Positions 1-64,000 of a stretch of 64,000 nucleotides of DNA are shown one piece after another. Every line of letters starts with the position of its first letter. Position 1 is the stretch's first letter. The DNA lies in the IMG/VR virus record IMGVR_UViG_3300048919_000265; one strand, given 5' to 3'. The notes below the pieces were generated by a model. That model was not told where the DNA came from, made no database searches, and saw only the letters and a program-made list of their open reading frames with translations. The translations under genes and the position numbers were made by a program. The stretch is from a virus.

Positions 1-410
1 AGAAGAATCACGATCCAAGCTGGAAAGTTCGGTGCAATTGCAGCTAACCAAGTGGTAGAAAACTTAACAAGCATACCCGGAATAATACTATAATCCATCA
101 AAATCAACCAACCCGCTAAAAATCCAATACTAGCATGCATAGCTCTTTGCACATAACTATAAGAAGAGCCTGCAACTGGAAACTCTGATGACATCCATTT
201 ATAACTAAGTGCAGTAAATAACATTGCACAACCACAAATCAAATAAACCAGTGTAGCATGACCTTGACTCAAAACCTGTGCAGAAGCCCAAACCTGCGTA
301 GGTGCAAAAGGAAACATACAAAGCAACCCAAACATAACTAGCATACCAACCGTCAAATCACGGGACAACTCCTGCTTATACCCGCTACCTACTACTACCT
401 TCTCTTCCAC
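1..410 (-). CDS. APC-family amino acid/polyamine permease, PuuP/PlaP-like (5' part; runs off the window edge, absent from ORF track)
   Basis: Manual translation from GTG at 410: MEEKVVVGSGYKQELSRDLTVGMLVMFGLLCMFPFAPTQVW...ALSYKWMSSEFPVAGSSYSYVQRAMHASIGFLAGWLILMDY. The FPxAGSxYxY..GFLAGW..LxDY pattern is typical of APC permeases. Confidence 0.85.
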   Translation of the reverse strand, partial: MEEKVVVGSGYKQELSRDLTVGMLVMFGLLCMFPFAPTQVWASAQVLSQGHATLVYLICGCAMLFTALSYKWMSSEFPVAGSSYSYVQRAMHASIGFLAGWLILMDYSIIPGMLVKFSTTWLAAIAPNFPAWIVIL

Positions 411-518
411 CTAAATCCCTCACTTTATTAGTTTTTATCTAGTTATTAACCCTTTTAATCCTTTTTAATCAAACCTCATGCATTTCCCCCTACTCCAGAA
501 TAAGCCATAAAACAACCA

Positions 519-953
519 TCAACCAAGAGTATTACGAGCATCCCTACTCAACTGAATCAACCCTATCGCCTTAATCAGAGCTAATTCATGTTTATTATTC
601 CAATCTTGCACGCTATTACAAATAAATTCCTTATCCTTCTTCTCTAGCCTAGTAGGTAAGGTTAATTCCTCATCCAAACGTCCATACTCTGATCCTACAG
701 TAAAGAAAAATTCCAAATCCTCTCCTCGAGACTTTGCTTTAGAAGAAGCGAGCGCAACTAACTTATTAGCAACTTCCCTATCCCAAGTGGCACAAATAGC
801 ACCACTAATTAATCCTAATGGCAGACTATGTAACCAAACAATATAAAGTATTCCAGAACGGATCTTGGAAACATCTATGCTATTCTCGGATGTAATATTG
901 CTAGTTTCATCTGATCCCTGTCCTGAATTAGTCTTAGTTATATAGGACTTCAT
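519..953 (-). CDS. hypothetical protein (144 aa)
   Basis: Open frame in the co-directional gene run; no motif recognised. Confidence 0.6.
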   Translation of the reverse strand: MKSYITKTNSGQGSDETSNITSENSIDVSKIRSGILYIVWLHSLPLGLISGAICATWDREVANKLVALASSKAKSRGEDLEFFFTVGSEYGRLDEELTLPTRLEKKDKEFICNSVQDWNNKHELALIKAIGLIQLSRDARNTLG

Positions 954-975
954 CAGTGCATCCTTTCAAAACTAG

Positions 976-1485
976 TTAGCGATTTGAGTACTTACGAATA
1001 AAATCAATCACCGTAAGATCTCTGTCAGCTCCAAATATAACTTTATCCATTTCAACCGCCAGTTTATTCTTAAGAGAATCATATATACTTCCTAGCATAC
1101 CACTTGGATCCTCTTCAAGCTGTTGATAATACGCAGACTTTAACATCTCAACGTCAGAAATTGCAGACTTGCTGCCAGCCTCAATTTCTGATAGTACACA
1201 CAAACTCTTACTTGTCTGTATGAAATAGGTGCCTGTGGTTTCGTCTTTCGAGATAGCGCAGGCCTCCGTAAAGATCACATTCATATTATGCATGGCTACT
1301 ATTACTTCTCCATCAGAAGTCGCAACAATGTTCTCCACTTCTTTGATGTTATCAGAGTACGCAAGAGAAATAAGAGTATTCTCATCCGAGATTCCTTTCT
1401 TAAACTCTTCAAATGTAACCTCTTTAATTTTCGGACTACCTTTAAATACAAGCCCCATCTTCTCAAAATTATTCATTTCTTTCAT
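976..1485 (-). CDS. hypothetical protein (169 aa)
   Basis: Strong SD GGAGGTG upstream of ATG; no motif recognised. Confidence 0.8.
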   Translation of the reverse strand: MKEMNNFEKMGLVFKGSPKIKEVTFEEFKKGISDENTLISLAYSDNIKEVENIVATSDGEVIVAMHNMNVIFTEACAISKDETTGTYFIQTSKSLCVLSEIEAGSKSAISDVEMLKSAYYQQLEEDPSGMLGSIYDSLKNKLAVEMDKVIFGADRDLTVIDFIRKYSNR

Positions 1486-1517
1486 AGTATCACCTCCCTA
1501 AGTTAATAACTCCATAA

Positions 1518-1539
1518 AGTGGAGAAACGTTTCTCCACT
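1518..1539. repeat. perfect 22-bp palindrome agtggagaaacgtttctccact (hairpin or operator)
   Basis: Read directly in the 1486-1638 intergenic region. Confidence 0.85.
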
Positions 1540-1638
1540 CAAGCAATAATTAACTTTTCTTTCTTCCCATCATAAAACTTATTACGCAAATAATTATGAG
1601 TGCCACAAACCCCAACTTATCTGATAAATTATCAAACA

Positions 1639-2004
1639 TTACACGACCGACAATCTAAGAAAGTTCATCAACACTGAACTATCCTTTAAGTTTAATTGTC
1701 TTCCATCCTCATGCCACAGCGTTATTTTATACCCTAAACTAGCCATTAACAATAAACTATCAAGGGTTAAGTTCAACAACCCTATCTGCTCAACCTCATC
1801 ATTCAATTCTACATAAAGAGGAACACTAGTCTCCGCAGGGGTTTCTCGTTCTTGTAAAAATAATATTTCCTCTTTAATGCTGACACCAGAAATAACTACA
1901 CTAGGTCTCAAGATTGGACGACTTTTATCAACCGTGACTTCGAGTTCATCCTCAAAAAGTACAATCTCTTCAACCTCTATTAGATTATCCATAAATATAA
2001 TCAC
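1639..2004 (-). CDS. hypothetical protein (likely start ATG 1992)
   Basis: ORF overlapping the upstream stop; SD-like AGGTG. Confidence 0.7.
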   Translation of the reverse strand: MIIFMDNLIEVEEIVLFEDELEVTVDKSRPILRPSVVISGVSIKEEILFLQERETPAETSVPLYVELNDEVEQIGLLNLTLDSLLLMASLGYKITLWHEDGRQLNLKDSSVLMNFLRLSVV

Positions 2005-2815
2005 CTGCTACGAGGAGTATATCTTCATTCCCAATAACAAATAAGTTTGCTCCGAAATTACTCAACAGCGTAGTAACATCACTCATCTCTGACTGTGTAA
2101 ATAGCAAAGTCCTATAATTAACTTTCTCATACTCGAACTCTTTAAACATGCTTCGTTTAACTACTTTGCCTTCCTTCAGATCTTTCATGACATTGTCAAT
2201 AAATTCATCAATCCGTTGTTGTGAATCTGAAGGCGACAACGGATAAAAATATCTAGAGCCATTAAGCTCGAAAACTCCATGTACTTTAGGTGTAACCCAA
2301 TTAGGTATATTGGTTATCTCAACTGGAACAATAGTAATTCCACATTGCTTCTGGTAATCATTAATAATTTCAGAAACGCGACCTGATGTGTCTTTAACTT
2401 CAATGCCTGGAAGAGGTTTAACTGTGCTCTTCTTGAGCTGCATTACCTTTATATCTTTTCCACTCTCGGCTTTAATGCCTAAGCTATCAAATAGATTACT
2501 AACTCTAAAATCATTAACCGCACTTGCCTTTTCAACCTTGATTACGAGTTCATCTCCCAAATAAGACACTGGTGTTTCAGAAACTACTTCTTTAACAACT
2601 GGAGGTTTAACCTCTTGTACAACAGGACTTGCTTTTTCTACTACAACTTCCTCTAATACCTCAGTTGAAGTATCTGCCTCACTAACCACTGCGGACCCGG
2701 GAATCTGATTACGCACAACTTCTAGTGCAGCACCTTCACTCTCGGGTTCTTTGGCAGTAGTAGCAGGAAAAGAACTCATTTCACTAAACATTCCTACGCG
2801 GTCGGACAAACTCAT
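1985..2815 (-). CDS. hypothetical protein with acidic E/V/P-rich N-terminal linker
   Basis: 276-aa ORF; GAGG SD; ATGA overlap with the upstream gene. Confidence 0.8.
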   Translation of the reverse strand: MSLSDRVGMFSEMSSFPATTAKEPESEGAALEVVRNQIPGSAVVSEADTSTEVLEEVVVEKASPVVQEVKPPVVKEVVSETPVSYLGDELVIKVEKASAVNDFRVSNLFDSLGIKAESGKDIKVMQLKKSTVKPLPGIEVKDTSGRVSEIINDYQKQCGITIVPVEITNIPNWVTPKVHGVFELNGSRYFYPLSPSDSQQRIDEFIDNVMKDLKEGKVVKRSMFKEFEYEKVNYRTLLFTQSEMSDVTTLLSNFGANLFVIGNEDILLVAGDYIYG

Positions 2816-3516
2816 AACGCATCCTCCTCAAAAAACTGCACATTCTTTGCAGCCCTCAAATCATTAAGTTCTACCATCTTTGACATGCGATCCCCCATAT
2901 ACTGCAGTGAAATCGTTCTTCCCCACGGAAAGAAAAACATCAAATATCGTAAGCCTTCAAAAACTCCACTAATTAATTCCGCACTCGTACGACTATACTG
3001 CTGCGCGTGAAGTATATTAACCTGTCTATTCATTTGAACAAACGCAAACCCCCGCACTACGTTCAACAACACATATGAAACTATTCCGTAAAATATTGTA
3101 TAAAAACTATAATTCATAGAAGCTGATTCGCCAAACACAGCATTGATCATAGGTGTGAATATTTCAATCCCCATCAGTGGGGTAAAACCAATAAAGATCA
3201 AAAGGGATGTAATGAGTCCACCCACCAATGTAATTAATCCCAAGACTGGAGTAAACATCGAGTACTCATTGTAAATTGGCAAGTACCGTGCCCACACACC
3301 GCTCGACTCCTCGTGCAATTCCAAATACAGCCTCTGTACTCGAGGCATCACATAAAATTGTTGCCCAAGAAACCAAGCAATTCCTATCCATAAAGGATTA
3401 ATATACTCATTAAATCCATATATAACAATCACAGAAATTAAAAACATCACAAAATAAAGTGCTACATAAATATTATTCTTATCTTTTTTATTCATGCCAC
3501 GAGATTTACTAGACAC
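2812..3516 (-). CDS. multi-pass membrane protein
   Basis: About 5 hydrophobic segments in 234 aa. Confidence 0.75.
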   Translation of the reverse strand: MSSKSRGMNKKDKNNIYVALYFVMFLISVIVIYGFNEYINPLWIGIAWFLGQQFYVMPRVQRLYLELHEESSGVWARYLPIYNEYSMFTPVLGLITLVGGLITSLLIFIGFTPLMGIEIFTPMINAVFGESASMNYSFYTIFYGIVSYVLLNVVRGFAFVQMNRQVNILHAQQYSRTSAELISGVFEGLRYLMFFFPWGRTISLQYMGDRMSKMVELNDLRAAKNVQFFEEDAL

Positions 3517-3518
3517 TA

Positions 3519-4712
3519 CTATTCAACCCCCTCAAAATAAAACATTACCTCATTAAAGAATCTTGTAACCGTCTTTTTATCTCCATCATGCCATAGACGC
3601 TTAATGGCAAAATTATAAGCCTTCTTTACTTTATCTGCCTCAAAATTCCGCATAGCCTGCATTACTTGCTGATACAGTTCTTCATTAAGTTCTTCATCAT
3701 CCTCCATAATTTTGACAAATTTATCTCCAAAAATCATTGCCGACATTGTCATAAAACTTTCTCTAAATTGAGGCATGATCTCTGTCAATCTTGTAAAAGC
3801 CTCTAATGCATCGGCCACTACAACCGCTTGTTCTGCATTATTATAATCCACCATATCTCCAACAAGGGGTATACTACTTTCGATAGATAGTTGCTTTTCT
3901 TCTACCTCAATAGAATTTTGCTCCTGGGTCTCTTCCGACTTATCCTCAGTAGATTCCTTTGCCTCTAATTTTATCTCCTCAATAGATGACTCCTGTTCGG
4001 TTACGCCTATGAGCTGTTCGTCCTCTGTTTCTTTTATGTTTGTCGAATCTGCAGTTACCTCTTCCCTACTTTCGCTAGGGGTTTGATTTCTCTCATCACC
4101 CACATTTGAAACATTATTGGTTTCTTCGAACTCTTTCAAATCGCTCTCACTAGTGGTTTCTTTCGTTTTAATATCTTCCTCAGCTATTACCATTTCTTCT
4201 GCGAGAATCTCAGGTCCTCCACTCTTATTAGCAACAAATGATGGTGCCATAAACACTTCTTCTTCCTCTGAGTCATCAATATCCCACAACGAAAGATCAC
4301 TCATAAGAGATGTAGAATCTGCACTGTCAGGAGATACAGTTTCTTCTTCAACTACTGTTGACTCTTCTGTACCTCCTCCTAGCCCAAATGCTTGTAAAAC
4401 CCCATCAACACTTCCGGCGTACTTAAACAACTCTGCCGTGAAAGTAGTTCCATTTTGTGAGGCCAACAATCCCACCACTTTATGTGGGATCTGCCTAAAC
4501 AAGTTCTCAAACTTATTAATCTCCGCAATATTCCCACTATCGGGAACATACTGCGCGCGCAAATCATCTTTATTAGCAACCGGGAAATACAGATAATAAC
4601 CGCTCAACTCTTCTACGGCTGAACCGCAATCCTCAATAAAAATATAATCCAAATCCTCATCTTTACTTTTGTGCAAAGTCAAAAACTTCTTTGCATACTC
4701 CACAATACCCAT
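3519..4712 (-). CDS. hypothetical protein with long acidic low-complexity centre
   Basis: 397-aa ORF with SD GGAGG; E/S/T-rich central tract. Confidence 0.8.
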   Translation of the reverse strand: MGIVEYAKKFLTLHKSKDEDLDYIFIEDCGSAVEELSGYYLYFPVANKDDLRAQYVPDSGNIAEINKFENLFRQIPHKVVGLLASQNGTTFTAELFKYAGSVDGVLQAFGLGGGTEESTVVEEETVSPDSADSTSLMSDLSLWDIDDSEEEEVFMAPSFVANKSGGPEILAEEMVIAEEDIKTKETTSESDLKEFEETNNVSNVGDERNQTPSESREEVTADSTNIKETEDEQLIGVTEQESSIEEIKLEAKESTEDKSEETQEQNSIEVEEKQLSIESSIPLVGDMVDYNNAEQAVVVADALEAFTRLTEIMPQFRESFMTMSAMIFGDKFVKIMEDDEELNEELYQQVMQAMRNFEADKVKKAYNFAIKRLWHDGDKKTVTRFFNEVMFYFEGVE

Positions 4713-4722
4713 AATTACCCTC

Positions 4723-5646
4723 CTAATGTTCAGAAAGCCGCAGCAACTGGATCAATCCTGTTAGAGTTGCACCCTTCTCCAACTCCCTTTTATATACGTT
4801 TGATAAGTACCATAATTTTTCATAAGACACCATTGAAAACGAATTAATTATTTTCTTTAATAAATACTCACTAATATTTTTCATTTCTGACTTATTAACC
4901 TCATAAAAATTCAGGTAATTCTCTAAAGATAAATTACCTTCCATTAATTTATCATACACATATAAATATGAGTCAAACCTCTTAACTATAAATTTAAATA
5001 TGAAATCAGCCCCGTAACGGTAATTCTCCAGCAAGGAAGCTATCTTAGCAGGAGTAGCAGACTTACTATTACCCCACCGGTCTGATTTTCTTTCCACCCC
5101 TATGATATAATCAAACAACGAATTGAAAGAAATATCAGCTGACTTCCTAGTGTACTTCTTAATACTATCCCTAGAAATATCATCTAGATTACGTAAGATT
5201 TCAACGCTCTCAGTCACCTGTGGTAAATAATAATTATGGCGTTTGGCTATATATTCGGCTATATCCCGAGACACAGAAAGTTCCCGCATAACATAAGAGA
5301 CAATCGTCTTGTTATCAGGATTTAGGTTATTTACAACGTTATGGACTATCCCATTAATTGTAAACAACCTAGACACCTCAGCCAACGCATCTGCACTACG
5401 AACAATTATGACATTTAAATTTTCAGGAATATCAAAATCCTTCATAATTTGCGGCGTATAGTCTCTTAAAAAGAACAAAATCAACCACCCTTCTTTTAAT
5501 AGAGGCGGTGATTTTGCAATCTTCTTAATATCGTGTATGTTATTACTATTCACTGAAATTTGGCTCGTTCTGGGAAATCTAGAGCGAACCTTGTCTATAA
5601 AACTACCAATAGGATAGTTATAATCCTCAGCTAATATAATATTCAA
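4723..5646 (-). CDS. DNA polymerase III delta (HolA)-like clamp-loader subunit, divergent
   Basis: 307 aa. AKSPPLLKEGWLILF resembles the HolA TxPF..exRLVIV segment. IAEYIAKRHNYYLPQVTESVEIL..ISRDSIKKYT..SFNSLFDYI follows the HolA lid/collar pattern. Confidence 0.5.
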   Translation of the reverse strand: MNIILAEDYNYPIGSFIDKVRSRFPRTSQISVNSNNIHDIKKIAKSPPLLKEGWLILFFLRDYTPQIMKDFDIPENLNVIIVRSADALAEVSRLFTINGIVHNVVNNLNPDNKTIVSYVMRELSVSRDIAEYIAKRHNYYLPQVTESVEILRNLDDISRDSIKKYTRKSADISFNSLFDYIIGVERKSDRWGNSKSATPAKIASLLENYRYGADFIFKFIVKRFDSYLYVYDKLMEGNLSLENYLNFYEVNKSEMKNISEYLLKKIINSFSMVSYEKLWYLSNVYKRELEKGATLTGLIQLLRLSEH

Positions 5647-8581
5647 TCACTTGCTCCCCAAACGTAGAAAAATATTTAAGACTTTCCTTAAAACCTTCGG
5701 GATCTTCTTTCAGCAAATCAACTAACGTATTCCCGCTCTCGTCCTCACCATTAGCTATATTGTTCATATCAACACTAGTGTAAATTAAATTATCCAATAT
5801 GAATCTATAACGATGATCCTCCAAAGTTGGTAACTTGGCTATCATCGCAGGATAACTGTCTTCAGTTGACACCGGTAACTTGACTAATCCTAACATATCA
5901 AACATGAATCGCTTACCAAAAAAGTACGAATAGTACACTACATCGTTCATCAGTACTTTGTTTTTGATGCGTTCCTTAGCTGCTCCACTACAGTACTTAA
6001 AATACTCGAACATTCCATAAATAGACAAGTAATAACCACTAACCTGCTTGAATTTCTCTCGATCTTTGTCCACAATCGAAATATTTTCCTCATACGTAGA
6101 ATTACGAAGCCTTTTGAGATAGTTACTAAAATTTTCACCATCCTCACGAGGTAAATAGTAATAAGGCTTCATAAAGCCATGCAACTCTTTACTGGCCTCT
6201 GTTATCTCCTCAAGACTGAACAGGTCTCCATAGTGATATCGATAATAATCCAGTGTATCACTACCTGTTGTTGTTTCTTTTAACTTATCAACAAATTCTT
6301 GACAATTCTTTCTCTCTTGCCTAAGCAATTCTTTAATACCTCTGAAACTATCTGATTTATGCTCAAATCCATCAGATAACTTAACAATCGCGTGAGCAAA
6401 ATTATAATAATCTAAACTCTCTACAGAGCTCTTCAAATCATAAACAGCAGATAACATTCTCATATCAGTAAAACTATAACTTAAAAAATCGGAGATCATA
6501 AATTTTGGTGAAGACTTTGATCCCAGTTCTTTATAGTTATTAGTATACTTACTAATCATTTCTCCTACTTGTTCTTGAGATGTTTTTGTTACCCGTTTTG
6601 ATTCCATTATTGATTTGTTTTTATACTCAAATATGCTCAAAGTCTTCCAAAAATCAGCTATGCTGTCAGATAGATAGTTTATTATCATCAAGATCGAAAC
6701 TTCGTCAATCCACGCACGTAGAGGCTCGCTCACTAACAATCCCTCTAGATCTTCTAAATCGGGACTGACTGTTTGCTTTATGTCAACAAATCTAAACAAA
6801 GTCTTGACAAACTCCAAACTTTCTATAGCTTGAACATAATTTCTCTCATCCTGCTCTAGCTTTTGTTCCAGTAACCTCAGCTCTTGATCAATCAATCCCT
6901 CGATTGCTTCCTTGGTCAGCGAATCAACTTCACCTTCGTACACAAATGAATCAAACTCCAAGCCAAGCTCTTTACACAAATTTTTATACACAAATTCTGC
7001 GTCGTAAGGATCTAATTCACCTTGTAGATATTCTCTATGCATAACTAGTGCCTGCTTCTTGTAAATATATTCCGTGTTCAGGCTATTCAATAGAGCTGGA
7101 TTATTCTTAAAATACAGAAGTAGAGAATTAACAGCTTGCGTTCTGAGAACTGAGAAATCTTCTCGCATCATATTACAATATAGAACCGCAACATCCCATA
7201 ACGTATCTCGCATGTCCACTTTATCATAAATGACCTTGCCTTCTTTCACACTGAATCCACCCTTATTGTCAATCATTCGAGAAGTAAGGCTTTGTACTGA
7301 TTTTAAAGTTTCCAAATACCAACGATACATTAACCCCGTACTATGTTCAGTGACTTCCTTAGGTTCTTCAACAACACTAGGTTCTTTTATGAAAACATCT
7401 GGTTTGACACTTGTCATCAAATCATTTTTAAATTCATAAGATATGACATTACCAAAGCTACTCAGCTTACGAGCACCCCTTCTCCAATCAACCATTAAAT
7501 TTTCATATCTCTTATTGAATTGATTATTAAGGCTTTGATGTTCCATAAAAGTGAAAATATTAAGGTGGCCACATGAAGAACAAACACACGCCAGTGGGAA
7601 CAAAGTTAAGTGTTCATTTCTGTTAAAGCTTCTCTCGCTAACTATAACTTTAAAGAAGCCTTTATCAGAAACATTAGTGTGGTCGCAATTCCCACACGCA
7701 AATTCTGTTTTATCCTTACCCGCCTTAACCCATTTAACATACGAGACAGTATCCAATCCAGCAAATTCTTTTAATGTTTCAAGTGCACTTGCACTACTCT
7801 CAACATATCTTTGAATAATGAATCTATTCATGCTACTTCGAATACTAGCAATAACTTCCGACTTTTCTAGATACAACCGATACCTTGCCATCACTTGTCT
7901 CACATAGGAAGACAATTCTAGTTGCTGCCTTTTATCTAGTCTAACGCTCGCAAGAAATACGTTAACTACTTGCTCCTCGGAGTCAAACCCTTCCACCAAG
8001 GTTAACAAGCGTGCTTGGTGTTCTGGTGTAAGAAATGGAAGCTCTCGAGAATCCATCACAGAATACAACATTTCTCTGCTATTGTTATCGTTATACGATA
8101 AATTACTATTTATCGATTCCTCCAGATATTGCAGCCTCATGGATGAAAAATCGATAAGACTATTTAAACTATCAGTAGGTGATATGTTTATACCTTCTCT
8201 AGTTCGAGAAACAGACTCTTCATTGGCAGGCATCTCCTCGTCTTCATCCAATAAAACTTCAATATCAGACATACCAGAAAAGAAATCATCTAAATCATCT
8301 TCTATTCTTTCTAATCCCGAGATTACTTCTTCATCGAAGAGCTCAATCAACTCTTCTTCCACGGATGGTTCATCTTCCTCAAGTTCGATTAAGGTCTCAT
8401 CGAACTCTTCCGCGGGACCTTCCTCATCCAGCAAAACTATCAATTCTTCGGGTTCTCTTTTATCTTCATCTAGTTCTATAAGCTCATCCTCAATTTCTTC
8501 TACTAGGTTTATCAACTCTTCTTGCCTATCTTCGTCTACAGAAGATAATGATTTGGCAGGGATTTCTCTTCCGTCACGCAT
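5627..8581 (-). CDS. large hypothetical protein with very acidic N-terminus and a putative zinc-binding motif
   Basis: 984 aa; D/E-rich first ~115 aa; CGNC...CVCSSC motif; SD GAGGTGG. Confidence 0.8.
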   Translation of the reverse strand: MRDGREIPAKSLSSVDEDRQEELINLVEEIEDELIELDEDKREPEELIVLLDEEGPAEEFDETLIELEEDEPSVEEELIELFDEEVISGLERIEDDLDDFFSGMSDIEVLLDEDEEMPANEESVSRTREGINISPTDSLNSLIDFSSMRLQYLEESINSNLSYNDNNSREMLYSVMDSRELPFLTPEHQARLLTLVEGFDSEEQVVNVFLASVRLDKRQQLELSSYVRQVMARYRLYLEKSEVIASIRSSMNRFIIQRYVESSASALETLKEFAGLDTVSYVKWVKAGKDKTEFACGNCDHTNVSDKGFFKVIVSERSFNRNEHLTLFPLACVCSSCGHLNIFTFMEHQSLNNQFNKRYENLMVDWRRGARKLSSFGNVISYEFKNDLMTSVKPDVFIKEPSVVEEPKEVTEHSTGLMYRWYLETLKSVQSLTSRMIDNKGGFSVKEGKVIYDKVDMRDTLWDVAVLYCNMMREDFSVLRTQAVNSLLLYFKNNPALLNSLNTEYIYKKQALVMHREYLQGELDPYDAEFVYKNLCKELGLEFDSFVYEGEVDSLTKEAIEGLIDQELRLLEQKLEQDERNYVQAIESLEFVKTLFRFVDIKQTVSPDLEDLEGLLVSEPLRAWIDEVSILMIINYLSDSIADFWKTLSIFEYKNKSIMESKRVTKTSQEQVGEMISKYTNNYKELGSKSSPKFMISDFLSYSFTDMRMLSAVYDLKSSVESLDYYNFAHAIVKLSDGFEHKSDSFRGIKELLRQERKNCQEFVDKLKETTTGSDTLDYYRYHYGDLFSLEEITEASKELHGFMKPYYYLPREDGENFSNYLKRLRNSTYEENISIVDKDREKFKQVSGYYLSIYGMFEYFKYCSGAAKERIKNKVLMNDVVYYSYFFGKRFMFDMLGLVKLPVSTEDSYPAMIAKLPTLEDHRYRFILDNLIYTSVDMNNIANGEDESGNTLVDLLKEDPEGFKESLKYFSTFGEQVIEYYIS

Positions 8582-9600
8582 GCTACCACCTCTTTCAAAT
8601 AAGCAATAAATTCATCAGCTGTGTATACAATTTTATGTGGTCTTTCTATAGCACTGACGTCCGTTCCGGCGGCTTTAGCTCTTTCCAAACGAATATTGTA
8701 ATAGTCTAAAGCCACCTGTTCTCTCGCTTTTGCAGTTTTGTATTTAGCGGTAGAAGAAGGATAATCCGCAAGTAAATAAGGGGTACTATTTATGGCAGTA
8801 TTCATCTCCACATCAAACAGTTGAATGCCGTTCGGAAGTTCGCCAATACTTTTGCATACTTCTATAAACTCACTTTTTGTCGCTCTTATACCTTCGACTG
8901 TGAGATTACCGGTAATACAAACAGTAATCTTCATTTTACCAGGAGCTCTTAATCTTTTAAACACATGATACTCCGCAAATCCAATATCCATTAGAAATTC
9001 ACCCAAATAAAAAGCTTTCATAGGATCATGCGCTCCGCGCAGACTCAAAAATGGGTGGATGCCACCAGCTTCCTTAATTCTTTCCACCAACTCTTTTGTT
9101 CCTGATATATTGGAAAACAAATTTAAGGCTGTGCTATCAAACTCCGGTATAGCCAATCTACTAACCATATCCGCAAATGTCATATATGTTCCACGGACCT
9201 TAGAAATTGCTTCTTTCAAATAAACAAAAGACATACCCCTCGTATCAGACACTAGGTGCTTATCCTCCATAGCTAGTACTTCAACGTGACTACCATAAGT
9301 CATGAAATTTTGGGCATACTTAATAACATTTCTACAAGCAGCCTCTCCTACATTCTTACAATTAAATCTAGTAATCATCTCGTGAAAAGATTTATAAACT
9401 TTTATATGGCACCTAGGATTACAACACATTAACCTTTTTCGATTTCTTGTTATAATCATATCCGATCCGCACTCACATCTATCTTGGAAATAATTAATAA
9501 ATGATTCTGGAATTATGCCACTCTCTTTTGCCTCCCTCACGGGAATAAAATCGAAAAACGCATTAAACGAATCTTTAGCTTTTAACTCCGAAAACTCCAT
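8536..9600 (-). CDS. NAD-dependent DNA ligase C-terminal half (C4 zinc finger, HhH, BRCT)
   Basis: CECGS...CCNPRC zinc finger; HhH-like KNVGEAAC and LAIPEFDSTA; BRCT-like VCITGNL...TPYLLADYPSSTAKYKTAK; own SD GGAGGT. Confidence 0.75.
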   Translation of the reverse strand: MEFSELKAKDSFNAFFDFIPVREAKESGIIPESFINYFQDRCECGSDMIITRNRKRLMCCNPRCHIKVYKSFHEMITRFNCKNVGEAACRNVIKYAQNFMTYGSHVEVLAMEDKHLVSDTRGMSFVYLKEAISKVRGTYMTFADMVSRLAIPEFDSTALNLFSNISGTKELVERIKEAGGIHPFLSLRGAHDPMKAFYLGEFLMDIGFAEYHVFKRLRAPGKMKITVCITGNLTVEGIRATKSEFIEVCKSIGELPNGIQLFDVEMNTAINSTPYLLADYPSSTAKYKTAKAREQVALDYYNIRLERAKAAGTDVSAIERPHKIVYTADEFIAYLKEVVACVTEEKSLPNHYLL

Positions 9601-9627
9601 AAATACCTCCTATGGATTTGTCAATAG

Positions 9628-10464
9628 TCAATTATTATTGGTGTCATTCATCTTAGCCTCTTCCAACACCTTTTTATAGTCATCCCTCACGGTGAACCCT
9701 GTTATTATCTCATATGGGTCTTTACTAGGATCAGCATTAGGAATCTTGGTAACCTCCACATCCACAACAGTAACCCCGACAGGATCAAGCTCTTTAAATA
9801 TTCTAAAAGGAACTTGCACCTTTGCTTTACGTCCTTTGTATGTAGCATCCAGCCAATACAATTCAATACCAGCGTCCGTTGTAGCCCTTTTCTTTTTATA
9901 ACTAATGAAATCAATAACAGTACTAATATTCTCAACATCATAATGTTCTGGAACCTTATTGCCATTCAAGTCCTTAGTATACGTATCCTTCTCAAGATTA
10001 GAATAATTTTTGATATATCTATCTTTAGATGGATCCGTTATGCCAGGTGTAACTTTACTATCAGGTTTAGTTAATTTAACTGCAGGTTCCTTTGGTTCTG
10101 TACTCTCCGCAGTTGTAGTAGAACCCCCATCTGGAGTAGCATTTAACCAAGGAGTATCACTACTAGCAGCTGGAGCCGTACTTGCATCTGTTTCTCCTGT
10201 AGTAGATGCAACTGTTCCTTCTTGGGTTTCAGTTTTAGTGGTTACTTCCTCTTTAGATGCAACTGACTTGCCCCCTTCCCGAGAGTACATTACTACTGCT
10301 ACAACTAATACACCAACCACTACTGTCATGACACATCCTATTATAACTTTCTGGAACTTTCCAGTGGGTTTCTTACGTTTAGATGTAAGCTCTCCTTCTG
10401 GTGCTGATCCTTCTTCATTTTTATTGCTTAACGTCTTTTTCCTTAAGTCCATGATTAAGTTCAA
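9628..10464 (-). CDS. single-pass membrane protein with T/S/A/P-rich linker and extracytoplasmic domain
   Basis: TM VIIGCVMTVVVGVLVVAVVMY after a basic stretch; 278 aa. Confidence 0.75.
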   Translation of the reverse strand: MNLIMDLRKKTLSNKNEEGSAPEGELTSKRKKPTGKFQKVIIGCVMTVVVGVLVVAVVMYSREGGKSVASKEEVTTKTETQEGTVASTTGETDASTAPAASSDTPWLNATPDGGSTTTAESTEPKEPAVKLTKPDSKVTPGITDPSKDRYIKNYSNLEKDTYTKDLNGNKVPEHYDVENISTVIDFISYKKKRATTDAGIELYWLDATYKGRKAKVQVPFRIFKELDPVGVTVVDVEVTKIPNADPSKDPYEIITGFTVRDDYKKVLEEAKMNDTNNN

Positions 10465-10501
10465 CTCCTCAGTACAATTAACTTCTTCCCTTTATTAGCA
10501 T

Positions 10502-10530
10502 AAAAAGAAAGGGGTGAGTCGCCTCACCCC
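10502..10530 (-). terminator. intrinsic terminator after polA
   Basis: Minus strand GGGGTGAG-GCGA-CTCACCCC followed by TTTCTTTTT; overlaps the polA stop codon. Confidence 0.8.
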
Positions 10531-13500
10531 AGAGTTTCAATGAATTTATCAATTTCTTCCAGATCTACACCCTTGTTAATCTTTATCCAACGGTCACGGG
10601 CAATAGGAGTATTAAATAAAACAGTATAACCAGTTCCGTCCTCTTTATCTAATAAAAAGGACTTGATCTTTTCTATATGCCTTCCTAATGTTACACTTAA
10701 GACCAATTGTTCATTAACAATCTTTACATTCTTATAAGCTGGAGCTTTGCTTATCCACAAACCAGCAACACTCTTGGCAGACGAATTATCAGAATCGAAC
10801 TGAGACAAAAACTCTTCTGTTTCATCAACATCTTCTTCCTCATAAGAAATGTACAATTCTTCTTGGGAATGACCAATATCTTCCTCGTCGAAATCCCAGA
10901 ATTCATCATCAACACGGTCTTCATCTTCGCTCTCACTTGCGAAGTCAAGTTCAACAAATTCGGTGTTGTCAACTCTTACACTTCTTCTGCTGCCGTCTGC
11001 GTAAATGGCTTCCTTGCCTTCACCAAAATAATCAATAATCCAGCTCTCAAACTTAGATATCCAAATATCATCCTCGTCTTCATTATATACTGGACTATTA
11101 ATCTTGAAGAAATCAGCAACATAAGAGCGTACCGTATAATTAGTAAAGTTCTCCATAATATGCGGGATGTTAACTGGAGCCGTATCAATATTTGGCTGCA
11201 ATTCCCGAACAACAGTACCTATTCTTCGTGTAATATAATCCTGTTTATGACGCAAAACATACGACTTCACATCACTCTGATAATCATCATCTCTAAACTC
11301 GCCTTTATCCCAACGCTTAACTGTTTCATCAACAAAATACATAGGAGCCTCATTACTGTCATACTTACAGTCAGCCCAAGTATTACCAATGTTTATTCCG
11401 ATAAAATATTTGGTATGACCTTCGATACTTACAACACAGCTTTCAAACAGCAACTTATACAAATAAAAAGGATGGATACTCTTATGAACACTAAACAGCA
11501 ATTCATCATGTATAAGCATATGCCAAATAATTTTATCCGCAATTCCTTCCTTGACGCATCTACGATAAAATCTCATCAGCACCATGCGGAACAATTCAGC
11601 TGCAAAATTTTGAATAGGATAGTTCCCAGCTGGTCGTTGAATTTTTCCTTTTTTCTTGCTATCTAAGTCTCGCAAGTCAAACAAGCGATAAAATCCTAAC
11701 ACACCTGTGACTTTTCCATATGGTATATCATCCGGATCTTCTTCTTTGACTTTTATAAATTTTTGTGTAGCAGGATCCAACTTAATAGGCTTGATCGCTT
11801 CAGTTTTATACTTATCTAGCATATCAATAATAGGCTTGTTAGCTTTTTTATAGTCATAAAGCATAAACCTTGTCTTAGTAAGATTCTCGTCACTGGCGTC
11901 GCCAAACAAATTCTCAGACATCTTGTGATCACCTAATCCATAAGGTACGCCAAAACTAATCCCCTTGGTCTGCTTACGCAAATACTTATCCACCTTATGC
12001 GCAGGCCTGTTATGCACCTGTGAGGCGGTTTCGGTATGATAATCCTTTTCTGGATTATTCATCTTATCAATTACTGATTTAAATCCTGACAAGCTAGCCA
12101 TAATCCTGTATTCTACCTGACTTTGGTCAAAATCACATAAATAGTAATCATCATTATACGGCTTAACTAGAGCCTTCAAATCACCTTTCATAGTCTGACC
12201 AGGATTCATTATCCGTCTAGTTTCAATACGAGCAAGACTATACCCTTTAAATATCTTACCCTCCAAATTCTGTTTACGGAGAGGCTGATAATAACTGGTC
12301 CATTCTTTATTCAGCTCTGCATATTTTGCTAATACGTAAGCCACTGGATACTTCATACTATTAAACTTGCTAGCTTCAATTAACTTAGTTCTTTTATCAG
12401 GAGGCTTATGCTCATTAGCAGGATCTGTGGAATAAACGTCCTCCTTTAAATTCTTAGTAGGAGTTTTCCATTTATAAGTTTGTAACTTCTTCATTGCAAA
12501 CTTATCAACACTAGGTACCCGTTTCTTCTCGTCCTTTGTCCAACTTTTCTTAGGGTACTCTAAGATATCATAGATGACTCTCCTGATAGCATTACCTTTA
12601 AACTCAAACTCATACTCTGCTTTTTTATCTGGTTTTACTTGACTTTCCAACGAAGCAAATTCCTCTGGTGTAATTTTACCTACTTCTAACTCAGTTAATA
12701 ATACTTTTCTTTTATTACGTGCGTCAACCGCTACACCAACATAGTTATACAAAAATTTGCGTATAACTTTTAAATCCTGTTCAACAATATCAGCTCTTAC
12801 CTTGAGCAGCTCTTCATCTGCGGTCATACCATGGTACTCTGACATATACAGCACATTCATTATATCAACATCTTGTTTACGATACTGGGCAAGCATTTTC
12901 TCGCCCATGAGCTTAGCCAGATGCTGATAAACCAACCTAGTATAATCGGTATCGGCACAACCATACAAAGTTGCGACTCTAATATCTTGAATGTACTTGT
13001 ATTTATCTTCATTTCCCTTCCCTAAGATATCGCTTAACTCCGGGGTCTCGTGGCCAAAAATCTTTCTAGTCAAAGTCTTGAGTTTGTTGCTACCTTTAGC
13101 GACTTTAGGGTTAAGATTAAACGCCATCTGCAAGGTGTCATGTGTCCATTCACTTTTCACACCATAGTGATAGAACACCCTGCCGTCAAATAGTATATTA
13201 TGACCGATCAACATTACGTGGTCGCGGTTATAAGGATAACTCCCCACCACTTCCCAAGTAGCATCATCGTCATCCAACCGTTCAGAATTAGTCCCAAACG
13301 CATGCATCTCTTCTAGCTTCCTAACACCTTTATTAAAATTACCTCGCTTCTCTATCTCAACATCTCCACGAGAAACCTCTAAAAATGCACGAAATCTGTG
13401 AATAACATAGTCCAAAGGAACATTATTAAAGTGCTCCATAGCAATAAATATAACAACACTCTGATTATCGCGCCATGAAACTGGTATCGCTACCAATTCA

Positions 13501-14312
13501 TCAAGTTCCTCATTATCTGCACTCAAGTCGTAGAATATAAAGCCAGTGGTCTCGGTATCGACTCCAAGTTTCAACTTCTCTCCGCGATTTACACAAGCTT
13601 GATACTCTTCCATCAGTGGTTCCATAACAAATTTTTCAAACTCTACAATACTAGTAATTGGACGATAATCTTTAAGCAACGTTCCATCAGCAGCTTCATA
13701 CCAGCTCAAATCTAAGACGTTCTTAAGTTCGTCATAACTAAGACTCTTGGTCGTATGAAAAATCTGCTTACCGACACCTTTGTTTTTAATCTCAAATAAG
13801 TTCAGTTTCTTAGTCGGAACTCTCAAGTTCCAGTCCGCATTAAGGCTTAGCTCAATATCGTCGTATTTTAATTCTAGCTCTGTGTAATGGGCTTGATTAA
13901 CACGTGTAAACTTAAACTGCATCCTATCATCGCGAGCTTCAAAATAATGCAGCATGTCTCCTTGAATATCTTCTTTACGTTGGGTTACCAATTCCGGTGC
14001 AAAATAATAAGCACTGGCATCAGCCAGTGCTTGGATGACTTCAGAGAGAACAACCTTTCGTTTATGCACCATGGTCTTGCCTGAAGTCTTAGCTTTATCT
14101 AAAGCCTCGATAACATACTCTACTGGAATCGGTTTGTTTCTAACAAACCGATCATCCAAAACCATAAATTCTACGGGTTCTCCGGTAACTCTAGTGGCTA
14201 AATCTTTCTCGTGAAGTTCGGATACCAAATACCAAGATATTTTGTTCTTAGTCTCAACCAAAGATAAATAATAAATAGTTCCTTGATATTTCAGAGTGCC
14301 ACCAATCTTCAA
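10524..14312 (-). CDS. polA: family A DNA polymerase with 3'-5' exonuclease, N-terminal extension and acidic C-terminal extension
   Basis: ExoI GVDTETTG, ExoII GHNILFD, ExoIII YGCAD; motif A DFDQSQVEYR, motif B KQTKGISFGVPYG, motif C LIHDEL. No 5'-3' exonuclease motif recognised. Confidence 0.93.
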   Translation of the reverse strand: MKIGGTLKYQGTIYYLSLVETKNKISWYLVSELHEKDLATRVTGEPVEFMVLDDRFVRNKPIPVEYVIEALDKAKTSGKTMVHKRKVVLSEVIQALADASAYYFAPELVTQRKEDIQGDMLHYFEARDDRMQFKFTRVNQAHYTELELKYDDIELSLNADWNLRVPTKKLNLFEIKNKGVGKQIFHTTKSLSYDELKNVLDLSWYEAADGTLLKDYRPITSIVEFEKFVMEPLMEEYQACVNRGEKLKLGVDTETTGFIFYDLSADNEELDELVAIPVSWRDNQSVVIFIAMEHFNNVPLDYVIHRFRAFLEVSRGDVEIEKRGNFNKGVRKLEEMHAFGTNSERLDDDDATWEVVGSYPYNRDHVMLIGHNILFDGRVFYHYGVKSEWTHDTLQMAFNLNPKVAKGSNKLKTLTRKIFGHETPELSDILGKGNEDKYKYIQDIRVATLYGCADTDYTRLVYQHLAKLMGEKMLAQYRKQDVDIMNVLYMSEYHGMTADEELLKVRADIVEQDLKVIRKFLYNYVGVAVDARNKRKVLLTELEVGKITPEEFASLESQVKPDKKAEYEFEFKGNAIRRVIYDILEYPKKSWTKDEKKRVPSVDKFAMKKLQTYKWKTPTKNLKEDVYSTDPANEHKPPDKRTKLIEASKFNSMKYPVAYVLAKYAELNKEWTSYYQPLRKQNLEGKIFKGYSLARIETRRIMNPGQTMKGDLKALVKPYNDDYYLCDFDQSQVEYRIMASLSGFKSVIDKMNNPEKDYHTETASQVHNRPAHKVDKYLRKQTKGISFGVPYGLGDHKMSENLFGDASDENLTKTRFMLYDYKKANKPIIDMLDKYKTEAIKPIKLDPATQKFIKVKEEDPDDIPYGKVTGVLGFYRLFDLRDLDSKKKGKIQRPAGNYPIQNFAAELFRMVLMRFYRRCVKEGIADKIIWHMLIHDELLFSVHKSIHPFYLYKLLFESCVVSIEGHTKYFIGINIGNTWADCKYDSNEAPMYFVDETVKRWDKGEFRDDDYQSDVKSYVLRHKQDYITRRIGTVVRELQPNIDTAPVNIPHIMENFTNYTVRSYVADFFKINSPVYNEDEDDIWISKFESWIIDYFGEGKEAIYADGSRRSVRVDNTEFVELDFASESEDEDRVDDEFWDFDEEDIGHSQEELYISYEEEDVDETEEFLSQFDSDNSSAKSVAGLWISKAPAYKNVKIVNEQLVLSVTLGRHIEKIKSFLLDKEDGTGYTVLFNTPIARDRWIKINKGVDLEEIDKFIETLG

Positions 14313-14327
14313 CCTTTACACCTCGAT

Positions 14328-15110
14328 TCACTCAGCATAGCGCAAATTCAAATTCTGAGCATACTCTTTTTTAGCAAAGCTTCTTACCTTAAGCTTATAA
14401 TTGCTATAACCCTCACTAACGATAACAATTTCACCATCTTGTCGTTCAGCTGTAGTTAATACAAAACTACAGAAACTTTTACCCCTGATAACACTAGTAC
14501 CTTTGGATTGAACACTATTATAATACAATCCTACATACTCTATAATGCTACACGATTCTAGAATCACACTCTTTACAAATTCAAGTAGAAACTCATTCTC
14601 AACTCCATCAGTATGTTCTGGAGTGTCTTTCACAAGACTTGCAATAAAAGCATCTAATTTAGGATCAACACCACACAAACTATCAACAGTGAATCCCAAC
14701 AACCCATCAAAGTTAAACTTCAACAGATTACGTGACAGCACGTCATATCCCTCAATACTACGAACAGCTTGAAGATCCGCACCACACTTACGATGAAGTA
14801 TATAATCCAAACTATCTTCCAAGCTTATGATAGTAGTATACTCTTTAGCATAACGGCAGACTCCCAGTTTCTCAATCTCCAGATGTGAATCTGATATCTT
14901 ACCCATAAACTCAGAATACTCCCGCTCTGAATCCTTAGCAGTTAAAACAGACCTAATGTGATAGTCTTCATCAACAGTACAAGCCACCTGACTTTCATAA
15001 CCACTCAGATCATCAATAACCTCGCAGCCTTTCTTCCTAAGCGATCCAAGCGTTTTGCTTCCTTCCCTAATCAACTTAGATTCACTATATAAATTTACTA
15101 ACAAATTCAT
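14328..15110 (-). CDS. hypothetical protein (260 aa)
   Basis: SD GAGGTG; overlaps the upstream ORF. Confidence 0.75.
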   Translation of the reverse strand: MNLLVNLYSESKLIREGSKTLGSLRKKGCEVIDDLSGYESQVACTVDEDYHIRSVLTAKDSEREYSEFMGKISDSHLEIEKLGVCRYAKEYTTIISLEDSLDYILHRKCGADLQAVRSIEGYDVLSRNLLKFNFDGLLGFTVDSLCGVDPKLDAFIASLVKDTPEHTDGVENEFLLEFVKSVILESCSIIEYVGLYYNSVQSKGTSVIRGKSFCSFVLTTAERQDGEIVIVSEGYSNYKLKVRSFAKKEYAQNLNLRYAE

Positions 15111-15339
15111 TCACCTCACCAAGAATAGGCCGTTCTTCTGTAACAGCAACCTTAACAGCTGTACTAGTTGGAACCTCTACCCATTTCAATTTATCTAGGT
15201 CAAACAAAAATCCATCCCGTACACCACCTACGCTACTCAACATGTCTTCATTAAGTGTGGTTCTGAAAGTGATTGCACTCTTATCTGGATAGATAAAAGT
15301 AATCCACCCATCTCTATGTAGTAAATCATGTGAATCCAC
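15085..15339 (-). CDS. small hypothetical protein, possibly an SH3/Sm-like beta barrel
   Basis: 84 aa; ITFIYPDKS..FRTTL...FLFDLDKLKW is loosely like phage WYL_2/DUF2693 proteins. Confidence 0.55.
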   Translation of the reverse strand: MDSHDLLHRDGWITFIYPDKSAITFRTTLNEDMLSSVGGVRDGFLFDLDKLKWVEVPTSTAVKVAVTEERPILGEVNEFVSKFI

Positions 15340-15360
15340 AAAATCATTCCTTCCCTGCCA

Positions 15361-15630
15361 CTATTTAAACCAGCTGAAAAATTTCTTAGCTGGTTTCAAA
15401 CCTTGTACAAAAAATTCACCATCTTCAATAGATCCCAACACAGTCTGATAACATTTCAGTTCACGTGGGGAAAGAGTACTCTTACGCGACATATTATAAA
15501 GTTTTCGTTTATGCACAATAAAAATAATAGAAGAACTTCCAAATTTAGCTACAACACCTTTGATCATAAACAAGCCTTCCTCCAATCTAGGGCTGGAAAT
15601 AAAATTATCCTTCCCAGCCCTAAAATTCAT
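15361..15630 (-). CDS. hypothetical protein (89 aa)
   Basis: Fills the gap between co-directional genes; overlaps the upstream stop. Confidence 0.65.
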   Translation of the reverse strand: MNFRAGKDNFISSPRLEEGLFMIKGVVAKFGSSSIIFIVHKRKLYNMSRKSTLSPRELKCYQTVLGSIEDGEFFVQGLKPAKKFFSWFK

Positions 15631-18001
15631 CTCTCTGTCCTACGGTCATCTTGTAAGACTTACCATTACGAAACCAAATCCAATACCCATAAACATGTAA
15701 ATACCGCCAAGCCCCTATATGCTCCTTCTTATACAGTTTCCCTTTCCTAAATAAGAACCCGTATTTATCGGTATCACATAATTTTCTAAACCGGTTAAAG
15801 TTTTCAAACTCTGAAGAAGCTGGCTTCCCGCTTCTATAAATGTTAAAGCTTGCTTCTGCAAAAGAACTCTCCGGTAAATCATAAGGATTTTGCTCCACCA
15901 ACCTAAACTTATCATTAAGAGGCGCATACATCGTACTATACAATTCTTCTAGGTACCTGAATAACATTGAAAACTCATCATGCATTTTATTATACAACTT
16001 CACAAGATGTGAATTAATATCCTGTAATTCCCACCCAAAAGGAACATAATAGGACAAGCTAAAGTTATCTTGAAACCACTTGAACTCGTCATTATGTTTT
16101 GGTCTGATTGGCATAGTAAACAGTTCAATATTCTCACTCATAATAAGAAACGCTTTTAACTCTGTAGCAACTGCCTTATTCTTCGCCACGAGATCAATTG
16201 CCTTGGCAACAAACTTAGTGAAATTAGTTATAAAATCAATCGAGCGAAGAAACGAAAGAAACCTATCGCTATCTGTTTTATAAGGATAAATGAAATCGGA
16301 CAACCCATTATAAACCGCTTGTCCCCAATTCTCAACCACAAACTCCTCAAAATTGAAAAGCTCATCAACCTTCCAAAAAATATTATTAACAGTGCTCAAC
16401 ACCTTAGTATCTTGCACATGTTTTAATAACTTTGGTACTATCTTCTCTACCACAACACGGAAACTCTCAGCAAATTCAAACTTATCATGCTTATAATTTC
16501 CAGTCAAACGACCAAGTTTCTGATAAGACCCTGCCACTCGATTAGGATCAAATATCACATCAGACACCTTGCTTTTGATAGCCTGTCGCTTATTATTATA
16601 TTGATCAATCGCATCTTTAATATTAACCAACGGAATTGCTCTCACACCGGAAATCTTTTGACTGGCAATGATATCATCGTAAAATTGGTCGTTCGTCATA
16701 AGCTCGTGTTGATAATTTTCATCCTCTGCACTACGCAGTTCCTTAATCGTAGTGTACAGCTCCTGATACTCTCGGAATGTTTTGTGCCTACGAGTCAATA
16801 GCACGTCTTTAAAAACATCACTAGGAACCCTAAACACATTTATATTCATCTTCTCTAAATACTTAAGTAAGTCTCTAAGAGAAGACATCCCCACAATCAA
16901 AAGTTTGATTCTCGTGTCATTATTCAACCCGTCCTTTGGGTTATAATCTAAATAACTAAAAACAGGTCTTTGATCTCCCCCACGGGAATCTATATAAATC
17001 TGTTTATTTTGTTCCATCATGTTATCTATTACAACCGGTAAATCTTGTGGACCAATTTCATCCCGCAATAAAGGGTCCAACAGAGACAAGATCTTGTCTC
17101 TGTCTTTTGCCTTTGTATAAGCATACTTTTCTGTATTCATACTTATACCATTACTCACTTGGAAATTAATATCCACAAGAGAAGGCTTCCTGTAAACTCC
17201 AGCGTACTCAAAAGCGTTATTATAAATCGCTAAGATTTCATCAAACTTACGCTGAGCCAACTTAAATTTATACCGTGAAAATAAATCATAAAAAACTCGC
17301 TGATTGTGTCTATACATAAAATTAGACACCTGATAAATATCAAACGCTAGCTTATCAAATCCAACGAGATCTTCGAAATATGTAACTTCCACAGTGGTAT
17401 AATCAGCACGACTAAAATCAGAATTATCAAGATTTGTATTAACACCAGTAGTGTTAATAATCTTAGTTAGAAATGAAGACTTTGACTTCATGTAAAATGA
17501 AAAAGCCTTCACAATGAAAGGAACAATACCATTTGTAGAAGCGTCATAACTCCAATCATCACTATACTTCTCCAAGAAATTTGTGGAGAAATCGTGCATA
17601 ATAACTGACCAGTCAGCATCTGAAAAATCAGCACGTTTATTAGAAATATACTTACGAATATCACGCTCTAGTTTAGCCCGCAATTGCTTCTCCACATACT
17701 TGACCTTGCTATACTCATAAGGAAGATTAAAATCATTATAAGTAGTCATAGTCATAGTGAGTTGCTTATTAAACCAGCTAATAAAATCATCCTCAGAACG
17801 TAAATACTTCACATACTCCCGTATTTGATCAAATGTACTTTCTGTAAAAACATTGCGAGATTTTAGAGTGCTAACAATTTCTTCAGCACTTACTGTACGT
17901 AGTGTATTATAGAGATCTGAATCATTGCCTACAATAATCTCAGCAATGTGCTTTAGAACTGGTAAGCTATAACTAGTATTACGACTCTTACCAAATAGCA
18001 C
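15620..18001 (-). CDS. large hypothetical protein (793 aa) with a possible sigma region-2-like segment
   Basis: ORF is clear (SD GGAGGT, GTG start). The sigma-like segment at about residues 112-172 is a weak by-eye match only. Confidence 0.7.
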   Translation of the reverse strand: MLFGKSRNTSYSLPVLKHIAEIIVGNDSDLYNTLRTVSAEEIVSTLKSRNVFTESTFDQIREYVKYLRSEDDFISWFNKQLTMTMTTYNDFNLPYEYSKVKYVEKQLRAKLERDIRKYISNKRADFSDADWSVIMHDFSTNFLEKYSDDWSYDASTNGIVPFIVKAFSFYMKSKSSFLTKIINTTGVNTNLDNSDFSRADYTTVEVTYFEDLVGFDKLAFDIYQVSNFMYRHNQRVFYDLFSRYKFKLAQRKFDEILAIYNNAFEYAGVYRKPSLVDINFQVSNGISMNTEKYAYTKAKDRDKILSLLDPLLRDEIGPQDLPVVIDNMMEQNKQIYIDSRGGDQRPVFSYLDYNPKDGLNNDTRIKLLIVGMSSLRDLLKYLEKMNINVFRVPSDVFKDVLLTRRHKTFREYQELYTTIKELRSAEDENYQHELMTNDQFYDDIIASQKISGVRAIPLVNIKDAIDQYNNKRQAIKSKVSDVIFDPNRVAGSYQKLGRLTGNYKHDKFEFAESFRVVVEKIVPKLLKHVQDTKVLSTVNNIFWKVDELFNFEEFVVENWGQAVYNGLSDFIYPYKTDSDRFLSFLRSIDFITNFTKFVAKAIDLVAKNKAVATELKAFLIMSENIELFTMPIRPKHNDEFKWFQDNFSLSYYVPFGWELQDINSHLVKLYNKMHDEFSMLFRYLEELYSTMYAPLNDKFRLVEQNPYDLPESSFAEASFNIYRSGKPASSEFENFNRFRKLCDTDKYGFLFRKGKLYKKEHIGAWRYLHVYGYWIWFRNGKSYKMTVGQRDEF

Positions 18002-18015
18002 CTAAATACCTCCAA

Positions 18016-18558
18016 TCATAATCGCGTAAAAAGGTAAATTCCAAAACCAACATAAGCTGCCACCACCAAAGCCTTAACATGCCACGGATTCTTCGCAATT
18101 AGTGGTTTAGCTAACAACTTGAGTCCATTACTAATAACAAAATATGATAGCTTTAATGCCAAACCCGTTCCAACAACTACAGCCCTTTGTGCAGAGAACA
18201 TGACCGTTTCAATAACTTGTGCTATACCAGCCTTAACGGTAACCACACCTATCTTATCACTTTTTCCACGGTTACACTCTTTACAACAAGCTACTAGATT
18301 AAAAGGACGATTCATAGCCTTAGCTAAGACACTATTGTTTTTAACAATTTGTCCGTGACGATTCCTCTTCTTCTTAGCAAAAAAGGAAGGAGGGAAGCCA
18401 TGATCGACTTCCACCTTATCCTTGCCAATGAGAGGTTTCCAACACTGAGAACAAAACCAAACCGCCCCAAACAACCCGGGCTTGCGTTTAAAATACTCAG
18501 AACGATAGTCATACTCATCACGCCAATGATCAACGTGTTGCGGATTGCCCACCTGCAC
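18016..18558 (-). CDS. HNH endonuclease-domain protein with hydrophobic C-terminus
   Basis: CSQC...EVDH...NLVACCKECNRGKSDK (HNH with Zn ligands); C-terminal hydrophobic helices. Confidence 0.8.
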   Translation of the reverse strand: MQVGNPQHVDHWRDEYDYRSEYFKRKPGLFGAVWFCSQCWKPLIGKDKVEVDHGFPPSFFAKKKRNRHGQIVKNNSVLAKAMNRPFNLVACCKECNRGKSDKIGVVTVKAGIAQVIETVMFSAQRAVVVGTGLALKLSYFVISNGLKLLAKPLIAKNPWHVKALVVAAYVGFGIYLFTRL

Positions 18559-18563
18559 TCACC

Positions 18564-21500
18564 TCAAAATAACTTCATTTTATCCATCTTTTTATCTTCA
18601 CTATTAACCGTTTCTTCTTCCTTAGTTTCTTCCAAGGTAATATAATCTACAGACTCTTTATTTACGGGTTTTATATCATCAAAACTTAATAGGGCATCAA
18701 GGTCCATAAGACTATCATCCAGCACAATGTTCTGCGTTTCTTGTACTTGAACTAAGCTGGATGCTATTGTACCTTCTAACTCCCTCAGGTTATTATGCTC
18801 CTCATAAACTTCGTTTTTCGTCACCTTCATTTTCTTAGGCAACGACAGTATTTTAGTACGAGATCCAGTCACATCCTGCCCGTAGAATAATGATCCTATG
18901 GCTGACTTACCCGGGCTACGGGTTTGTTGAGTAACAAACAACCCTAAACTATCAGCTAGCTTCTCCCTTGCCATTTCAGTTTCCATACCACTAAAATGAA
19001 TAATAACAGGAGAGCTTCCGTTAATGTCAAACATATACTTCACACTACCGTTACTATTTTGCAAAATATCATTCAGTTCATACGTACGACCCTCTTTAAA
19101 ATTCTCGTCATCAGAATCGAGAACAATACCAAGAGAAGTCTGCAACTTAACAAAAATTTCAAAATGTCTAGCGTTAACTTTTATTTTACTAAGTTCAAAC
19201 GTTCTAAAGTAAAGCTCTAACAAAGCCATTTGTTTAAACCGCAGCACTTGTAAACTTGGACTATTTTCTAATTCTGAAGGAATAATGAATCCTGTTGTGA
19301 GTGGCGAAGTTTCTTCCACATACTCTCCACTTTCCACAATTAATTCATTTGCAGTCTGCAGCATTAGTTCTTCGCCATCGTCGGCTACTAGTCTAACATT
19401 ACCGTCACCGCTAGTGTAATGAACATAACCACTCTTAGGCGGCAAAACAGCACCAGTCAAACCTCTAGGTTTACCAGAATCGAGCAGATTCTTTAGTACA
19501 TCCACACCCTTATTAATGCTCGCCCCTGCTACACCACCTTGGTGAAACAAACTAAGCACCAATTGAGCCGCAGGCTCTCCAATACTCTGCGCTGATTCTA
19601 TACCTACGAGATCGTCTATCTCAGGTAATTTATTAACGTCATAACGCATACCATAACAATGTGCACATACTCCCCCAATACTTCTACAAGAAAGAATTGT
19701 ACGCAATGATATACTATCCAAATTCTCCTGCTCTATATACTTTATAGTAGCAGGGCTTATATAATGCCCTTGCAGCAAACTAGGTAGAGCCTCCGTCTTT
19801 CGACGTAACAAAAGACTCTTCATCAAGCTGTCAAGTTCATAATATAGCTTGAATTCTCCATCTGTAGTCTTAATACGCTTGACCTTATTCTTGATTAAGA
19901 GGTTAACGCATTTCTCATTAATTTCTAGATCCAAACCCAGAAAATTCAATAGCAACTTATTATTGGCATTATCACTAGTATCTAAGTGCTTGCCGAACAA
20001 TGCTTTACTTGCTACAAGTTCCCCACTAGGCCCTATTATCTTATCCGTGAATTTTCCATACCGTAGTTTGAAATCCTCAAATTCAACACCACAGTCATGC
20101 TCTACAATACGCAAACCTGAACTCATATAAACTGCAGTTCTAGTTAACTCACCCGAAATCGCAGTTTCATTCTGGGTACTAGCTACACCAGTTCTGGTCG
20201 AGAATGAGAGCAATAAAGTGTCAAAGCTACTAGTGCCTTTTGCGTAATTACTTAACACTGGCACTTCGAGTGTTTCATTCTTGGACTTTTGGAGAATACC
20301 AATAACACCACAGGCTTGCATTATTTGTCCTTCCGTACCCCGGGCGCCGGAATCAAACATAATAAAGATATTATTGTTACGATCAAAACTAGCTACGAAA
20401 GTCTTGGCTATATTGTCTTTACATCCATTGTAGATTTCGATCAATAAATTTTTGCGGACCTCGTTACTTAGCAACCCTTGATAATAATCACGGTTAACTA
20501 TTTCTGCATACTGTTTTGCTTTCGCAATTTTAGCATGCATAGTAGGATCTTCAACAAAATCCTCCAGGTACAAGGAAATACCACTAATGTCGGAATACTT
20601 AAATCCAAATTCCGATATTGCTTGGAAAACTTGCAAATTTTCGTCTGCGTTCAGATCGTTATAACTCCAAGAGGTAACATCACTCAACGCCACGTAAACT
20701 GGCTCTTTCCTGCTACCGCCATTTCCGGAAACTAACCCATCGAATCTGAGGTCACAATAATTATTTGCATTAATGCCTTCAATTCCTAACACATTAGTAT
20801 AAGGCTCATCTGTAAACCCTAACCCGCTCACTAATAGTCCATTAAACAGCACTCTACCAGCAGTTGACAAATACCTGCGGCCATTGGTACTATAACAAAC
20901 GAGGTCATGCAATGCCAAGAAATCCAAATCAATATCCGTTTCCAGCTGCCCTAAATCTGTGTAAAATCTTAGATTAGACAGAGAATACCTCGAGTCTTTG
21001 GTTATGCTATCCACATTGTTGTGTAACATAGTTGCAAAATAAACACCCAACTTCATGTCTTGCGAATGATCCAAAACAACACTATTGTCCTTAGGATTAA
21101 TAACCCCATACTTAGGACTTAGCTTCTCCATAGCTTCTTCACAAGCTGCATTGTTAACTAATCCGATGATCCACATTTGGTCACCATCATAGTCAGCGTT
21201 ATAACCCTTAGCCACCAATGGATGCAGCTCAATACACTTCTTATTAGTAATAATAGGTGTATAAGCTCTAATATTGAATTTGTGGAGAGAGGGCTGTCTA
21301 CCTGCTAAAACGACTCTAGGTTTAATAACCCATTCATCTGAATTAGGATTCTTATACCCTTCGATATAGGCACTAATAACGCCATAAATCTTATCATAAA
21401 TCTCAATAGCAGAAAGTCCCTTGTTAATCATAACTTTGCCAACTTTGGAACGGAAAGCAGCCATATTACTTCCCATAACCTCTAAAACATGTTCCCATTC

Positions 21501-24500
21501 TCTCTTGTCCATATCATAGTCACTTAAGTTTTGAGATAGTAAACTCACTAACTGTGGTTTCCATATCTCTAAACACAACAAGAATGGCAACCCTATTTGG
21601 GTAGGAAGTCTTTTTGGATTACGAGAAGGAATGATAACTGTACGACCGGAGAAGTTAACCCGCTTCTTCAACATATTCTCGCGAATACGGCCGTGCTTCT
21701 TATCTTGATTCTCACGCTTAGCGAAATACTTGAGAATAGGAGTGTACCCTTTATTCTCCTTAATTTCACTGCCATAAGTCAACCCACATAACTCAACAAT
21801 TCGTAAATAGATACTATAAATACCTACAGGATCTTCTTTACCCAACGCTTTATATTTAGACACTTCGTCTATAATGCGTCTATAATAATAATCAAAGTCC
21901 TGAAAAGTATTCTTAAACATAGCCTGCGGTCTAAAACTTAACGGCATAACAGGAAGACTACTAATAACAAAATCTTGCAAAGTCAAGCCAGCTGCCTCGA
22001 AATCGAGAACACCTCGTAAATATCTTTTATGCTCAAGACGTTTATCATCCTTTTGAGCATTCTCAATTTTCTTTTGGTAGAACTCTTTAATTGGTTCGAA
22101 ACTCGTTCTCTTCAACATATGAACCAAAGCTGGCATTCCTGTCAACTTGCCTTCCGTGCTGCCCCTACGGAATACAAACACCTTATCTTCCTTCACAAAC
22201 TCTTCTTCTATATAATACTTGCACGCAATGAGTTCCTTAAGCATACCCATTTGAGCAACCATTACTTTCACTTTGCCACTTTCGTTCTCTTCCTTACCAA
22301 TCAGTAAAAACCGATGTATCTTACCCTTGGTAATCCACATAGGATGGACAAGCTCTGCATGTAAAGGCATCCAACTCCAGCCTTTACGATTCTTAAACCT
22401 CTCCCTATCATTAGTTGTTATCCCAAAAATATTAGTAGAGCGCAAACTATCTTTATCATTAATATCTACTGATCTACTGTTCATTCCACGAATCATGCTA
22501 TCAGTCAAAGGTTTGAAACTAAACCCTTCCATTTCATCAATAGTAGCTTCTGTACAAAGACTACGCATAATAACCTGGAACAAATCATCATTATGATTTT
22601 CGCCTTCGACGTCAACTTCACTTGGGTTTTCAGCAAAACTTTCTTCGAGAGCCTCGATACTTTCTAAATCATCACTTTGTACACTTTGTAAATCTTGTAA
22701 TATACGTTTGCCTCCAACCGCCATTATACACCATGTCTCATACTCACCGAAGGCTTGACCACCTGCATGACCCGCACCTTTATTAGGCTGATTAAACACA
22801 GGATCAGTCTTCTTACTCAATCCAATACCTCTAATCTTATGATCAACCATATGCTCTAATTTAAGCATATACATAACCACAACATTAATAGGTCTCTTCA
22901 ACCACTGACCTGTTCTACCATCTCTCATTCGTAACGGTTTAGTATTAGTCTTCTCCGCCATATTTCTTACAAACTCTAAGGTGTTTCCTTTATAAGGGGA
23001 AACAATAGCAATTTTTCCTAGCTTTTTCATAGCAAATCCTAAAACCCCTTCTAGGATTTGACTAATGTTAGAGCGAGAAGGAACACCCAAGGGACTGATA
23101 ATAATATCAGGAACTACACCGCTAACTGGATCAAATGGCATATCAGATTTTGGAACAATTTTTGCAACTACGCCTTTATTACCATAGCGACCTGCTAATT
23201 TATCTCCTTCTTCGATAGGTTTCAACACACCCAACATTACAACAGCTTCATTACCCTCAATGTAAGAATATATTACTTCACCCTGAACAGTTCCTTCCAG
23301 TCTCTTAACTGCATCAAAGACTCCTAAAACTGTTGTCTCTTTCTTCGTATACTCATTCTTTATTCTCCGAATGCCTAGTACTACATCCCCAGGTTTAAGG
23401 ATACTACCTTCTTTTGGCAAACCTTCATCCGTCATGTGTGGTAGAATTGATTTACCCTTGAAACCAAACTCTTCAAAAGATTTAGTCCCTTTGTCTTCAT
23501 CAATCACAGGTTCTGCCAGTTTATACGAAAATCTGTGCAGTTCTACAGTAGTCAGACCATCAGTACCTACTAACTCGCTACTTAATAAAATAGCATCATC
23601 AATAGTAGAACTTTCATAAGTTTTGTAGCCCACAACCAAATTTCTAGCAATGGCAATGCCACTATTAAACACTTTCGGGTCCACATTCATATTGCCGAAA
23701 TCAGTATGATGGAAAATGTCGTAGCTCCGTGTGTCTATATCGCTACTATGCGTAACAATATCATCACCGGAGTATTTTACACCATTACTTGTATTAACCT
23801 GGTACGAAAACATAACACCACTCGACGCCTTTTGAATAAAGGGCACATTCACAACAGGTGTATGATTAGGTACACCCTCAATGCGGAAATATAAATCTCT
23901 GCTTCCGTTATTAATATCAATATTAGTAAGCTCTATTTCTTTAGTAAGAAAGTCTTCTCTACTTATACCAGAGAGCAATTCAGTATTACTATCGTAATAC
24001 TCCACCAATATCTCAGACGCTCTGATAAACCCTTCCTGTAATAAACTATCACCACCAGAGCTGACAAGAGGTCTCTCGTTCCTTATTGGCACAGCGGTTT
24101 GTTTGTGATGATTACTACCCATCAGCAAACGTTTTGGATTACTATGTTCCTGAAACGGAATTTGCATTCTTGCAGGAGACATTGTTTGATAAGGAGAATA
24201 CTCCATATACAAAACATCTTTAACCGGAACCTCTAACATTGTATCATTATACAACACCAAAACCTTATCTTTCAATACCTCGGTACCATCTTCTAATTTC
24301 TCAAAAAAAGTCTCTCTCCACTCAGCAATATACTGATCCTCTTTTTCTGCAGCAGTAAGATAGACTGGTTCCTTGCTAACGACTCTTCCGTTTTTAACTT
24401 TAATATACGGGGCTTGCAAAAATCCATAGCTATCTGTTTTTGCTAACCAAGTCTTGGCGTGCACAGTACCAATCTTGCTACTCTCAGGACTTTCAATTGG

Positions 24501-26012
24501 ATCAAGCAAACCAAATTGACCTTCTCTAACACTAGTCATCTCAACCGAACTACGTTTAACTTGCTTAGTAACTCGATGTTCTTTAGCCTTTTTCTGAATA
24601 GTGTTATTCAGCTCAGATTGCTGACTCTCCACTGATTCTACGCTTGTAATCTTGTCCATCAAGCTATTAGTATCGAATCCGTGCAGCTCTATAACTCGCT
24701 TCAACAAATCTGAATCTTCTGAACTTTCCTCTACATACTTGGCTATATAATAATTAACAACTTTGCAACTAGATCTTATTGCATTAAGTGCTGTGATTTC
24801 TATAGTCACCAAATTCTGATTAGTCAATTCATAAACGTTATCATAATTATCCAACCCGCTTAACGTGTCAATGAAAACTTGAATCATACCCAAGATATCA
24901 AAAACCTCTAAGTTACCGCTATAAAGTTTGCGATAACATGTATAAGTTTTTCCTTCATTGGAAACTAAGATATTATCCACTAAACTTTGATCAAGCTGTT
25001 TTAGAACTTCTACGGTTAGAACAGTGCCCTTCGAAACAATACTATTACCAACACGTACATCTTCCTCCAACACACACCCTAATGCTCTAAAATTGAAGAT
25101 AGATGTCTTACGAACAATATAGACTTTCTTATTACTATCATAAACTTTTAAAAAGTCAACTGAACAATAATCCAACTCTTCTAACGTCCGAGGATCTAAA
25201 ACCATGCCTTCCCTGTAAATCTTTTCACCTACGGTAAGAGTCTCGCCTAAAAACAAATTTCTGCAACGCTCTTTAAAACTCAACGTGTTTTTCATACGAA
25301 CACCCGCGATATCCCCTAAAACCATTAGGTGAGGGCTGAAAAGACTCTGCTTAGCTAACTCAAACTTATCTTGAATACTCATGTTTTTCAATTCTACATC
25401 TCGTCGATTATTCTTAAACCCTTCGAAAAAGTTGGTGATCACTTGATCAACACAATCTGATTTTAAAGGTTCCCTTTGAGAAAAAGAATGTATAACGTAA
25501 ATACTATCAGTACCCAGTTTGTTAGCTAATTCTGCATAACTCAAACCCGTAAAGGCTTTCAGGAAAACAGCAAGCGGTATTTCACAATCCCCAACCTTAT
25601 TACTTGTTGTAATATACAACTTATAGTCCTTCTCATAAATAAGAAGATTTTTACCTAACTCTGACTTCATCTGTAAATGCGGAATCTTCACCTTACTGGC
25701 ACTCTTCAAAACATACCAACCATAAGACAGAGTATAGATATCTATAACTTGTCTATTTTTTCCATTAATAATAAAACCAGTTTCACCATAGTGAGGTAAT
25801 TTTAAAAGATCCATCGGAAAAATAATTTGTTCACCCGTAGTCTTAACCTTCACATCAACATTAGCCTTAACCATTACCAACCGACTACCGTTTTCTTCAT
25901 AAACACTCTTGTTGTTTATAGGATACATCGAATACTTAACACTATGTGTATCCGTATCGACAGACATATCTTGCAACAAATTCTGTACTTTACTATACTC
26001 AACCTTTCCCAA
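18564..26012 (-). CDS. rpoBC: DNA-directed RNA polymerase, fused beta-beta' single polypeptide (2482 aa)
   Basis: beta motifs: GFIINGKNR, DPIESPES, RLLMGSN..Q..VP, GDKLAGRYGNKGVV, KLEHMVDHK, GGQAFGEYE, SDD. beta' motifs: KRVNFSGRTVI, RQPSLH, NADYDGDQM, SGARG, SGELTR, CxxxxGVCAHCYG, AQSIGEPAAQL. One uninterrupted frame; TTG start with SD GGAGG. Confidence 0.97.
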   Translation of the reverse strand: MGKVEYSKVQNLLQDMSVDTDTHSVKYSMYPINNKSVYEENGSRLVMVKANVDVKVKTTGEQIIFPMDLLKLPHYGETGFIINGKNRQVIDIYTLSYGWYVLKSASKVKIPHLQMKSELGKNLLIYEKDYKLYITTSNKVGDCEIPLAVFLKAFTGLSYAELANKLGTDSIYVIHSFSQREPLKSDCVDQVITNFFEGFKNNRRDVELKNMSIQDKFELAKQSLFSPHLMVLGDIAGVRMKNTLSFKERCRNLFLGETLTVGEKIYREGMVLDPRTLEELDYCSVDFLKVYDSNKKVYIVRKTSIFNFRALGCVLEEDVRVGNSIVSKGTVLTVEVLKQLDQSLVDNILVSNEGKTYTCYRKLYSGNLEVFDILGMIQVFIDTLSGLDNYDNVYELTNQNLVTIEITALNAIRSSCKVVNYYIAKYVEESSEDSDLLKRVIELHGFDTNSLMDKITSVESVESQQSELNNTIQKKAKEHRVTKQVKRSSVEMTSVREGQFGLLDPIESPESSKIGTVHAKTWLAKTDSYGFLQAPYIKVKNGRVVSKEPVYLTAAEKEDQYIAEWRETFFEKLEDGTEVLKDKVLVLYNDTMLEVPVKDVLYMEYSPYQTMSPARMQIPFQEHSNPKRLLMGSNHHKQTAVPIRNERPLVSSGGDSLLQEGFIRASEILVEYYDSNTELLSGISREDFLTKEIELTNIDINNGSRDLYFRIEGVPNHTPVVNVPFIQKASSGVMFSYQVNTSNGVKYSGDDIVTHSSDIDTRSYDIFHHTDFGNMNVDPKVFNSGIAIARNLVVGYKTYESSTIDDAILLSSELVGTDGLTTVELHRFSYKLAEPVIDEDKGTKSFEEFGFKGKSILPHMTDEGLPKEGSILKPGDVVLGIRRIKNEYTKKETTVLGVFDAVKRLEGTVQGEVIYSYIEGNEAVVMLGVLKPIEEGDKLAGRYGNKGVVAKIVPKSDMPFDPVSGVVPDIIISPLGVPSRSNISQILEGVLGFAMKKLGKIAIVSPYKGNTLEFVRNMAEKTNTKPLRMRDGRTGQWLKRPINVVVMYMLKLEHMVDHKIRGIGLSKKTDPVFNQPNKGAGHAGGQAFGEYETWCIMAVGGKRILQDLQSVQSDDLESIEALEESFAENPSEVDVEGENHNDDLFQVIMRSLCTEATIDEMEGFSFKPLTDSMIRGMNSRSVDINDKDSLRSTNIFGITTNDRERFKNRKGWSWMPLHAELVHPMWITKGKIHRFLLIGKEENESGKVKVMVAQMGMLKELIACKYYIEEEFVKEDKVFVFRRGSTEGKLTGMPALVHMLKRTSFEPIKEFYQKKIENAQKDDKRLEHKRYLRGVLDFEAAGLTLQDFVISSLPVMPLSFRPQAMFKNTFQDFDYYYRRIIDEVSKYKALGKEDPVGIYSIYLRIVELCGLTYGSEIKENKGYTPILKYFAKRENQDKKHGRIRENMLKKRVNFSGRTVIIPSRNPKRLPTQIGLPFLLCLEIWKPQLVSLLSQNLSDYDMDKREWEHVLEVMGSNMAAFRSKVGKVMINKGLSAIEIYDKIYGVISAYIEGYKNPNSDEWVIKPRVVLAGRQPSLHKFNIRAYTPIITNKKCIELHPLVAKGYNADYDGDQMWIIGLVNNAACEEAMEKLSPKYGVINPKDNSVVLDHSQDMKLGVYFATMLHNNVDSITKDSRYSLSNLRFYTDLGQLETDIDLDFLALHDLVCYSTNGRRYLSTAGRVLFNGLLVSGLGFTDEPYTNVLGIEGINANNYCDLRFDGLVSGNGGSRKEPVYVALSDVTSWSYNDLNADENLQVFQAISEFGFKYSDISGISLYLEDFVEDPTMHAKIAKAKQYAEIVNRDYYQGLLSNEVRKNLLIEIYNGCKDNIAKTFVASFDRNNNIFIMFDSGARGTEGQIMQACGVIGILQKSKNETLEVPVLSNYAKGTSSFDTLLLSFSTRTGVASTQNETAISGELTRTAVYMSSGLRIVEHDCGVEFEDFKLRYGKFTDKIIGPSGELVASKALFGKHLDTSDNANNKLLLNFLGLDLEINEKCVNLLIKNKVKRIKTTDGEFKLYYELDSLMKSLLLRRKTEALPSLLQGHYISPATIKYIEQENLDSISLRTILSCRSIGGVCAHCYGMRYDVNKLPEIDDLVGIESAQSIGEPAAQLVLSLFHQGGVAGASINKGVDVLKNLLDSGKPRGLTGAVLPPKSGYVHYTSGDGNVRLVADDGEELMLQTANELIVESGEYVEETSPLTTGFIIPSELENSPSLQVLRFKQMALLELYFRTFELSKIKVNARHFEIFVKLQTSLGIVLDSDDENFKEGRTYELNDILQNSNGSVKYMFDINGSSPVIIHFSGMETEMAREKLADSLGLFVTQQTRSPGKSAIGSLFYGQDVTGSRTKILSLPKKMKVTKNEVYEEHNNLRELEGTIASSLVQVQETQNIVLDDSLMDLDALLSFDDIKPVNKESVDYITLEETKEEETVNSEDKKMDKMKLF

Positions 26013-26023
26013 ATCACAACCTC

Positions 26024-26260
26024 CTAACTTTCCAGTAGTCCCGTGATCTCCAGTAAATGTTGCACTGTATCCTCTCCCAAAATACTTTGCATCACTTCCA
26101 ACAACATACCATAATTTTCTTTATCAGATTCTCGAGCGCTATCATTACGTACATAGAATTTAAACATCCCCAAATACACAGACCACCTAAGTTCCAATGG
26201 TTCCCTACCGTTCCTAATGGAAACACAGGAATAAATAATAGCTTGTCTATCAGGCTTCAA
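26024..26260 (-). CDS. hypothetical protein (frame open upstream to about 26308, possible ATC start)
   Basis: ORF directly upstream of the RNAP; the SD AAGGAG sits 7 nt before an in-frame ATC at 26308. Confidence 0.6.
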   Translation of the reverse strand: MKPDRQAIIYSCVSIRNGREPLELRWSVYLGMFKFYVRNDSARESDKENYGMLLEVMQSILGEDTVQHLLEITGLLES

Positions 26261-26291
26261 TGGGTCAGTCTTATTATACAGTTCAACAACA

Positions 26292-26576
26292 TCAGAGTCT
26301 ATGATGATAACCCATCTCCTTTCTAACCGGTACCTCTGGCAATCCTACCTTAAAATTCCTCTTCTCATAAGTCAGACCAGGCTCGATTTCATTCCCTAGT
26401 CTATCAATAAGAAGCACTTCTACATCTAATTGTTCTAACAATGCTAATCGTATATCCTTGTCTCGAGATAGTGATACATAGTCCTCGTCTTTAACATAAA
26501 AAATTTGAGTGGCTGGATCTACCTCTGTATCTACCAGTGTTGCAGATACTCTCGTTAGCTTTAACATTATCCTCAC
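26292..26576 (-). CDS. hypothetical protein (about 91-94 aa)
   Basis: SD-like GGGGTGAGG before ATG (MLKLTRV). Confidence 0.7.
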   Translation of the reverse strand: MRIMLKLTRVSATLVDTEVDPATQIFYVKDEDYVSLSRDKDIRLALLEQLDVEVLLIDRLGNEIEPGLTYEKRNFKVGLPEVPVRKEMGYHHRL

Positions 26577-26581
26577 CCCTC

Positions 26582-26818
26582 TTAAAACATATTCATACCA
26601 GTAACCTTAGCTCCGCTTTTCTCAACATTTTCCTTAGTTCTATTTACTGGTTGATTGTTGTTAGAATCCTGCCCACTCCCACGAGCTTCACCCTCATATA
26701 AATTAAAGAGCTTAATTTCTCTGTTTTTAATATTCACCGTTTTCACTAAACGAGCTTCGATTTCTGTATGATCGTCCTCGATTAAACGTCCTTCACTTCC
26801 TGCTATTCTAATAATCAT
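26582..26818 (-). CDS. hypothetical protein (78 aa) ending GMNMF
   Basis: Start revised to ATG 26818 (SD GGGAG, ATGA overlap with the upstream stop); the track starts at 26920. Confidence 0.7.
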   Translation of the reverse strand: MIIRIAGSEGRLIEDDHTEIEARLVKTVNIKNREIKLFNLYEGEARGSGQDSNNNQPVNRTKENVEKSGAKVTGMNMF

Positions 26819-27945
26819 TGATATTTCTCCCTTCCCATCTGTCGATAATCGAGGTATTCCGTAGTAGATATGATACCAAACTCTTGTAGAGTTTCTAAAT
26901 TTTCCATTAAAGAAGTCCACAGCTTTTGCTTTACTTCTATTGAGTGATCAAATCTATTAAGATCAACTTCTAATTTCCTAGTAATCATCTGATACACTAG
27001 GAAATCGTTCCTTAGTGTACCATAGAACTCTCTAGCAAATTCCATCGCTTTCATGATTTGTTTCTCTGTATAAACTAAGCACTCACCTAATGATATTCCT
27101 TTAGATATGCACCAATAATATCGTATAATTGGATCAAATGCTCTAGTTTTAGCAATTTCCATAGGATAATACGTATATTCTGCCAAAGCCGAATTATACT
27201 TCGCATATGTGGCCCTATTAATTTGCCCATTGTTGAACATTTCTAATAAGGCTGCATGCGCAGACTTGGCTTTATCTTCGAATTCATAACGATTAGTTAA
27301 AAACAAAAACATTAAATTAATGCCGATTGCCTCAATATCCAGATTTACTTCACTAACCTCATCAACGATAGCCATCTTCTTGAAATCTCGAGCAGGTAAT
27401 GATCTTTCTACTTTCAACTTGTAAATCATACCCGCTTTTAAAACTTCCGCTATAGATACCATATGGACCCTGCTAGTTATCTCTCTAACCATACTCATAA
27501 CAGCGTTTGTACGAAGCGCATCAAGATTTCTCCAAAGCTCTTCATTTGGATCTCGCATCCCCTCTAGCACCTTGGACGCAAGCTCTTTTAAATATTTTAT
27601 AATATGTGGATTATTATACCGGTGTCTGCCTAAATCAACCCACTTATTAAACTCTGCACAAGTATGGCGTGCTAGTAACAGCGACCTCATTTCTTCTTTA
27701 TTAAAATGAATATTATAAAACCCTTTTTTCTTTATGGTGTCAAAACGAATCAAAGAGCTGCTAATCTTTTCTTCTAGTTGACCGCTTTTTATGGCCATCA
27801 TCCGATCCACATAATGCATATACTTATTATGGGAAATCTCCTGATTGTCCCGGGCAACTGCCAATTGATACAAAACATAGTCATAATCCGCTTTAAATTC
27901 TGGATTATATCTACTCATAATGAGATATTTATCAATATCTATCAT
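26815..27945 (-). CDS. hypothetical helical protein (376 aa)
   Basis: SD GGAGGGG; long ORF. Confidence 0.8.
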   Translation of the reverse strand: MIDIDKYLIMSRYNPEFKADYDYVLYQLAVARDNQEISHNKYMHYVDRMMAIKSGQLEEKISSSLIRFDTIKKKGFYNIHFNKEEMRSLLLARHTCAEFNKWVDLGRHRYNNPHIIKYLKELASKVLEGMRDPNEELWRNLDALRTNAVMSMVREITSRVHMVSIAEVLKAGMIYKLKVERSLPARDFKKMAIVDEVSEVNLDIEAIGINLMFLFLTNRYEFEDKAKSAHAALLEMFNNGQINRATYAKYNSALAEYTYYPMEIAKTRAFDPIIRYYWCISKGISLGECLVYTEKQIMKAMEFAREFYGTLRNDFLVYQMITRKLEVDLNRFDHSIEVKQKLWTSLMENLETLQEFGIISTTEYLDYRQMGREKYQ

Positions 27946-27962
27946 ACTTACCCCTCCAAGTC

Positions 27963-29204
27963 TTATTCCAAGGAGAGTTTCTTCAATCTAGCTCCTCGGA
28001 TTATACTATTTATTGCACCACTATTACGTTCAAATACAGCAACTTGACCAGGTCGGAGGTCCTCTGTTATAATTATGTCTGGATTAAATCCGTTCAACAT
28101 TCTTGCTTCTGTCCGATCCTTCGCTAGTAGCGGCTCTAGTTGCAATCTAACTGACGCTTCTACTCTCTGCTGCTCTACCAATATTCCCTTGATTGTAGCA
28201 TAGTAGTAATTAAACGACCAGTACTCCATTTTCAAAGCCACATTCCTATTAGAATATTGATTAGATATAACTTCACTGTACGTCATGTCGTCAACATCAA
28301 CAACTATCCCATCTGACGGTATTCCATTCGACATATTGAACATCATATCAAATTTTTCCTTCAACCACTCTACAAATTTATCATATATAATAGGAACTTC
28401 GCCTCTTGCTATCTTTATATATGGGACCGTATTAAATCCGCTAGTCTGCAGAACGTCTAAAGTCTCGCTTAACTTTGTGCTCAAGCCTTCCGCTGTAAAT
28501 GCCAAGCTCTTTAGATGCTTGTAATCCTCGGCATCATGCTTGACACGTAACATAGAAATAGCACTACTCTTCTCTGTTTTATAAGCCGCAGGATCATACT
28601 TTTGTCTCAGATATGGTAAAGTATCACTTTCCACATAACTTTCGGAGTAAATTTTCACTTCAGAAGGAAAACCCTTAAAATATCTAGGGACAATATTCAA
28701 AATCGTATCTGTAAAATCATAACCTTTACCCCGTCTTCCGCGAGAAAGTGTTAATTTTAACTCAGATAAACCACCTTCTGTTTCCAGCACAAGACTCTTA
28801 TTATTAATACCGTCAACCTTCAGCGACATAATAAGATCCTGATCACTAAGTCGCATGAAATAAGAGTATGCATCTTCATATTCTGTAATAGCCTCAATAC
28901 TTAAAGACTTCTCCTCATCCAAATAAGGTATATACTCTGAGCGACTCTCATTAGGTGCGGGAGCGTACTTTCCCAAATCAAATTCCTGCAACACTTCAAC
29001 AGGAACTGGATCATCGTCATAGGTTCTATTCAGAAATTCAGAAATACCTGGTAACGCTTCCCGATTATCTTTACAATAATCTTCTAACTTCCCATAAAAA
29101 GTGTCATTAACTATTGGTTGACCTATTCTGTACATATACCTGGTCAAGGCAAAAGCATCCACAACCCGTTTGTCTTTTAAAAGGTCCTGCAAAATATCTA
29201 ACAT
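27963..29204 (-). CDS. ligA: NAD-dependent DNA ligase N-terminal half (domain Ia, adenylation domain, OB fold)
   Basis: Domain Ia YMYRIGQPIVND..Y; motif I SLKVDG; SRGRRGKGYDFT; motif IV SDGIVVDVD; motif V VALK; OB-fold LEP...DLRPGQVAVFERNSGAI, then stop. Start revised to ATG 29204 (track 29240). Confidence 0.88.
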   Translation of the reverse strand: MLDILQDLLKDKRVVDAFALTRYMYRIGQPIVNDTFYGKLEDYCKDNREALPGISEFLNRTYDDDPVPVEVLQEFDLGKYAPAPNESRSEYIPYLDEEKSLSIEAITEYEDAYSYFMRLSDQDLIMSLKVDGINNKSLVLETEGGLSELKLTLSRGRRGKGYDFTDTILNIVPRYFKGFPSEVKIYSESYVESDTLPYLRQKYDPAAYKTEKSSAISMLRVKHDAEDYKHLKSLAFTAEGLSTKLSETLDVLQTSGFNTVPYIKIARGEVPIIYDKFVEWLKEKFDMMFNMSNGIPSDGIVVDVDDMTYSEVISNQYSNRNVALKMEYWSFNYYYATIKGILVEQQRVEASVRLQLEPLLAKDRTEARMLNGFNPDIIITEDLRPGQVAVFERNSGAINSIIRGARLKKLSLE

Positions 29205-29217
29205 AACCTTGCCACCT

Positions 29218-29763
29218 TTACTGATATTTATAACTTCCAACTAAAATAAACTTATCCAAATCAGCATAATCTACCCTAAATCCGTTCCGGTAGTATCCAT
29301 TAATATAAGTTAGTGCTTCCCCTACAATTATCTTGTTGCCTTCGACCGTGCCACAAGACCTAATAACTTGTTTTCCTTCCGGTGTTACTAAGAAATCTAT
29401 ATCATAATTCCCAAGAGGTACGCTTTCTACCCAAAATATCGTGTCTTCATATCCTGTAACAGATTTATAAATCTCCTTGGCTGCTAATGCCCCTAACTTC
29501 CTACTAAAGAACCACATCCAAGATATTAATTCCATTTCAGTATGCTTTCTCAAATTGAGAAACTCAAATATAAATTTGAAGTCTTCTACTTTTAAGTTAG
29601 GATTATACATATTATCTAGAGCAACTTTTCTCATAATTTGAAATTGTTTACTAGTAAGCAATTTTAATCTTAGTGCTTTAGATATTTGTGCTTCCACCTC
29701 ACGGTCAATTGCTTTCTTCTTTACTACAAAATCAGTTAGGTATTCAACACCCAAGCATAACAC
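29218..29763 (-). CDS. hypothetical protein (181 aa)
   Basis: ORF in operon; SD GAGGTG. Confidence 0.75.
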   Translation of the reverse strand: MLCLGVEYLTDFVVKKKAIDREVEAQISKALRLKLLTSKQFQIMRKVALDNMYNPNLKVEDFKFIFEFLNLRKHTEMELISWMWFFSRKLGALAAKEIYKSVTGYEDTIFWVESVPLGNYDIDFLVTPEGKQVIRSCGTVEGNKIIVGEALTYINGYYRNGFRVDYADLDKFILVGSYKYQ

Positions 29764-29770
29764 CTCTCTT

Positions 29771-30397
29771 TTAATCTGAGATTACGAGTACATTTTTGTC
29801 AGGGTAATAAAACTCTACGTTGGAAACTTCGCTTCTTATCGCAGAAATCAATCTTTCATAATTAACGTCCTTAACTCCTACCTCTTTACCTATCCTAATT
29901 GTATAACCCTTATGCTGATATTCTATCAACTGATGATTTTCAGAAACCTTAGCTATTTCAAGTGCGCATGAAATGCCTTTCCTTCCGATTCCCAATTTAA
30001 ACCTATCGCTCTCCGTAAACAGGTTAGCATCACTGAGACAACCGTATATAATCTTTTGTAAGATAAATTTGCTAGAATGATGCTTAAACATGTTTCTAAA
30101 AGCAACAGTTCCCCACTCCCCAGTATAGTATTTAACTAAGGCCACTACATCTTTTTCCTGATAACCCGTCATATTAAATTGCTTAAAAACAATAGCCAAA
30201 TCTGTAGCCATCAAATCGGGCTCCAATAAGGTATTGTTCAAAACTCTTCGTAACAAATTTTCCTTTTGGCTGTTCAATTTACCTTGCAATTCCCAATACC
30301 CTCGAATTTTTTCAAATCTTATCTCATAACTTTTCATACTCTCGAGAAAATTATTTATACATGCAGTACCTTCCATCAACTCACCCCTTAATACCAA
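29771..30397 (-). CDS. hypothetical protein (about 200 aa)
   Basis: ORF in operon, overlapping the upstream gene. Confidence 0.75.
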   Translation of the reverse strand: MVLRGELMEGTACINNFLESMKSYEIRFEKIRGYWELQGKLNSQKENLLRRVLNNTLLEPDLMATDLAIVFKQFNMTGYQEKDVVALVKYYTGEWGTVAFRNMFKHHSSKFILQKIIYGCLSDANLFTESDRFKLGIGRKGISCALEIAKVSENHQLIEYQHKGYTIRIGKEVGVKDVNYERLISAIRSEVSNVEFYYPDKNVLVISD

Positions 30398-30987
30398 ATA
30401 ACCCCACCCGTGATATTAGTTATTAATTCTACAAACTGTGCATACTCGTTTGTTATATTACCAAAGTTATATTTCCTAACAGCAGAGACTTCACCTAAAT
30501 TTATACGTAAAGGTAACATGTGTTCTCCGACAACACTATAACTTATAGACAAGACCGCTATTGTGGCACTAGGGATGCTCACACTTTCTACTCTAAAATG
30601 TTCAGTTGAAATCCCATACAAGATATTCATCACTTGCGTAAGATATCTATTAATCATCCGATCTAAGTCATCCTTATTCACTTCAACGACAGAATTTGCA
30701 TTGAAGTCCTTTAGGCTGTCCCAAGACTTCAACAACCCTTCCAACATCTGCGAAAGTATAGGAGGTCCATCACTACTTCCTTCTCTACCCATTAACCTTA
30801 ATCCGTTCAAAGATGAAACACTACCTAGCACTCTGCAATCACTATAAACTACATCCAAACTATAATACTTTCCATCCAACCCACGAAATCTGAAATATTC
30901 ATACGTAAATAAACTTGTGACCTTACCATGACCTAACCATATTTTTATGCCTTTATTTTTTAGCCAAGACAATATCAATTCCTTCAT
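30388..30987 (-). CDS. hypothetical protein (199 aa)
   Basis: ORF in operon. Confidence 0.75.
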   Translation of the reverse strand: MKELILSWLKNKGIKIWLGHGKVTSLFTYEYFRFRGLDGKYYSLDVVYSDCRVLGSVSSLNGLRLMGREGSSDGPPILSQMLEGLLKSWDSLKDFNANSVVEVNKDDLDRMINRYLTQVMNILYGISTEHFRVESVSIPSATIAVLSISYSVVGEHMLPLRINLGEVSAVRKYNFGNITNEYAQFVELITNITGGVIWY

Positions 30988-30998
30988 GTTAATAACCC

Positions 30999-31688
30999 CT
31001 AAACATTTACGCTTAGTGACTTCCCAATACTTCTATTAATAAACGAAAAGTCTTCAATATCATTGTCAGCCAAGTCCAAATATCTTAAAGACCTAGACTT
31101 AAACAAACCAGAAGGCACCTCTCTGATCTTGTTCTTAGAAAAGTTTAAAGTTACGCAACTTCCAAAATCATTCTTAGTATTTGCTATATCTACTAAATCA
31201 TTAGATGAAACGTCTAACGTAAGCAATGCCGGAGGAGTAACCAGATCCCCTAGACTATCGATCTTATTCTCGGATAAGTTAAGCTCTATCAGACTAATTG
31301 CCAAATCCAAGCCCTTCGGCATGGCTCTTATTTTATTCTGTACCAAGTATAAATATTTTAGGCTTCTTGTTGCTCCAAGTGTATCGTCTTTGAGTTCAAA
31401 ACCCTTTAATTCATTGTTAGATAAGTTTAAAGTTACCAAACTACTTGGAAACAAATCAGACCCTATTACACCGTGCACAAAATTATCCGACAAATCTAAA
31501 AACTTAAGGTTACCCATATCCTTAATGAACTCAGGTACAATAGATAAATTGCACTCACTAAGATCTAAATAGTTTATCCCTGCCAAAAACTCATCTTTAC
31601 TTGCCATTGGAACTTTTTTATTCTGTACCTTTAACCTAGATTTAATAGACATAGGCAAGGTAGAAAACCACATATCTGAGCTCTTCAT
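30999..31688 (-). CDS. leucine-rich repeat protein (about 8 LRRs, no signal peptide)
   Basis: Repeated LxxLxLSxNxI/L units: YLDLSECNL, FLDLSDNFV, TLNLSNNEL, YLYLVQNKI, ELNLSENKI, TLDVSSNDL, TLNFSKNKI, YLDLADNDI. Confidence 0.92.
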   Translation of the reverse strand: MKSSDMWFSTLPMSIKSRLKVQNKKVPMASKDEFLAGINYLDLSECNLSIVPEFIKDMGNLKFLDLSDNFVHGVIGSDLFPSSLVTLNLSNNELKGFELKDDTLGATRSLKYLYLVQNKIRAMPKGLDLAISLIELNLSENKIDSLGDLVTPPALLTLDVSSNDLVDIANTKNDFGSCVTLNFSKNKIREVPSGLFKSRSLRYLDLADNDIEDFSFINRSIGKSLSVNV

Positions 31689-31697
31689 ATTGTCCTC

Positions 31698-32675
31698 CTA
31701 ATTATTGAATTCTGTTGTTTGTACCAATTCTAATACATCTCCGACTATACCGGTTTTATAGTCTGTCTCTTTATCATCTGCGCCAATTGTAGTTAAATAA
31801 ATAACAGTTGCTATTTGATCATCACCGGGCGAATCCGTAAATGCTTGAGGCGCAGGTGAACCTTTAACACGCAATACATTACCATCCAACCTCACTTGAG
31901 CGTTCTTTAATAATATATCTTTGCGAACATTAACCAGTGTTGCCCCGTCGCCTTTTAGCTTTAATCCAAACAAACCTTGTGTTTCTTTAGTTGTGTAAAT
32001 ATTCTCATCTAAACAACTTCCTGATATTAATAGATAGTTATTCTTACCACTAACAATTGCTGAATTAGTAGGTATAGTATTCAATCCTCTAAATACTTTC
32101 ACCGTAGTAGAAGAACCAACTTTAACTGCTACAAATATCACGGTCCTATCAGAATCTTTAACAACCTCAGGTGCGACCATTGTAACCATATTCACACTAC
32201 CATTAGGATAAGTATAAAAATCTTGAAAAAACCCATACTTATCCCGACTAGTTAACACTGCTGGAAATTTATCCACAACCGAAGGAGTTTTACCACTTCC
32301 TAAAATATTAGATACTCCTTCCACCAACTCCCTAAATTTAGATTGACGTGCTGACAACTTTTGGTTTTTATCTCGCACATCAAACCACAACCTACTCACT
32401 GCTGTATCATCAAACTTAGGTTGATGCTCTTTGAATATATCAACTTTAGAAGGTGCTTCTAAAGGCCGAATGTTCGTTTCTTCTGCCACACCTTTACTTT
32501 CCTTCTTAGCTACTCCTAAAAACTCCTCTCCCTCTTCCGACTGCTCGGGAAATACTTTCGAAATAGCTGTCTTTTCCACATCCGTCTGATTCATATAATA
32601 AAAATATCCTAACGAACTTATAACAATACCAGAGGTAACTAAAGCAACCACGATCAATTTACTATCTCTTAACAA
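31698..32675 (-). CDS. membrane-anchored extracytoplasmic protein
   Basis: N-terminal TM LIVVALVTSGIVISSLGYFYY; start revised to TTG 32675 behind SD GGAGGT (track 32714). Confidence 0.75.
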   Translation of the reverse strand: MLRDSKLIVVALVTSGIVISSLGYFYYMNQTDVEKTAISKVFPEQSEEGEEFLGVAKKESKGVAEETNIRPLEAPSKVDIFKEHQPKFDDTAVSRLWFDVRDKNQKLSARQSKFRELVEGVSNILGSGKTPSVVDKFPAVLTSRDKYGFFQDFYTYPNGSVNMVTMVAPEVVKDSDRTVIFVAVKVGSSTTVKVFRGLNTIPTNSAIVSGKNNYLLISGSCLDENIYTTKETQGLFGLKLKGDGATLVNVRKDILLKNAQVRLDGNVLRVKGSPAPQAFTDSPGDDQIATVIYLTTIGADDKETDYKTGIVGDVLELVQTTEFNN

Positions 32676-32818
32676 TACCTTACCTCCCACAAAAGACTTA
32701 ACCGAACCCTCCAACTTTTATACTTTTATATAGATTTCTTCAGGTTTAGTTTAGGGTTTTGAAGGAACTCAAAGAAATCGTCATTTGCTTAAAATATTTG
32801 TATAAGTTATGCAAGGGT

Positions 32819-32856
32819 AGGGTTGATCTTCTCAACAACCGCGGAAGATCAACCCT
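32819..32856. repeat. 13-bp perfect inverted repeat (agggttgatcttc-N12-gaagatcaaccct)
   Basis: Read directly in the 32715-32947 intergenic region. Confidence 0.85.
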
Positions 32857-32915
32857 TATCTACAAATTATCGCAAGATTACAAATAATTTATCCTCCTTA
32901 TTAGGAATTCATGTC

Positions 32916-32936
32916 AGGTGAGAAATTTCCTCACCT
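32916..32936 (-). other. stem-loop just after the 32948 stop, no U-tract
   Basis: aggtgag-aaatttc-ctcacct. Confidence 0.6.
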
Positions 32937-32947
32937 CAAATTAACTT

Positions 32948-33694
32948 CTAATATTGTTGTACATAAGTTACTACCTTTTCCCCGTTAATAATATCCTCAT
33001 TCTTTAAGAACTCACCTGATGGGAATATATAATCCGGATCTGAAACATCTTTAATATTATACGTCTTAAAAGAGGGTAAAGACGACGGCTGCGTATATTC
33101 CCTACCCGAAGTATCAACCTTAGTAATAACTACTATCTTATTATCTTGTGTAAAACTATTCGTATTCAAGTCAGCAACAACATCATAACCTTTAACAGCA
33201 TCTGTCAATCTTTTCGCCACAATAGCTGTCTGGGCACTTCTTACGCGTACTTCATCACCCATAACACTAACTAGTGGCATTTGAAGTAACTTACCTAAAA
33301 GAGTAGACGTCCGATCTTCAACATAGACAGTGATTCTATCACCCACATCCAAAGGACGTCCCACAATCTTACCCGATTTTGCCCCACTTTTTTGTCTGTC
33401 TTCACTTGATTCGTAAAACACATCAAAAGTATTAGGTTGTAACTGCTTCTCTAATTTAAGCTGAATAAAATATCTCTGACCAACAGGACCAATACTATAA
33501 CGATTGATAGTGTCACTAAGTCCATCATACATATTAGAACTTAATACGCCCGTCGTACTAACTGACTCTGCTGTATCATAAACCAGATTATCAACTTCTG
33601 CCTGCACACGTTGATAGCTAAAAAACGTAATCATTATCATATAAATATAAGCAATAACAAATACTTTTACGACTGCAGCGAAAGTATTTCCCAT
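32948..33694 (-). CDS. TadE/pseudopilin-like protein
   Basis: N-terminal hydrophobic helix followed by QRVQAEVDNLVYDTAE; position at the end of a tad-like operon. Confidence 0.55.
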   Translation of the reverse strand: MGNTFAAVVKVFVIAYIYMIMITFFSYQRVQAEVDNLVYDTAESVSTTGVLSSNMYDGLSDTINRYSIGPVGQRYFIQLKLEKQLQPNTFDVFYESSEDRQKSGAKSGKIVGRPLDVGDRITVYVEDRTSTLLGKLLQMPLVSVMGDEVRVRSAQTAIVAKRLTDAVKGYDVVADLNTNSFTQDNKIVVITKVDTSGREYTQPSSLPSFKTYNIKDVSDPDYIFPSGEFLKNEDIINGEKVVTYVQQY

Positions 33695-33724
33695 TAATTC
33701 ACAACCTCAGTTCTACGTATATGT

Positions 33725-33748
33725 AGGAGGGGAATTAATTCCCCTCCT
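33725..33748. repeat. perfect 24-bp palindrome aggaggggaattaattcccctcct
   Basis: Read directly; 7 bp after the stop of the 33755 gene; no U-tract on either side. Confidence 0.9.
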
Positions 33749-33754
33749 GTCTAA

Positions 33755-34330
33755 CTAGTTACCTTGAGACACTTGCGTAAATGACATACGAGTAACTCTA
33801 CCTGTAGAATCAGACTTCTTACTCATGGTAAATGTAGCAGAATCAACCACATCTTGCATATTAGTAGTTTGTGTATACGTGCCTGTACTACTTGCAAGAT
33901 AATTAACAACTACATACAATTTGCCAGTTTGGAACGCACCACTATCGGCGAAATCAACTGCACCATTACTTTGAGAAGAAACTAGGCTGCTAGTACCATC
34001 AACCAAATAACCCGATCCTTGCGCTTTAGCCATGGACATATATTGTCTAACACTAGACCCAACCGTTTTACTACTGTCATTCAAAACTTGGTCCAGCTGA
34101 TTTGTTTTAGCCATCATATTGTTACCAGTATTCATGAGCTTGTCATAGTTAGGAATAACAAGCAATGCTGCAGCAACCAGTACAATCGCAATAACAATAA
34201 TCCATACCCACAATTTATCCATTCTTCTATACACCTTACCTTTTCTTCGTTTAATTATCTTCCTTTTTCCATTACCAAAACCTGACTCGATCTCATCCTC
34301 ATATCTTCGTCTGCCTAATTTGCTACTCAT
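33755..34330 (-). CDS. pilin-like protein (alternative start ATG 34222, MDKLWVW...)
   Basis: Single N-terminal TM then a polar S/T/G-rich domain; downstream of tadB/tadC-like genes. Confidence 0.6.
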   Translation of the reverse strand: MSSKLGRRRYEDEIESGFGNGKRKIIKRRKGKVYRRMDKLWVWIIVIAIVLVAAALLVIPNYDKLMNTGNNMMAKTNQLDQVLNDSSKTVGSSVRQYMSMAKAQGSGYLVDGTSSLVSSQSNGAVDFADSGAFQTGKLYVVVNYLASSTGTYTQTTNMQDVVDSATFTMSKKSDSTGRVTRMSFTQVSQGN

Positions 34331-34338
34331 TAATTCAC

Positions 34339-34752
34339 CTACATTTGTGTATACATAATCGTGTTAGCAGAAGGTCGAGTAACTTTAAAGGAAGCAGAAT
34401 AAAAATCTAGATCAGAACTTAGTCCACCAAAATCAGAGGCATACCATTCCCTATTTAGATTTCCAGCACCGGAACCATAACTTCTATTCGATCCCCATCC
34501 TGAAACCTCTACAGTCACTCCTTCAACTCCCTGATAAAACCTGATTGCACCAATTACATCACCACCTTTTACAGTTATTCCTACAGTCGCAGCACTATCA
34601 ATAAGAGTATCTTGTTTAACTTTCTCCAGTCCATCTGATTTAGAAACAACCGTATGAACACCAGATAAAGACGCTTGCGAAAGTGTCACAAAGAACACAA
34701 CTCCTATTAGTGCTAAGGTGTCAATAATAACTGTTGACCACAACTTATCCAT
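34339..34752 (-). CDS. pilin-like protein (MDKLWST...)
   Basis: N-terminal TM; SD GAGGTG; shares MDKLW and a similar central segment (VKGGDVIGAI vs TVGSSVRQY) with its neighbour. Confidence 0.6.
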   Translation of the reverse strand: MDKLWSTVIIDTLALIGVVFFVTLSQASLSGVHTVVSKSDGLEKVKQDTLIDSAATVGITVKGGDVIGAIRFYQGVEGVTVEVSGWGSNRSYGSGAGNLNREWYASDFGGLSSDLDFYSASFKVTRPSANTIMYTQM

Positions 34753-34769
34753 TTTACACCTCTCATTAC

Positions 34770-35849
34770 TTAAAAGGATACATTAGCCATATCCATAACC
34801 TTCATCCAAGGAATGAAGAAATAGAACATCAAAAATGCCATCAGTACGAAAAATAAAGTCTGACCAAGCGAGTGTATGTTTACCACTTTCTTAATAGTCT
34901 TCCGTTTTATATCGGAACGATCATACTTGAGTTCCTTCTTGATATTCATAATAGCTTTATTAAAATCACCATTCTGAGCTTCTTCTAATTTCTCAAAGAA
35001 CATCCTAATATAAACCGTCTTCTGTTCTTTAGAAATCCTCTTCATAACTCTATCTACTGGCTCTGTATTCTGTGCCAATGCCTCTCTAATCTTGTCTAAC
35101 TCTTTTGCTATATTAGGACGGGCCTTTTCATACATAGCATCTAGTGCTATAGCAAAGGAATTATTCAGCGTACCACTTATTACAAAAATACTTTTCAAAA
35201 ACTCAACATTAGCTCTATCCTCCGCTAACATTTTATTCTTATACAAGAGCAACATAACTTCAGCCAACATGCTTGCCAAGAACGCTAGGCCAAAATACGT
35301 ACTATGATCCCACACTCGTGCTTCATAATAAGTCAAAGCACGATAATAAACTTTATTAGCAAAAGCGTTCTCATCTTCGACTAATCTTATATTATTAGTG
35401 TGAACATAATTTGAAACCATAAACATCACGTTCTCGGCTCCCATAGTCAAATACTCTTCCTTTGGGAAAGTATTAATTAAATAATTAAATGCTACAATTT
35501 CTTGCTGCAATGCATTAACCTTATCCTTAACCTCTACCTCCTGCCGATACTTCAAATCCATATCCATCTCGAGCGAAGTCAATGCTTTCTCGGTGTAAAA
35601 CGAAATGTTTGTTAACTTGATTCCATACACCATGACAAGTACTAACAAAAACAAACCAAGTTTTATCAGCATCGCCTGACTGAATTTAAGATTTGTTTCT
35701 GACAAAAATATTTCTGAATATGTGTCCGAAAATGTCTTCTTAGGAGTATTCCCATCTTGAGTATTCTTCGGTTTTCTGCGAGTTACGATAACTAATGCAA
35801 CCACAAGTAAAACCAATACCCCGACTAATACTAGCCGCCAAGTTTCCAC
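34770..35849 (-). CDS. TadC-like pilus platform membrane protein (T2SS-F-like)
   Basis: TM-cytoplasmic-TM layout; NNSFAIALDAMYE..IAKELDKI..FFEKLEEAQNGD helical domain; adjacent to TadB-like gene. Confidence 0.65.
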   Translation of the reverse strand: METWRLVLVGVLVLLVVALVIVTRRKPKNTQDGNTPKKTFSDTYSEIFLSETNLKFSQAMLIKLGLFLLVLVMVYGIKLTNISFYTEKALTSLEMDMDLKYRQEVEVKDKVNALQQEIVAFNYLINTFPKEEYLTMGAENVMFMVSNYVHTNNIRLVEDENAFANKVYYRALTYYEARVWDHSTYFGLAFLASMLAEVMLLLYKNKMLAEDRANVEFLKSIFVISGTLNNSFAIALDAMYEKARPNIAKELDKIREALAQNTEPVDRVMKRISKEQKTVYIRMFFEKLEEAQNGDFNKAIMNIKKELKYDRSDIKRKTIKKVVNIHSLGQTLFFVLMAFLMFYFFIPWMKVMDMANVSF

Positions 35850-35867
35850 TTACTCACCTTCCCCGCA

Positions 35868-36806
35868 CTATACAACCTTCTTCTCTTCTACATAACGCAT
35901 TACTCCAATGTAGGCTAACATACCAAGCAATATCATAATTTTATAAACATAACCTTTAGGGGAAACATAAAAATCTCCTAACACTGATCCCAAACTCTTC
36001 TCGCTCATTAGCTCCAACCCAGACAAAGAAAAGGGCACTATACCTGCGATGGACACCATATAAGCGCGACCTGCCCCAAAAATATCACGCTCATTATCGA
36101 TATCAAAATACACCTGTTCAGTAAGTTCTTCCAGCTGTTCATTAATTACTTCTCCACCGCCGCGAGAGTAAGCTGATTTTATAAGCGTTATTAAGATTGT
36201 GGCATACCTATTCTGGAACTCAGTTTCAAGATCCTGTAGCTGTTCTTCACGTAGTTCCAAATTCATCGTCTTAAACGCATTATAAATTTTATCTAACAGC
36301 TTCTTAACTGGAGGTTCTGAATCCAAGGCTGATAACTCAATCGCCCGCATTATGTCGTTATCCATCAAAAACCTCGATGACAAATACTTAAAACTACTTG
36401 GCATCATTTGACTAAACTTACTATCCATCCAGGACAATAATACCAAAAACGCCAAATACTCCAATACAATACTAATCACAGCATAAATAACACCCATATA
36501 CCAGAGTGGTGCAGTAACAAAACTCAGTACCAAAGAGAGAACAGCCAAGAGTATCAAACCCAACCAAACAAATGAGGCATAAATGACATTACGAGCATAC
36601 GTAGCTCCATTAATCTTGTTCAAGCCTTTAGCGGTTTGATGCACATATTTTTGTAAAAATCTATTATTGGTAATCCAAACCTGCAGCCGATCAATAAACT
36701 TTTCTTTATCAGACTTTTGTTTACTGTTAAGCTTACGCCAAAATATCGGTGCCAACTGGCTTCCAACTAATGCCAGTATGGCTATCAGTAAAATCAAAAA
36801 AATCAT
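35868..36806 (-). CDS. TadB-like pilus platform membrane protein
   Basis: FSQMMPSSF...RAIELSA...YATILITLIKSAYSRGGG..NEQLEEL is a typical TadB/T2SS-F pattern; follows the ATPase. Confidence 0.7.
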   Translation of the reverse strand: MIFLILLIAILALVGSQLAPIFWRKLNSKQKSDKEKFIDRLQVWITNNRFLQKYVHQTAKGLNKINGATYARNVIYASFVWLGLILLAVLSLVLSFVTAPLWYMGVIYAVISIVLEYLAFLVLLSWMDSKFSQMMPSSFKYLSSRFLMDNDIMRAIELSALDSEPPVKKLLDKIYNAFKTMNLELREEQLQDLETEFQNRYATILITLIKSAYSRGGGEVINEQLEELTEQVYFDIDNERDIFGAGRAYMVSIAGIVPFSLSGLELMSEKSLGSVLGDFYVSPKGYVYKIMILLGMLAYIGVMRYVEEKKVV

Positions 36807-38527
36807 TAAGAGGCCCCCTCGAAGATGGAATGCATCTTAGCGAGTTCCCTGTTCGTTAAGTGAATACTTGCCCGTTTAAAATAAGCCTCTGTTGGGACGC
36901 CTACTTTACGCCAATCGCCTAGCTCCCTATCAAACGTAAACAACTTATTAATCCGATATGGACGGCTATACAACATTTTAGAGTAATACATTTGTTCCAA
37001 CTCCAGCTTGCGCTCCATCTTCTGCTTGAGTGTAAAATCCTTACCTAAGCTCAAATCACCTACATAAATATCACGGGGCATAGGTACAATCTCAGAAACC
37101 GCCTCCACTACAATTCTACCACCACGCAGTTTGGCCATATGATACACGAGATTAATACTCTTCGCCACAGCTAATTCAGCTGCTTCACGAGTATCATATC
37201 TGTTTGTGGACATAAGAAGCTCCGTCGCATTAGGTACAACTTCTTCGTCACTAATACTGTGAATTGTAGCCCCTACACCAGAATTAAGACGAGTGGCAGC
37301 TTTAACTAGTTCACCCATTTCTTCAGGTCCGGCAATCTCGGATACACACAATACATCACGTGCTTGTTTCAAGATTATTTCAAAACACTTGGATATAGTC
37401 ATATTAGGACCCGGAGTCATCGTCTTACTATTAAGCTCAGGAAACTTCTGTGCAAGCTGCATTTCGTTCTGAGGGTCCAATACACCAATACCCCACTTCA
37501 ACGGTGTCTTAGCTAACAATGCCACAAGCATACTTGACTTACCCACACCCATATCAGCGCCGCTAACCACATACGCACCGCGACCTCTTTGATTCAAAAC
37601 CATAAAATTAAAAACGTCCTGATTAATGGTATTATAAACATCCAACATTTGCTCCAACGTCATCTTGCTTAGGGTAAAAATGCGCTCATTATAATATCGA
37701 GATGTAGCATCTGGTACAGACGAAAATCCAGCCACCGTTATCCGGCTACCATTTGCTTTAGATGCGATAACAGTAGGTTCTTTCTCCTCATACTTTATAC
37801 TAGACAAACCCGTAGCCTTACGCTGGATTGCCTCCAACTTATGTGTATGAGAAAATTTCAAAAACGAGAGCCAAATCTTAACACCCTTATAAATGATGTA
37901 AATATAACTCTTTTCCCTAAACGCCACTTCGCTAACCATCTGCAAAGTAAGACTGTCAATAATGTCACTACCATAACTGCTGGCATAAAACATCGTAGCA
38001 AGCAATTCGACCCTCTTCATAGTATTCCCAAATAAAGCGTCTAAATTCTCTTTCTCCGCTACGATAATTGCGCGCAACTTTTTAGAACTAAACTTCTCCG
38101 GATACTCTTCGGGAATATCAGGACACTTAAGCTCTTCATCTGTCAGTGCAGAGGAATCTTCTTCCTGCTCAGGCTCTACACCAATCTTATACTTATTTAA
38201 ATAATGTGACAGATCGTTATTCATCAATAATAGCTCTAACAACACATAATCTTCGTTTCGTGGATAATCATCAAAGTCAATCAATGATGCCATCTTTTCC
38301 TTGCTGCCATAACCCAAGTATCTTAGCAGCTTAACGTATAAATCTATGATATAAGTACGAGCCGCTAAATCATTAACCTCCGCCAGTTTCAACTGATTAT
38401 TAAAGTCCATAATCTCAGCCTTAGCATCTTTACTATTCATACCATAAAGTTCCGCTATTTTATTATGGTCTATAAGAATTTCCTTAAGTTCTTTCTCTAA
38501 TGCAGAAGCCGCACTTTTGTCTAACAT
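36806..38527 (-). CDS. TadA/CpaF-like pilus assembly ATPase
   Basis: Walker A GADMGVGKSS, Asp-box LDPQNE, Walker B DVLCVSEI, His-box TIHS, R-G-G-RIV..VSEI; 573 aa. Confidence 0.88.
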   Translation of the reverse strand: MLDKSAASALEKELKEILIDHNKIAELYGMNSKDAKAEIMDFNNQLKLAEVNDLAARTYIIDLYVKLLRYLGYGSKEKMASLIDFDDYPRNEDYVLLELLLMNNDLSHYLNKYKIGVEPEQEEDSSALTDEELKCPDIPEEYPEKFSSKKLRAIIVAEKENLDALFGNTMKRVELLATMFYASSYGSDIIDSLTLQMVSEVAFREKSYIYIIYKGVKIWLSFLKFSHTHKLEAIQRKATGLSSIKYEEKEPTVIASKANGSRITVAGFSSVPDATSRYYNERIFTLSKMTLEQMLDVYNTINQDVFNFMVLNQRGRGAYVVSGADMGVGKSSMLVALLAKTPLKWGIGVLDPQNEMQLAQKFPELNSKTMTPGPNMTISKCFEIILKQARDVLCVSEIAGPEEMGELVKAATRLNSGVGATIHSISDEEVVPNATELLMSTNRYDTREAAELAVAKSINLVYHMAKLRGGRIVVEAVSEIVPMPRDIYVGDLSLGKDFTLKQKMERKLELEQMYYSKMLYSRPYRINKLFTFDRELGDWRKVGVPTEAYFKRASIHLTNRELAKMHSIFEGAS

Positions 38528-38529
38528 AA

Positions 38530-39309
38530 CTACCTCCTAGTTACACCAAGCAAATACTGATTAAGTTCGTCCAACCGAGTCAAATACAATTCAGACTTGC
38601 GTTCTGAAAACTTATGCAACGTCTTATCATTGCTATGATTAATCAGTTCCGGAGAAAATGGTAACTTAAAAATCTTACCAGGTAATTGGGCTTGCATCAA
38701 TTGACTCTTCACTTCTGCTTCTTTAAACCTCAATGTAGTAGGTCCAAGAGTGTCAATATACTTGTTCACAACAAATATAATCTTCCGGGCGTGTTTCTCA
38801 TAAAGAGGAATCAATTCCCTTTTTATTGTATCTAATGATCTCATATCCTGATTAATAACAACTAAAACATAATCGGCAACATCATAGAAATAACCAGAAT
38901 CCTTATCATTTGCTTCCCTACAATCTATAATCGTATGTTTAAAAACCTTACGACTATGCTTAACAAAGCTCTGAGCCATTTCACTAGTCAAACTATGTCT
39001 TGTGTTAGGTCCCATAAAATATAAATTATCAATCGATTTAGAAGCACACTTCCGCATAAAAATTACACGGGCCTCCGCCTCCGGTGCCTCAAACATCTCT
39101 GCATTCTCAGCAGTACAAAAATCGTCTAATGTTCTATACAACGCCTGACTTGTGAGATAGTACTCCACATCCTCAGACACATTTAGATCCACGACATTAA
39201 TCACAGTGGCGTCTTCTTTCTTTGCGCTTGCAATTAATCTAGTAGCCATATTAATTGCAAGACTTGTACGACCTGATCCCCTACGCGGAGACGTAATTGC
39301 GACAATCAT
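38530..39309 (-). CDS. MinD/CpaE-like ATPase with degenerate Walker A
   Basis: MIVAITSPRRGSGRTSLAINMA, VVDLN, HTIIDC, VLVVINQD, IIFVVNK. Confidence 0.75.
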   Translation of the reverse strand: MIVAITSPRRGSGRTSLAINMATRLIASAKKEDATVINVVDLNVSEDVEYYLTSQALYRTLDDFCTAENAEMFEAPEAEARVIFMRKCASKSIDNLYFMGPNTRHSLTSEMAQSFVKHSRKVFKHTIIDCREANDKDSGYFYDVADYVLVVINQDMRSLDTIKRELIPLYEKHARKIIFVVNKYIDTLGPTTLRFKEAEVKSQLMQAQLPGKIFKLPFSPELINHSNDKTLHKFSERKSELYLTRLDELNQYLLGVTRR

Positions 39310-39327
39310 ACATTACACCACCCATTA

Positions 39328-40200
39328 TTAATTTCCTGTTCCAAGAGAGGCACTATTTTTCTTTTGTTGTGCCTGTTGCGCCTTAATCTTAGCTGTACCT
39401 GCATTAAATGTAACATCAGATGGAGTTTGATCTTCATCAATGTACAATCTGATTGCCAGATCTCCAGATTTCTTAGCCAACTCAAGATTAGCATATTCTT
39501 TTTCATCCACACTGAAAACCATTTCATTAGTGGAGCCTAACACAACTGCCTGCTCCCCATTTGGATTAGTTTGAACTTGTTGGGTTCCTGCGCCTAACGG
39601 TCTAATGTTAGTGATCTTTTTCTTAGAGAGTACAACATCATAATCTCCGTTACCATAATCTACAACTACGTCAACTAGATTACCGATTTGTGCTTGACCA
39701 GCGACAGTATTTGTGATAGGGTATTCCTTCAATCTATCAAATTTACCAAACCAATCAGCCTGATCTGTAAGTTGATTTAGGGACACCTGTCCATTACTAA
39801 CCATATCCACTGTAAGCACTTTACCAATAAGCAAACTTTGATCAGGCACGGGTGCTTCAACTGCGAAATCCAATGGTACTTGTTTTACTATAATATTTTT
39901 CTTAACGATTTCATCCGTAAGCAAAGTATACTTACTAATCTTAGCACCAGGTTTGATAAATGCACTAGTTGTTTTAGGCATAGCATTAACGTCAACCTGC
40001 GCGATAGTTTCTTCGCGTGTAGTGGCTCTTACATGCGGGACAACTGCAAATTGGTAAATACCAACAACCAACAGCGCAGTAGCCAATCCTATGCCTATTC
40101 TGATGGCAGTCCCTCTGTCCATCTCCTTAAGGTTAAAACTGAACTTCTTTGGTTCTTCCGTGGAGAAACTGTCCTCAGACTTTTTTATAAATCTGTTCAT
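39328..40200 (-). CDS. CpaB/RcpC-like (SAF domain) pilus assembly protein
   Basis: TM, then SAF-like LIGKVLTVDMVSNGQVSLNQL and RcpC-like VAGQAQIGNLVDVVV...VFSVDEKEYANLELAKKSGDLAIRLY. Confidence 0.75.
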   Translation of the reverse strand: MNRFIKKSEDSFSTEEPKKFSFNLKEMDRGTAIRIGIGLATALLVVGIYQFAVVPHVRATTREETIAQVDVNAMPKTTSAFIKPGAKISKYTLLTDEIVKKNIIVKQVPLDFAVEAPVPDQSLLIGKVLTVDMVSNGQVSLNQLTDQADWFGKFDRLKEYPITNTVAGQAQIGNLVDVVVDYGNGDYDVVLSKKKITNIRPLGAGTQQVQTNPNGEQAVVLGSTNEMVFSVDEKEYANLELAKKSGDLAIRLYIDEDQTPSDVTFNAGTAKIKAQQAQQKKNSASLGTGN

Positions 40201-40218
40201 CCCTACAACTCCCTTAGC

Positions 40219-41142
40219 TTAATAACGCTTGACAAGCGTGAACCCAGATGCATTATAATTACGATACCTAAAGAGTTCGTTATTACTTACGCCCTCTGAG
40301 TCAGCTGCATAAATAATAAAAAATGTAATACCCTCTAACACATTAAAGTTACTTATCTCGCGTAGCTCGTTGTAATAATCCTGCTTTTCTTTTATATTCA
40401 TTCCCGATGTATCTTTGTTTTCAAATCCAGCAGTTCTTATCTGAATTTGAAATCCATTACTATCGTTAGCTGGATCATAAGTAACTTCCTGCACTACCCG
40501 ATTAATATTAGAAATAACAGTTTTATCCCTGATCTCTTTATCCAATCTTTTGCCTCCTACAAACACATCCTTATTATGCAACTTCACAGCAGTAATCTTG
40601 GTATCTTTCTTTTCGTAATACATGCTGGTTTCATCCCGAAGATTAACATAAATAAGTCTACCACTATCATCAGTAAGTGTATAAAACATAGGAGGCAACC
40701 ATTCAAAACTAATATTATAATCTGAAGGATTATTAACATTTCCTCCAGGTTTAAGACTAGTCTTCCTTTCGGCTACATAAAACTTGTCACCATAAGTTAG
40801 CACAAGTGCAGGAATACTAGCCTGCACTTGTGCTAATTTATCCGCATCCAAATAACGACTATACAGCAAATTGTTAAATTCACTCACAAGACGATCTTTA
40901 TCTATCTTGATCATATCTTCATTCTCTAAGTAATACCCCAATGAAAAAACTTCGTAATTCGCTCCCTCTAAATCTATCGCATTTACAAGCACCTTAGATG
41001 CTAAATTGAGAGTTTGCTTTGTTTTCTGTACATCCAAGTCGTTAATGGTTTGCCTTGCGGAAGGATAAAAAATCATAACAAATACCACCAAAAATCCTAA
41101 CCCAGCCGCAAAATTACGCAATTGTTTTTCCTCCTCAACCAT
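40219..41142 (-). CDS. TadE/TadG-like pseudopilin-type protein
   Basis: N-terminal TM followed by an amphipathic helix; first gene of the tad-like operon. Confidence 0.5.
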   Translation of the reverse strand: MVEEEKQLRNFAAGLGFLVVFVMIFYPSARQTINDLDVQKTKQTLNLASKVLVNAIDLEGANYEVFSLGYYLENEDMIKIDKDRLVSEFNNLLYSRYLDADKLAQVQASIPALVLTYGDKFYVAERKTSLKPGGNVNNPSDYNISFEWLPPMFYTLTDDSGRLIYVNLRDETSMYYEKKDTKITAVKLHNKDVFVGGKRLDKEIRDKTVISNINRVVQEVTYDPANDSNGFQIQIRTAGFENKDTSGMNIKEKQDYYNELREISNFNVLEGITFFIIYAADSEGVSNNELFRYRNYNASGFTLVKRY

Positions 41143-41297
41143 TTCCTACCCTTATAACTTAGCATCAACCAACTCCAAAAATAGAATATGTAACTTACTC
41201 ATACAAGAACTTAAACGGCACCGACTTTAATAAATAAACCAGCCGCACATATCCTAATTGCCATCACCTCCTTAACTTAATCAACTCAATATGTAAG

Positions 41298-41429
41298 CTA
41301 TACAGCCCTAAAGGCGCGTATAGCAGATACAACCATAACAATACCTACAGAATAAACCAACCTATCTTCTTTGAAACATATAATAACAGCAACCAAACAA
41401 ATTACCATAACTCCAACATGAAATCTCAT
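41298..41429 (-). CDS. small two-TM membrane protein (43 aa; not in ORF track)
   Basis: SD GGAGGT, then MRFHVGVMVICLVAVIICFKEDRLVYSVGIVMVVSAIRAFRAV*. Confidence 0.55.
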   Translation of the reverse strand: MRFHVGVMVICLVAVIICFKEDRLVYSVGIVMVVSAIRAFRAV

Positions 41430-41446
41430 TAGACCTCCGAAATAAA

Positions 41447-41481
41447 TAGGTGGTTGAGCTAACTTTCAGCTCAACCACCTA
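41447..41481 (-). terminator. intrinsic terminator after the 41486 gene
   Basis: 14-bp stem taggtggttgagct/agctcaaccaccta with 7-nt loop; TATTTATTT follows on the minus strand. Confidence 0.8.
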
Positions 41482-41485
41482 AATG

Positions 41486-44398
41486 CTACCATTCGCGGAA
41501 ATACTTTAAGTCGTCCTTTAAAGTATGCTGTAAATTGAACCATATTACTTCTCCATGGTTCACACCTAATCCTAACAAGTCTTTACCAGTAGGGCGATTC
41601 TTACCATAAGCATTTAGTTGACTAGTGCCCCACATATTCTGTGCAGCCCAACGATCCTCCATAAAGGTATATCTGAGTGGCAAGCTATGCCCTTCTCTGT
41701 ATCCTTCAATAGTGAATGTTACCAATTCTTTATATTTGCTCATATTAGTACCCTTAGCTAAATCCAACTTTCGTCCCTTTAACACGAACTTAGTAGTTGG
41801 AGGTAAAAACGTCCTATGCATGATTGTCTTATACCTATCTGGATCTGTATCACTCTCGTACATTGGAAGGATTACCTTATTCAAATCTACTGTAGCCTCA
41901 TACAATTTCCTCTTACCAGCATTAACCTGATCGCTAAACGTCACTAGGTCAGCCTCGCCTGAATACTCACTATCAGGCAGTTTTATAAACTTCCCTTTTG
42001 CATCTTCTACAAACACATCATGGAAAGAAGTTATCACACCATTCTTATCAATACCATGATAATCCATCTTCAGCACAATCTTGTCTTTCTCACCATCAAA
42101 ACCTACCACATCAAACTTATAATCTGCTCCATACCCAAGGCTTACATTCTTGCCTTGCTTATTGCTGTAGATTGGCATATCCATCGTACCAATTCCATTA
42201 GTTTTCAACCCGGTCTCTTCGCCTGTAGGAGACATAAACAAACTCTTCCATGAAAAATCGGCAACACTGTTAACCCGAAGATTCTTTATCTTATTAATAA
42301 ATATCTTCGGACTAACAGTCTGTGTCACATTCCCCGCACGATCTGTTTGCTTGATATGAAGATACCAAGTCCCTTCCTTCATATCATCATAATCTGTAGC
42401 CTGAAACTTATCATACTGATCCTTACTGTCAATGTTCAAAGAAACCCATTCCGACATCTGGTTAGACCCAGTCGCATAATCTGGAGTCCCAACCGGAATC
42501 TCATTCCATTCACCTTTCCAGCCATTAACTGCATACTTCGTTAAAACTGGACTTTTACTCCAACTAAATTCCGTTTTAACTACCCCACTAAGCTCGTCAC
42601 CAACCCTGATCTTAACGGTATTATTTTTAGCCACAATATAATCAAACTTACCTTGATCATCTATTCCGCCGTTACCTAACTGAAATTCTGCTGGATACGG
42701 GTTAATTGCATCATACCTGTAATCAGTGTAGACGTACGTCTGCGGTCCATCAGGTAAAATCTCAGGCCACCCAGCCCAATCTCCTAACGTCGTCTTTATA
42801 ACATACACACCCTGCTGTGCAATAGTAATAATTGGATTCCAAAGCTTATCCTTGTCGTTAGCCGTGGCGTTCATGTTACCGTCACCGTAGTAACTAATGT
42901 TGGTAACATCGTACTTAGTGCCAAAGAATCCAGACACATTATCAGTATCTTTAATATTCACCACAATAGGCTGATTAGTCCAATCCTTCTTGGTAATATT
43001 AATCGTATGAATTGGTTTGGTCTTATCAACTCTGTAAATACCTGAATCCCCTGTAATTGGTGGCGGAGTTGCGGGCCTATCAGGCTTAATAGCTGTTGTT
43101 CTAGGCGGAAGAATCCATGTTTCCTCACCGGGAAGCCACTGCACTTCCCCATGCAATTTCATGTTACCATCTTCTTTAGTAATCACAACATTATTAATTC
43201 CCTCGGCATCTCCAGTAATCTTGATATGATCAATATCAGCTTCCTGCACCCAGATATATTTCACGATAACAGGACGATAGCAAGTATCATCTATACCACA
43301 CCTGTATGCTTGTTCCCCTATAACATTCTTTGAATACCTGACTGGCTGATAATTCACGACATATGCGTGGACCGGCACATCTTTACGACTCCAGTCCCTG
43401 ACAATTGGGGGTTGCATCCCCATGGTGTTTTCAGGATCAAATTTAATTTGCCCATATCCACCTATACTCGTATCCCCACCAGGAAGTAGCTCTCCTACAG
43501 CGATAGTAACGGTATCCATTAACACGTAAGGCCCGGTTGTAAACTTGACGGTAACCTTAGCTGTTCCTTTTGCTTTTGCGTAAATTTCACCTTGGTACCC
43601 AACTGTTACTATGTTACTATCGGAAGTACTCCAGGTGGTAGTGGGACGATAGGTAACGTCCACTTTACCAGTGCTTGGTTGATAACCCGTAGTGGTGACA
43701 AAGGCTTCCAACTGTCCGGTATCCCCCACCTTCACTTCTTGATCTTTCAGCAACTCTATTTCTTTGGTTTGTTTTACTGTACCTTTCCAGCCTAACGTCA
43801 TAGGTATATCGTAACCCACTAACCACTTAGGTTGCCCGTTTGGTCTATTCTTTGATGTCTTATCTTGATGGTCCCAATTAGGTCCTCCAGTAGCAACATT
43901 GATATCAATATATTCTCCATTGCCAGACCACACGTTAGGTGCCGTATCTTCTGGTTTATGATTATAATTACCAGGCTTCCATTCAGAACTACCGGCGGAA
44001 ATCATCGCGTCTAGTATATCCCCACGAGCATACTTTGTTTTATTGGCATCTAAAAACTCCACAGGCTTGTAAGGAGACATATCAATTACAGAGCGCATAT
44101 ACGTCTGACCAGAAGGATACGGATCCGAATTATCTCCACCCATAGGAGCGAATACTTTCGAACCCGCTTTTTCTGACTCCGCTGTGAAAGAACCATCATC
44201 CAACTGCGTCCAATAAATAGCTGGATTGGCTGGTGATATACCAAGGACTGGTATAGTTAGGGTTTGTTTTTGCCCTTCTGCAGGTTCTATAGTTGCAGGA
44301 CCGGGACCCGCAATTGCTGCTTGAGAATCACTAGTCCTTAGCACTATAACACTTAGTGTAAATAATATCCCCATTAATAAGACTTTATGATACTTCAT
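41486..44398 (-). CDS. large secreted protein with a bacterial Ig-like (Big_2) domain
   Basis: Signal peptide ending SQAA; Big_2-like VKVGDTGQL...TWSTSDSNIVTV..GEIYAKAKGTAKVTV; DRAGN Ig-like units. Confidence 0.8.
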   Translation of the reverse strand: MKYHKVLLMGILFTLSVIVLRTSDSQAAIAGPGPATIEPAEGQKQTLTIPVLGISPANPAIYWTQLDDGSFTAESEKAGSKVFAPMGGDNSDPYPSGQTYMRSVIDMSPYKPVEFLDANKTKYARGDILDAMISAGSSEWKPGNYNHKPEDTAPNVWSGNGEYIDINVATGGPNWDHQDKTSKNRPNGQPKWLVGYDIPMTLGWKGTVKQTKEIELLKDQEVKVGDTGQLEAFVTTTGYQPSTGKVDVTYRPTTTWSTSDSNIVTVGYQGEIYAKAKGTAKVTVKFTTGPYVLMDTVTIAVGELLPGGDTSIGGYGQIKFDPENTMGMQPPIVRDWSRKDVPVHAYVVNYQPVRYSKNVIGEQAYRCGIDDTCYRPVIVKYIWVQEADIDHIKITGDAEGINNVVITKEDGNMKLHGEVQWLPGEETWILPPRTTAIKPDRPATPPPITGDSGIYRVDKTKPIHTINITKKDWTNQPIVVNIKDTDNVSGFFGTKYDVTNISYYGDGNMNATANDKDKLWNPIITIAQQGVYVIKTTLGDWAGWPEILPDGPQTYVYTDYRYDAINPYPAEFQLGNGGIDDQGKFDYIVAKNNTVKIRVGDELSGVVKTEFSWSKSPVLTKYAVNGWKGEWNEIPVGTPDYATGSNQMSEWVSLNIDSKDQYDKFQATDYDDMKEGTWYLHIKQTDRAGNVTQTVSPKIFINKIKNLRVNSVADFSWKSLFMSPTGEETGLKTNGIGTMDMPIYSNKQGKNVSLGYGADYKFDVVGFDGEKDKIVLKMDYHGIDKNGVITSFHDVFVEDAKGKFIKLPDSEYSGEADLVTFSDQVNAGKRKLYEATVDLNKVILPMYESDTDPDRYKTIMHRTFLPPTTKFVLKGRKLDLAKGTNMSKYKELVTFTIEGYREGHSLPLRYTFMEDRWAAQNMWGTSQLNAYGKNRPTGKDLLGLGVNHGEVIWFNLQHTLKDDLKYFREW

Positions 44399-45619
44399 TT
44401 ATTTACTTAATTCAAAGATAGCAGAGGTAGAAGTTACGCCAGCAACTACTGCTCTGTTTTTATCCAACAACACAGGTGACCAAACATCTCTCTTCACACC
44501 AGCTTTGAAAAGGTCACTTGTTTTCTCATAAGGGGAATCATTACCACCGTAGCGTGCGGGAACGGCAATATAACCATACAATTTAGGCAAAGTCAGATCT
44601 TTGCTAGTGCGACCGGTGATATTAGCGGCGCTATTTGTAAACGTATTCGAAGTTACTAAATCTTTATTAGCTGTGTACTGCACATTAGACCAAGCAGTGT
44701 ATGCAGTTTGGATTGGATACTTAGGAAACATCTTCGCATAAACACTAGTTGGTTTTGCATTATAAGTATCGATCACAATATAATGCTGCAACGAAAGTTT
44801 ACCGCTATAATTTTCGGCATTCATTTCCTTACCAATAATATTTGCAATCGATAATTCTTTACCGGTTGCTCCGCTTTTACCCCAAGTTGCCCCTGCCAAC
44901 GTCACCATATTAGTACCCGTCGTACCGACTTCTCGTAGCTCGTTCAAAGCCTGGAAACTACTTGCTTCTTTGCCTTCAGCAGCCATATATCTATACAGCA
45001 TACTTACCATCTCTGCACGTGTTACATTACCTTGCGCATTAAAGTTACCATTTTGATCCCCATTCATAACTCCCGTACCAATCAAAATACCAGCATTAAC
45101 TTTATCCCTAGAACTCAACCCGCCTTTGAAATTTTCAGCCACTGGTACGATGGTATTAGCCAAATCAGCATCGACATTTTCATATCCAGCACCATTAGCT
45201 TTCAATCCATTCACCAACCACTGTGCCACTTCTGCACGGGTCATAGCTTCATTTGGATGAAAGTTATCACCGTAACTCGCAGCATTCACAAATCCCTTTG
45301 CTACTGCTTGTGTAATAGCGTCATGTGCCCAATGCTTCGCAGTCACATCGTAAAACACATCACCTTGTCCATCTACTTTACTCTTCGTAGCACGTGTAAT
45401 AATACTCGCAAATTCTGCGCGAGTCACTACTCCATTCGGTTTAAAACTAGCATCCTGATAACCCTTAACATAACCGTCTGAAATAGCTTTAGTAATCTCT
45501 GTTTTCGCCCAATGATTACTAATGTCTTTAAAGCTAGCTGCATCTACTTGTGCCGCACCTGCAATAACCCCAGCTGCTACGGTAAATGCCATCATACCTG
45601 CCATTACCTTTTTCTCCAT
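44399..45619 (-). CDS. S-layer homology (SLH) domain protein
   Basis: Signal peptide MEKKVMAG...VDAA; SLH motifs FKDISNHWAK..GYQDASFKPNGVVTRAEF, FYDV..HWAH..TRAEVA, FNAQGNVTRAEM. Start revised to 45619 (SD GGGAG; track 45661). Confidence 0.9.
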   Translation of the reverse strand: MEKKVMAGMMAFTVAAGVIAGAAQVDAASFKDISNHWAKTEITKAISDGYVKGYQDASFKPNGVVTRAEFASIITRATKSKVDGQGDVFYDVTAKHWAHDAITQAVAKGFVNAASYGDNFHPNEAMTRAEVAQWLVNGLKANGAGYENVDADLANTIVPVAENFKGGLSSRDKVNAGILIGTGVMNGDQNGNFNAQGNVTRAEMVSMLYRYMAAEGKEASSFQALNELREVGTTGTNMVTLAGATWGKSGATGKELSIANIIGKEMNAENYSGKLSLQHYIVIDTYNAKPTSVYAKMFPKYPIQTAYTAWSNVQYTANKDLVTSNTFTNSAANITGRTSKDLTLPKLYGYIAVPARYGGNDSPYEKTSDLFKAGVKRDVWSPVLLDKNRAVVAGVTSTSAIFELSK

Positions 45620-45652
45620 TGTTCCAAACACTCCCATAATTTTAGTCATCCT

Positions 45653-45680
45653 ATTATCCACCCTTCAAATTTTTGATCAA
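45653..45680 (-). promoter_or_regulatory. candidate sigmaA-type promoter for the SLH gene
   Basis: TTGATC-N16-GATAAT immediately downstream of a terminator. Confidence 0.35.
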
Positions 45681-45685
45681 CCCTG

Positions 45686-45716
45686 AAAAAGACGTAGCAC
45701 ATCCTCCTTCGTCTTT
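45686..45716 (-). terminator. probable intrinsic terminator after vapC
   Basis: AAAGACG-N15-CGTCTTT followed by further T residues on the minus strand. Confidence 0.55.
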
Positions 45717-45717
45717 A

Positions 45718-46137
45718 CTAAAACAAATCCATTTCTTCCAACTTCCTAAAATTAATAACGTCAATGCCATACTCTTTACCAAAAGATAAATCCGAATCAG
45801 CGGTAACTAGGGCACAATCATGTACTATAGCCGTTGCCAAAATCAAAGCATCCGGAGTTTTTAATCTTCTACCAACTAACTCTTTCTGTTTCCGTCTTAT
45901 TCTACCTGCAAGACGAGCTATTTCAGAAGTCACTTCAAAAAACTCTATGTCCGATAAAAAAGAAAAATCCTGTAGGTTTGTGTCTAAACCTATACCTGAT
46001 ACAAATTCTGACTCAGTTACTACTGAACAGAATACGGCAGCTTGTGCGTTCATTCTCAATAATCGTATAATCCCACTATCTGCATTCCCTAATCCTATCA
46101 GAGCATTAGTATCCAAAAGTATCTTTCTCAATCCCAA
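45718..46137 (-). CDS. vapC: PIN-domain toxin (VapC family), ends EEMDLF
   Basis: ILLDTNALI, SVVTESE, LKTPDALILATA, LVTADSD carry the acidic PIN tetrad. Confidence 0.9.
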   Translation of the reverse strand: MGLRKILLDTNALIGLGNADSGIIRLLRMNAQAAVFCSVVTESEFVSGIGLDTNLQDFSFLSDIEFFEVTSEIARLAGRIRRKQKELVGRRLKTPDALILATAIVHDCALVTADSDLSFGKEYGIDVINFRKLEEMDLF

Positions 46138-46394
46138 CCGTCCCTACCCTCTCTCACGCTTTCTTCAATCTTCTGTATATCACCAGGCTTTAATTCACCT
46201 GGTAACTTCAGCAATGCTCGCACGCTTGGGGACATCTTTACCCATTCATCTTCGGGTATTACTGGGATCTTAGAAGCGGCTATTTCTTCCACCGTTTCTT
46301 TATCCACATCCAATGACAGCTTCCCCTTAATGCCAGCCTTCTTCAATAAGGCAAACAAGTTCTTTTTGGTTTCTTCATTTAAAGTCTTAGCCAT
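46128..46394 (-). CDS. putative VapB-type antitoxin
   Basis: 88 aa, directly upstream of and overlapping the PIN gene by 10 nt. Confidence 0.65.
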   Translation of the reverse strand: MAKTLNEETKKNLFALLKKAGIKGKLSLDVDKETVEEIAASKIPVIPEDEWVKMSPSVRALLKLPGELKPGDIQKIEESVREGRDGWD

Positions 46395-46415
46395 CGTTAG
46401 CTACTCCCTTCTTGT

Positions 46416-46598
46416 CTAAGCCGCCTCATCAAGTCGTTAATCTTCCCTGTCCTCTTCCAAGAACTTTAACAGTTTCGTCTCTTCTTACTTAGTTAAACAC
46501 CCAGAATTTTCTAACAAGATCCTAGAAGATCTATCTTTTATGTGAGAAAAATCTTTCCGCTGTGTTTCGTTAGTGACTGCTTCGTCAGAGAGATCCAA
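46416..46598 (-). pseudogene. possible decayed small ORF
   Basis: TTG start; LDLSDE...SGCLTK*EETKLLKFLEEDRED*RLDEAA*, with two in-frame TAA codons in an otherwise protein-like frame. Confidence 0.3.
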
Positions 46599-46614
46599 TA
46601 TAATCCCGCCTTCC

Positions 46615-47337
46615 TTAAACTATTTCACCATTTCGATTGAGTAAATTTCGCTCAACTTCCAGTGCATCTTTTAAATATTTAGCTAATCCCTTCACATCAT
46701 CATTTCGTAAACAATCGAGATACTCTGCTTTGGTCGCCACATTAATAACAACAGGTGCACAACCTTCATGCAACAACACCCAATTAATCAACAATCTTCC
46801 TGTCCTACCATTCCCATCAGGGTAAGGATGTACCTTTTCAAACTCCAAATGAAACCATGCGACAGCCTCTAGCAAATCCTCTTCTGACTCAACGTACTTT
46901 AATCTACCATCCATCAGATTACTGATCAAATACTGCATCTCTGTAGGAACTTTTTCCGGTGCAGTAGTTAGTCGACTACCCACAATATTCTGAGTTCTTT
47001 TAAATGCACCAGCTTCTCCGTCAATATTTGTCATAACTAGTTTATGAATATTATGAATAACCGATATACTCAAGTCCAACTTACACACTTCCAATACGTA
47101 ATTCCAAGCTGCTTTTAGATTCTGCAGTTCATTAACTTCTCGTAAAGAAACTGGTCTACTGAACACTGGCACAAATCCATCCACTAACAACACTTGTGTT
47201 TCGGATTCTGTAACAGTATTTCCTTCAATAGCAGCCGAACTATGAACAGATCTCACCAAGAAGCTTTCTAAATACTGCGTATCTTCTTTAATCAGTTCGA
47301 CCAAATCTTTTTTATTAAACGCATCCATAGGTATCAC
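46615..47337 (-). CDS. Fic-domain protein, class II (N-terminal inhibitory helix)
   Basis: Fic motif HPYPDGNGRTGR; inhibitory motif SSAAIEGN. Confidence 0.92.
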   Translation of the reverse strand: MIPMDAFNKKDLVELIKEDTQYLESFLVRSVHSSAAIEGNTVTESETQVLLVDGFVPVFSRPVSLREVNELQNLKAAWNYVLEVCKLDLSISVIHNIHKLVMTNIDGEAGAFKRTQNIVGSRLTTAPEKVPTEMQYLISNLMDGRLKYVESEEDLLEAVAWFHLEFEKVHPYPDGNGRTGRLLINWVLLHEGCAPVVINVATKAEYLDCLRNDDVKGLAKYLKDALEVERNLLNRNGEIV

Positions 47338-47518
47338 GCATATTCCTCCCTAATGATCCTGCATTAACTCTATAGTAACGAGGAAACTTCCCCATCACTA
47401 ACAATTAACGCATATCTTGCTGAACCCAATCTCTTACCCTTACTTCCAATTCACAGTTTAATAATCTGGAACTTTGTAAAGTTCAGGTTGTAGACTTTCG
47501 CAGAAATCTCTATTTATG

Positions 47519-47908
47519 TTACCATAAACGGGGATGGACATCTTTACAAGTCAGCTCCTCACCTTCGAATCTTAACCACACATAGTCATCATATAAAACT
47601 CCATGTGTCTTTTTAACAATTTCGTTCGGATTATACTCTTCTAATCCTAATGCTTTTAACAATTTGTCGGCATGATGTCTCGATCGAGGAAAACAGCGTG
47701 ATTCAAGGTAATCAACAACATCAAACAAGGTTACAGTATCTTTAGTAGGAAACGGCAGAAACACAGGATCAACCGCTTTATCTTGCCAAACATTAACCTT
47801 TTTATTAGTGTAATCTACTTCTACCCGAGCAATAACATCATCTTTCTCCAAGACCTCGAATTTAAGCGAAGGAGGTTTAAAAAAGTTCATGCCTTTCACA
47901 CCTACCAC
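47519..47908 (-). CDS. small protein resembling those found next to HipA-like kinases
   Basis: LESRCFPRSR..LLKALGLEEYNP.EIVKKTHG.LYDDYVWLRF; family assignment from memory, unverified. Confidence 0.45.
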   Translation of the reverse strand: MVGVKGMNFFKPPSLKFEVLEKDDVIARVEVDYTNKKVNVWQDKAVDPVFLPFPTKDTVTLFDVVDYLESRCFPRSRHHADKLLKALGLEEYNPNEIVKKTHGVLYDDYVWLRFEGEELTCKDVHPRLW

Positions 47909-47914
47909 TCCTTT

Positions 47915-48364
47915 CTAACTTAGTTCCCTTTCTAACCTTGAAACAAAATTCCATACAAACTTTTGACAAATCTGCAACATATGGTAAGACTTCCATCCCC
48001 ACAGTTTTTCCATTGGCCTAAAGTCCCTTTTAAGATTAACTGAAGCTAGCTTTTCCTCCGAGATTATGAATAGCTGCTGGGTGTAGTACGAATTATACAA
48101 CAAGTGATCGTCCATGAAATACAAGATTTGTGAACCCAGTACTGCGTAATCTTTCCAGCCTTTCTGAATATACTCACCTAATCTCTCATCCAATAACCAC
48201 ATAAAATATTTTGTACATTCCACTCTCTCGTTCCATGACTCTGAAAAAACCACATCCAACTCCTGTGAACTTGAAACCCTATCCTCACCCAACCTAGCCA
48301 GATAGGAATCACAGTATTGAGTAAGATACTTCAGTATCTGTTCATCACTCAAAAGTTTCCCCAT
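47915..48364 (-). CDS. hypothetical protein translationally coupled to the nucleotidyltransferase
   Basis: TAATG stop/start overlap at 48364. Confidence 0.7.
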   Translation of the reverse strand: MGKLLSDEQILKYLTQYCDSYLARLGEDRVSSSQELDVVFSESWNERVECTKYFMWLLDERLGEYIQKGWKDYAVLGSQILYFMDDHLLYNSYYTQQLFIISEEKLASVNLKRDFRPMEKLWGWKSYHMLQICQKFVWNFVSRLERELS

Positions 48365-48900
48365 TAATCGAACATCCTATCATTCCCAGAATCATATCTT
48401 TCTCCTAACACACTATGGTATGAGCTATCTATTACATAATAGCTTCCACCATATCCGTCCCTAAACTTAGGATAATACCTCTTAAAATCTTCTCGACTCA
48501 CTAACCCTTTCTGAAACAACATCTTTACATCATCAATATCCTTATCCAATCCCCTGCCTAATTTAACTAAAGCGACATCCAACGCTCCCAATGAAAAAAC
48601 AGTAACTTTTCTAAACTCCGCAATAACATTCAATCTGTCCTTGTAATCAGGCATTAAAAACAATATCCCCTCATTCACTACTTGAATGGCATATTTAGAC
48701 GACGCCAAAGACTGCACTGTATTTAAGATATCTATGTCTTCAGTCTTCCTGTCTAGATTATAACCCAATATCAAAGAGGAAGCACCTATCACAATAATCT
48801 CAGACCTAATCCCTATCTCTCGACTAAACTGCTCTAACCGATTAAGGATCTCTTCTTTATCTAGATCCTTGCTGTGATTGAAAAAATTCATCTCATTCAT
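48364..48900 (-). CDS. nucleotidyltransferase, DUF6036/AbiEii-like
   Basis: IIVIGASSL...RKTEDIDIL (G-[AG]..RxTxDxD), KLGRGLDKDIDD. Start revised to ATG 48900 (track 48972). Confidence 0.7.
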   Translation of the reverse strand: MNEMNFFNHSKDLDKEEILNRLEQFSREIGIRSEIIVIGASSLILGYNLDRKTEDIDILNTVQSLASSKYAIQVVNEGILFLMPDYKDRLNVIAEFRKVTVFSLGALDVALVKLGRGLDKDIDDVKMLFQKGLVSREDFKRYYPKFRDGYGGSYYVIDSSYHSVLGERYDSGNDRMFD

Positions 48901-48987
48901 CGAGTATAACACCCTTTCGATCTGAAATAAGACAACACTGTGGATCACTAAGTATAATGCGCATCTAAACACATACTGTCAAGATAT

Positions 48988-49212
48988 TTACTCAACTTCA
49001 TATCCAAGTATCAACATTTTAGCAAATTCTAATGGTGGAATATTATTTAAAACTTCCAACTCCTGCGTAAAGGTAGATTTCATTCTAATACCATTACCAG
49101 AAAAACTCTTACAGTGTCCAATTAAGTCGAACTGCTTAGACCATTTATCTTTTCCTAGTTTATCTAGTGCAACGGCTATCTCTTTATTAACCTTGACTTT
49201 CATAGTCGTCAC
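48988..49212 (-). CDS. small phage-like protein (DUF1642-like C-terminus)
   Basis: Ends FAKMLILGYEVE; GTG start with SD AAAGGTG. Confidence 0.55.
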   Translation of the reverse strand: MTTMKVKVNKEIAVALDKLGKDKWSKQFDLIGHCKSFSGNGIRMKSTFTQELEVLNNIPPLEFAKMLILGYEVE

Positions 49213-49273
49213 CTTTCTTTAGGTAAAATCATACTTTGTCTCAAATAATATTAGCACTGACTCTGCGATCCCA

Positions 49274-58200: not shown

Positions 58201-60892
58201 GTAGAGTGAGCAAATGACCATCATCATAGCTGCTACCTACATGATTCATAGCAGTAACACGAACACTATATTGTCGTCCTCCAGCTAATCCAGAAAATTT
58301 GACAGACGATATCGGAAAATCCACCACTTCTTCTTTACCTGTACCGATAACTTCTATTTTGTATTTCCATCCATCAGTATAAGTTCCTGCCTGAGGCAAA
58401 TCCCATTCTGCCGTGAAATTATCCTCGCCTATTCCAGTAGCTCTAATATTCTTAGGTGCCTCTGGGACATTTTGCAACTTAATAGCTCCAGAAGTGACCT
58501 GTGTAGTATTGCCTGCTTTATCTATGGCTTTTAAATGGACATACCAGACTCCTTCAGATTCTATAGATAAATTATCACTATTAACGCTATCCCAAGAAGT
58601 TGGAATTTGGCTACTGTCAGTAATTCTATAAAAAACCTTGTCAACTCCAGAACCTGTATCGGCTACAGCCACTTCAACATTCGCTTTGCTTGGTGACCAA
58701 TCTCTACTGTCTGGAGTTAATTTAATTGTTGGAGCCGATTTATCTACATACACAGTTATAGTGGTTACTTCACTAATATTACCTACACTGTCAATAGCTC
58801 GGGCACTTAAAGTATGGGTACCATCCGCAGTAACAACTCCACTATTTCCATCTACAAACTCCCCACCATCAACCGAATATTGATATCTAACAGGATTAAG
58901 GTCTGTACTACCGTCTATTTTAAATTCTACATCCTTAGAAACAAACTCAGTATCACTAAGTTTTATGCCCGGCACAGTAGGAGCTGTCAAATCAATCATA
59001 GCTGTAGCATAACTAGGTTGGCTCACGTTGCCTGCATTATCTATCGTACGGAAAGCTACAGAGGTAACTCCCTCCTTAGATACTTCCAAAGGTTGATCAT
59101 AGGCAATCCAATCTCCACCTTCAATAGAGTACTCGTTATGATTGACCCCACTGGCTTCGTCTTTACCTTCCCCCGTGAGAGCTATGGAGACCGGAACTTT
59201 GTTAGTCCAATCTTTTTCGGAGGCTGCTACTAGTGGAGAATTAGGAGCAGTTCTATCTATCTTCACATCCACTTTCGCAGATTCGCTGAAATTACCTGCA
59301 TTATCCTCCGCCCTAACTAAGAGGTTCGTTACGCCCTCTCTTGTTATTTCAATGGGATTTAAATAATCCTTCCAACTAGTACCATCTTCTGAGTATTTCA
59401 ATCTTTTAAATCCACTTAACTTATCCAAACTACTAAGAGCTGTAACCGTTACATCTTTATTAGTCCATGAGGCAGCAGTACTATAAACCTCTGGCACATC
59501 CGGTGCTGTTTTATCTATTTTGGCCAGCACCTGGGCCTCTGGTCCAGCATTACCAACCTTATCAACTGAACGAGCTTTAATCACTATTTCCCCTTCGGTA
59601 TCAACAGGGAAAGGCTGATCATAAGCTTTCCACTCAGATCCATTAATACTATACTCTGTTTCTTTAATGCCTGACTCCTCATCTTTGCCAGCCGTGATTA
59701 TAACTGTAGCGACATCTTTGGTCCAATCTACTGGGTTAATCGCAAGCTCCGGAGCAGTAGGTGCCTTCTTGTCGATCTTAAAAGTTACTTGCGAAACTTC
59801 ACCATTGTTACCTACGTTATCTACAGATCTTGATTTAACAATATGAATTCCCTCATCCGTAAACTCTAACGCACCCTGATAAGTTTTCCATTCGCCATCG
59901 TCTAAAGACCACTCAGTCTTTTCGACACCACTTAAGGCATCTACCCCCGGTATTATTTCCAACCCCACCTTATCAGATACCCATTCGCTAGAAGACAGAT
60001 TCATGACAGTCGCACTTGGACCGCTATGATCAATAGTGAATTCCTCTTCTTTAATGTCGCTATAATTGCCGGCATTATCTACACTTCTAAAATAAATTTT
60101 ATTAGTGCCCTCTGTTTGATATTTGACTGGATTAACATAATTGTTCCAAACCACACCATCATAAGAAAACTCCGATCTATTAATACCACTATCTAAGTCA
60201 AACCCTTTATTAATCGTAAAAGTCACTGCATCAGCCCAACCTGTATTATCCCTTAAAACTGATGGAGCAGATGGTTTAAGTTTATCAATCTTATAAGTCA
60301 TGCTACTAATGACACTCATATTACCAGCATTATCTACGGTTCTAGCCTCCACTAGTGCCGATCCGGAAGCGTTGATTATAAACGGGGCAGTATAGGTCTG
60401 CCAAACTCCAGCATCTATTCTGTACTCAACTCTAGCACTACCCGAAAGAGTATCTGCACCAGCAACAAGTTCTACTGATACATCTGTATTACGATAATTG
60501 CTATTAGTATCTTTAAATGTTGGAGCATTTGGAGGTGTTCTATCAATTCTCACAGCAGATGAAGACAATGGACTTAAATTACCAGCGTTATCAACTGTAT
60601 ATGCTTCAATATTGGTCACACCTTCAGCCGTAACATTAAATGTACCACCATAAGCTCCTAATCCTTTGTTTGTTGCACCAGTTAATCTATAATCTATTCG
60701 ATTAACGCCAGAATATGAGTCCGTACCGGCTACTATACTAACAGGAACATCAGCATCATTAGTCCACCCAACCCCATTGTAAGTAGAAGCAGCCGAAGCC
60801 TGATTTTCCTTTATTAATAATTCAGCTGGGAAATAACTTAGCAACATTGTCACAGCTACAAGCAGCTTTAGAAACTTCTTTTTCTTTTCCAA
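55277..60892 (-). CDS. giant cell-surface protein: signal peptide, about 9 Ig-like repeats, about 10 fibronectin type III repeats, 3 SLH domains
   Basis: Repeats ending [IV]D[KRHL]xxP with D.AGN; FN3 units (W..V.GA..Y.I, L.PGT.Y.V.V.A.N..G); SLH GILKG..FEPDRPVTRMEF, FRPNIDINREQA, GYPDGSFGPKNSLTRAE. Start revised to TTG 60892 (SD AAGGAGG; track 60958). Confidence 0.92.
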   Translation of the reverse strand: MEKKKKFLKLLVAVTMLLSYFPAELLIKENQASAASTYNGVGWTNDADVPVSIVAGTDSYSGVNRIDYRLTGATNKGLGAYGGTFNVTAEGVTNIEAYTVDNAGNLSPLSSSAVRIDRTPPNAPTFKDTNSNYRNTDVSVELVAGADTLSGSARVEYRIDAGVWQTYTAPFIINASGSALVEARTVDNAGNMSVISSMTYKIDKLKPSAPSVLRDNTGWADAVTFTINKGFDLDSGINRSEFSYDGVVWNNYVNPVKYQTEGTNKIYFRSVDNAGNYSDIKEEEFTIDHSGPSATVMNLSSSEWVSDKVGLEIIPGVDALSGVEKTEWSLDDGEWKTYQGALEFTDEGIHIVKSRSVDNVGNNGEVSQVTFKIDKKAPTAPELAINPVDWTKDVATVIITAGKDEESGIKETEYSINGSEWKAYDQPFPVDTEGEIVIKARSVDKVGNAGPEAQVLAKIDKTAPDVPEVYSTAASWTNKDVTVTALSSLDKLSGFKRLKYSEDGTSWKDYLNPIEITREGVTNLLVRAEDNAGNFSESAKVDVKIDRTAPNSPLVAASEKDWTNKVPVSIALTGEGKDEASGVNHNEYSIEGGDWIAYDQPLEVSKEGVTSVAFRTIDNAGNVSQPSYATAMIDLTAPTVPGIKLSDTEFVSKDVEFKIDGSTDLNPVRYQYSVDGGEFVDGNSGVVTADGTHTLSARAIDSVGNISEVTTITVYVDKSAPTIKLTPDSRDWSPSKANVEVAVADTGSGVDKVFYRITDSSQIPTSWDSVNSDNLSIESEGVWYVHLKAIDKAGNTTQVTSGAIKLQNVPEAPKNIRATGIGEDNFTAEWDLPQAGTYTDGWKYKIEVIGTGKEEVVDFPISSVKFSGLAGGRQYSVRVTAMNHVGSSYDDGHLLTLPAAPENIRVEKVDQNYNSGFIYVSKVEGATAYHIFVRKADSGEVIVDDTTVDTTYPFSGMTPGTNYDVNVSAINSTGEGISKGVRFLSLPDNPGEFKSVNVFTDKILLSWNSVSTALKYNLLRDGNQISSANVLNFLDEGLSSGTAYDYSVGAVNDTGLGAYSHLRGIRTLPAAISGITVEGISQTGATLKWNGVKGASEYVIRNGSEVSSTNDTSWVLKDLKPGERYDLTIAAKNESGEGELTPVSFITIPAEPASVKVEEVEEDSAVIKWDLVNGATGYTIEVDGKEYAGNTGEIKVAGLVGSKNYIYKIKASNSSGSSQWVEGKFVTKPHAVNNLAVDNTDTTSLNLVWDKDDTVTKYTIKVKDTAIIESSSDPSAPIQGLEAGTNYDIIVRGENSSGVGKESIINWTTKTSPIDKISSVTDITYSDLKWDAVKGAEKYYISDRGGNILYAGTDTQTRIKGLSGGTPYNLVIWSTNDKDVQSGKVEHSILTKPSSPQLSVDKLSAHSASIAVNFGSNLVDQYVVYVNGKEVLRSMAWQKIFTVEDLMSASTYNITVLPVNSTGEGETTSLTILTATESVKSSDVKVTPKDDNVVVEFPTVDGAKDYVIVDKDGKEVWRGKESPATVEGLTPGTQYDWELVVENQQGTKSEATPIKVLTLPSKPILLKGTATKNDVTLDLSEVRSLGATEYIIYRGGKEIAAIPSSQFKYVDKELISDTEYQYEVRGKNVSGLSITSACLTIKTDKERKNSGDGADGGTIIPPKVETIPTPEVVEEVKSETTKKDSLSDQFSDIDETFSRDEINKLATQGILKGTAPNIFEPDRPVTRMEFAALIVRAIDATPDESVALTFKDINRGAWYTEELKAALATKVAKGFSNIEFRPNIDINREQASKMLVNVLKEQGVTAGSKSSDFTDADRIIGWAKEDVDYASSVGLVGGYPDGSFGPKNSLTRAESAALIYRMIEMIDKDGK

Positions 60893-61040
60893 ATTTAAAT
60901 CCTCCTTACTGTCATTAATTTTAAATATAATTATGTATCTACGATTAGGATTGCACACTTGATGTCATTAACCGTAATCAACCCCTCCAGTTCTTTACAG
61001 TTATTTTACTCCTAGCATCATCCCTTTTCGATTTGGTTAA

Positions 61041-61090
61041 TAAAAAGACGGTGGGTGAATAGGATGTGTTTCTCCTATTCACCCACCGTC
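61041..61090 (-). terminator. strong intrinsic terminator (18-bp perfect stem)
   Basis: gacggtgggtgaatagga-N8-tcctattcacccaccgtc (61047-61090), followed by TTTTTA on the minus strand. Confidence 0.88.
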
Positions 61091-61129
61091 GACTTTAGTA
61101 ACCTAGCCTGATACCCAACTATGTAACTC

Positions 61130-61489
61130 TTAATCATCTGAATCGTCGTCGTTGTCGCTAAGATCATCCAGTCTCTCAACCAACCCACTAAAGTCATTAC
61201 CTCTGCCCAGCTGACTAGCCAAGCTATAAACATCTTCATAGTCTATATTATAGTCAGAAGATAAACTCCGCAAATAAGCTTCCCGATTGCTGTATCCTCT
61301 ATCAAGATAAGGTTTATCTTCTATCATACGTCTTCGAGCAGACACAACTGCTTCCTGGTACTTTATGATCAATTCATTTAAGTCCGCAGCAGCCTTACCC
61401 TTACTCGATAACTTTAATGACTTCAGTGCTTCTTCAATATACAATATTTCCTTAGTATCCACTGACATGTTTAAATTAATCACTTCCAC
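61130..61489 (-). CDS. small phage-like hypothetical protein
   Basis: SD AAGGAGG, GTG start; GYSNREAYLRSL..DY..VY.LA..LG..DFSGLVERLDD. Confidence 0.7.
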   Translation of the reverse strand: MEVINLNMSVDTKEILYIEEALKSLKLSSKGKAAADLNELIIKYQEAVVSARRRMIEDKPYLDRGYSNREAYLRSLSSDYNIDYEDVYSLASQLGRGNDFSGLVERLDDLSDNDDDSDD

Positions 61490-61521
61490 ACCTCCTTACA
61501 TTAGTTAACTGATACTATACA

Positions 61522-61773
61522 TTAATTAACCATTAGAGAAACAGCATCAACCTCCTCCATATCAATAACTATAGCGCCAGGTTTAGTCTCACGAATAAAA
61601 TCAGTAAATGATTGAACACATCCTCGGCCTTCCCACAGACTATATAGAGACTTAATAGCCGAACTTGCTAAATCTGTTACTATTTCCATCATGACCACTC
61701 CATTAAATTTATCCGTAAAATTATATCTAGTCATTATAGCCTCTCCTCCTGCTAAATTTATATGTAAGGGCAT
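61522..61773 (-). CDS. hypothetical protein (likely start MTRYNF)
   Basis: SD GGAGGAG inside the track ORF. Confidence 0.6.
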   Translation of the reverse strand: MPLHINLAGGEAIMTRYNFTDKFNGVVMMEIVTDLASSAIKSLYSLWEGRGCVQSFTDFIRETKPGAIVIDMEEVDAVSLMVN

Positions 61774-61788
61774 AGCCCTAGAAAATCC

Positions 61789-62031
61789 CTAGATGCACAG
61801 TTGTAAATTTTTCACTTTATTAACACTAAACGCAGTACTTTCAATTCCTAAACTCAAAACGATTTGCACATTACCCACTGTGTTTTCCATTTCTTTGTTA
61901 ATCCAGTTACCCAACATACTAGATACTTCACCGCTAAGAATCCCATTAGTTTCTCCATAACAAACAGTCATACACTTCATCTCAATCACCAACCTATTAT
62001 TTTTAGTCAACCAAAAAACTTTAATGCGCAA
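61789..62031 (-). CDS. hypothetical protein (80 aa)
   Basis: SD GGAGG before a TTG start. Confidence 0.55.
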   Translation of the reverse strand: MRIKVFWLTKNNRLVIEMKCMTVCYGETNGILSGEVSSMLGNWINKEMENTVGNVQIVLSLGIESTAFSVNKVKNLQLCI

Positions 62032-62046
62032 CCTCCATTAAAGTGA

Positions 62047-62370
62047 TTATACCTCAGAAACTCCACGACGTGCCACTTCAAGTCGCTTAACAAACTCAAA
62101 ATCATCGTCCCATCGCGGTCTCATATCAACCGACCCAAATCTAAACCCTTGATTCCTGATCAATCTCCAATGACCCACTAATTCATTATCCTTCATTGCA
62201 CAAATAGTAATCATCGTATGTGAATACTTGGGATGTATAGAAAGGGCTTCTTCTAAATCCTCCCCTTCATAGAGAGTTATTGATTCAACAGGAAACAAGT
62301 TCTCAGCAAAAGTCTCTACAGCGTGATATTTGACTTTTTCCATAACGAGCCCTCTTTCAATTAGCTTCAT
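62047..62370 (-). CDS. hypothetical protein (about 98-107 aa)
   Basis: Co-directional ORF; SD AAAGAGGG before MEKVKY. Confidence 0.65.
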   Translation of the reverse strand: MKLIERGLVMEKVKYHAVETFAENLFPVESITLYEGEDLEEALSIHPKYSHTMITICAMKDNELVGHWRLIRNQGFRFGSVDMRPRWDDDFEFVKRLEVARRGVSEV

Positions 62371-62641
62371 TCCACAAATGCTTCACGTCTATGCCCATTC
62401 TATTATTCAAAACAACATGCTTTACTTTCTTATCCACAATAACTACGCTACAATTATTACTTAAATCAACAAACACATTACTGCCCTCAACACTAAGACA
62501 GAAATCAACCACTGCCTTGTAATCTATTAATTCCACGAACTCCAGCAAAACTATCTCGTCATCCTCAGGTATTTGTGCAAATTCGTCTCCCTGCCATAAC
62601 TTCCAATTTCCATCTTCAGACTTAAACAAACTGTATCTCAT
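62357..62641 (-). CDS. hypothetical protein (94 aa)
   Basis: SD GGAGTG before ATG. Confidence 0.65.
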   Translation of the reverse strand: MRYSLFKSEDGNWKLWQGDEFAQIPEDDEIVLLEFVELIDYKAVVDFCLSVEGSNVFVDLSNNCSVVIVDKKVKHVVLNNRMGIDVKHLWNEAN

Positions 62642-62662
62642 GTTATCACTCCAAACTTCTAC

Positions 62663-63103
62663 TTACAGCAATCGCAACTCAACTACTTCCCATTCAGTCT
62701 CAACTACTTCATAATTAACTTCAAGCTTTTGTAAATATTTCTCCGCATAAGCCTGTTCAGATCCTTCCCTAACGAAAAGAAAGTCTCGTTCCTTCGAAAA
62801 TAGGTCATTCAACAATTGCCCTAATTCTTCTCTGGAATAAAAATTATCCTTTTCGTGTGCACAACCATTATCTAAATACTTAACCTTCTCTTCCCGCATA
62901 CTTACAATCTTTCGATAATGCAAGTAAACAGATTCCATCGTCGATTCTTCATTAACTTCTAAAATAAATCCGTTAAACTCACCTAACACAACAGGGTACT
63001 CTGAGTAAGTCCGATACTTGATCATAAGTTCAATAAAAGGTTTAACTCTCCCTGCTTCTGTAGATAGTAATGGACCAGAAATTCTATAAATCATCCTCAA
63101 CAC
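62663..63103 (-). CDS. hypothetical protein (146 aa)
   Basis: Co-directional ORF with SD AGGTG. Confidence 0.65.
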   Translation of the reverse strand: MLRMIYRISGPLLSTEAGRVKPFIELMIKYRTYSEYPVVLGEFNGFILEVNEESTMESVYLHYRKIVSMREEKVKYLDNGCAHEKDNFYSREELGQLLNDLFSKERDFLFVREGSEQAYAEKYLQKLEVNYEVVETEWEVVELRLL

Positions 63104-63108
63104 CTACT

Positions 63109-63516
63109 TTACTTAACTTCAAACTTGACTTTAGTTCCGTCGGGCAAATCTTTCACCCTTTGTGCCACCCACGATCCTGCACCTCTATTATCCTTTGGTG
63201 AAATATATTTAACACTGGCTTCTTTTCCTCCCTCACTACACATGGCCATCGGCCATTCATCACGATCATACCCTTTCTTGATCGGCACATTTTGCAACGA
63301 GACTTTTCTGTGTTTCTCAGCGTTACGTCGGTCAAGAGTGCAAACATTACTTAAGCCTGCGTTTATAGCAGACTTAATATGTTGTGCTGTTTGAGGATAC
63401 TTATTGCTAGGAAAAGGTAAAACCACTTCTTCTGCTTTCTGATGATTAATAATACCTAATGTAATCAGACACCCAAACAACAATACAATTATTGTTCTTA
63501 ATCGTATCACTATCAT
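63109..63516 (-). CDS. nucB: NucA/NucB-family DNase (membrane-anchored or secreted)
   Basis: N-terminal TM; FPSNKYPQTAQHIKSAI...CTLDR...DRDEWPMAMCSEGG..ASVKYISPKDNRGAGSWV matches Bacillus NucA/NucB. Confidence 0.88.
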   Translation of the reverse strand: MIVIRLRTIIVLLFGCLITLGIINHQKAEEVVLPFPSNKYPQTAQHIKSAINAGLSNVCTLDRRNAEKHRKVSLQNVPIKKGYDRDEWPMAMCSEGGKEASVKYISPKDNRGAGSWVAQRVKDLPDGTKVKFEVK

Positions 63517-63517
63517 A

Positions 63518-63889
63518 CTAATTCAGTCCAATGATTCTAAACGCAAACATTTTTCTATCCTTATTAGGATCGTTTTCTCCCAAAACCAAAGGTTTTACTG
63601 AAGTAACCTCAACAAATATCTCCCTTCCTGTATAACTTCCATTAGGGCCTACAAACTCGCGTAATCTAACCCAATCACCCGTTTTTAAATCCTTCATAGA
63701 AGTACCGCAATTTCTAATACCTTGCGATATTTCAGAAAAATCATCTTCAATAGCATTGATTTTGACAACCTTAATTTTATTAAGCAAAGTGTATGCACGT
63801 AAACTTTGCTTGGCCTCTTCCGACTCGATTACATAATTACTAGGTAATACCATTTCTGCATAATTAAAATTTAAACGCATCCTGATCAA
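63518..63889 (-). CDS. ASCH/DUF3850-like (PUA-fold) protein
   Basis: DLKTGDWVRLREF...YTGREIFVEVTSV. Confidence 0.65.
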   Translation of the reverse strand: MIRMRLNFNYAEMVLPSNYVIESEEAKQSLRAYTLLNKIKVVKINAIEDDFSEISQGIRNCGTSMKDLKTGDWVRLREFVGPNGSYTGREIFVEVTSVKPLVLGENDPNKDRKMFAFRIIGLN

Positions 63890-63922
63890 TCCTTCACTAT
63901 ATTATGATATGATTCCATATAC

Positions 63923-64000
63923 TTAAAGAGAATCTATAACAAACTTAACAACTGCCTCATACAAAATATTATGAGTTTGATCCCACAAACATCCGTCTTT
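63923..64000 (-). CDS. 3' end of a gene truncated by the window edge
   Basis: KDGCLWDQTHNILYEAVVKFVIDSL* in an open frame from the window end. Confidence 0.45.
   Translation of the reverse strand, partial: KDGCLWDQTHNILYEAVVKFVIDSL

Follow-up and report, generated by a model that had tools for sequence, protein, structure and literature searches.

A likely plasmid-like giant element of Bacillota with its own fused RNA polymerase and variable surface cargo

Oral Streptococcus harbours giant circular extrachromosomal elements called Inocles (Kiguchi et al. 2025, PMC12340149). The element described here, of which a stretch of 64,000 nucleotides (the window) of the IMG/VR record IMGVR_UViG_3300048919_000265 was analysed, resembles them in lacking bacterial marker genes and in combining DNA-repair or replication genes with cell-wall or surface genes. 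However, Inocles measure 395 kb and have the marker InoC, whereas this element is ~212 kb long and has another likely host. Inocles hold Pol III alpha, gyrase and RecD-type genes common to Streptococcus, in contrast to the PolA and LigA-type ligase found here, and RNA polymerase (RNAP) has 0 occurrences in the Inocle paper, whereas this element encodes a fused beta-beta' RNAP. The mReC group consists of RNAP-encoding jumbo Caudovirales (Weinheimer and Aylward 2020, PMC7481178), which, like this element, are large and encode deeply diverged beta and beta' recognised by cellular RNAP models. Their contigs carry T4-type capsid, terminase, baseplate, portal and tail genes, none of which was found in the 95 kb of this element that were read. 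The yeast pGKL1/2 are capsid-less and plasmid-like, with their own DNA polymerase and a non-canonical multisubunit-type RNAP, and may by analogy be the closest functional precedent for host-independent transcription (Sykora et al. 2018, PMC6211774). They are eukaryotic, linear and cytoplasmic, with a reduced two-subunit RNAP, whereas this element, a bacterial and probably circular one, combines a PolA with a cell-type beta-beta' chain of full length.

Size, topology and composition

The window covers about a third (~30%) of the element. Two contigs, one from Logan (212,357 bp) and one from JGI (212,527 bp), encode an identical RNAP. They carry the same genes and differ in their break points: the Logan contig ends 1.6 kb past window position 1, and the JGI contig continues for at least 56 kb on that side. 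The near-equal lengths and differing break points of two independent assemblies argue for a circle, and, from these lengths and offsets, the element is probably circular. The portion read comprises 95 kb (record 117,581-212,357); the other ~55% of the element (record 1-117,580) could encode a virion module, Rep or a relaxase.

All non-overlapping open reading frames of the window (59/59) lie on the minus strand, leaving only 2.8 kb of intergenic DNA, and the coding-strand GC skew is constant, from +0.24 to +0.36, across at least 95 kb. Such full co-orientation with constant skew is more typical of some phages than of plasmids. The 95 kb contain no tRNA, rRNA or Rfam RNA and no translation factor gene, and the precomputed Pfam annotations of record 117,581-212,357 include no ribosomal-protein or other standard core operon. 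The contig, recovered at ~212 kb in two assemblies, is thus not the host chromosome. The same gaps make it extremely improbable that the DNA is part of a very reduced cell genome, of an episymbiont or endosymbiont, rather than a mobile element. Such a genome would be in keeping with the strong GC skew and with the presence, all on one strand, of a permease, envelope proteins, a ligase, PolA and a cell-type RNAP, but the total is only ~212 kb, most proteins are orphans, and the RNAP family occurs inside ordinary Clostridia isolate assemblies beside the normal host rpoB and rpoC.

Capsid, terminase, portal, tail and baseplate families are absent from the 95 kb by Pfam and from 55 window proteins by PHROGs, where the sole "tail" match is the SLH end of phrog_1696. 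Pfam and PHROGs revealed no conjugation hallmark in the window, and the parts read likewise show no replication initiator (Rep), partition gene, relaxase or VirB4. The sequence-only reading had described a unidirectional stretch free of virion and conjugation hallmarks, and both observations hold; in the parts read, the element cannot be recognised as a tailed phage. A very divergent capsid could hide among the core proteins, most of which are orphans. The 95 kb also contain long runs of small orphan frames with toxin-antitoxin (TA) or defence-like genes, and a T4 endonuclease V-type Pyr_excise gene.

Features of the window (positions in the window; aa, amino acids; TM, transmembrane segment)
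Feature	Position	Strand	Basis
APC-family amino-acid permease, N-terminal part of 454 aa, gene exits window	1-410	-	AA_permease / AA_permease_2 on full gene in relative L082
Core genes of 354, 984, 307, 397, 234, 276, 121 aa, then 169- and 144-aa frames	519-9600	-	Synteny
Membrane-anchored conserved protein downstream of PolA, 278 aa	9628-10464	-	Orthologues in L085, L086, L087; TM near residue 35
PolA (family-A DNA polymerase), 1262 aa	10524-14312	-	DNA_pol_A 2.5e-30; 3'-5' exonuclease domain (exo1) 2.9e-5
Three small conserved genes between 793-aa gene and PolA, 260, 84, 89 aa	14328-15630	-	Orthologues in L085-L087
793-aa protein, after small HNH-like gene downstream of RNAP	15620-18001	-	142 representative clusters
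HNH-like protein directly after RNAP, 180 aa	18016-18558	-	Weak HNH match, E 0.004 (pooled scan)
Single-chain fused beta-beta' RNAP, 2482 aa	18564-26012	-	Rpb2_6 4.4e-50; Rpb1_2/3/4/5 domains
Conserved proteins between ligase and RNAP, 78, 94, 376 aa	26024-27945	-	Orthologues in relatives
LigA-type (NAD-dependent) ligase adenylation protein, ~413 aa	27963-29240	-	Pfam DNA_ligase_aden, weak
Core genes of 181, 208, 199 aa, 229-aa LRR protein, 338-aa membrane-anchored protein	29218-32714	-	LRR_8 3.5e-19; orthologues in L085, L086
Tad-like pilus operon	32948-41142	-	RcpC/CpaB domain, CpaF-like ATPase, topology
Secreted pair: 420-aa protein with three N-terminal SLH (44399-45661) and 970-aa Ig-like-domain protein	41486-45661	-	SLH 2.1e-30
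TA/defence-like genes: PIN and 88-aa upstream partner, Fic, DUF6036 nucleotidyltransferase and 149-aa partner	45718-49212	-	Family matches, gene overlaps
Secreted proteins of 219, 319, 753, 353 aa	49274-54980	-	N-terminal hydrophobic segments
Surface protein, 1893 aa: signal peptide, Ig-like/FN3 repeats, three C-terminal SLH	55277-60958	-	fn3 8.8e-51, SLH 2.2e-26
Small accessory frames	61130-63889	-	Include secreted NucA/NucB-like DNase
NucA/NucB-like DNase	63109-63516	-	DNase_NucA_NucB 1.9e-5; N-terminal TM or signal segment

The RNA polymerase family and the conserved core

The RNAP named by the sequence-only reading was recovered as a fused gene with Rpb domains and the motifs GRYGNKG and NADYDGD. 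It is 26-30% identical to cellular rpoB/rpoC and ~22% identical to phage RNAPs in the phage collection. The family comprises 511 fused matches of 2400-2900 aa in more than 500 protein clusters, mostly on contigs of 130-310 kb, with many relatives at 160-310 kb. It was not found in the phage, plasmid or viral-contig collections searched, being absent from 50,697 phage records and from the 80 best IMG/VR RNAP matches, nor was it described in the literature found. Cultured carriers include Paraclostridium bifermentans (GCA_043845765.1) and Lachnospiraceae bacterium 47-T17, and this presence in cultured isolates fits stable carriage. In the isolate assemblies the family sits on short, separate contigs with unexplained ends.

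The chromosomal beta-beta' fusions of Helicobacter and Wolbachia (the latter a 2853-aa open frame) likewise join rpoB and rpoC in one frame. These are, however, the only RNAP of the cell and fall within the phylum of the bacterium itself (in the tree, Wolbachia among Pseudomonadota), whereas the element RNAPs coexist with the normal host genes and form one long-branched clade apart from 14 bacterial beta+beta' sequences. No sigma factor was identified on the parts of the element read. The RNAP may be active, which would make the element autonomous in transcription.

The core is strictly co-oriented and consists of the LigA-type ligase, the RNAP with small partners, the 793-aa protein, PolA and ~15 conserved orphans. 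The order ligase, RNAP, 793-aa protein, PolA is conserved among relatives down to 33% RNAP identity, and this transcription and replication core recurs in many other assemblies. The 793-aa protein is a candidate transcription factor of the element. Its AF2 model is confident and all-helical (pLDDT 89), with no Foldseek match and no clear counterpart among solved structures; residues 88-186 align with several sigma region-2 chains, but only at background level (Z 4.3-5.7). In feature space the protein lies nearest to viral hypothetical proteins, scoring 0.89 against the tool's line of 0.9. In relative L087 the position of the HNH-like protein is occupied by a clear HNH protein, with which it shares 43% identity. 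The three conserved proteins between ligase and RNAP have no PDB or Pfam similarity, and the three small genes preceding PolA have no family match. The genes at 519-9600, the first seven of which recur in the same order in relative L172 (341-990-304-391-231-288-121), have no Pfam, PHROG or NCBIfam match and no Walker A motif.

These data bear on a second reading, in which the element is a jumbo phage or phage-plasmid, the window is its early or middle region, the virion module lies elsewhere or is too divergent, and the pilus and adhesins are lysogenic-conversion cargo. The size of ~212 kb, the total co-orientation, the very high coding density and the small-orphan arrays agree with it, as do the HNH endonuclease adjoining the RNAP, the Pyr_excise gene, the viral neighbours of the 793-aa protein (below the tool's line) and the precedent of RNAP-encoding jumbo phages (PMC7481178). 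This reading is nevertheless unlikely. The 95 kb lack every virion family sought, whereas the T4-type major capsid protein and TerL of mReC phages are Pfam-recognisable; the RNAP is nearer to cellular enzymes than to phage ones; the family is missing from the phage records and best IMG/VR matches; cultured isolates carry it; and one relative encodes an FtsK/SpoIIIE ATPase.

PolA, likewise anticipated by the sequence-only reading, has long N- and C-terminal extensions and an IHDE motif at residue 934. Its orthologues in three relatives are 40-57% identical, against only 22-25% for phage PolA proteins. The yeast pGKL1/2 are far smaller than the ~212-kb element, and their polymerase is protein-primed. 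The proposal of a split LigA held in part: the adenylation domain is supported by a profile match to that of S. aureus LigA (5.6e-6), by the NAD-ligase phrog_3869 (1.8e-18) and by a KVDG motif (KxDG), but the next gene (26815-27945) has no detectable similarity to the LigA C-terminus. A supposed HolA-like gene was not recovered, as no window protein matched clamp-loader families in Pfam or NCBIfam.

The ATPase of the relative lies, with an RNase_T exonuclease, ~21 kb past PolA. FtsK/SpoIIIE-type ATPases power the transfer of several Gram-positive integrative elements. Together with the short separate contigs of the isolates, the one in the relative could point to an integrative (conjugative) element or genomic island that had excised as a circle or that the assembler had split from the chromosome. 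Such an origin is very doubtful, since the two assemblies agree on 212 kb with no chromosomal flank, many relatives lie on contigs of similar size, no integrase or recombinase family occurs in the 95 kb, and the element's own PolA and ligase argue for autonomous replication.

The Tad-like operon and other surface cargo

The Tad-like operon runs from a 307-aa TM protein through a CpaB/RcpC-like protein (290 aa), a TadZ-like P-loop protein (259 aa) and a CpaF-like ATPase (573 aa) to polytopic membrane proteins of 312 and 359 aa and N-terminal-TM proteins of 137, 191 and 248 aa. The ATPase finds CpaF as its best structure match (1.5e-7) and is the only window protein with a Walker A motif. Tad/Flp pili likewise unite such an ATPase, RcpC/CpaB and TadZ-like proteins and two polytopic membrane proteins in one operon; remote CpaF homologues occur on Clostridium, Paenibacillus and Thermobacillus plasmids at only 21-25% identity. 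In contrast to those systems, neither a Flp pilin nor a prepilin peptidase could be recognised in the element's operon, its ATPase has a ~200-aa N-terminal extension, and its putative TadB/C proteins are assigned by topology. The operon is missing at the same position in three relatives (L085/L171, L086 and L087), which marks it as accessory cargo. The pilus operon named by the sequence-only reading is present, but its pairing with the RNAP does not define the family.

The S-layer-anchored Ig/FN3 proteins, permease, DNase and TA modules of that reading were confirmed as well. The 1893-aa surface protein has four fn3 domains, and its repeat region is 33% identical to a 1603-aa protein of relative L171. 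The members of the secreted pair have signal-like N-termini, and the Ig-like-domain protein has Ig-domain PHROG matches at residues 219-301. In L171, a 509-aa protein shares 37% identity with the 753-aa protein, and the 1603-aa adhesin has Ig-like repeats that the 353-aa protein matches; both window proteins belong to the adhesin module. The permease is accessory and cell-derived, and the Tad operon, SLH pair and TA genes form an accessory insertion. Cargo at the same site varies between relatives: a Paraclostridium relative has a SpaA-type protein with a sortase, and a JGI relative has a giant protein with homologous Ig repeats. Because relatives hold other envelope-matched adhesins there, it is reasonable to infer that the cargo remodels the host surface.

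Host and proposed way of life

The best named homologues of the permease are from Cohnella and Paenibacillus (54-65% identity), and the sole sequencing run holding this DNA is labelled root metagenome. This one cargo gene and one sample label indicate that the host of this copy is probably a member of Paenibacillaceae in a root-associated sample, not a gut bacterium. The GC content of the element is 36-40%; that of typical Paenibacillaceae is higher. SLH anchoring fits an S-layer-bearing Bacillota host, and a soil or root Bacillota host is proposed for the element.

The explanation favoured here, with moderate confidence, is a plasmid-like giant extrachromosomal element of Bacillota with private transcription. 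It would persist at low copy number in the manner of a plasmid, and part of the copying and sealing of its DNA would fall to its own PolA and ligase. Its own polymerase would transcribe the long one-directional gene arrays, freeing them from host promoter control. The replaceable cargo would comprise envelope-matched adhesins, the Tad-like pilus operon, transporters, a secreted DNase and toxin-antitoxin or defence genes. Such cargo would alter how host cells adhere to surfaces or other cells, and this may also aid the element's own transfer.

Extent and gene layout of the element

Logan contig SRR35925594_85661 (212,357 bp) encodes an RNA polymerase identical, letter for letter, to that of the window, which is the reverse complement of about 146,737-210,736 of this record. 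Beyond window position 1, the record continues for a further 1.6 kb, which takes in the rest of the permease gene and, last, a 134-aa gene; a search of metagenome contigs with the latter found nothing. The same polymerase protein, with a different start call, is encoded on a 212,527-bp JGI contig, whose sequence runs for at least 56 kb ahead of the window and continues for at least 38 kb beyond it. Differing break points combined with near-equal lengths are expected for a circle of about 212 kb, and the lengths and offsets of the two assemblies therefore indicate that the element is probably such a circle.

All long reading frames of the window lie on the minus strand, and the single-direction layout described by the sequence-only reading holds for each of the 59 genes retained after overlap removal. 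The intergenic gaps of at least 40 bp (17 in number) amount to 2.8 kb in total, the GC content is 36-40%, and the plus-strand GC skew stays between -0.23 and -0.34 across the whole window, with no switch. The Logan record was read from position 117,581 to its end, a stretch of 95 kb or 45% of the element, in which every called gene is located on the same strand and the coding-strand GC skew is +0.24 to +0.36. The roughly 30 kb upstream of the window (117,581-147,000 of the record) hold about 60 small co-oriented ORFs, many of them orphans.

Proteins of the window were identified with Pfam, NCBIfam, PHROGs and PDB sequence searches, and the coordinates of the features are collected in the table. 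Neither Rfam families nor notable tandem repeats were found in the window, and the tRNA check proposed earlier, run on the window, likewise returned none. Many gaps contain GC-rich perfect hairpins, often followed within a few bases by (T)ACAT(A), as in ...CCCCTCCTACATATACG and ...CTCAATACATATAAG. The word TTGATGCTA, or a variant with one mismatch, occurs in 5 of the 17 intergenic regions and is followed by a TA-rich hexamer. Such an arrangement resembles an extended -10 element (TGnTAnnnT) without a -35; across the window, TTGATGCTA-like words are only mildly enriched (34 observed, 21 expected).

Positions of features in the window and, where stated, in the adjoining Logan record and in relatives (L087, Paraclostridium bifermentans isolate; L171, JGI relative; L173, Logan relative)
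Feature	Position	Strand	Basis or remark
Family-A DNA polymerase with proofreading domain, 1262 aa	10524-14312	-	Pfam
HNH endonuclease-like gene	18016-18558	-	directly after the RNA polymerase stop codon
Single-chain beta-beta' RNA polymerase, 2482 aa	18564-26012	-	Pfam
78- and 94-aa proteins	26024-26576	-	directly upstream of the RNA polymerase, kept in all relatives
LigA-type adenylation protein with KxDG	27963-29240	-	Pfam, PDB profile, PHROG, motif
Tad-like operon	32948-41142	-	RcpC/CpaB, TadZ-like P-loop protein, CpaF-like ATPase, membrane proteins
43-aa ORF	41298-41429		
753-aa secreted protein	51630-53891		
353-aa secreted protein	53919-54980		
TTGATGCTA-type sites	41160-41168, 51545-51553, 61013-61021, 10496-10504, 55098-55106	-	intergenic
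Gaps with GC-rich perfect hairpins	33695-33754, 51492-51629, 32715-32947, 41143-41485, 60959-61129, 1486-1638		
HipA_C, NERD-UvrD helicase, MazE, PemK, YpsA, YitT, DUF3892	Logan record, 117-147 kb		
T4 endonuclease V-type Pyr_excise, two pentapeptide-repeat proteins, two DUF7448	Logan record, 117-147 kb		
HNH-like gene of the isolate	L087:17543-17968		adjoins the RNA polymerase
SpaA-repeat protein (2872 aa), sortase, NADAR-domain gene	L087:1-5585		at the adhesin site
Giant adhesin and adjoining 509-aa protein of the JGI relative	L171:3563-9970		
RNase_T (DnaQ-like) exonuclease	L173:14505-15137		about 10-21 kb downstream of PolA, with the next row
FtsK_SpoIIIE ATPase	L173:20324-20882		

The RNA polymerase and its conserved neighbourhood

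The RNA polymerase named in the sequence-only reading proved to be a single chain with seven RNA polymerase Pfam domains, those of beta first and then those of beta'. The catalytic motifs GRYGNKG and NADYDGD are intact and invariant in 12 family members, and by these domains and motifs the enzyme is predicted to belong to the bacterial multisubunit type. Alpha, omega or sigma partners were not recognised within the window. The 78- and 94-aa proteins have no family match and could be candidate small polymerase subunits. The HNH-like gene adjoins the polymerase in relatives too; the copy in Paraclostridium bears a clear HNH signature, that of the window a weak one.

The family of this polymerase comprises 511 significant relatives of 2400-2900 aa, many of them encoded on contigs of 130-310 kb and nearly all derived from Logan or ENA assemblies. 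It includes carriers among Clostridia, and the NCBI isolates are Lachnospiraceae bacterium 47-T17 and Paraclostridium bifermentans. In GTDB searches, the polymerase family was found in none of the 401 genomes of the Marvinbryantia MAG's family and in one of the 112 genomes of Faecalimicrobium's family, there on fragmentary contigs. A scan of genome contigs with the polymerase alignment was set aside: it matched only cellular rpoB and rpoC through patterns that are universal motifs, and what looked like single frames of about 2400 aa turned out to be an rpoB gene next to an rpoC gene, with no fusion between them. For the 241,268-bp Logan relative, the identical polymerase recurs on three contigs that each exceed 200 kb, up to 304,644 bp, so that this lineage may include size variants or concatenated assemblies. 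No published description of an element family encoding this polymerase was found in the literature.

Within phage and plasmid collections, the closest sequences are cellular rpoB and rpoC (26-30% identity), whereas phage RNA polymerases reach about 22% over partial alignments, and the enzyme does not group with the known phage polymerases. In two IMG/VR scans, no family member appears among the matches listed (the best 80 RNA polymerase matches in one of them). A FastTree phylogeny of 15 family members and 14 bacterial beta plus beta' sequences places the element polymerases in one long-branched clade outside the sampled phyla, including Bacillota; because the branches are long, this placement is provisional.

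A similar gene order was looked for in other assemblies, and the order around the polymerase is kept in three relatives: a JGI contig of 230,887 bp (polymerase identity 61%), the Logan contig of 241,268 bp (44%) and the P. bifermentans isolate (33%). The shared order, with unnamed proteins given by their length in residues, runs 338, LRR, 199, 208, 181, ligase, 376, 94, 78, RNA polymerase; then HNH-like, 793, 84, 260, PolA, 278; and finally 354, 984, 307, 397, 234, 276, 121. In the Logan relative, proteins of 91 and 113 aa precede the RNase_T and FtsK_SpoIIIE genes.

In all relatives examined, the 793-aa gene lies downstream of the polymerase and is separated from it by the small HNH-like gene. 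An exhaustive profile search, which retrieved 142 representative clusters, was needed for this protein, as a word-based search returned three proteins only. Its AlphaFold model, built from an 80-sequence alignment, has a pLDDT of 89 and is nearly all helical with a small C-terminal sheet. Foldseek gave no match with this model, the single-sequence PDB search gave nothing useful, and the ESM Atlas offered no usable lead for either the 793-aa or the 984-aa protein. A structure aligner matched residues 88-186 to the sigma region-2 domains of SigR, RpoE, AlgU, SigK, sigma-H, SigC and PhyR, whether the whole model was used or an N-terminal piece of 200 residues folded on its own. The Z scores of 4.3-5.7 are at the level of unrelated helical bundles and under the meaningful range of the tool, and a sigma-like role of the modelled protein is a lead, not a finding.

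The replication genes proposed by the sequence-only reading fared unequally. The family-A polymerase is present as a 1262-aa protein. The supposed split LigA stands in its first half, an adenylation protein whose KxDG lysine motif is invariant in four orthologues and whose PDB match ends at profile position 316 of 415; for the second half, expected to supply the OB fold, zinc finger, HhH and BRCT modules, no support was found, as the next gene (376 aa) shows no recognisable similarity to the ligase C-terminus and no match either singly or as a four-sequence profile. Queried singly against the PDB, the ligase, the 376-aa and the 338-aa proteins yielded nothing useful. The HolA-like gene was not recovered, with no clamp-loader match in Pfam or NCBIfam for any window protein. 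The Walker A motif occurs in the window only in the CpaF-like protein, with no second P-loop protein. The 338-aa protein was considered as RpoL on a marginal NCBIfam match (E 0.069) and dropped, as it carries an N-terminal TM segment.

Exchangeable surface genes and the host

Of the genes announced earlier, family searches recovered SLH, Ig and FN3 proteins, a permease, a DNase and TA-type genes. The Tad-like pilus is borne out by a CpaF-type ATPase and a CpaB/RcpC protein in one operon, which also encodes a pair of polytopic membrane proteins and three small proteins that each have a TM segment at the N-terminus. The closest solved relatives of the ATPase are CpaF proteins (1.5e-7), with Walker A at residue 324, and the RcpC match reaches 30.3 bits, above the cut-off of 28.8. 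Pfam matched no Flp-type pilin or TadV prepilin peptidase in the window, and no clear G/XXXXEY motif could be read in the three small TM proteins or the 43-aa ORF. Among the surface proteins, one of 1893 aa combines FN3/Ig domains with three SLH domains at its C-terminus, while an SLH protein of 420 aa and, next after it, an Ig-domain protein of 970 aa form a pair. The set is completed by genes of the PIN, Fic and DUF6036 families, a NucA/NucB-like secreted DNase and the start of an APC permease gene.

The Tad operon, the 420/970-aa pair and the PIN, Fic and DUF6036 genes occupy about 32.9-49 kb of the window and are lacking at the corresponding position in all three relatives. Directly upstream of the core, the conserved block around ligase, RNA polymerase and PolA, the JGI relative encodes a 1603-aa homologue of the 1893-aa adhesin (33% identity over the repeats) and a 509-aa homologue of the 753-aa protein (37%). 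Since these homologues adjoin the core there, the pilus, SLH and TA block of the window is an insertion between the adhesin module and the core. The combination of this RNA polymerase with a Tad pilus is, on these comparisons, particular to this copy and not a family-wide trait. The 353-aa secreted protein is similar to the giant adhesin of the JGI relative over the Ig-like repeats of the latter, and the 509-aa homologue adjoins this adhesin; by these homologies, stalk and "head" proteins would travel together. At the adhesin site of P. bifermentans (GCA_043845765.1, JBAMGX010000008.1), a SpaA-repeat protein with a sortase is found. A large surface protein thus appears to be kept beside the core, with its anchoring varying with the host envelope, SLH versus sortase.

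The permease is clearly cell-derived cargo, and its best named relatives belong to Cohnella and Paenibacillus (54-65% identity). The window DNA is present in one public sequencing run, labelled root metagenome, which may be the source sample; no RNA run is listed as carrying it. One gene and one sample label thus point to Paenibacillaceae of root or soil as the putative host of this copy, and SLH anchoring suits S-layer-bearing Bacillota such as these two genera.

Nature of the element and relation to known systems

Bacterial plasmids are thought to rely on the host RNA polymerase, and where mobile DNA encodes a cell-type multisubunit RNA polymerase, the known cases are mainly jumbo phages. 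The absence of virion and conjugation hallmarks noted in the sequence-only reading was upheld by Pfam and PHROGs for the window, where neither a coupling ATPase, a VirB4-type ATPase nor a relaxase is found. In the 95 kb read, no capsid, terminase, portal or tail families were matched (Pfam, with PHROGs on the window), nor were integrase, relaxase or Rep families or a partition system found. For the 55 window proteins searched against PHROGs, all matches were at domain level, and those labelled major tail protein and endolysin trace back to the SLH domain that the 420-aa protein carries.

For practical purposes, the element cannot be a cellular chromosome, and a reduced cell is extremely improbable. 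That the element is an integrative one caught in its excised form is very unlikely. The full co-orientation and the arrays of small ORFs lend it a phage flavour, and a jumbo phage or phage-plasmid could be hidden among core proteins that are mostly orphans and in an element read to 45%. Such an identity is nevertheless unlikely, given the lack of any virion family in the part read, the absence of the polymerase family from the phage and IMG/VR collections searched, its carriage in cultured isolates and the FtsK-type ATPase of a relative. A further point against a phage is the distance of the polymerase from the mReC phages, which have readily recognised capsids and terminases (PMC7481178). The reading favoured here, with moderate confidence, is that of a giant, plasmid-like extrachromosomal element equipped for its own transcription and, in part, for its own replication.

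Inocles, giant circular elements of Streptococcus with a given size of 395 kb and the InoC gene as their marker, are set apart in content by their description, which mentions no RNA polymerase and reports host-like replication genes (PMC12340149). Among capsid-less elements that encode a multisubunit-type RNA polymerase of their own, the yeast cytoplasmic virus-like pair pGKL1/2 (PMC6211774) is functionally the nearest precedent; these elements are small, linear and eukaryotic. As a tentative joint reading, somewhat less probable than its being wrong, the family may form a distinct autonomous class of Bacillota elements, neither plasmid nor virus by current hallmarks. Such elements would combine a private single-chain beta-beta' enzyme, an alpha-like subunit and a 793-aa protein replacing sigma with their own PolA and ligase, and would swap envelope-matched adhesin and pilus cassettes between hosts. 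In bacteria, they would then correspond to the cytoplasmic virus-like elements of yeast or the Borgs of archaea.

If the family holds up, its more than 500 sequence clusters of 130-310-kb elements would widen the known extrachromosomal range of bacteria, and the P. bifermentans isolate would become a tractable system for the study of how such elements insulate their transcription from the host. With its position outside the sampled phyla, the polymerase clade is also relevant to the question of how this enzyme evolved. The exchangeable SLH-anchored, sortase-anchored and Tad-like pilus modules, in turn, suggest that these elements may reprogramme the adhesion of soil and gut Bacillota.

Follow-up and report, generated by a model that had tools for sequence, protein, structure and literature searches.

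The DNA analyzed here, a stretch of 64,000 nucleotides that we refer to as the window, carries at positions 18564 to 26012 of the minus strand a single open reading frame (ORF) of 2,482 amino acids that encodes a fused beta-beta′ RNA polymerase (RNAP). The frame starts with TTG, and an AGGAGG ribosome-binding site lies 7 nucleotides upstream. A plus-strand reading of the same interval was ruled out, as that frame is full of stops. The features of the enzyme and of its neighborhood are as follows.

18564 to 26012, minus strand: fused beta-beta′ RNA polymerase, 2,482 amino acids
22547 to 26012, minus strand: beta half, residues 1 to approximately 1156; catalytic K938, K946, R980, D806, and H1054 kept, rifampicin pocket and flap tip altered
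22530 to 22550, minus strand: linker-free beta/beta′ junction, placed by alignment
22386 to 22424, minus strand: site of the missing beta′ zinc-binding domain; the four Cys are absent in all aligned members
21180 to 21200, minus strand: catalytic Asp triad motif, residues 1605 to 1611, with Asp at 1607, 1609, and 1611 (nucleotides 21194 to 21182); the Asn and three Asp are invariant in 57/57 members
19542 to 20170, minus strand: bridge helix, second Zn site, and trigger loop (His2157)
18564 to 18578, minus strand: C-terminal M-x-x-F tag behind an acidic tail, common to many element proteins
18016 to 18558, minus strand: HNH-like protein with a C-terminal membrane segment, directly downstream of the RNAP; homologues in 7/8 element loci
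15620 to 18001, minus strand: 793-amino-acid helical protein, conserved beside the RNAP
14328 to 15339, minus strand: two conserved genes for proteins of 84 and 260 amino acids, function unknown
10524 to 14312, minus strand: family A DNA polymerase, part of the conserved core block
27963 to 29240, minus strand: adenylation domain of an NAD-dependent DNA ligase, standing alone and conserved upstream
32948 to 41142, minus strand: Tad/Flp-like pilus locus, with a secretion ATPase at 36806 to 38527
44399 to 45661, minus strand: surface protein with an SLH domain; among plasmids, its best matches are in Paenibacillus and Thermobacillus

Within the fused chain, Pfam domains occurred in the order Rpb2_45, Rpb2_6, and Rpb2_7, followed by Rpb1_2, Rpb1_3, Rpb1_4, and Rpb1_5. 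The NCBIfam rpoB and rpoC models matched the first and second halves, respectively, with E values of 1e-91 to 1e-113. Taken together, Pfam and NCBIfam placed the beta domains at residues 536 to 1122 and the beta′ domains at residues 1291 to 2179. When aligned with cellular enzymes, the last conserved beta helix joined the first beta′ strand without a linker, at about residues 1156 to 1162. An initial annotation, made from the sequence before any database search, had described one frame of 2,482 amino acids with beta regions followed by beta′ regions and a junction near 22500 to 22620. The domain order on the minus strand agrees with that description, and the aligned junction at 22530 to 22550 falls inside the proposed interval. 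The Asp motif, bridge helix, trigger loop, and second Zn site (C1974, C2109, C2116, and C2119) that had been listed were all located by alignment as well.

Residue conservation was scored in an alignment of 57 family members and is given here in Salmonella numbering. Beta residues Q688, D814, K1065, K1073, and R1106 were invariant in 57/57 members, as were beta′ residues R425, N458, D460, D462, and D464. The hallmarks of two-barrel enzymes, namely, the beta′ Asp triad and two beta Lys residues, were thus found in all 57, and the second Zn site was nearly invariant. The flap, bridge helix, and trigger loop were present, with the conserved regions of beta and beta′ in order. Judged by these residues, the active center of the family RNAP is intact. 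The Tyr in the catalytic motif of the window's enzyme is a local variant of a position that is Phe in 53 of the 57 members, and the trigger-loop His (residue 2157 in the window's enzyme) is replaced by Asn in 27 members.

Several other parts of the enzyme have been deleted or rewritten. The beta′ N-terminal zinc-binding domain is cleanly deleted together with the zipper, its four Cys being gone, and the lid is shortened, with part of it lost. In the sigma70-binding clamp helices, the equivalents of R275, R278, E295, and R297 are not conserved, and the same is true of the equivalents of L901, L902, and I905 in the flap-tip helix. In the established structure of the bacterial holoenzyme, sigmaA is bound by the faces formed by the zinc-binding domain, zipper, clamp helices, and flap tip. 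Since these faces have been deleted or rewritten, we infer that host sigmaA docks poorly on the family RNAP. The same changes bear on the initial description of the enzyme as near-full-length but divergent, in which the near-full-length part hides these losses. The switch-3 residue R1269 is lost or altered in the family. Several residues of the rifampicin pocket are changed, with H526 being Lys in 40 of the 57 members, and on that basis the family RNAP is predicted to be insensitive to the drug. The beta segments that contact alpha have been kept, including the equivalent of M1085 in 57/57 members. By its sequence, the family RNAP belongs with the two-barrel, cellular-type enzymes but departs from the housekeeping form in the zinc-binding domain and the sigma faces.

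A protein search returned 86 other fused homologues, mostly of 2,400 to 2,900 amino acids and on contigs of up to 310 kb, that were 27 to 71% identical to the window's enzyme in the beta′ half; split forms shorter than 1,365 amino acids could not be returned by this search, and we therefore make no claim that every relative is fused. Eight loci from independent assemblies contained the same single RNAP ORF in a shared gene order, consisting of the ligase domain, small genes, the RNAP, the HNH-membrane protein, a protein of 790 to 1,200 amino acids, two small genes, and PolA. The concern raised in the initial annotation, that the fusion might be an assembly artifact, is contradicted by the recurrence of the same ORF in these eight independently assembled loci, and also by the 86 fused homologues. 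Measured against its two nearest relatives (identities of 67% and 62%), the window's enzyme had a pS of 0.76 to 0.80, which is saturated, versus a pN of 0.23 to 0.27. Giant elements of approximately 180 to 310 kb from Gram-positive bacteria form a syntenic family with a fused RNAP. No family member was present in PLSDB plasmids or GenBank phages, where the matches were ordinary rpoB/rpoC at 25 to 30%, and none was present in IMG/VR among the matches listed. One locus (L198, positions 10001 to 19600) has a family RNAP with a shortened C terminus followed by an integrase fragment and then by chromosomal pyruvate kinase and rpsU; this is perhaps a deleted, integrated remnant.

The most informative relative is a fused homologue on a 250-kb contig (C37) of a Wujia genome bin (G001), the first 65 kb of which contains housekeeping genes. 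A 27-bp direct repeat at positions 65790 and 246150 of that contig is the 3′ end of a tRNA-Met. The tRNA-Met is intact at the right end, a terminator-like hairpin lies beyond the left repeat copy, and a tyrosine integrase is encoded at position 65881 (E value of 2.5e-20). The region from 65790 to 246176 is a complete integrated element of 180 kb with an ICE-like integrase and att repeats at tRNA-Met. Integration at this site is seen in one metagenome-assembled contig, with the L198 locus as a second, suggestive case. Ordinary rpoB, rpoC, rpoA, and omega genes were found on other contigs of the same bin, in keeping with the earlier reading of the fused chain as the enzyme of a mobile element and not the sole RNAP of a host. 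A sample of approximately 800 genomes from the Wujia family and phylum contained no further element, and the element is therefore rare there.

The Wujia element encodes a DnaG primase, helicases, a clamp loader, PolA, and TubZ, along with a pilus ATPase, FtsK, a sortase, a pilin, and a signal peptidase. It also encodes a sigma70-type protein (E value of 1.8e-9) and GreA (E value of 5.8e-5); the sigma70-type gene was seen in this one element only and may be cargo. Hsp70, NADAR, thymidylate synthase, dNMP kinase, and a tRNA-Gln of its own are present in addition, and the FtsK gene adjoins two small helical genes. A terminase, for which one family was searched directly, was not found on the complete element, and the same search found one elsewhere in the bin. 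Neither capsid, portal, nor terminase was among the PHROG and Pfam matches listed for the element, in lists of up to 25 families, and about half of its genes are orphans. Among transfer genes, PF13814, which is also the Inocle marker (InoC, replication-relaxation), and PF19044 (TraG-type ATPase) were not found on the element, and a search with its VirB4 candidate gave no match.

The initial annotation observed that the window lacks an alpha gene, and indeed none is encoded within the 64,000 nucleotides. From this, and from the kept alpha-contacting segments, it proposed that the RNAP may borrow host alpha, and it suggested seeking rpoA, rpoZ, and sigma homologs in the rest of the replicon. Run on the Wujia relative, that search found an alpha and the sigma70-type gene but no omega, as PF01192 matched the host copy only, although a divergent omega could escape such a search. 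The alpha is a 200-amino-acid gene product whose profile matches RpoA in the PDB with an E value of 1.8e-6 and whose structural model (pLDDT of 94) matches RpoA in Foldseek with an E value of 1e-12 and a TM score of 0.8. The alpha profile comprises 171 clusters, nearly all of about 200 amino acids among the 150 listed, and it covers the N-terminal domain of ordinary RpoA with E values of up to 6e-23. The element alpha has no C-terminal domain. Alpha and RNAP genes lie on the same contig in Wujia C37 and in JGI Ga0618279_000013, whose RNAP is 62% identical to that of the window, and two further pairs were assigned to shared contigs by equal size (209064 and 223754). On the two contigs for which both genes could be located, alpha and RNAP are 59 to 79 kb apart. 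A search for the alpha of the window's own element gave no match. Because in four relatives the RNAP contig also encodes an alpha N-terminal domain, the idea of a borrowed host alpha is probably wrong, and the simplest reading is that the fused chain probably uses the element's own alpha.

Phylogeny was examined with one tree of 165 sequences and two quick mixture-model trees, built without named Helicobacter or Wolbachia sequences. The family RNAPs formed one clade with a support of 100 and a long stem, placed outside the Bacillota (support of 99) and apart from the phage enzymes. The RNAP of the Wujia element did not group with the RNAP of its own host. A phylogeny had been suggested as a check in the initial annotation, and in these trees the family branches apart from the enzymes of hosts. 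The element clade and a clade of fused phage enzymes were separate, with a support of 0.5 for a sister link that may reflect long-branch attraction. The best PDB matches of the fused RNAP are Bacillota enzymes, from C. difficile (7l7b and 8i23), S. aureus (8x6f), and B. subtilis (6wvj). A sister link between the elements and Bacillota was not rejected by the AU test (P = 0.40), and we therefore make no claim of an ancient origin. An early capture out of the Bacillota lineage with rapid change thereafter is as likely as a deeper origin.

The family shares with the bacterial core RNAP (alpha2-beta-beta′-omega) a common domain order, the active center, the bridge helix, the trigger loop, the second Zn site, and the alpha N-terminal domain fold. 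It differs in being fused and borne on a mobile element, with approximately 26 to 30% identity, no beta′ zinc-binding domain or zipper, altered sigma faces and rifampicin pocket, an alpha without a C-terminal domain, and no omega found. The RpoBC proteins of Helicobacter/Wolinella and Wolbachia likewise have beta and then beta′ in one chain. Those fusions are sole housekeeping enzymes, whereas the family enzyme is a second, divergent copy. Assignment to the Helicobacter/Wolbachia RpoBC equivalog was rejected, as the fused RNAP scored about 400 bits against NCBIfam NF007172 and NF011417, far below the cutoffs of 5372 and 4632, and is a second copy rather than the sole chromosomal one.

Single-chain beta-beta′ enzymes of 2,000 to 2,900 amino acids were also observed in approximately 30 IMG/VR phage contigs (L099 to L178), where they form their own clade and lack the zinc-binding domain. 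Like the family, phage mReC and these fused phage enzymes have divergent beta/beta′ on a noncellular replicon, and the fused forms share the loss of the zinc-binding domain. In contrast to the fused phage enzymes, the family forms a separate clade and has an alpha, and no terminase was found; no alpha was detected within 10 kb of the fused phage RNAP genes. In the mReC paper, crAss is the only case for which fusion is mentioned (PMC7481178). The list of known cases in the initial annotation was incomplete, missing crAss (PMC7481178) and the approximately 30 IMG/VR phage fusions. Because fusion already occurs in Helicobacter, crAss, and those phage contigs, it is not by itself the novelty. The phiKZ and AR9 RNAPs consist of 4 to 5 chains and lack alpha and omega (PMC7598289); they are two-barrel enzymes and host-independent, as the family RNAP probably is, and the family instead has a single chain and an alpha. 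The flap (SBHM) insert is absent from YonO and NCgl1702-like enzymes, and cellular HMMs miss those of crAss (PMC7824862, PMC7481178). All of these hold both barrels in one chain and occur on prophages or mobile elements, as does the family, which differs in keeping the cellular architecture, including the flap, and in being detected by rpoB and rpoC models.

Among mobile elements, the family resembles Inocles, the giant elements of Streptococcus, and tRNA-integrating ICEs in its very large size, mostly orphan genes, own replication and repair genes, sortase, signal peptidase, and ICE-like integrase with att sites. It differs in that PF13814 was not found and a standard conjugation module was not identified. 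The Inocle paper does not mention an RNA polymerase (PMC12340149). The open-access literature searched contained no description of this element family, or of any plasmid-like or integrative element equipped with a nearly complete transcription kit of the cell type. As an enzyme, the fused chain is a variant of known two-barrel RNAPs; the elements themselves possibly constitute a new class.

Considering these observations together, we infer that the fused protein is an active enzyme and, quite likely, serves as the catalytic chain of a private RNA polymerase that this family of giant mobile elements from Bacillota encodes. Since the elements have their own cell-type RNAP and short alpha, they probably read their own genes without the host's enzyme. 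In the mechanism that we propose, the fused chain would fold on a dimer of the element's own alpha. No alpha C-terminal domain would be needed, such that host UP elements and activators would be ignored, and the core would work without a recognizable omega. Transcription would start at element promoters with an element-encoded specificity factor, which could be the small sigma or the adjacent 793-amino-acid protein. Long one-directional operons would be transcribed when the host holoenzyme is unavailable or redirected, for example, after entry into a new host. The fusion would fix a 1:1 ratio and stop mixing with host beta and beta′.

Other explanations were considered. The elements might be giant temperate phages with unrecognizable virion genes, and the RNAP a new phage type. 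This would fit the tyrosine integrase at a tRNA, the genes all on one strand, the element's own PolA, primase, thymidylate synthase, dNMP kinase, and TubZ, its many orphans, and the occurrence of fused RNAPs in phage contigs. However, the terminase search that found a gene elsewhere in the bin found none on the complete element, the listed PHROG/Pfam matches included no capsid, portal, or terminase, and the listed IMG/VR matches included no family member. The sortase, pilin, signal peptidase, pilus ATPases, and SLH proteins are, moreover, cell-surface cargo, and we consider the phage explanation unlikely. It is more doubtful still that the chain works with alpha, and perhaps also sigma, from the host, with the element alpha serving a different purpose, for example, to poison the assembly of host RNAP. 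The wide spacing of the alpha and RNAP genes and the conserved alpha-contacting beta segments could be taken in its favor, but those contacts fit either alpha, the host sigma-binding residues are lost, and an intact alpha N-terminal domain fold co-occurs with the RNAP wherever both could be placed in relatives.

We also asked how well the chain could be explained as an inactive or repurposed scaffold, either a decoy or a primase-like helper of element replication, and not a transcriptase. Its gene does lie in a replication block beside PolA and the ligase, and the zinc-binding domain and the fork-loop and switch-3 arginines are lost. Such a role is highly improbable given that every residue that binds metal or substrate is conserved, as are the bridge helix and the second Zn site, and given the presence of GreA, alpha, sigma, and a separate DnaG primase in the complete element. 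Lastly, the long branch outside the sampled bacteria might suggest an assembly chimera, or else the only RNAP on the chromosome of some reduced, so far unknown lineage of cells. This has been largely refuted, and we give it almost no credence, as there is no ribosomal-protein context, the same ORF recurs in many independent assemblies, and the gene is found in Paraclostridium bifermentans assemblies and inside the att sites of a Wujia chromosome with normal rpoB, rpoC, and rpoA in the bin.

To our knowledge, plasmids and integrative elements have been assumed to depend on the host RNA polymerase, and the bacterial parasites that we know to bring a cell-type RNAP are phages, the best-studied of which lack alpha. 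Under the interpretation of a private, element-encoded polymerase, a plasmid-like or integrative element family keeps its own alpha, sigma, and GreA, the latter two seen in one complete member. Its enzyme would be a natural, simplified, and probably orthogonal bacterial RNAP made of one chain and a short alpha, without the zinc-binding domain. It lets the dispensability of conserved RNAP parts be tested, and it is a candidate tool for host-independent expression. The element family has been overlooked, and its second rpoB/rpoC copy could mislead marker-gene surveys.

The 793-amino-acid protein encoded beside the RNAP had no Pfam, PHROG, or PDB sequence match, and its model (pLDDT of 54) had no match in Foldseek. 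A wide structural search with residues 91 to 188 gave three sigma domains with Z scores of 5.1 to 5.2, ranked below unrelated helical bundles, and on this modeling the segment may be sigma2-like. A k-mer scan for an element promoter motif returned only ribosome-binding and terminator-like words. All long genes of the window (positions 1 to 64000) are on the minus strand, and the GC skew is steady. A conserved 354-amino-acid gene at 8536 to 9600, 18 kb from the ligase adenylation domain and without a Pfam match, may, judged by eye, be the missing C-terminal half of the ligase. Cargo in the window includes SLH/Ig surface proteins and toxin-antitoxin-like genes (Fic, PIN, and DUF6036), and the SLH cargo gives a weak hint of a Paenibacillus-like host for the window's element, whose contig measures 212 kb.

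A C-terminal M-x-x-F was found in 16 of 339 ORFs of the window and the Wujia element, compared to 1 of 1,051 cellular and 0 of 1,507 viral ORFs (Fisher P = 1.6e-9). In the window, the ORFs with ends at 18564, 26582, and 49274 terminate in this way. Among the family RNAPs, 24 of 87 end in M-x-x-F, and 38 of 87 do so when either M or L is allowed; several small membrane proteins of the elements also carry this ending. The tag resembles clamp-binding motifs, and in T4 late transcription the polymerase is directed via the sliding clamp. A broader and quite tentative possibility is that the elements are a new class of self-transcribing giants, with a whole second expression and replication system in Gram-positive cells, that move by a nonstandard pilus or secretion route. 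The M-x-x-F tag might then direct the polymerase to an element hub, which could be the sliding clamp or a transfer channel through which the single-chain enzyme would travel together with the DNA. Family members are present in two assemblies of Paraclostridium bifermentans, on contigs of 292 kb and 40 kb, and these are possible bench strains.
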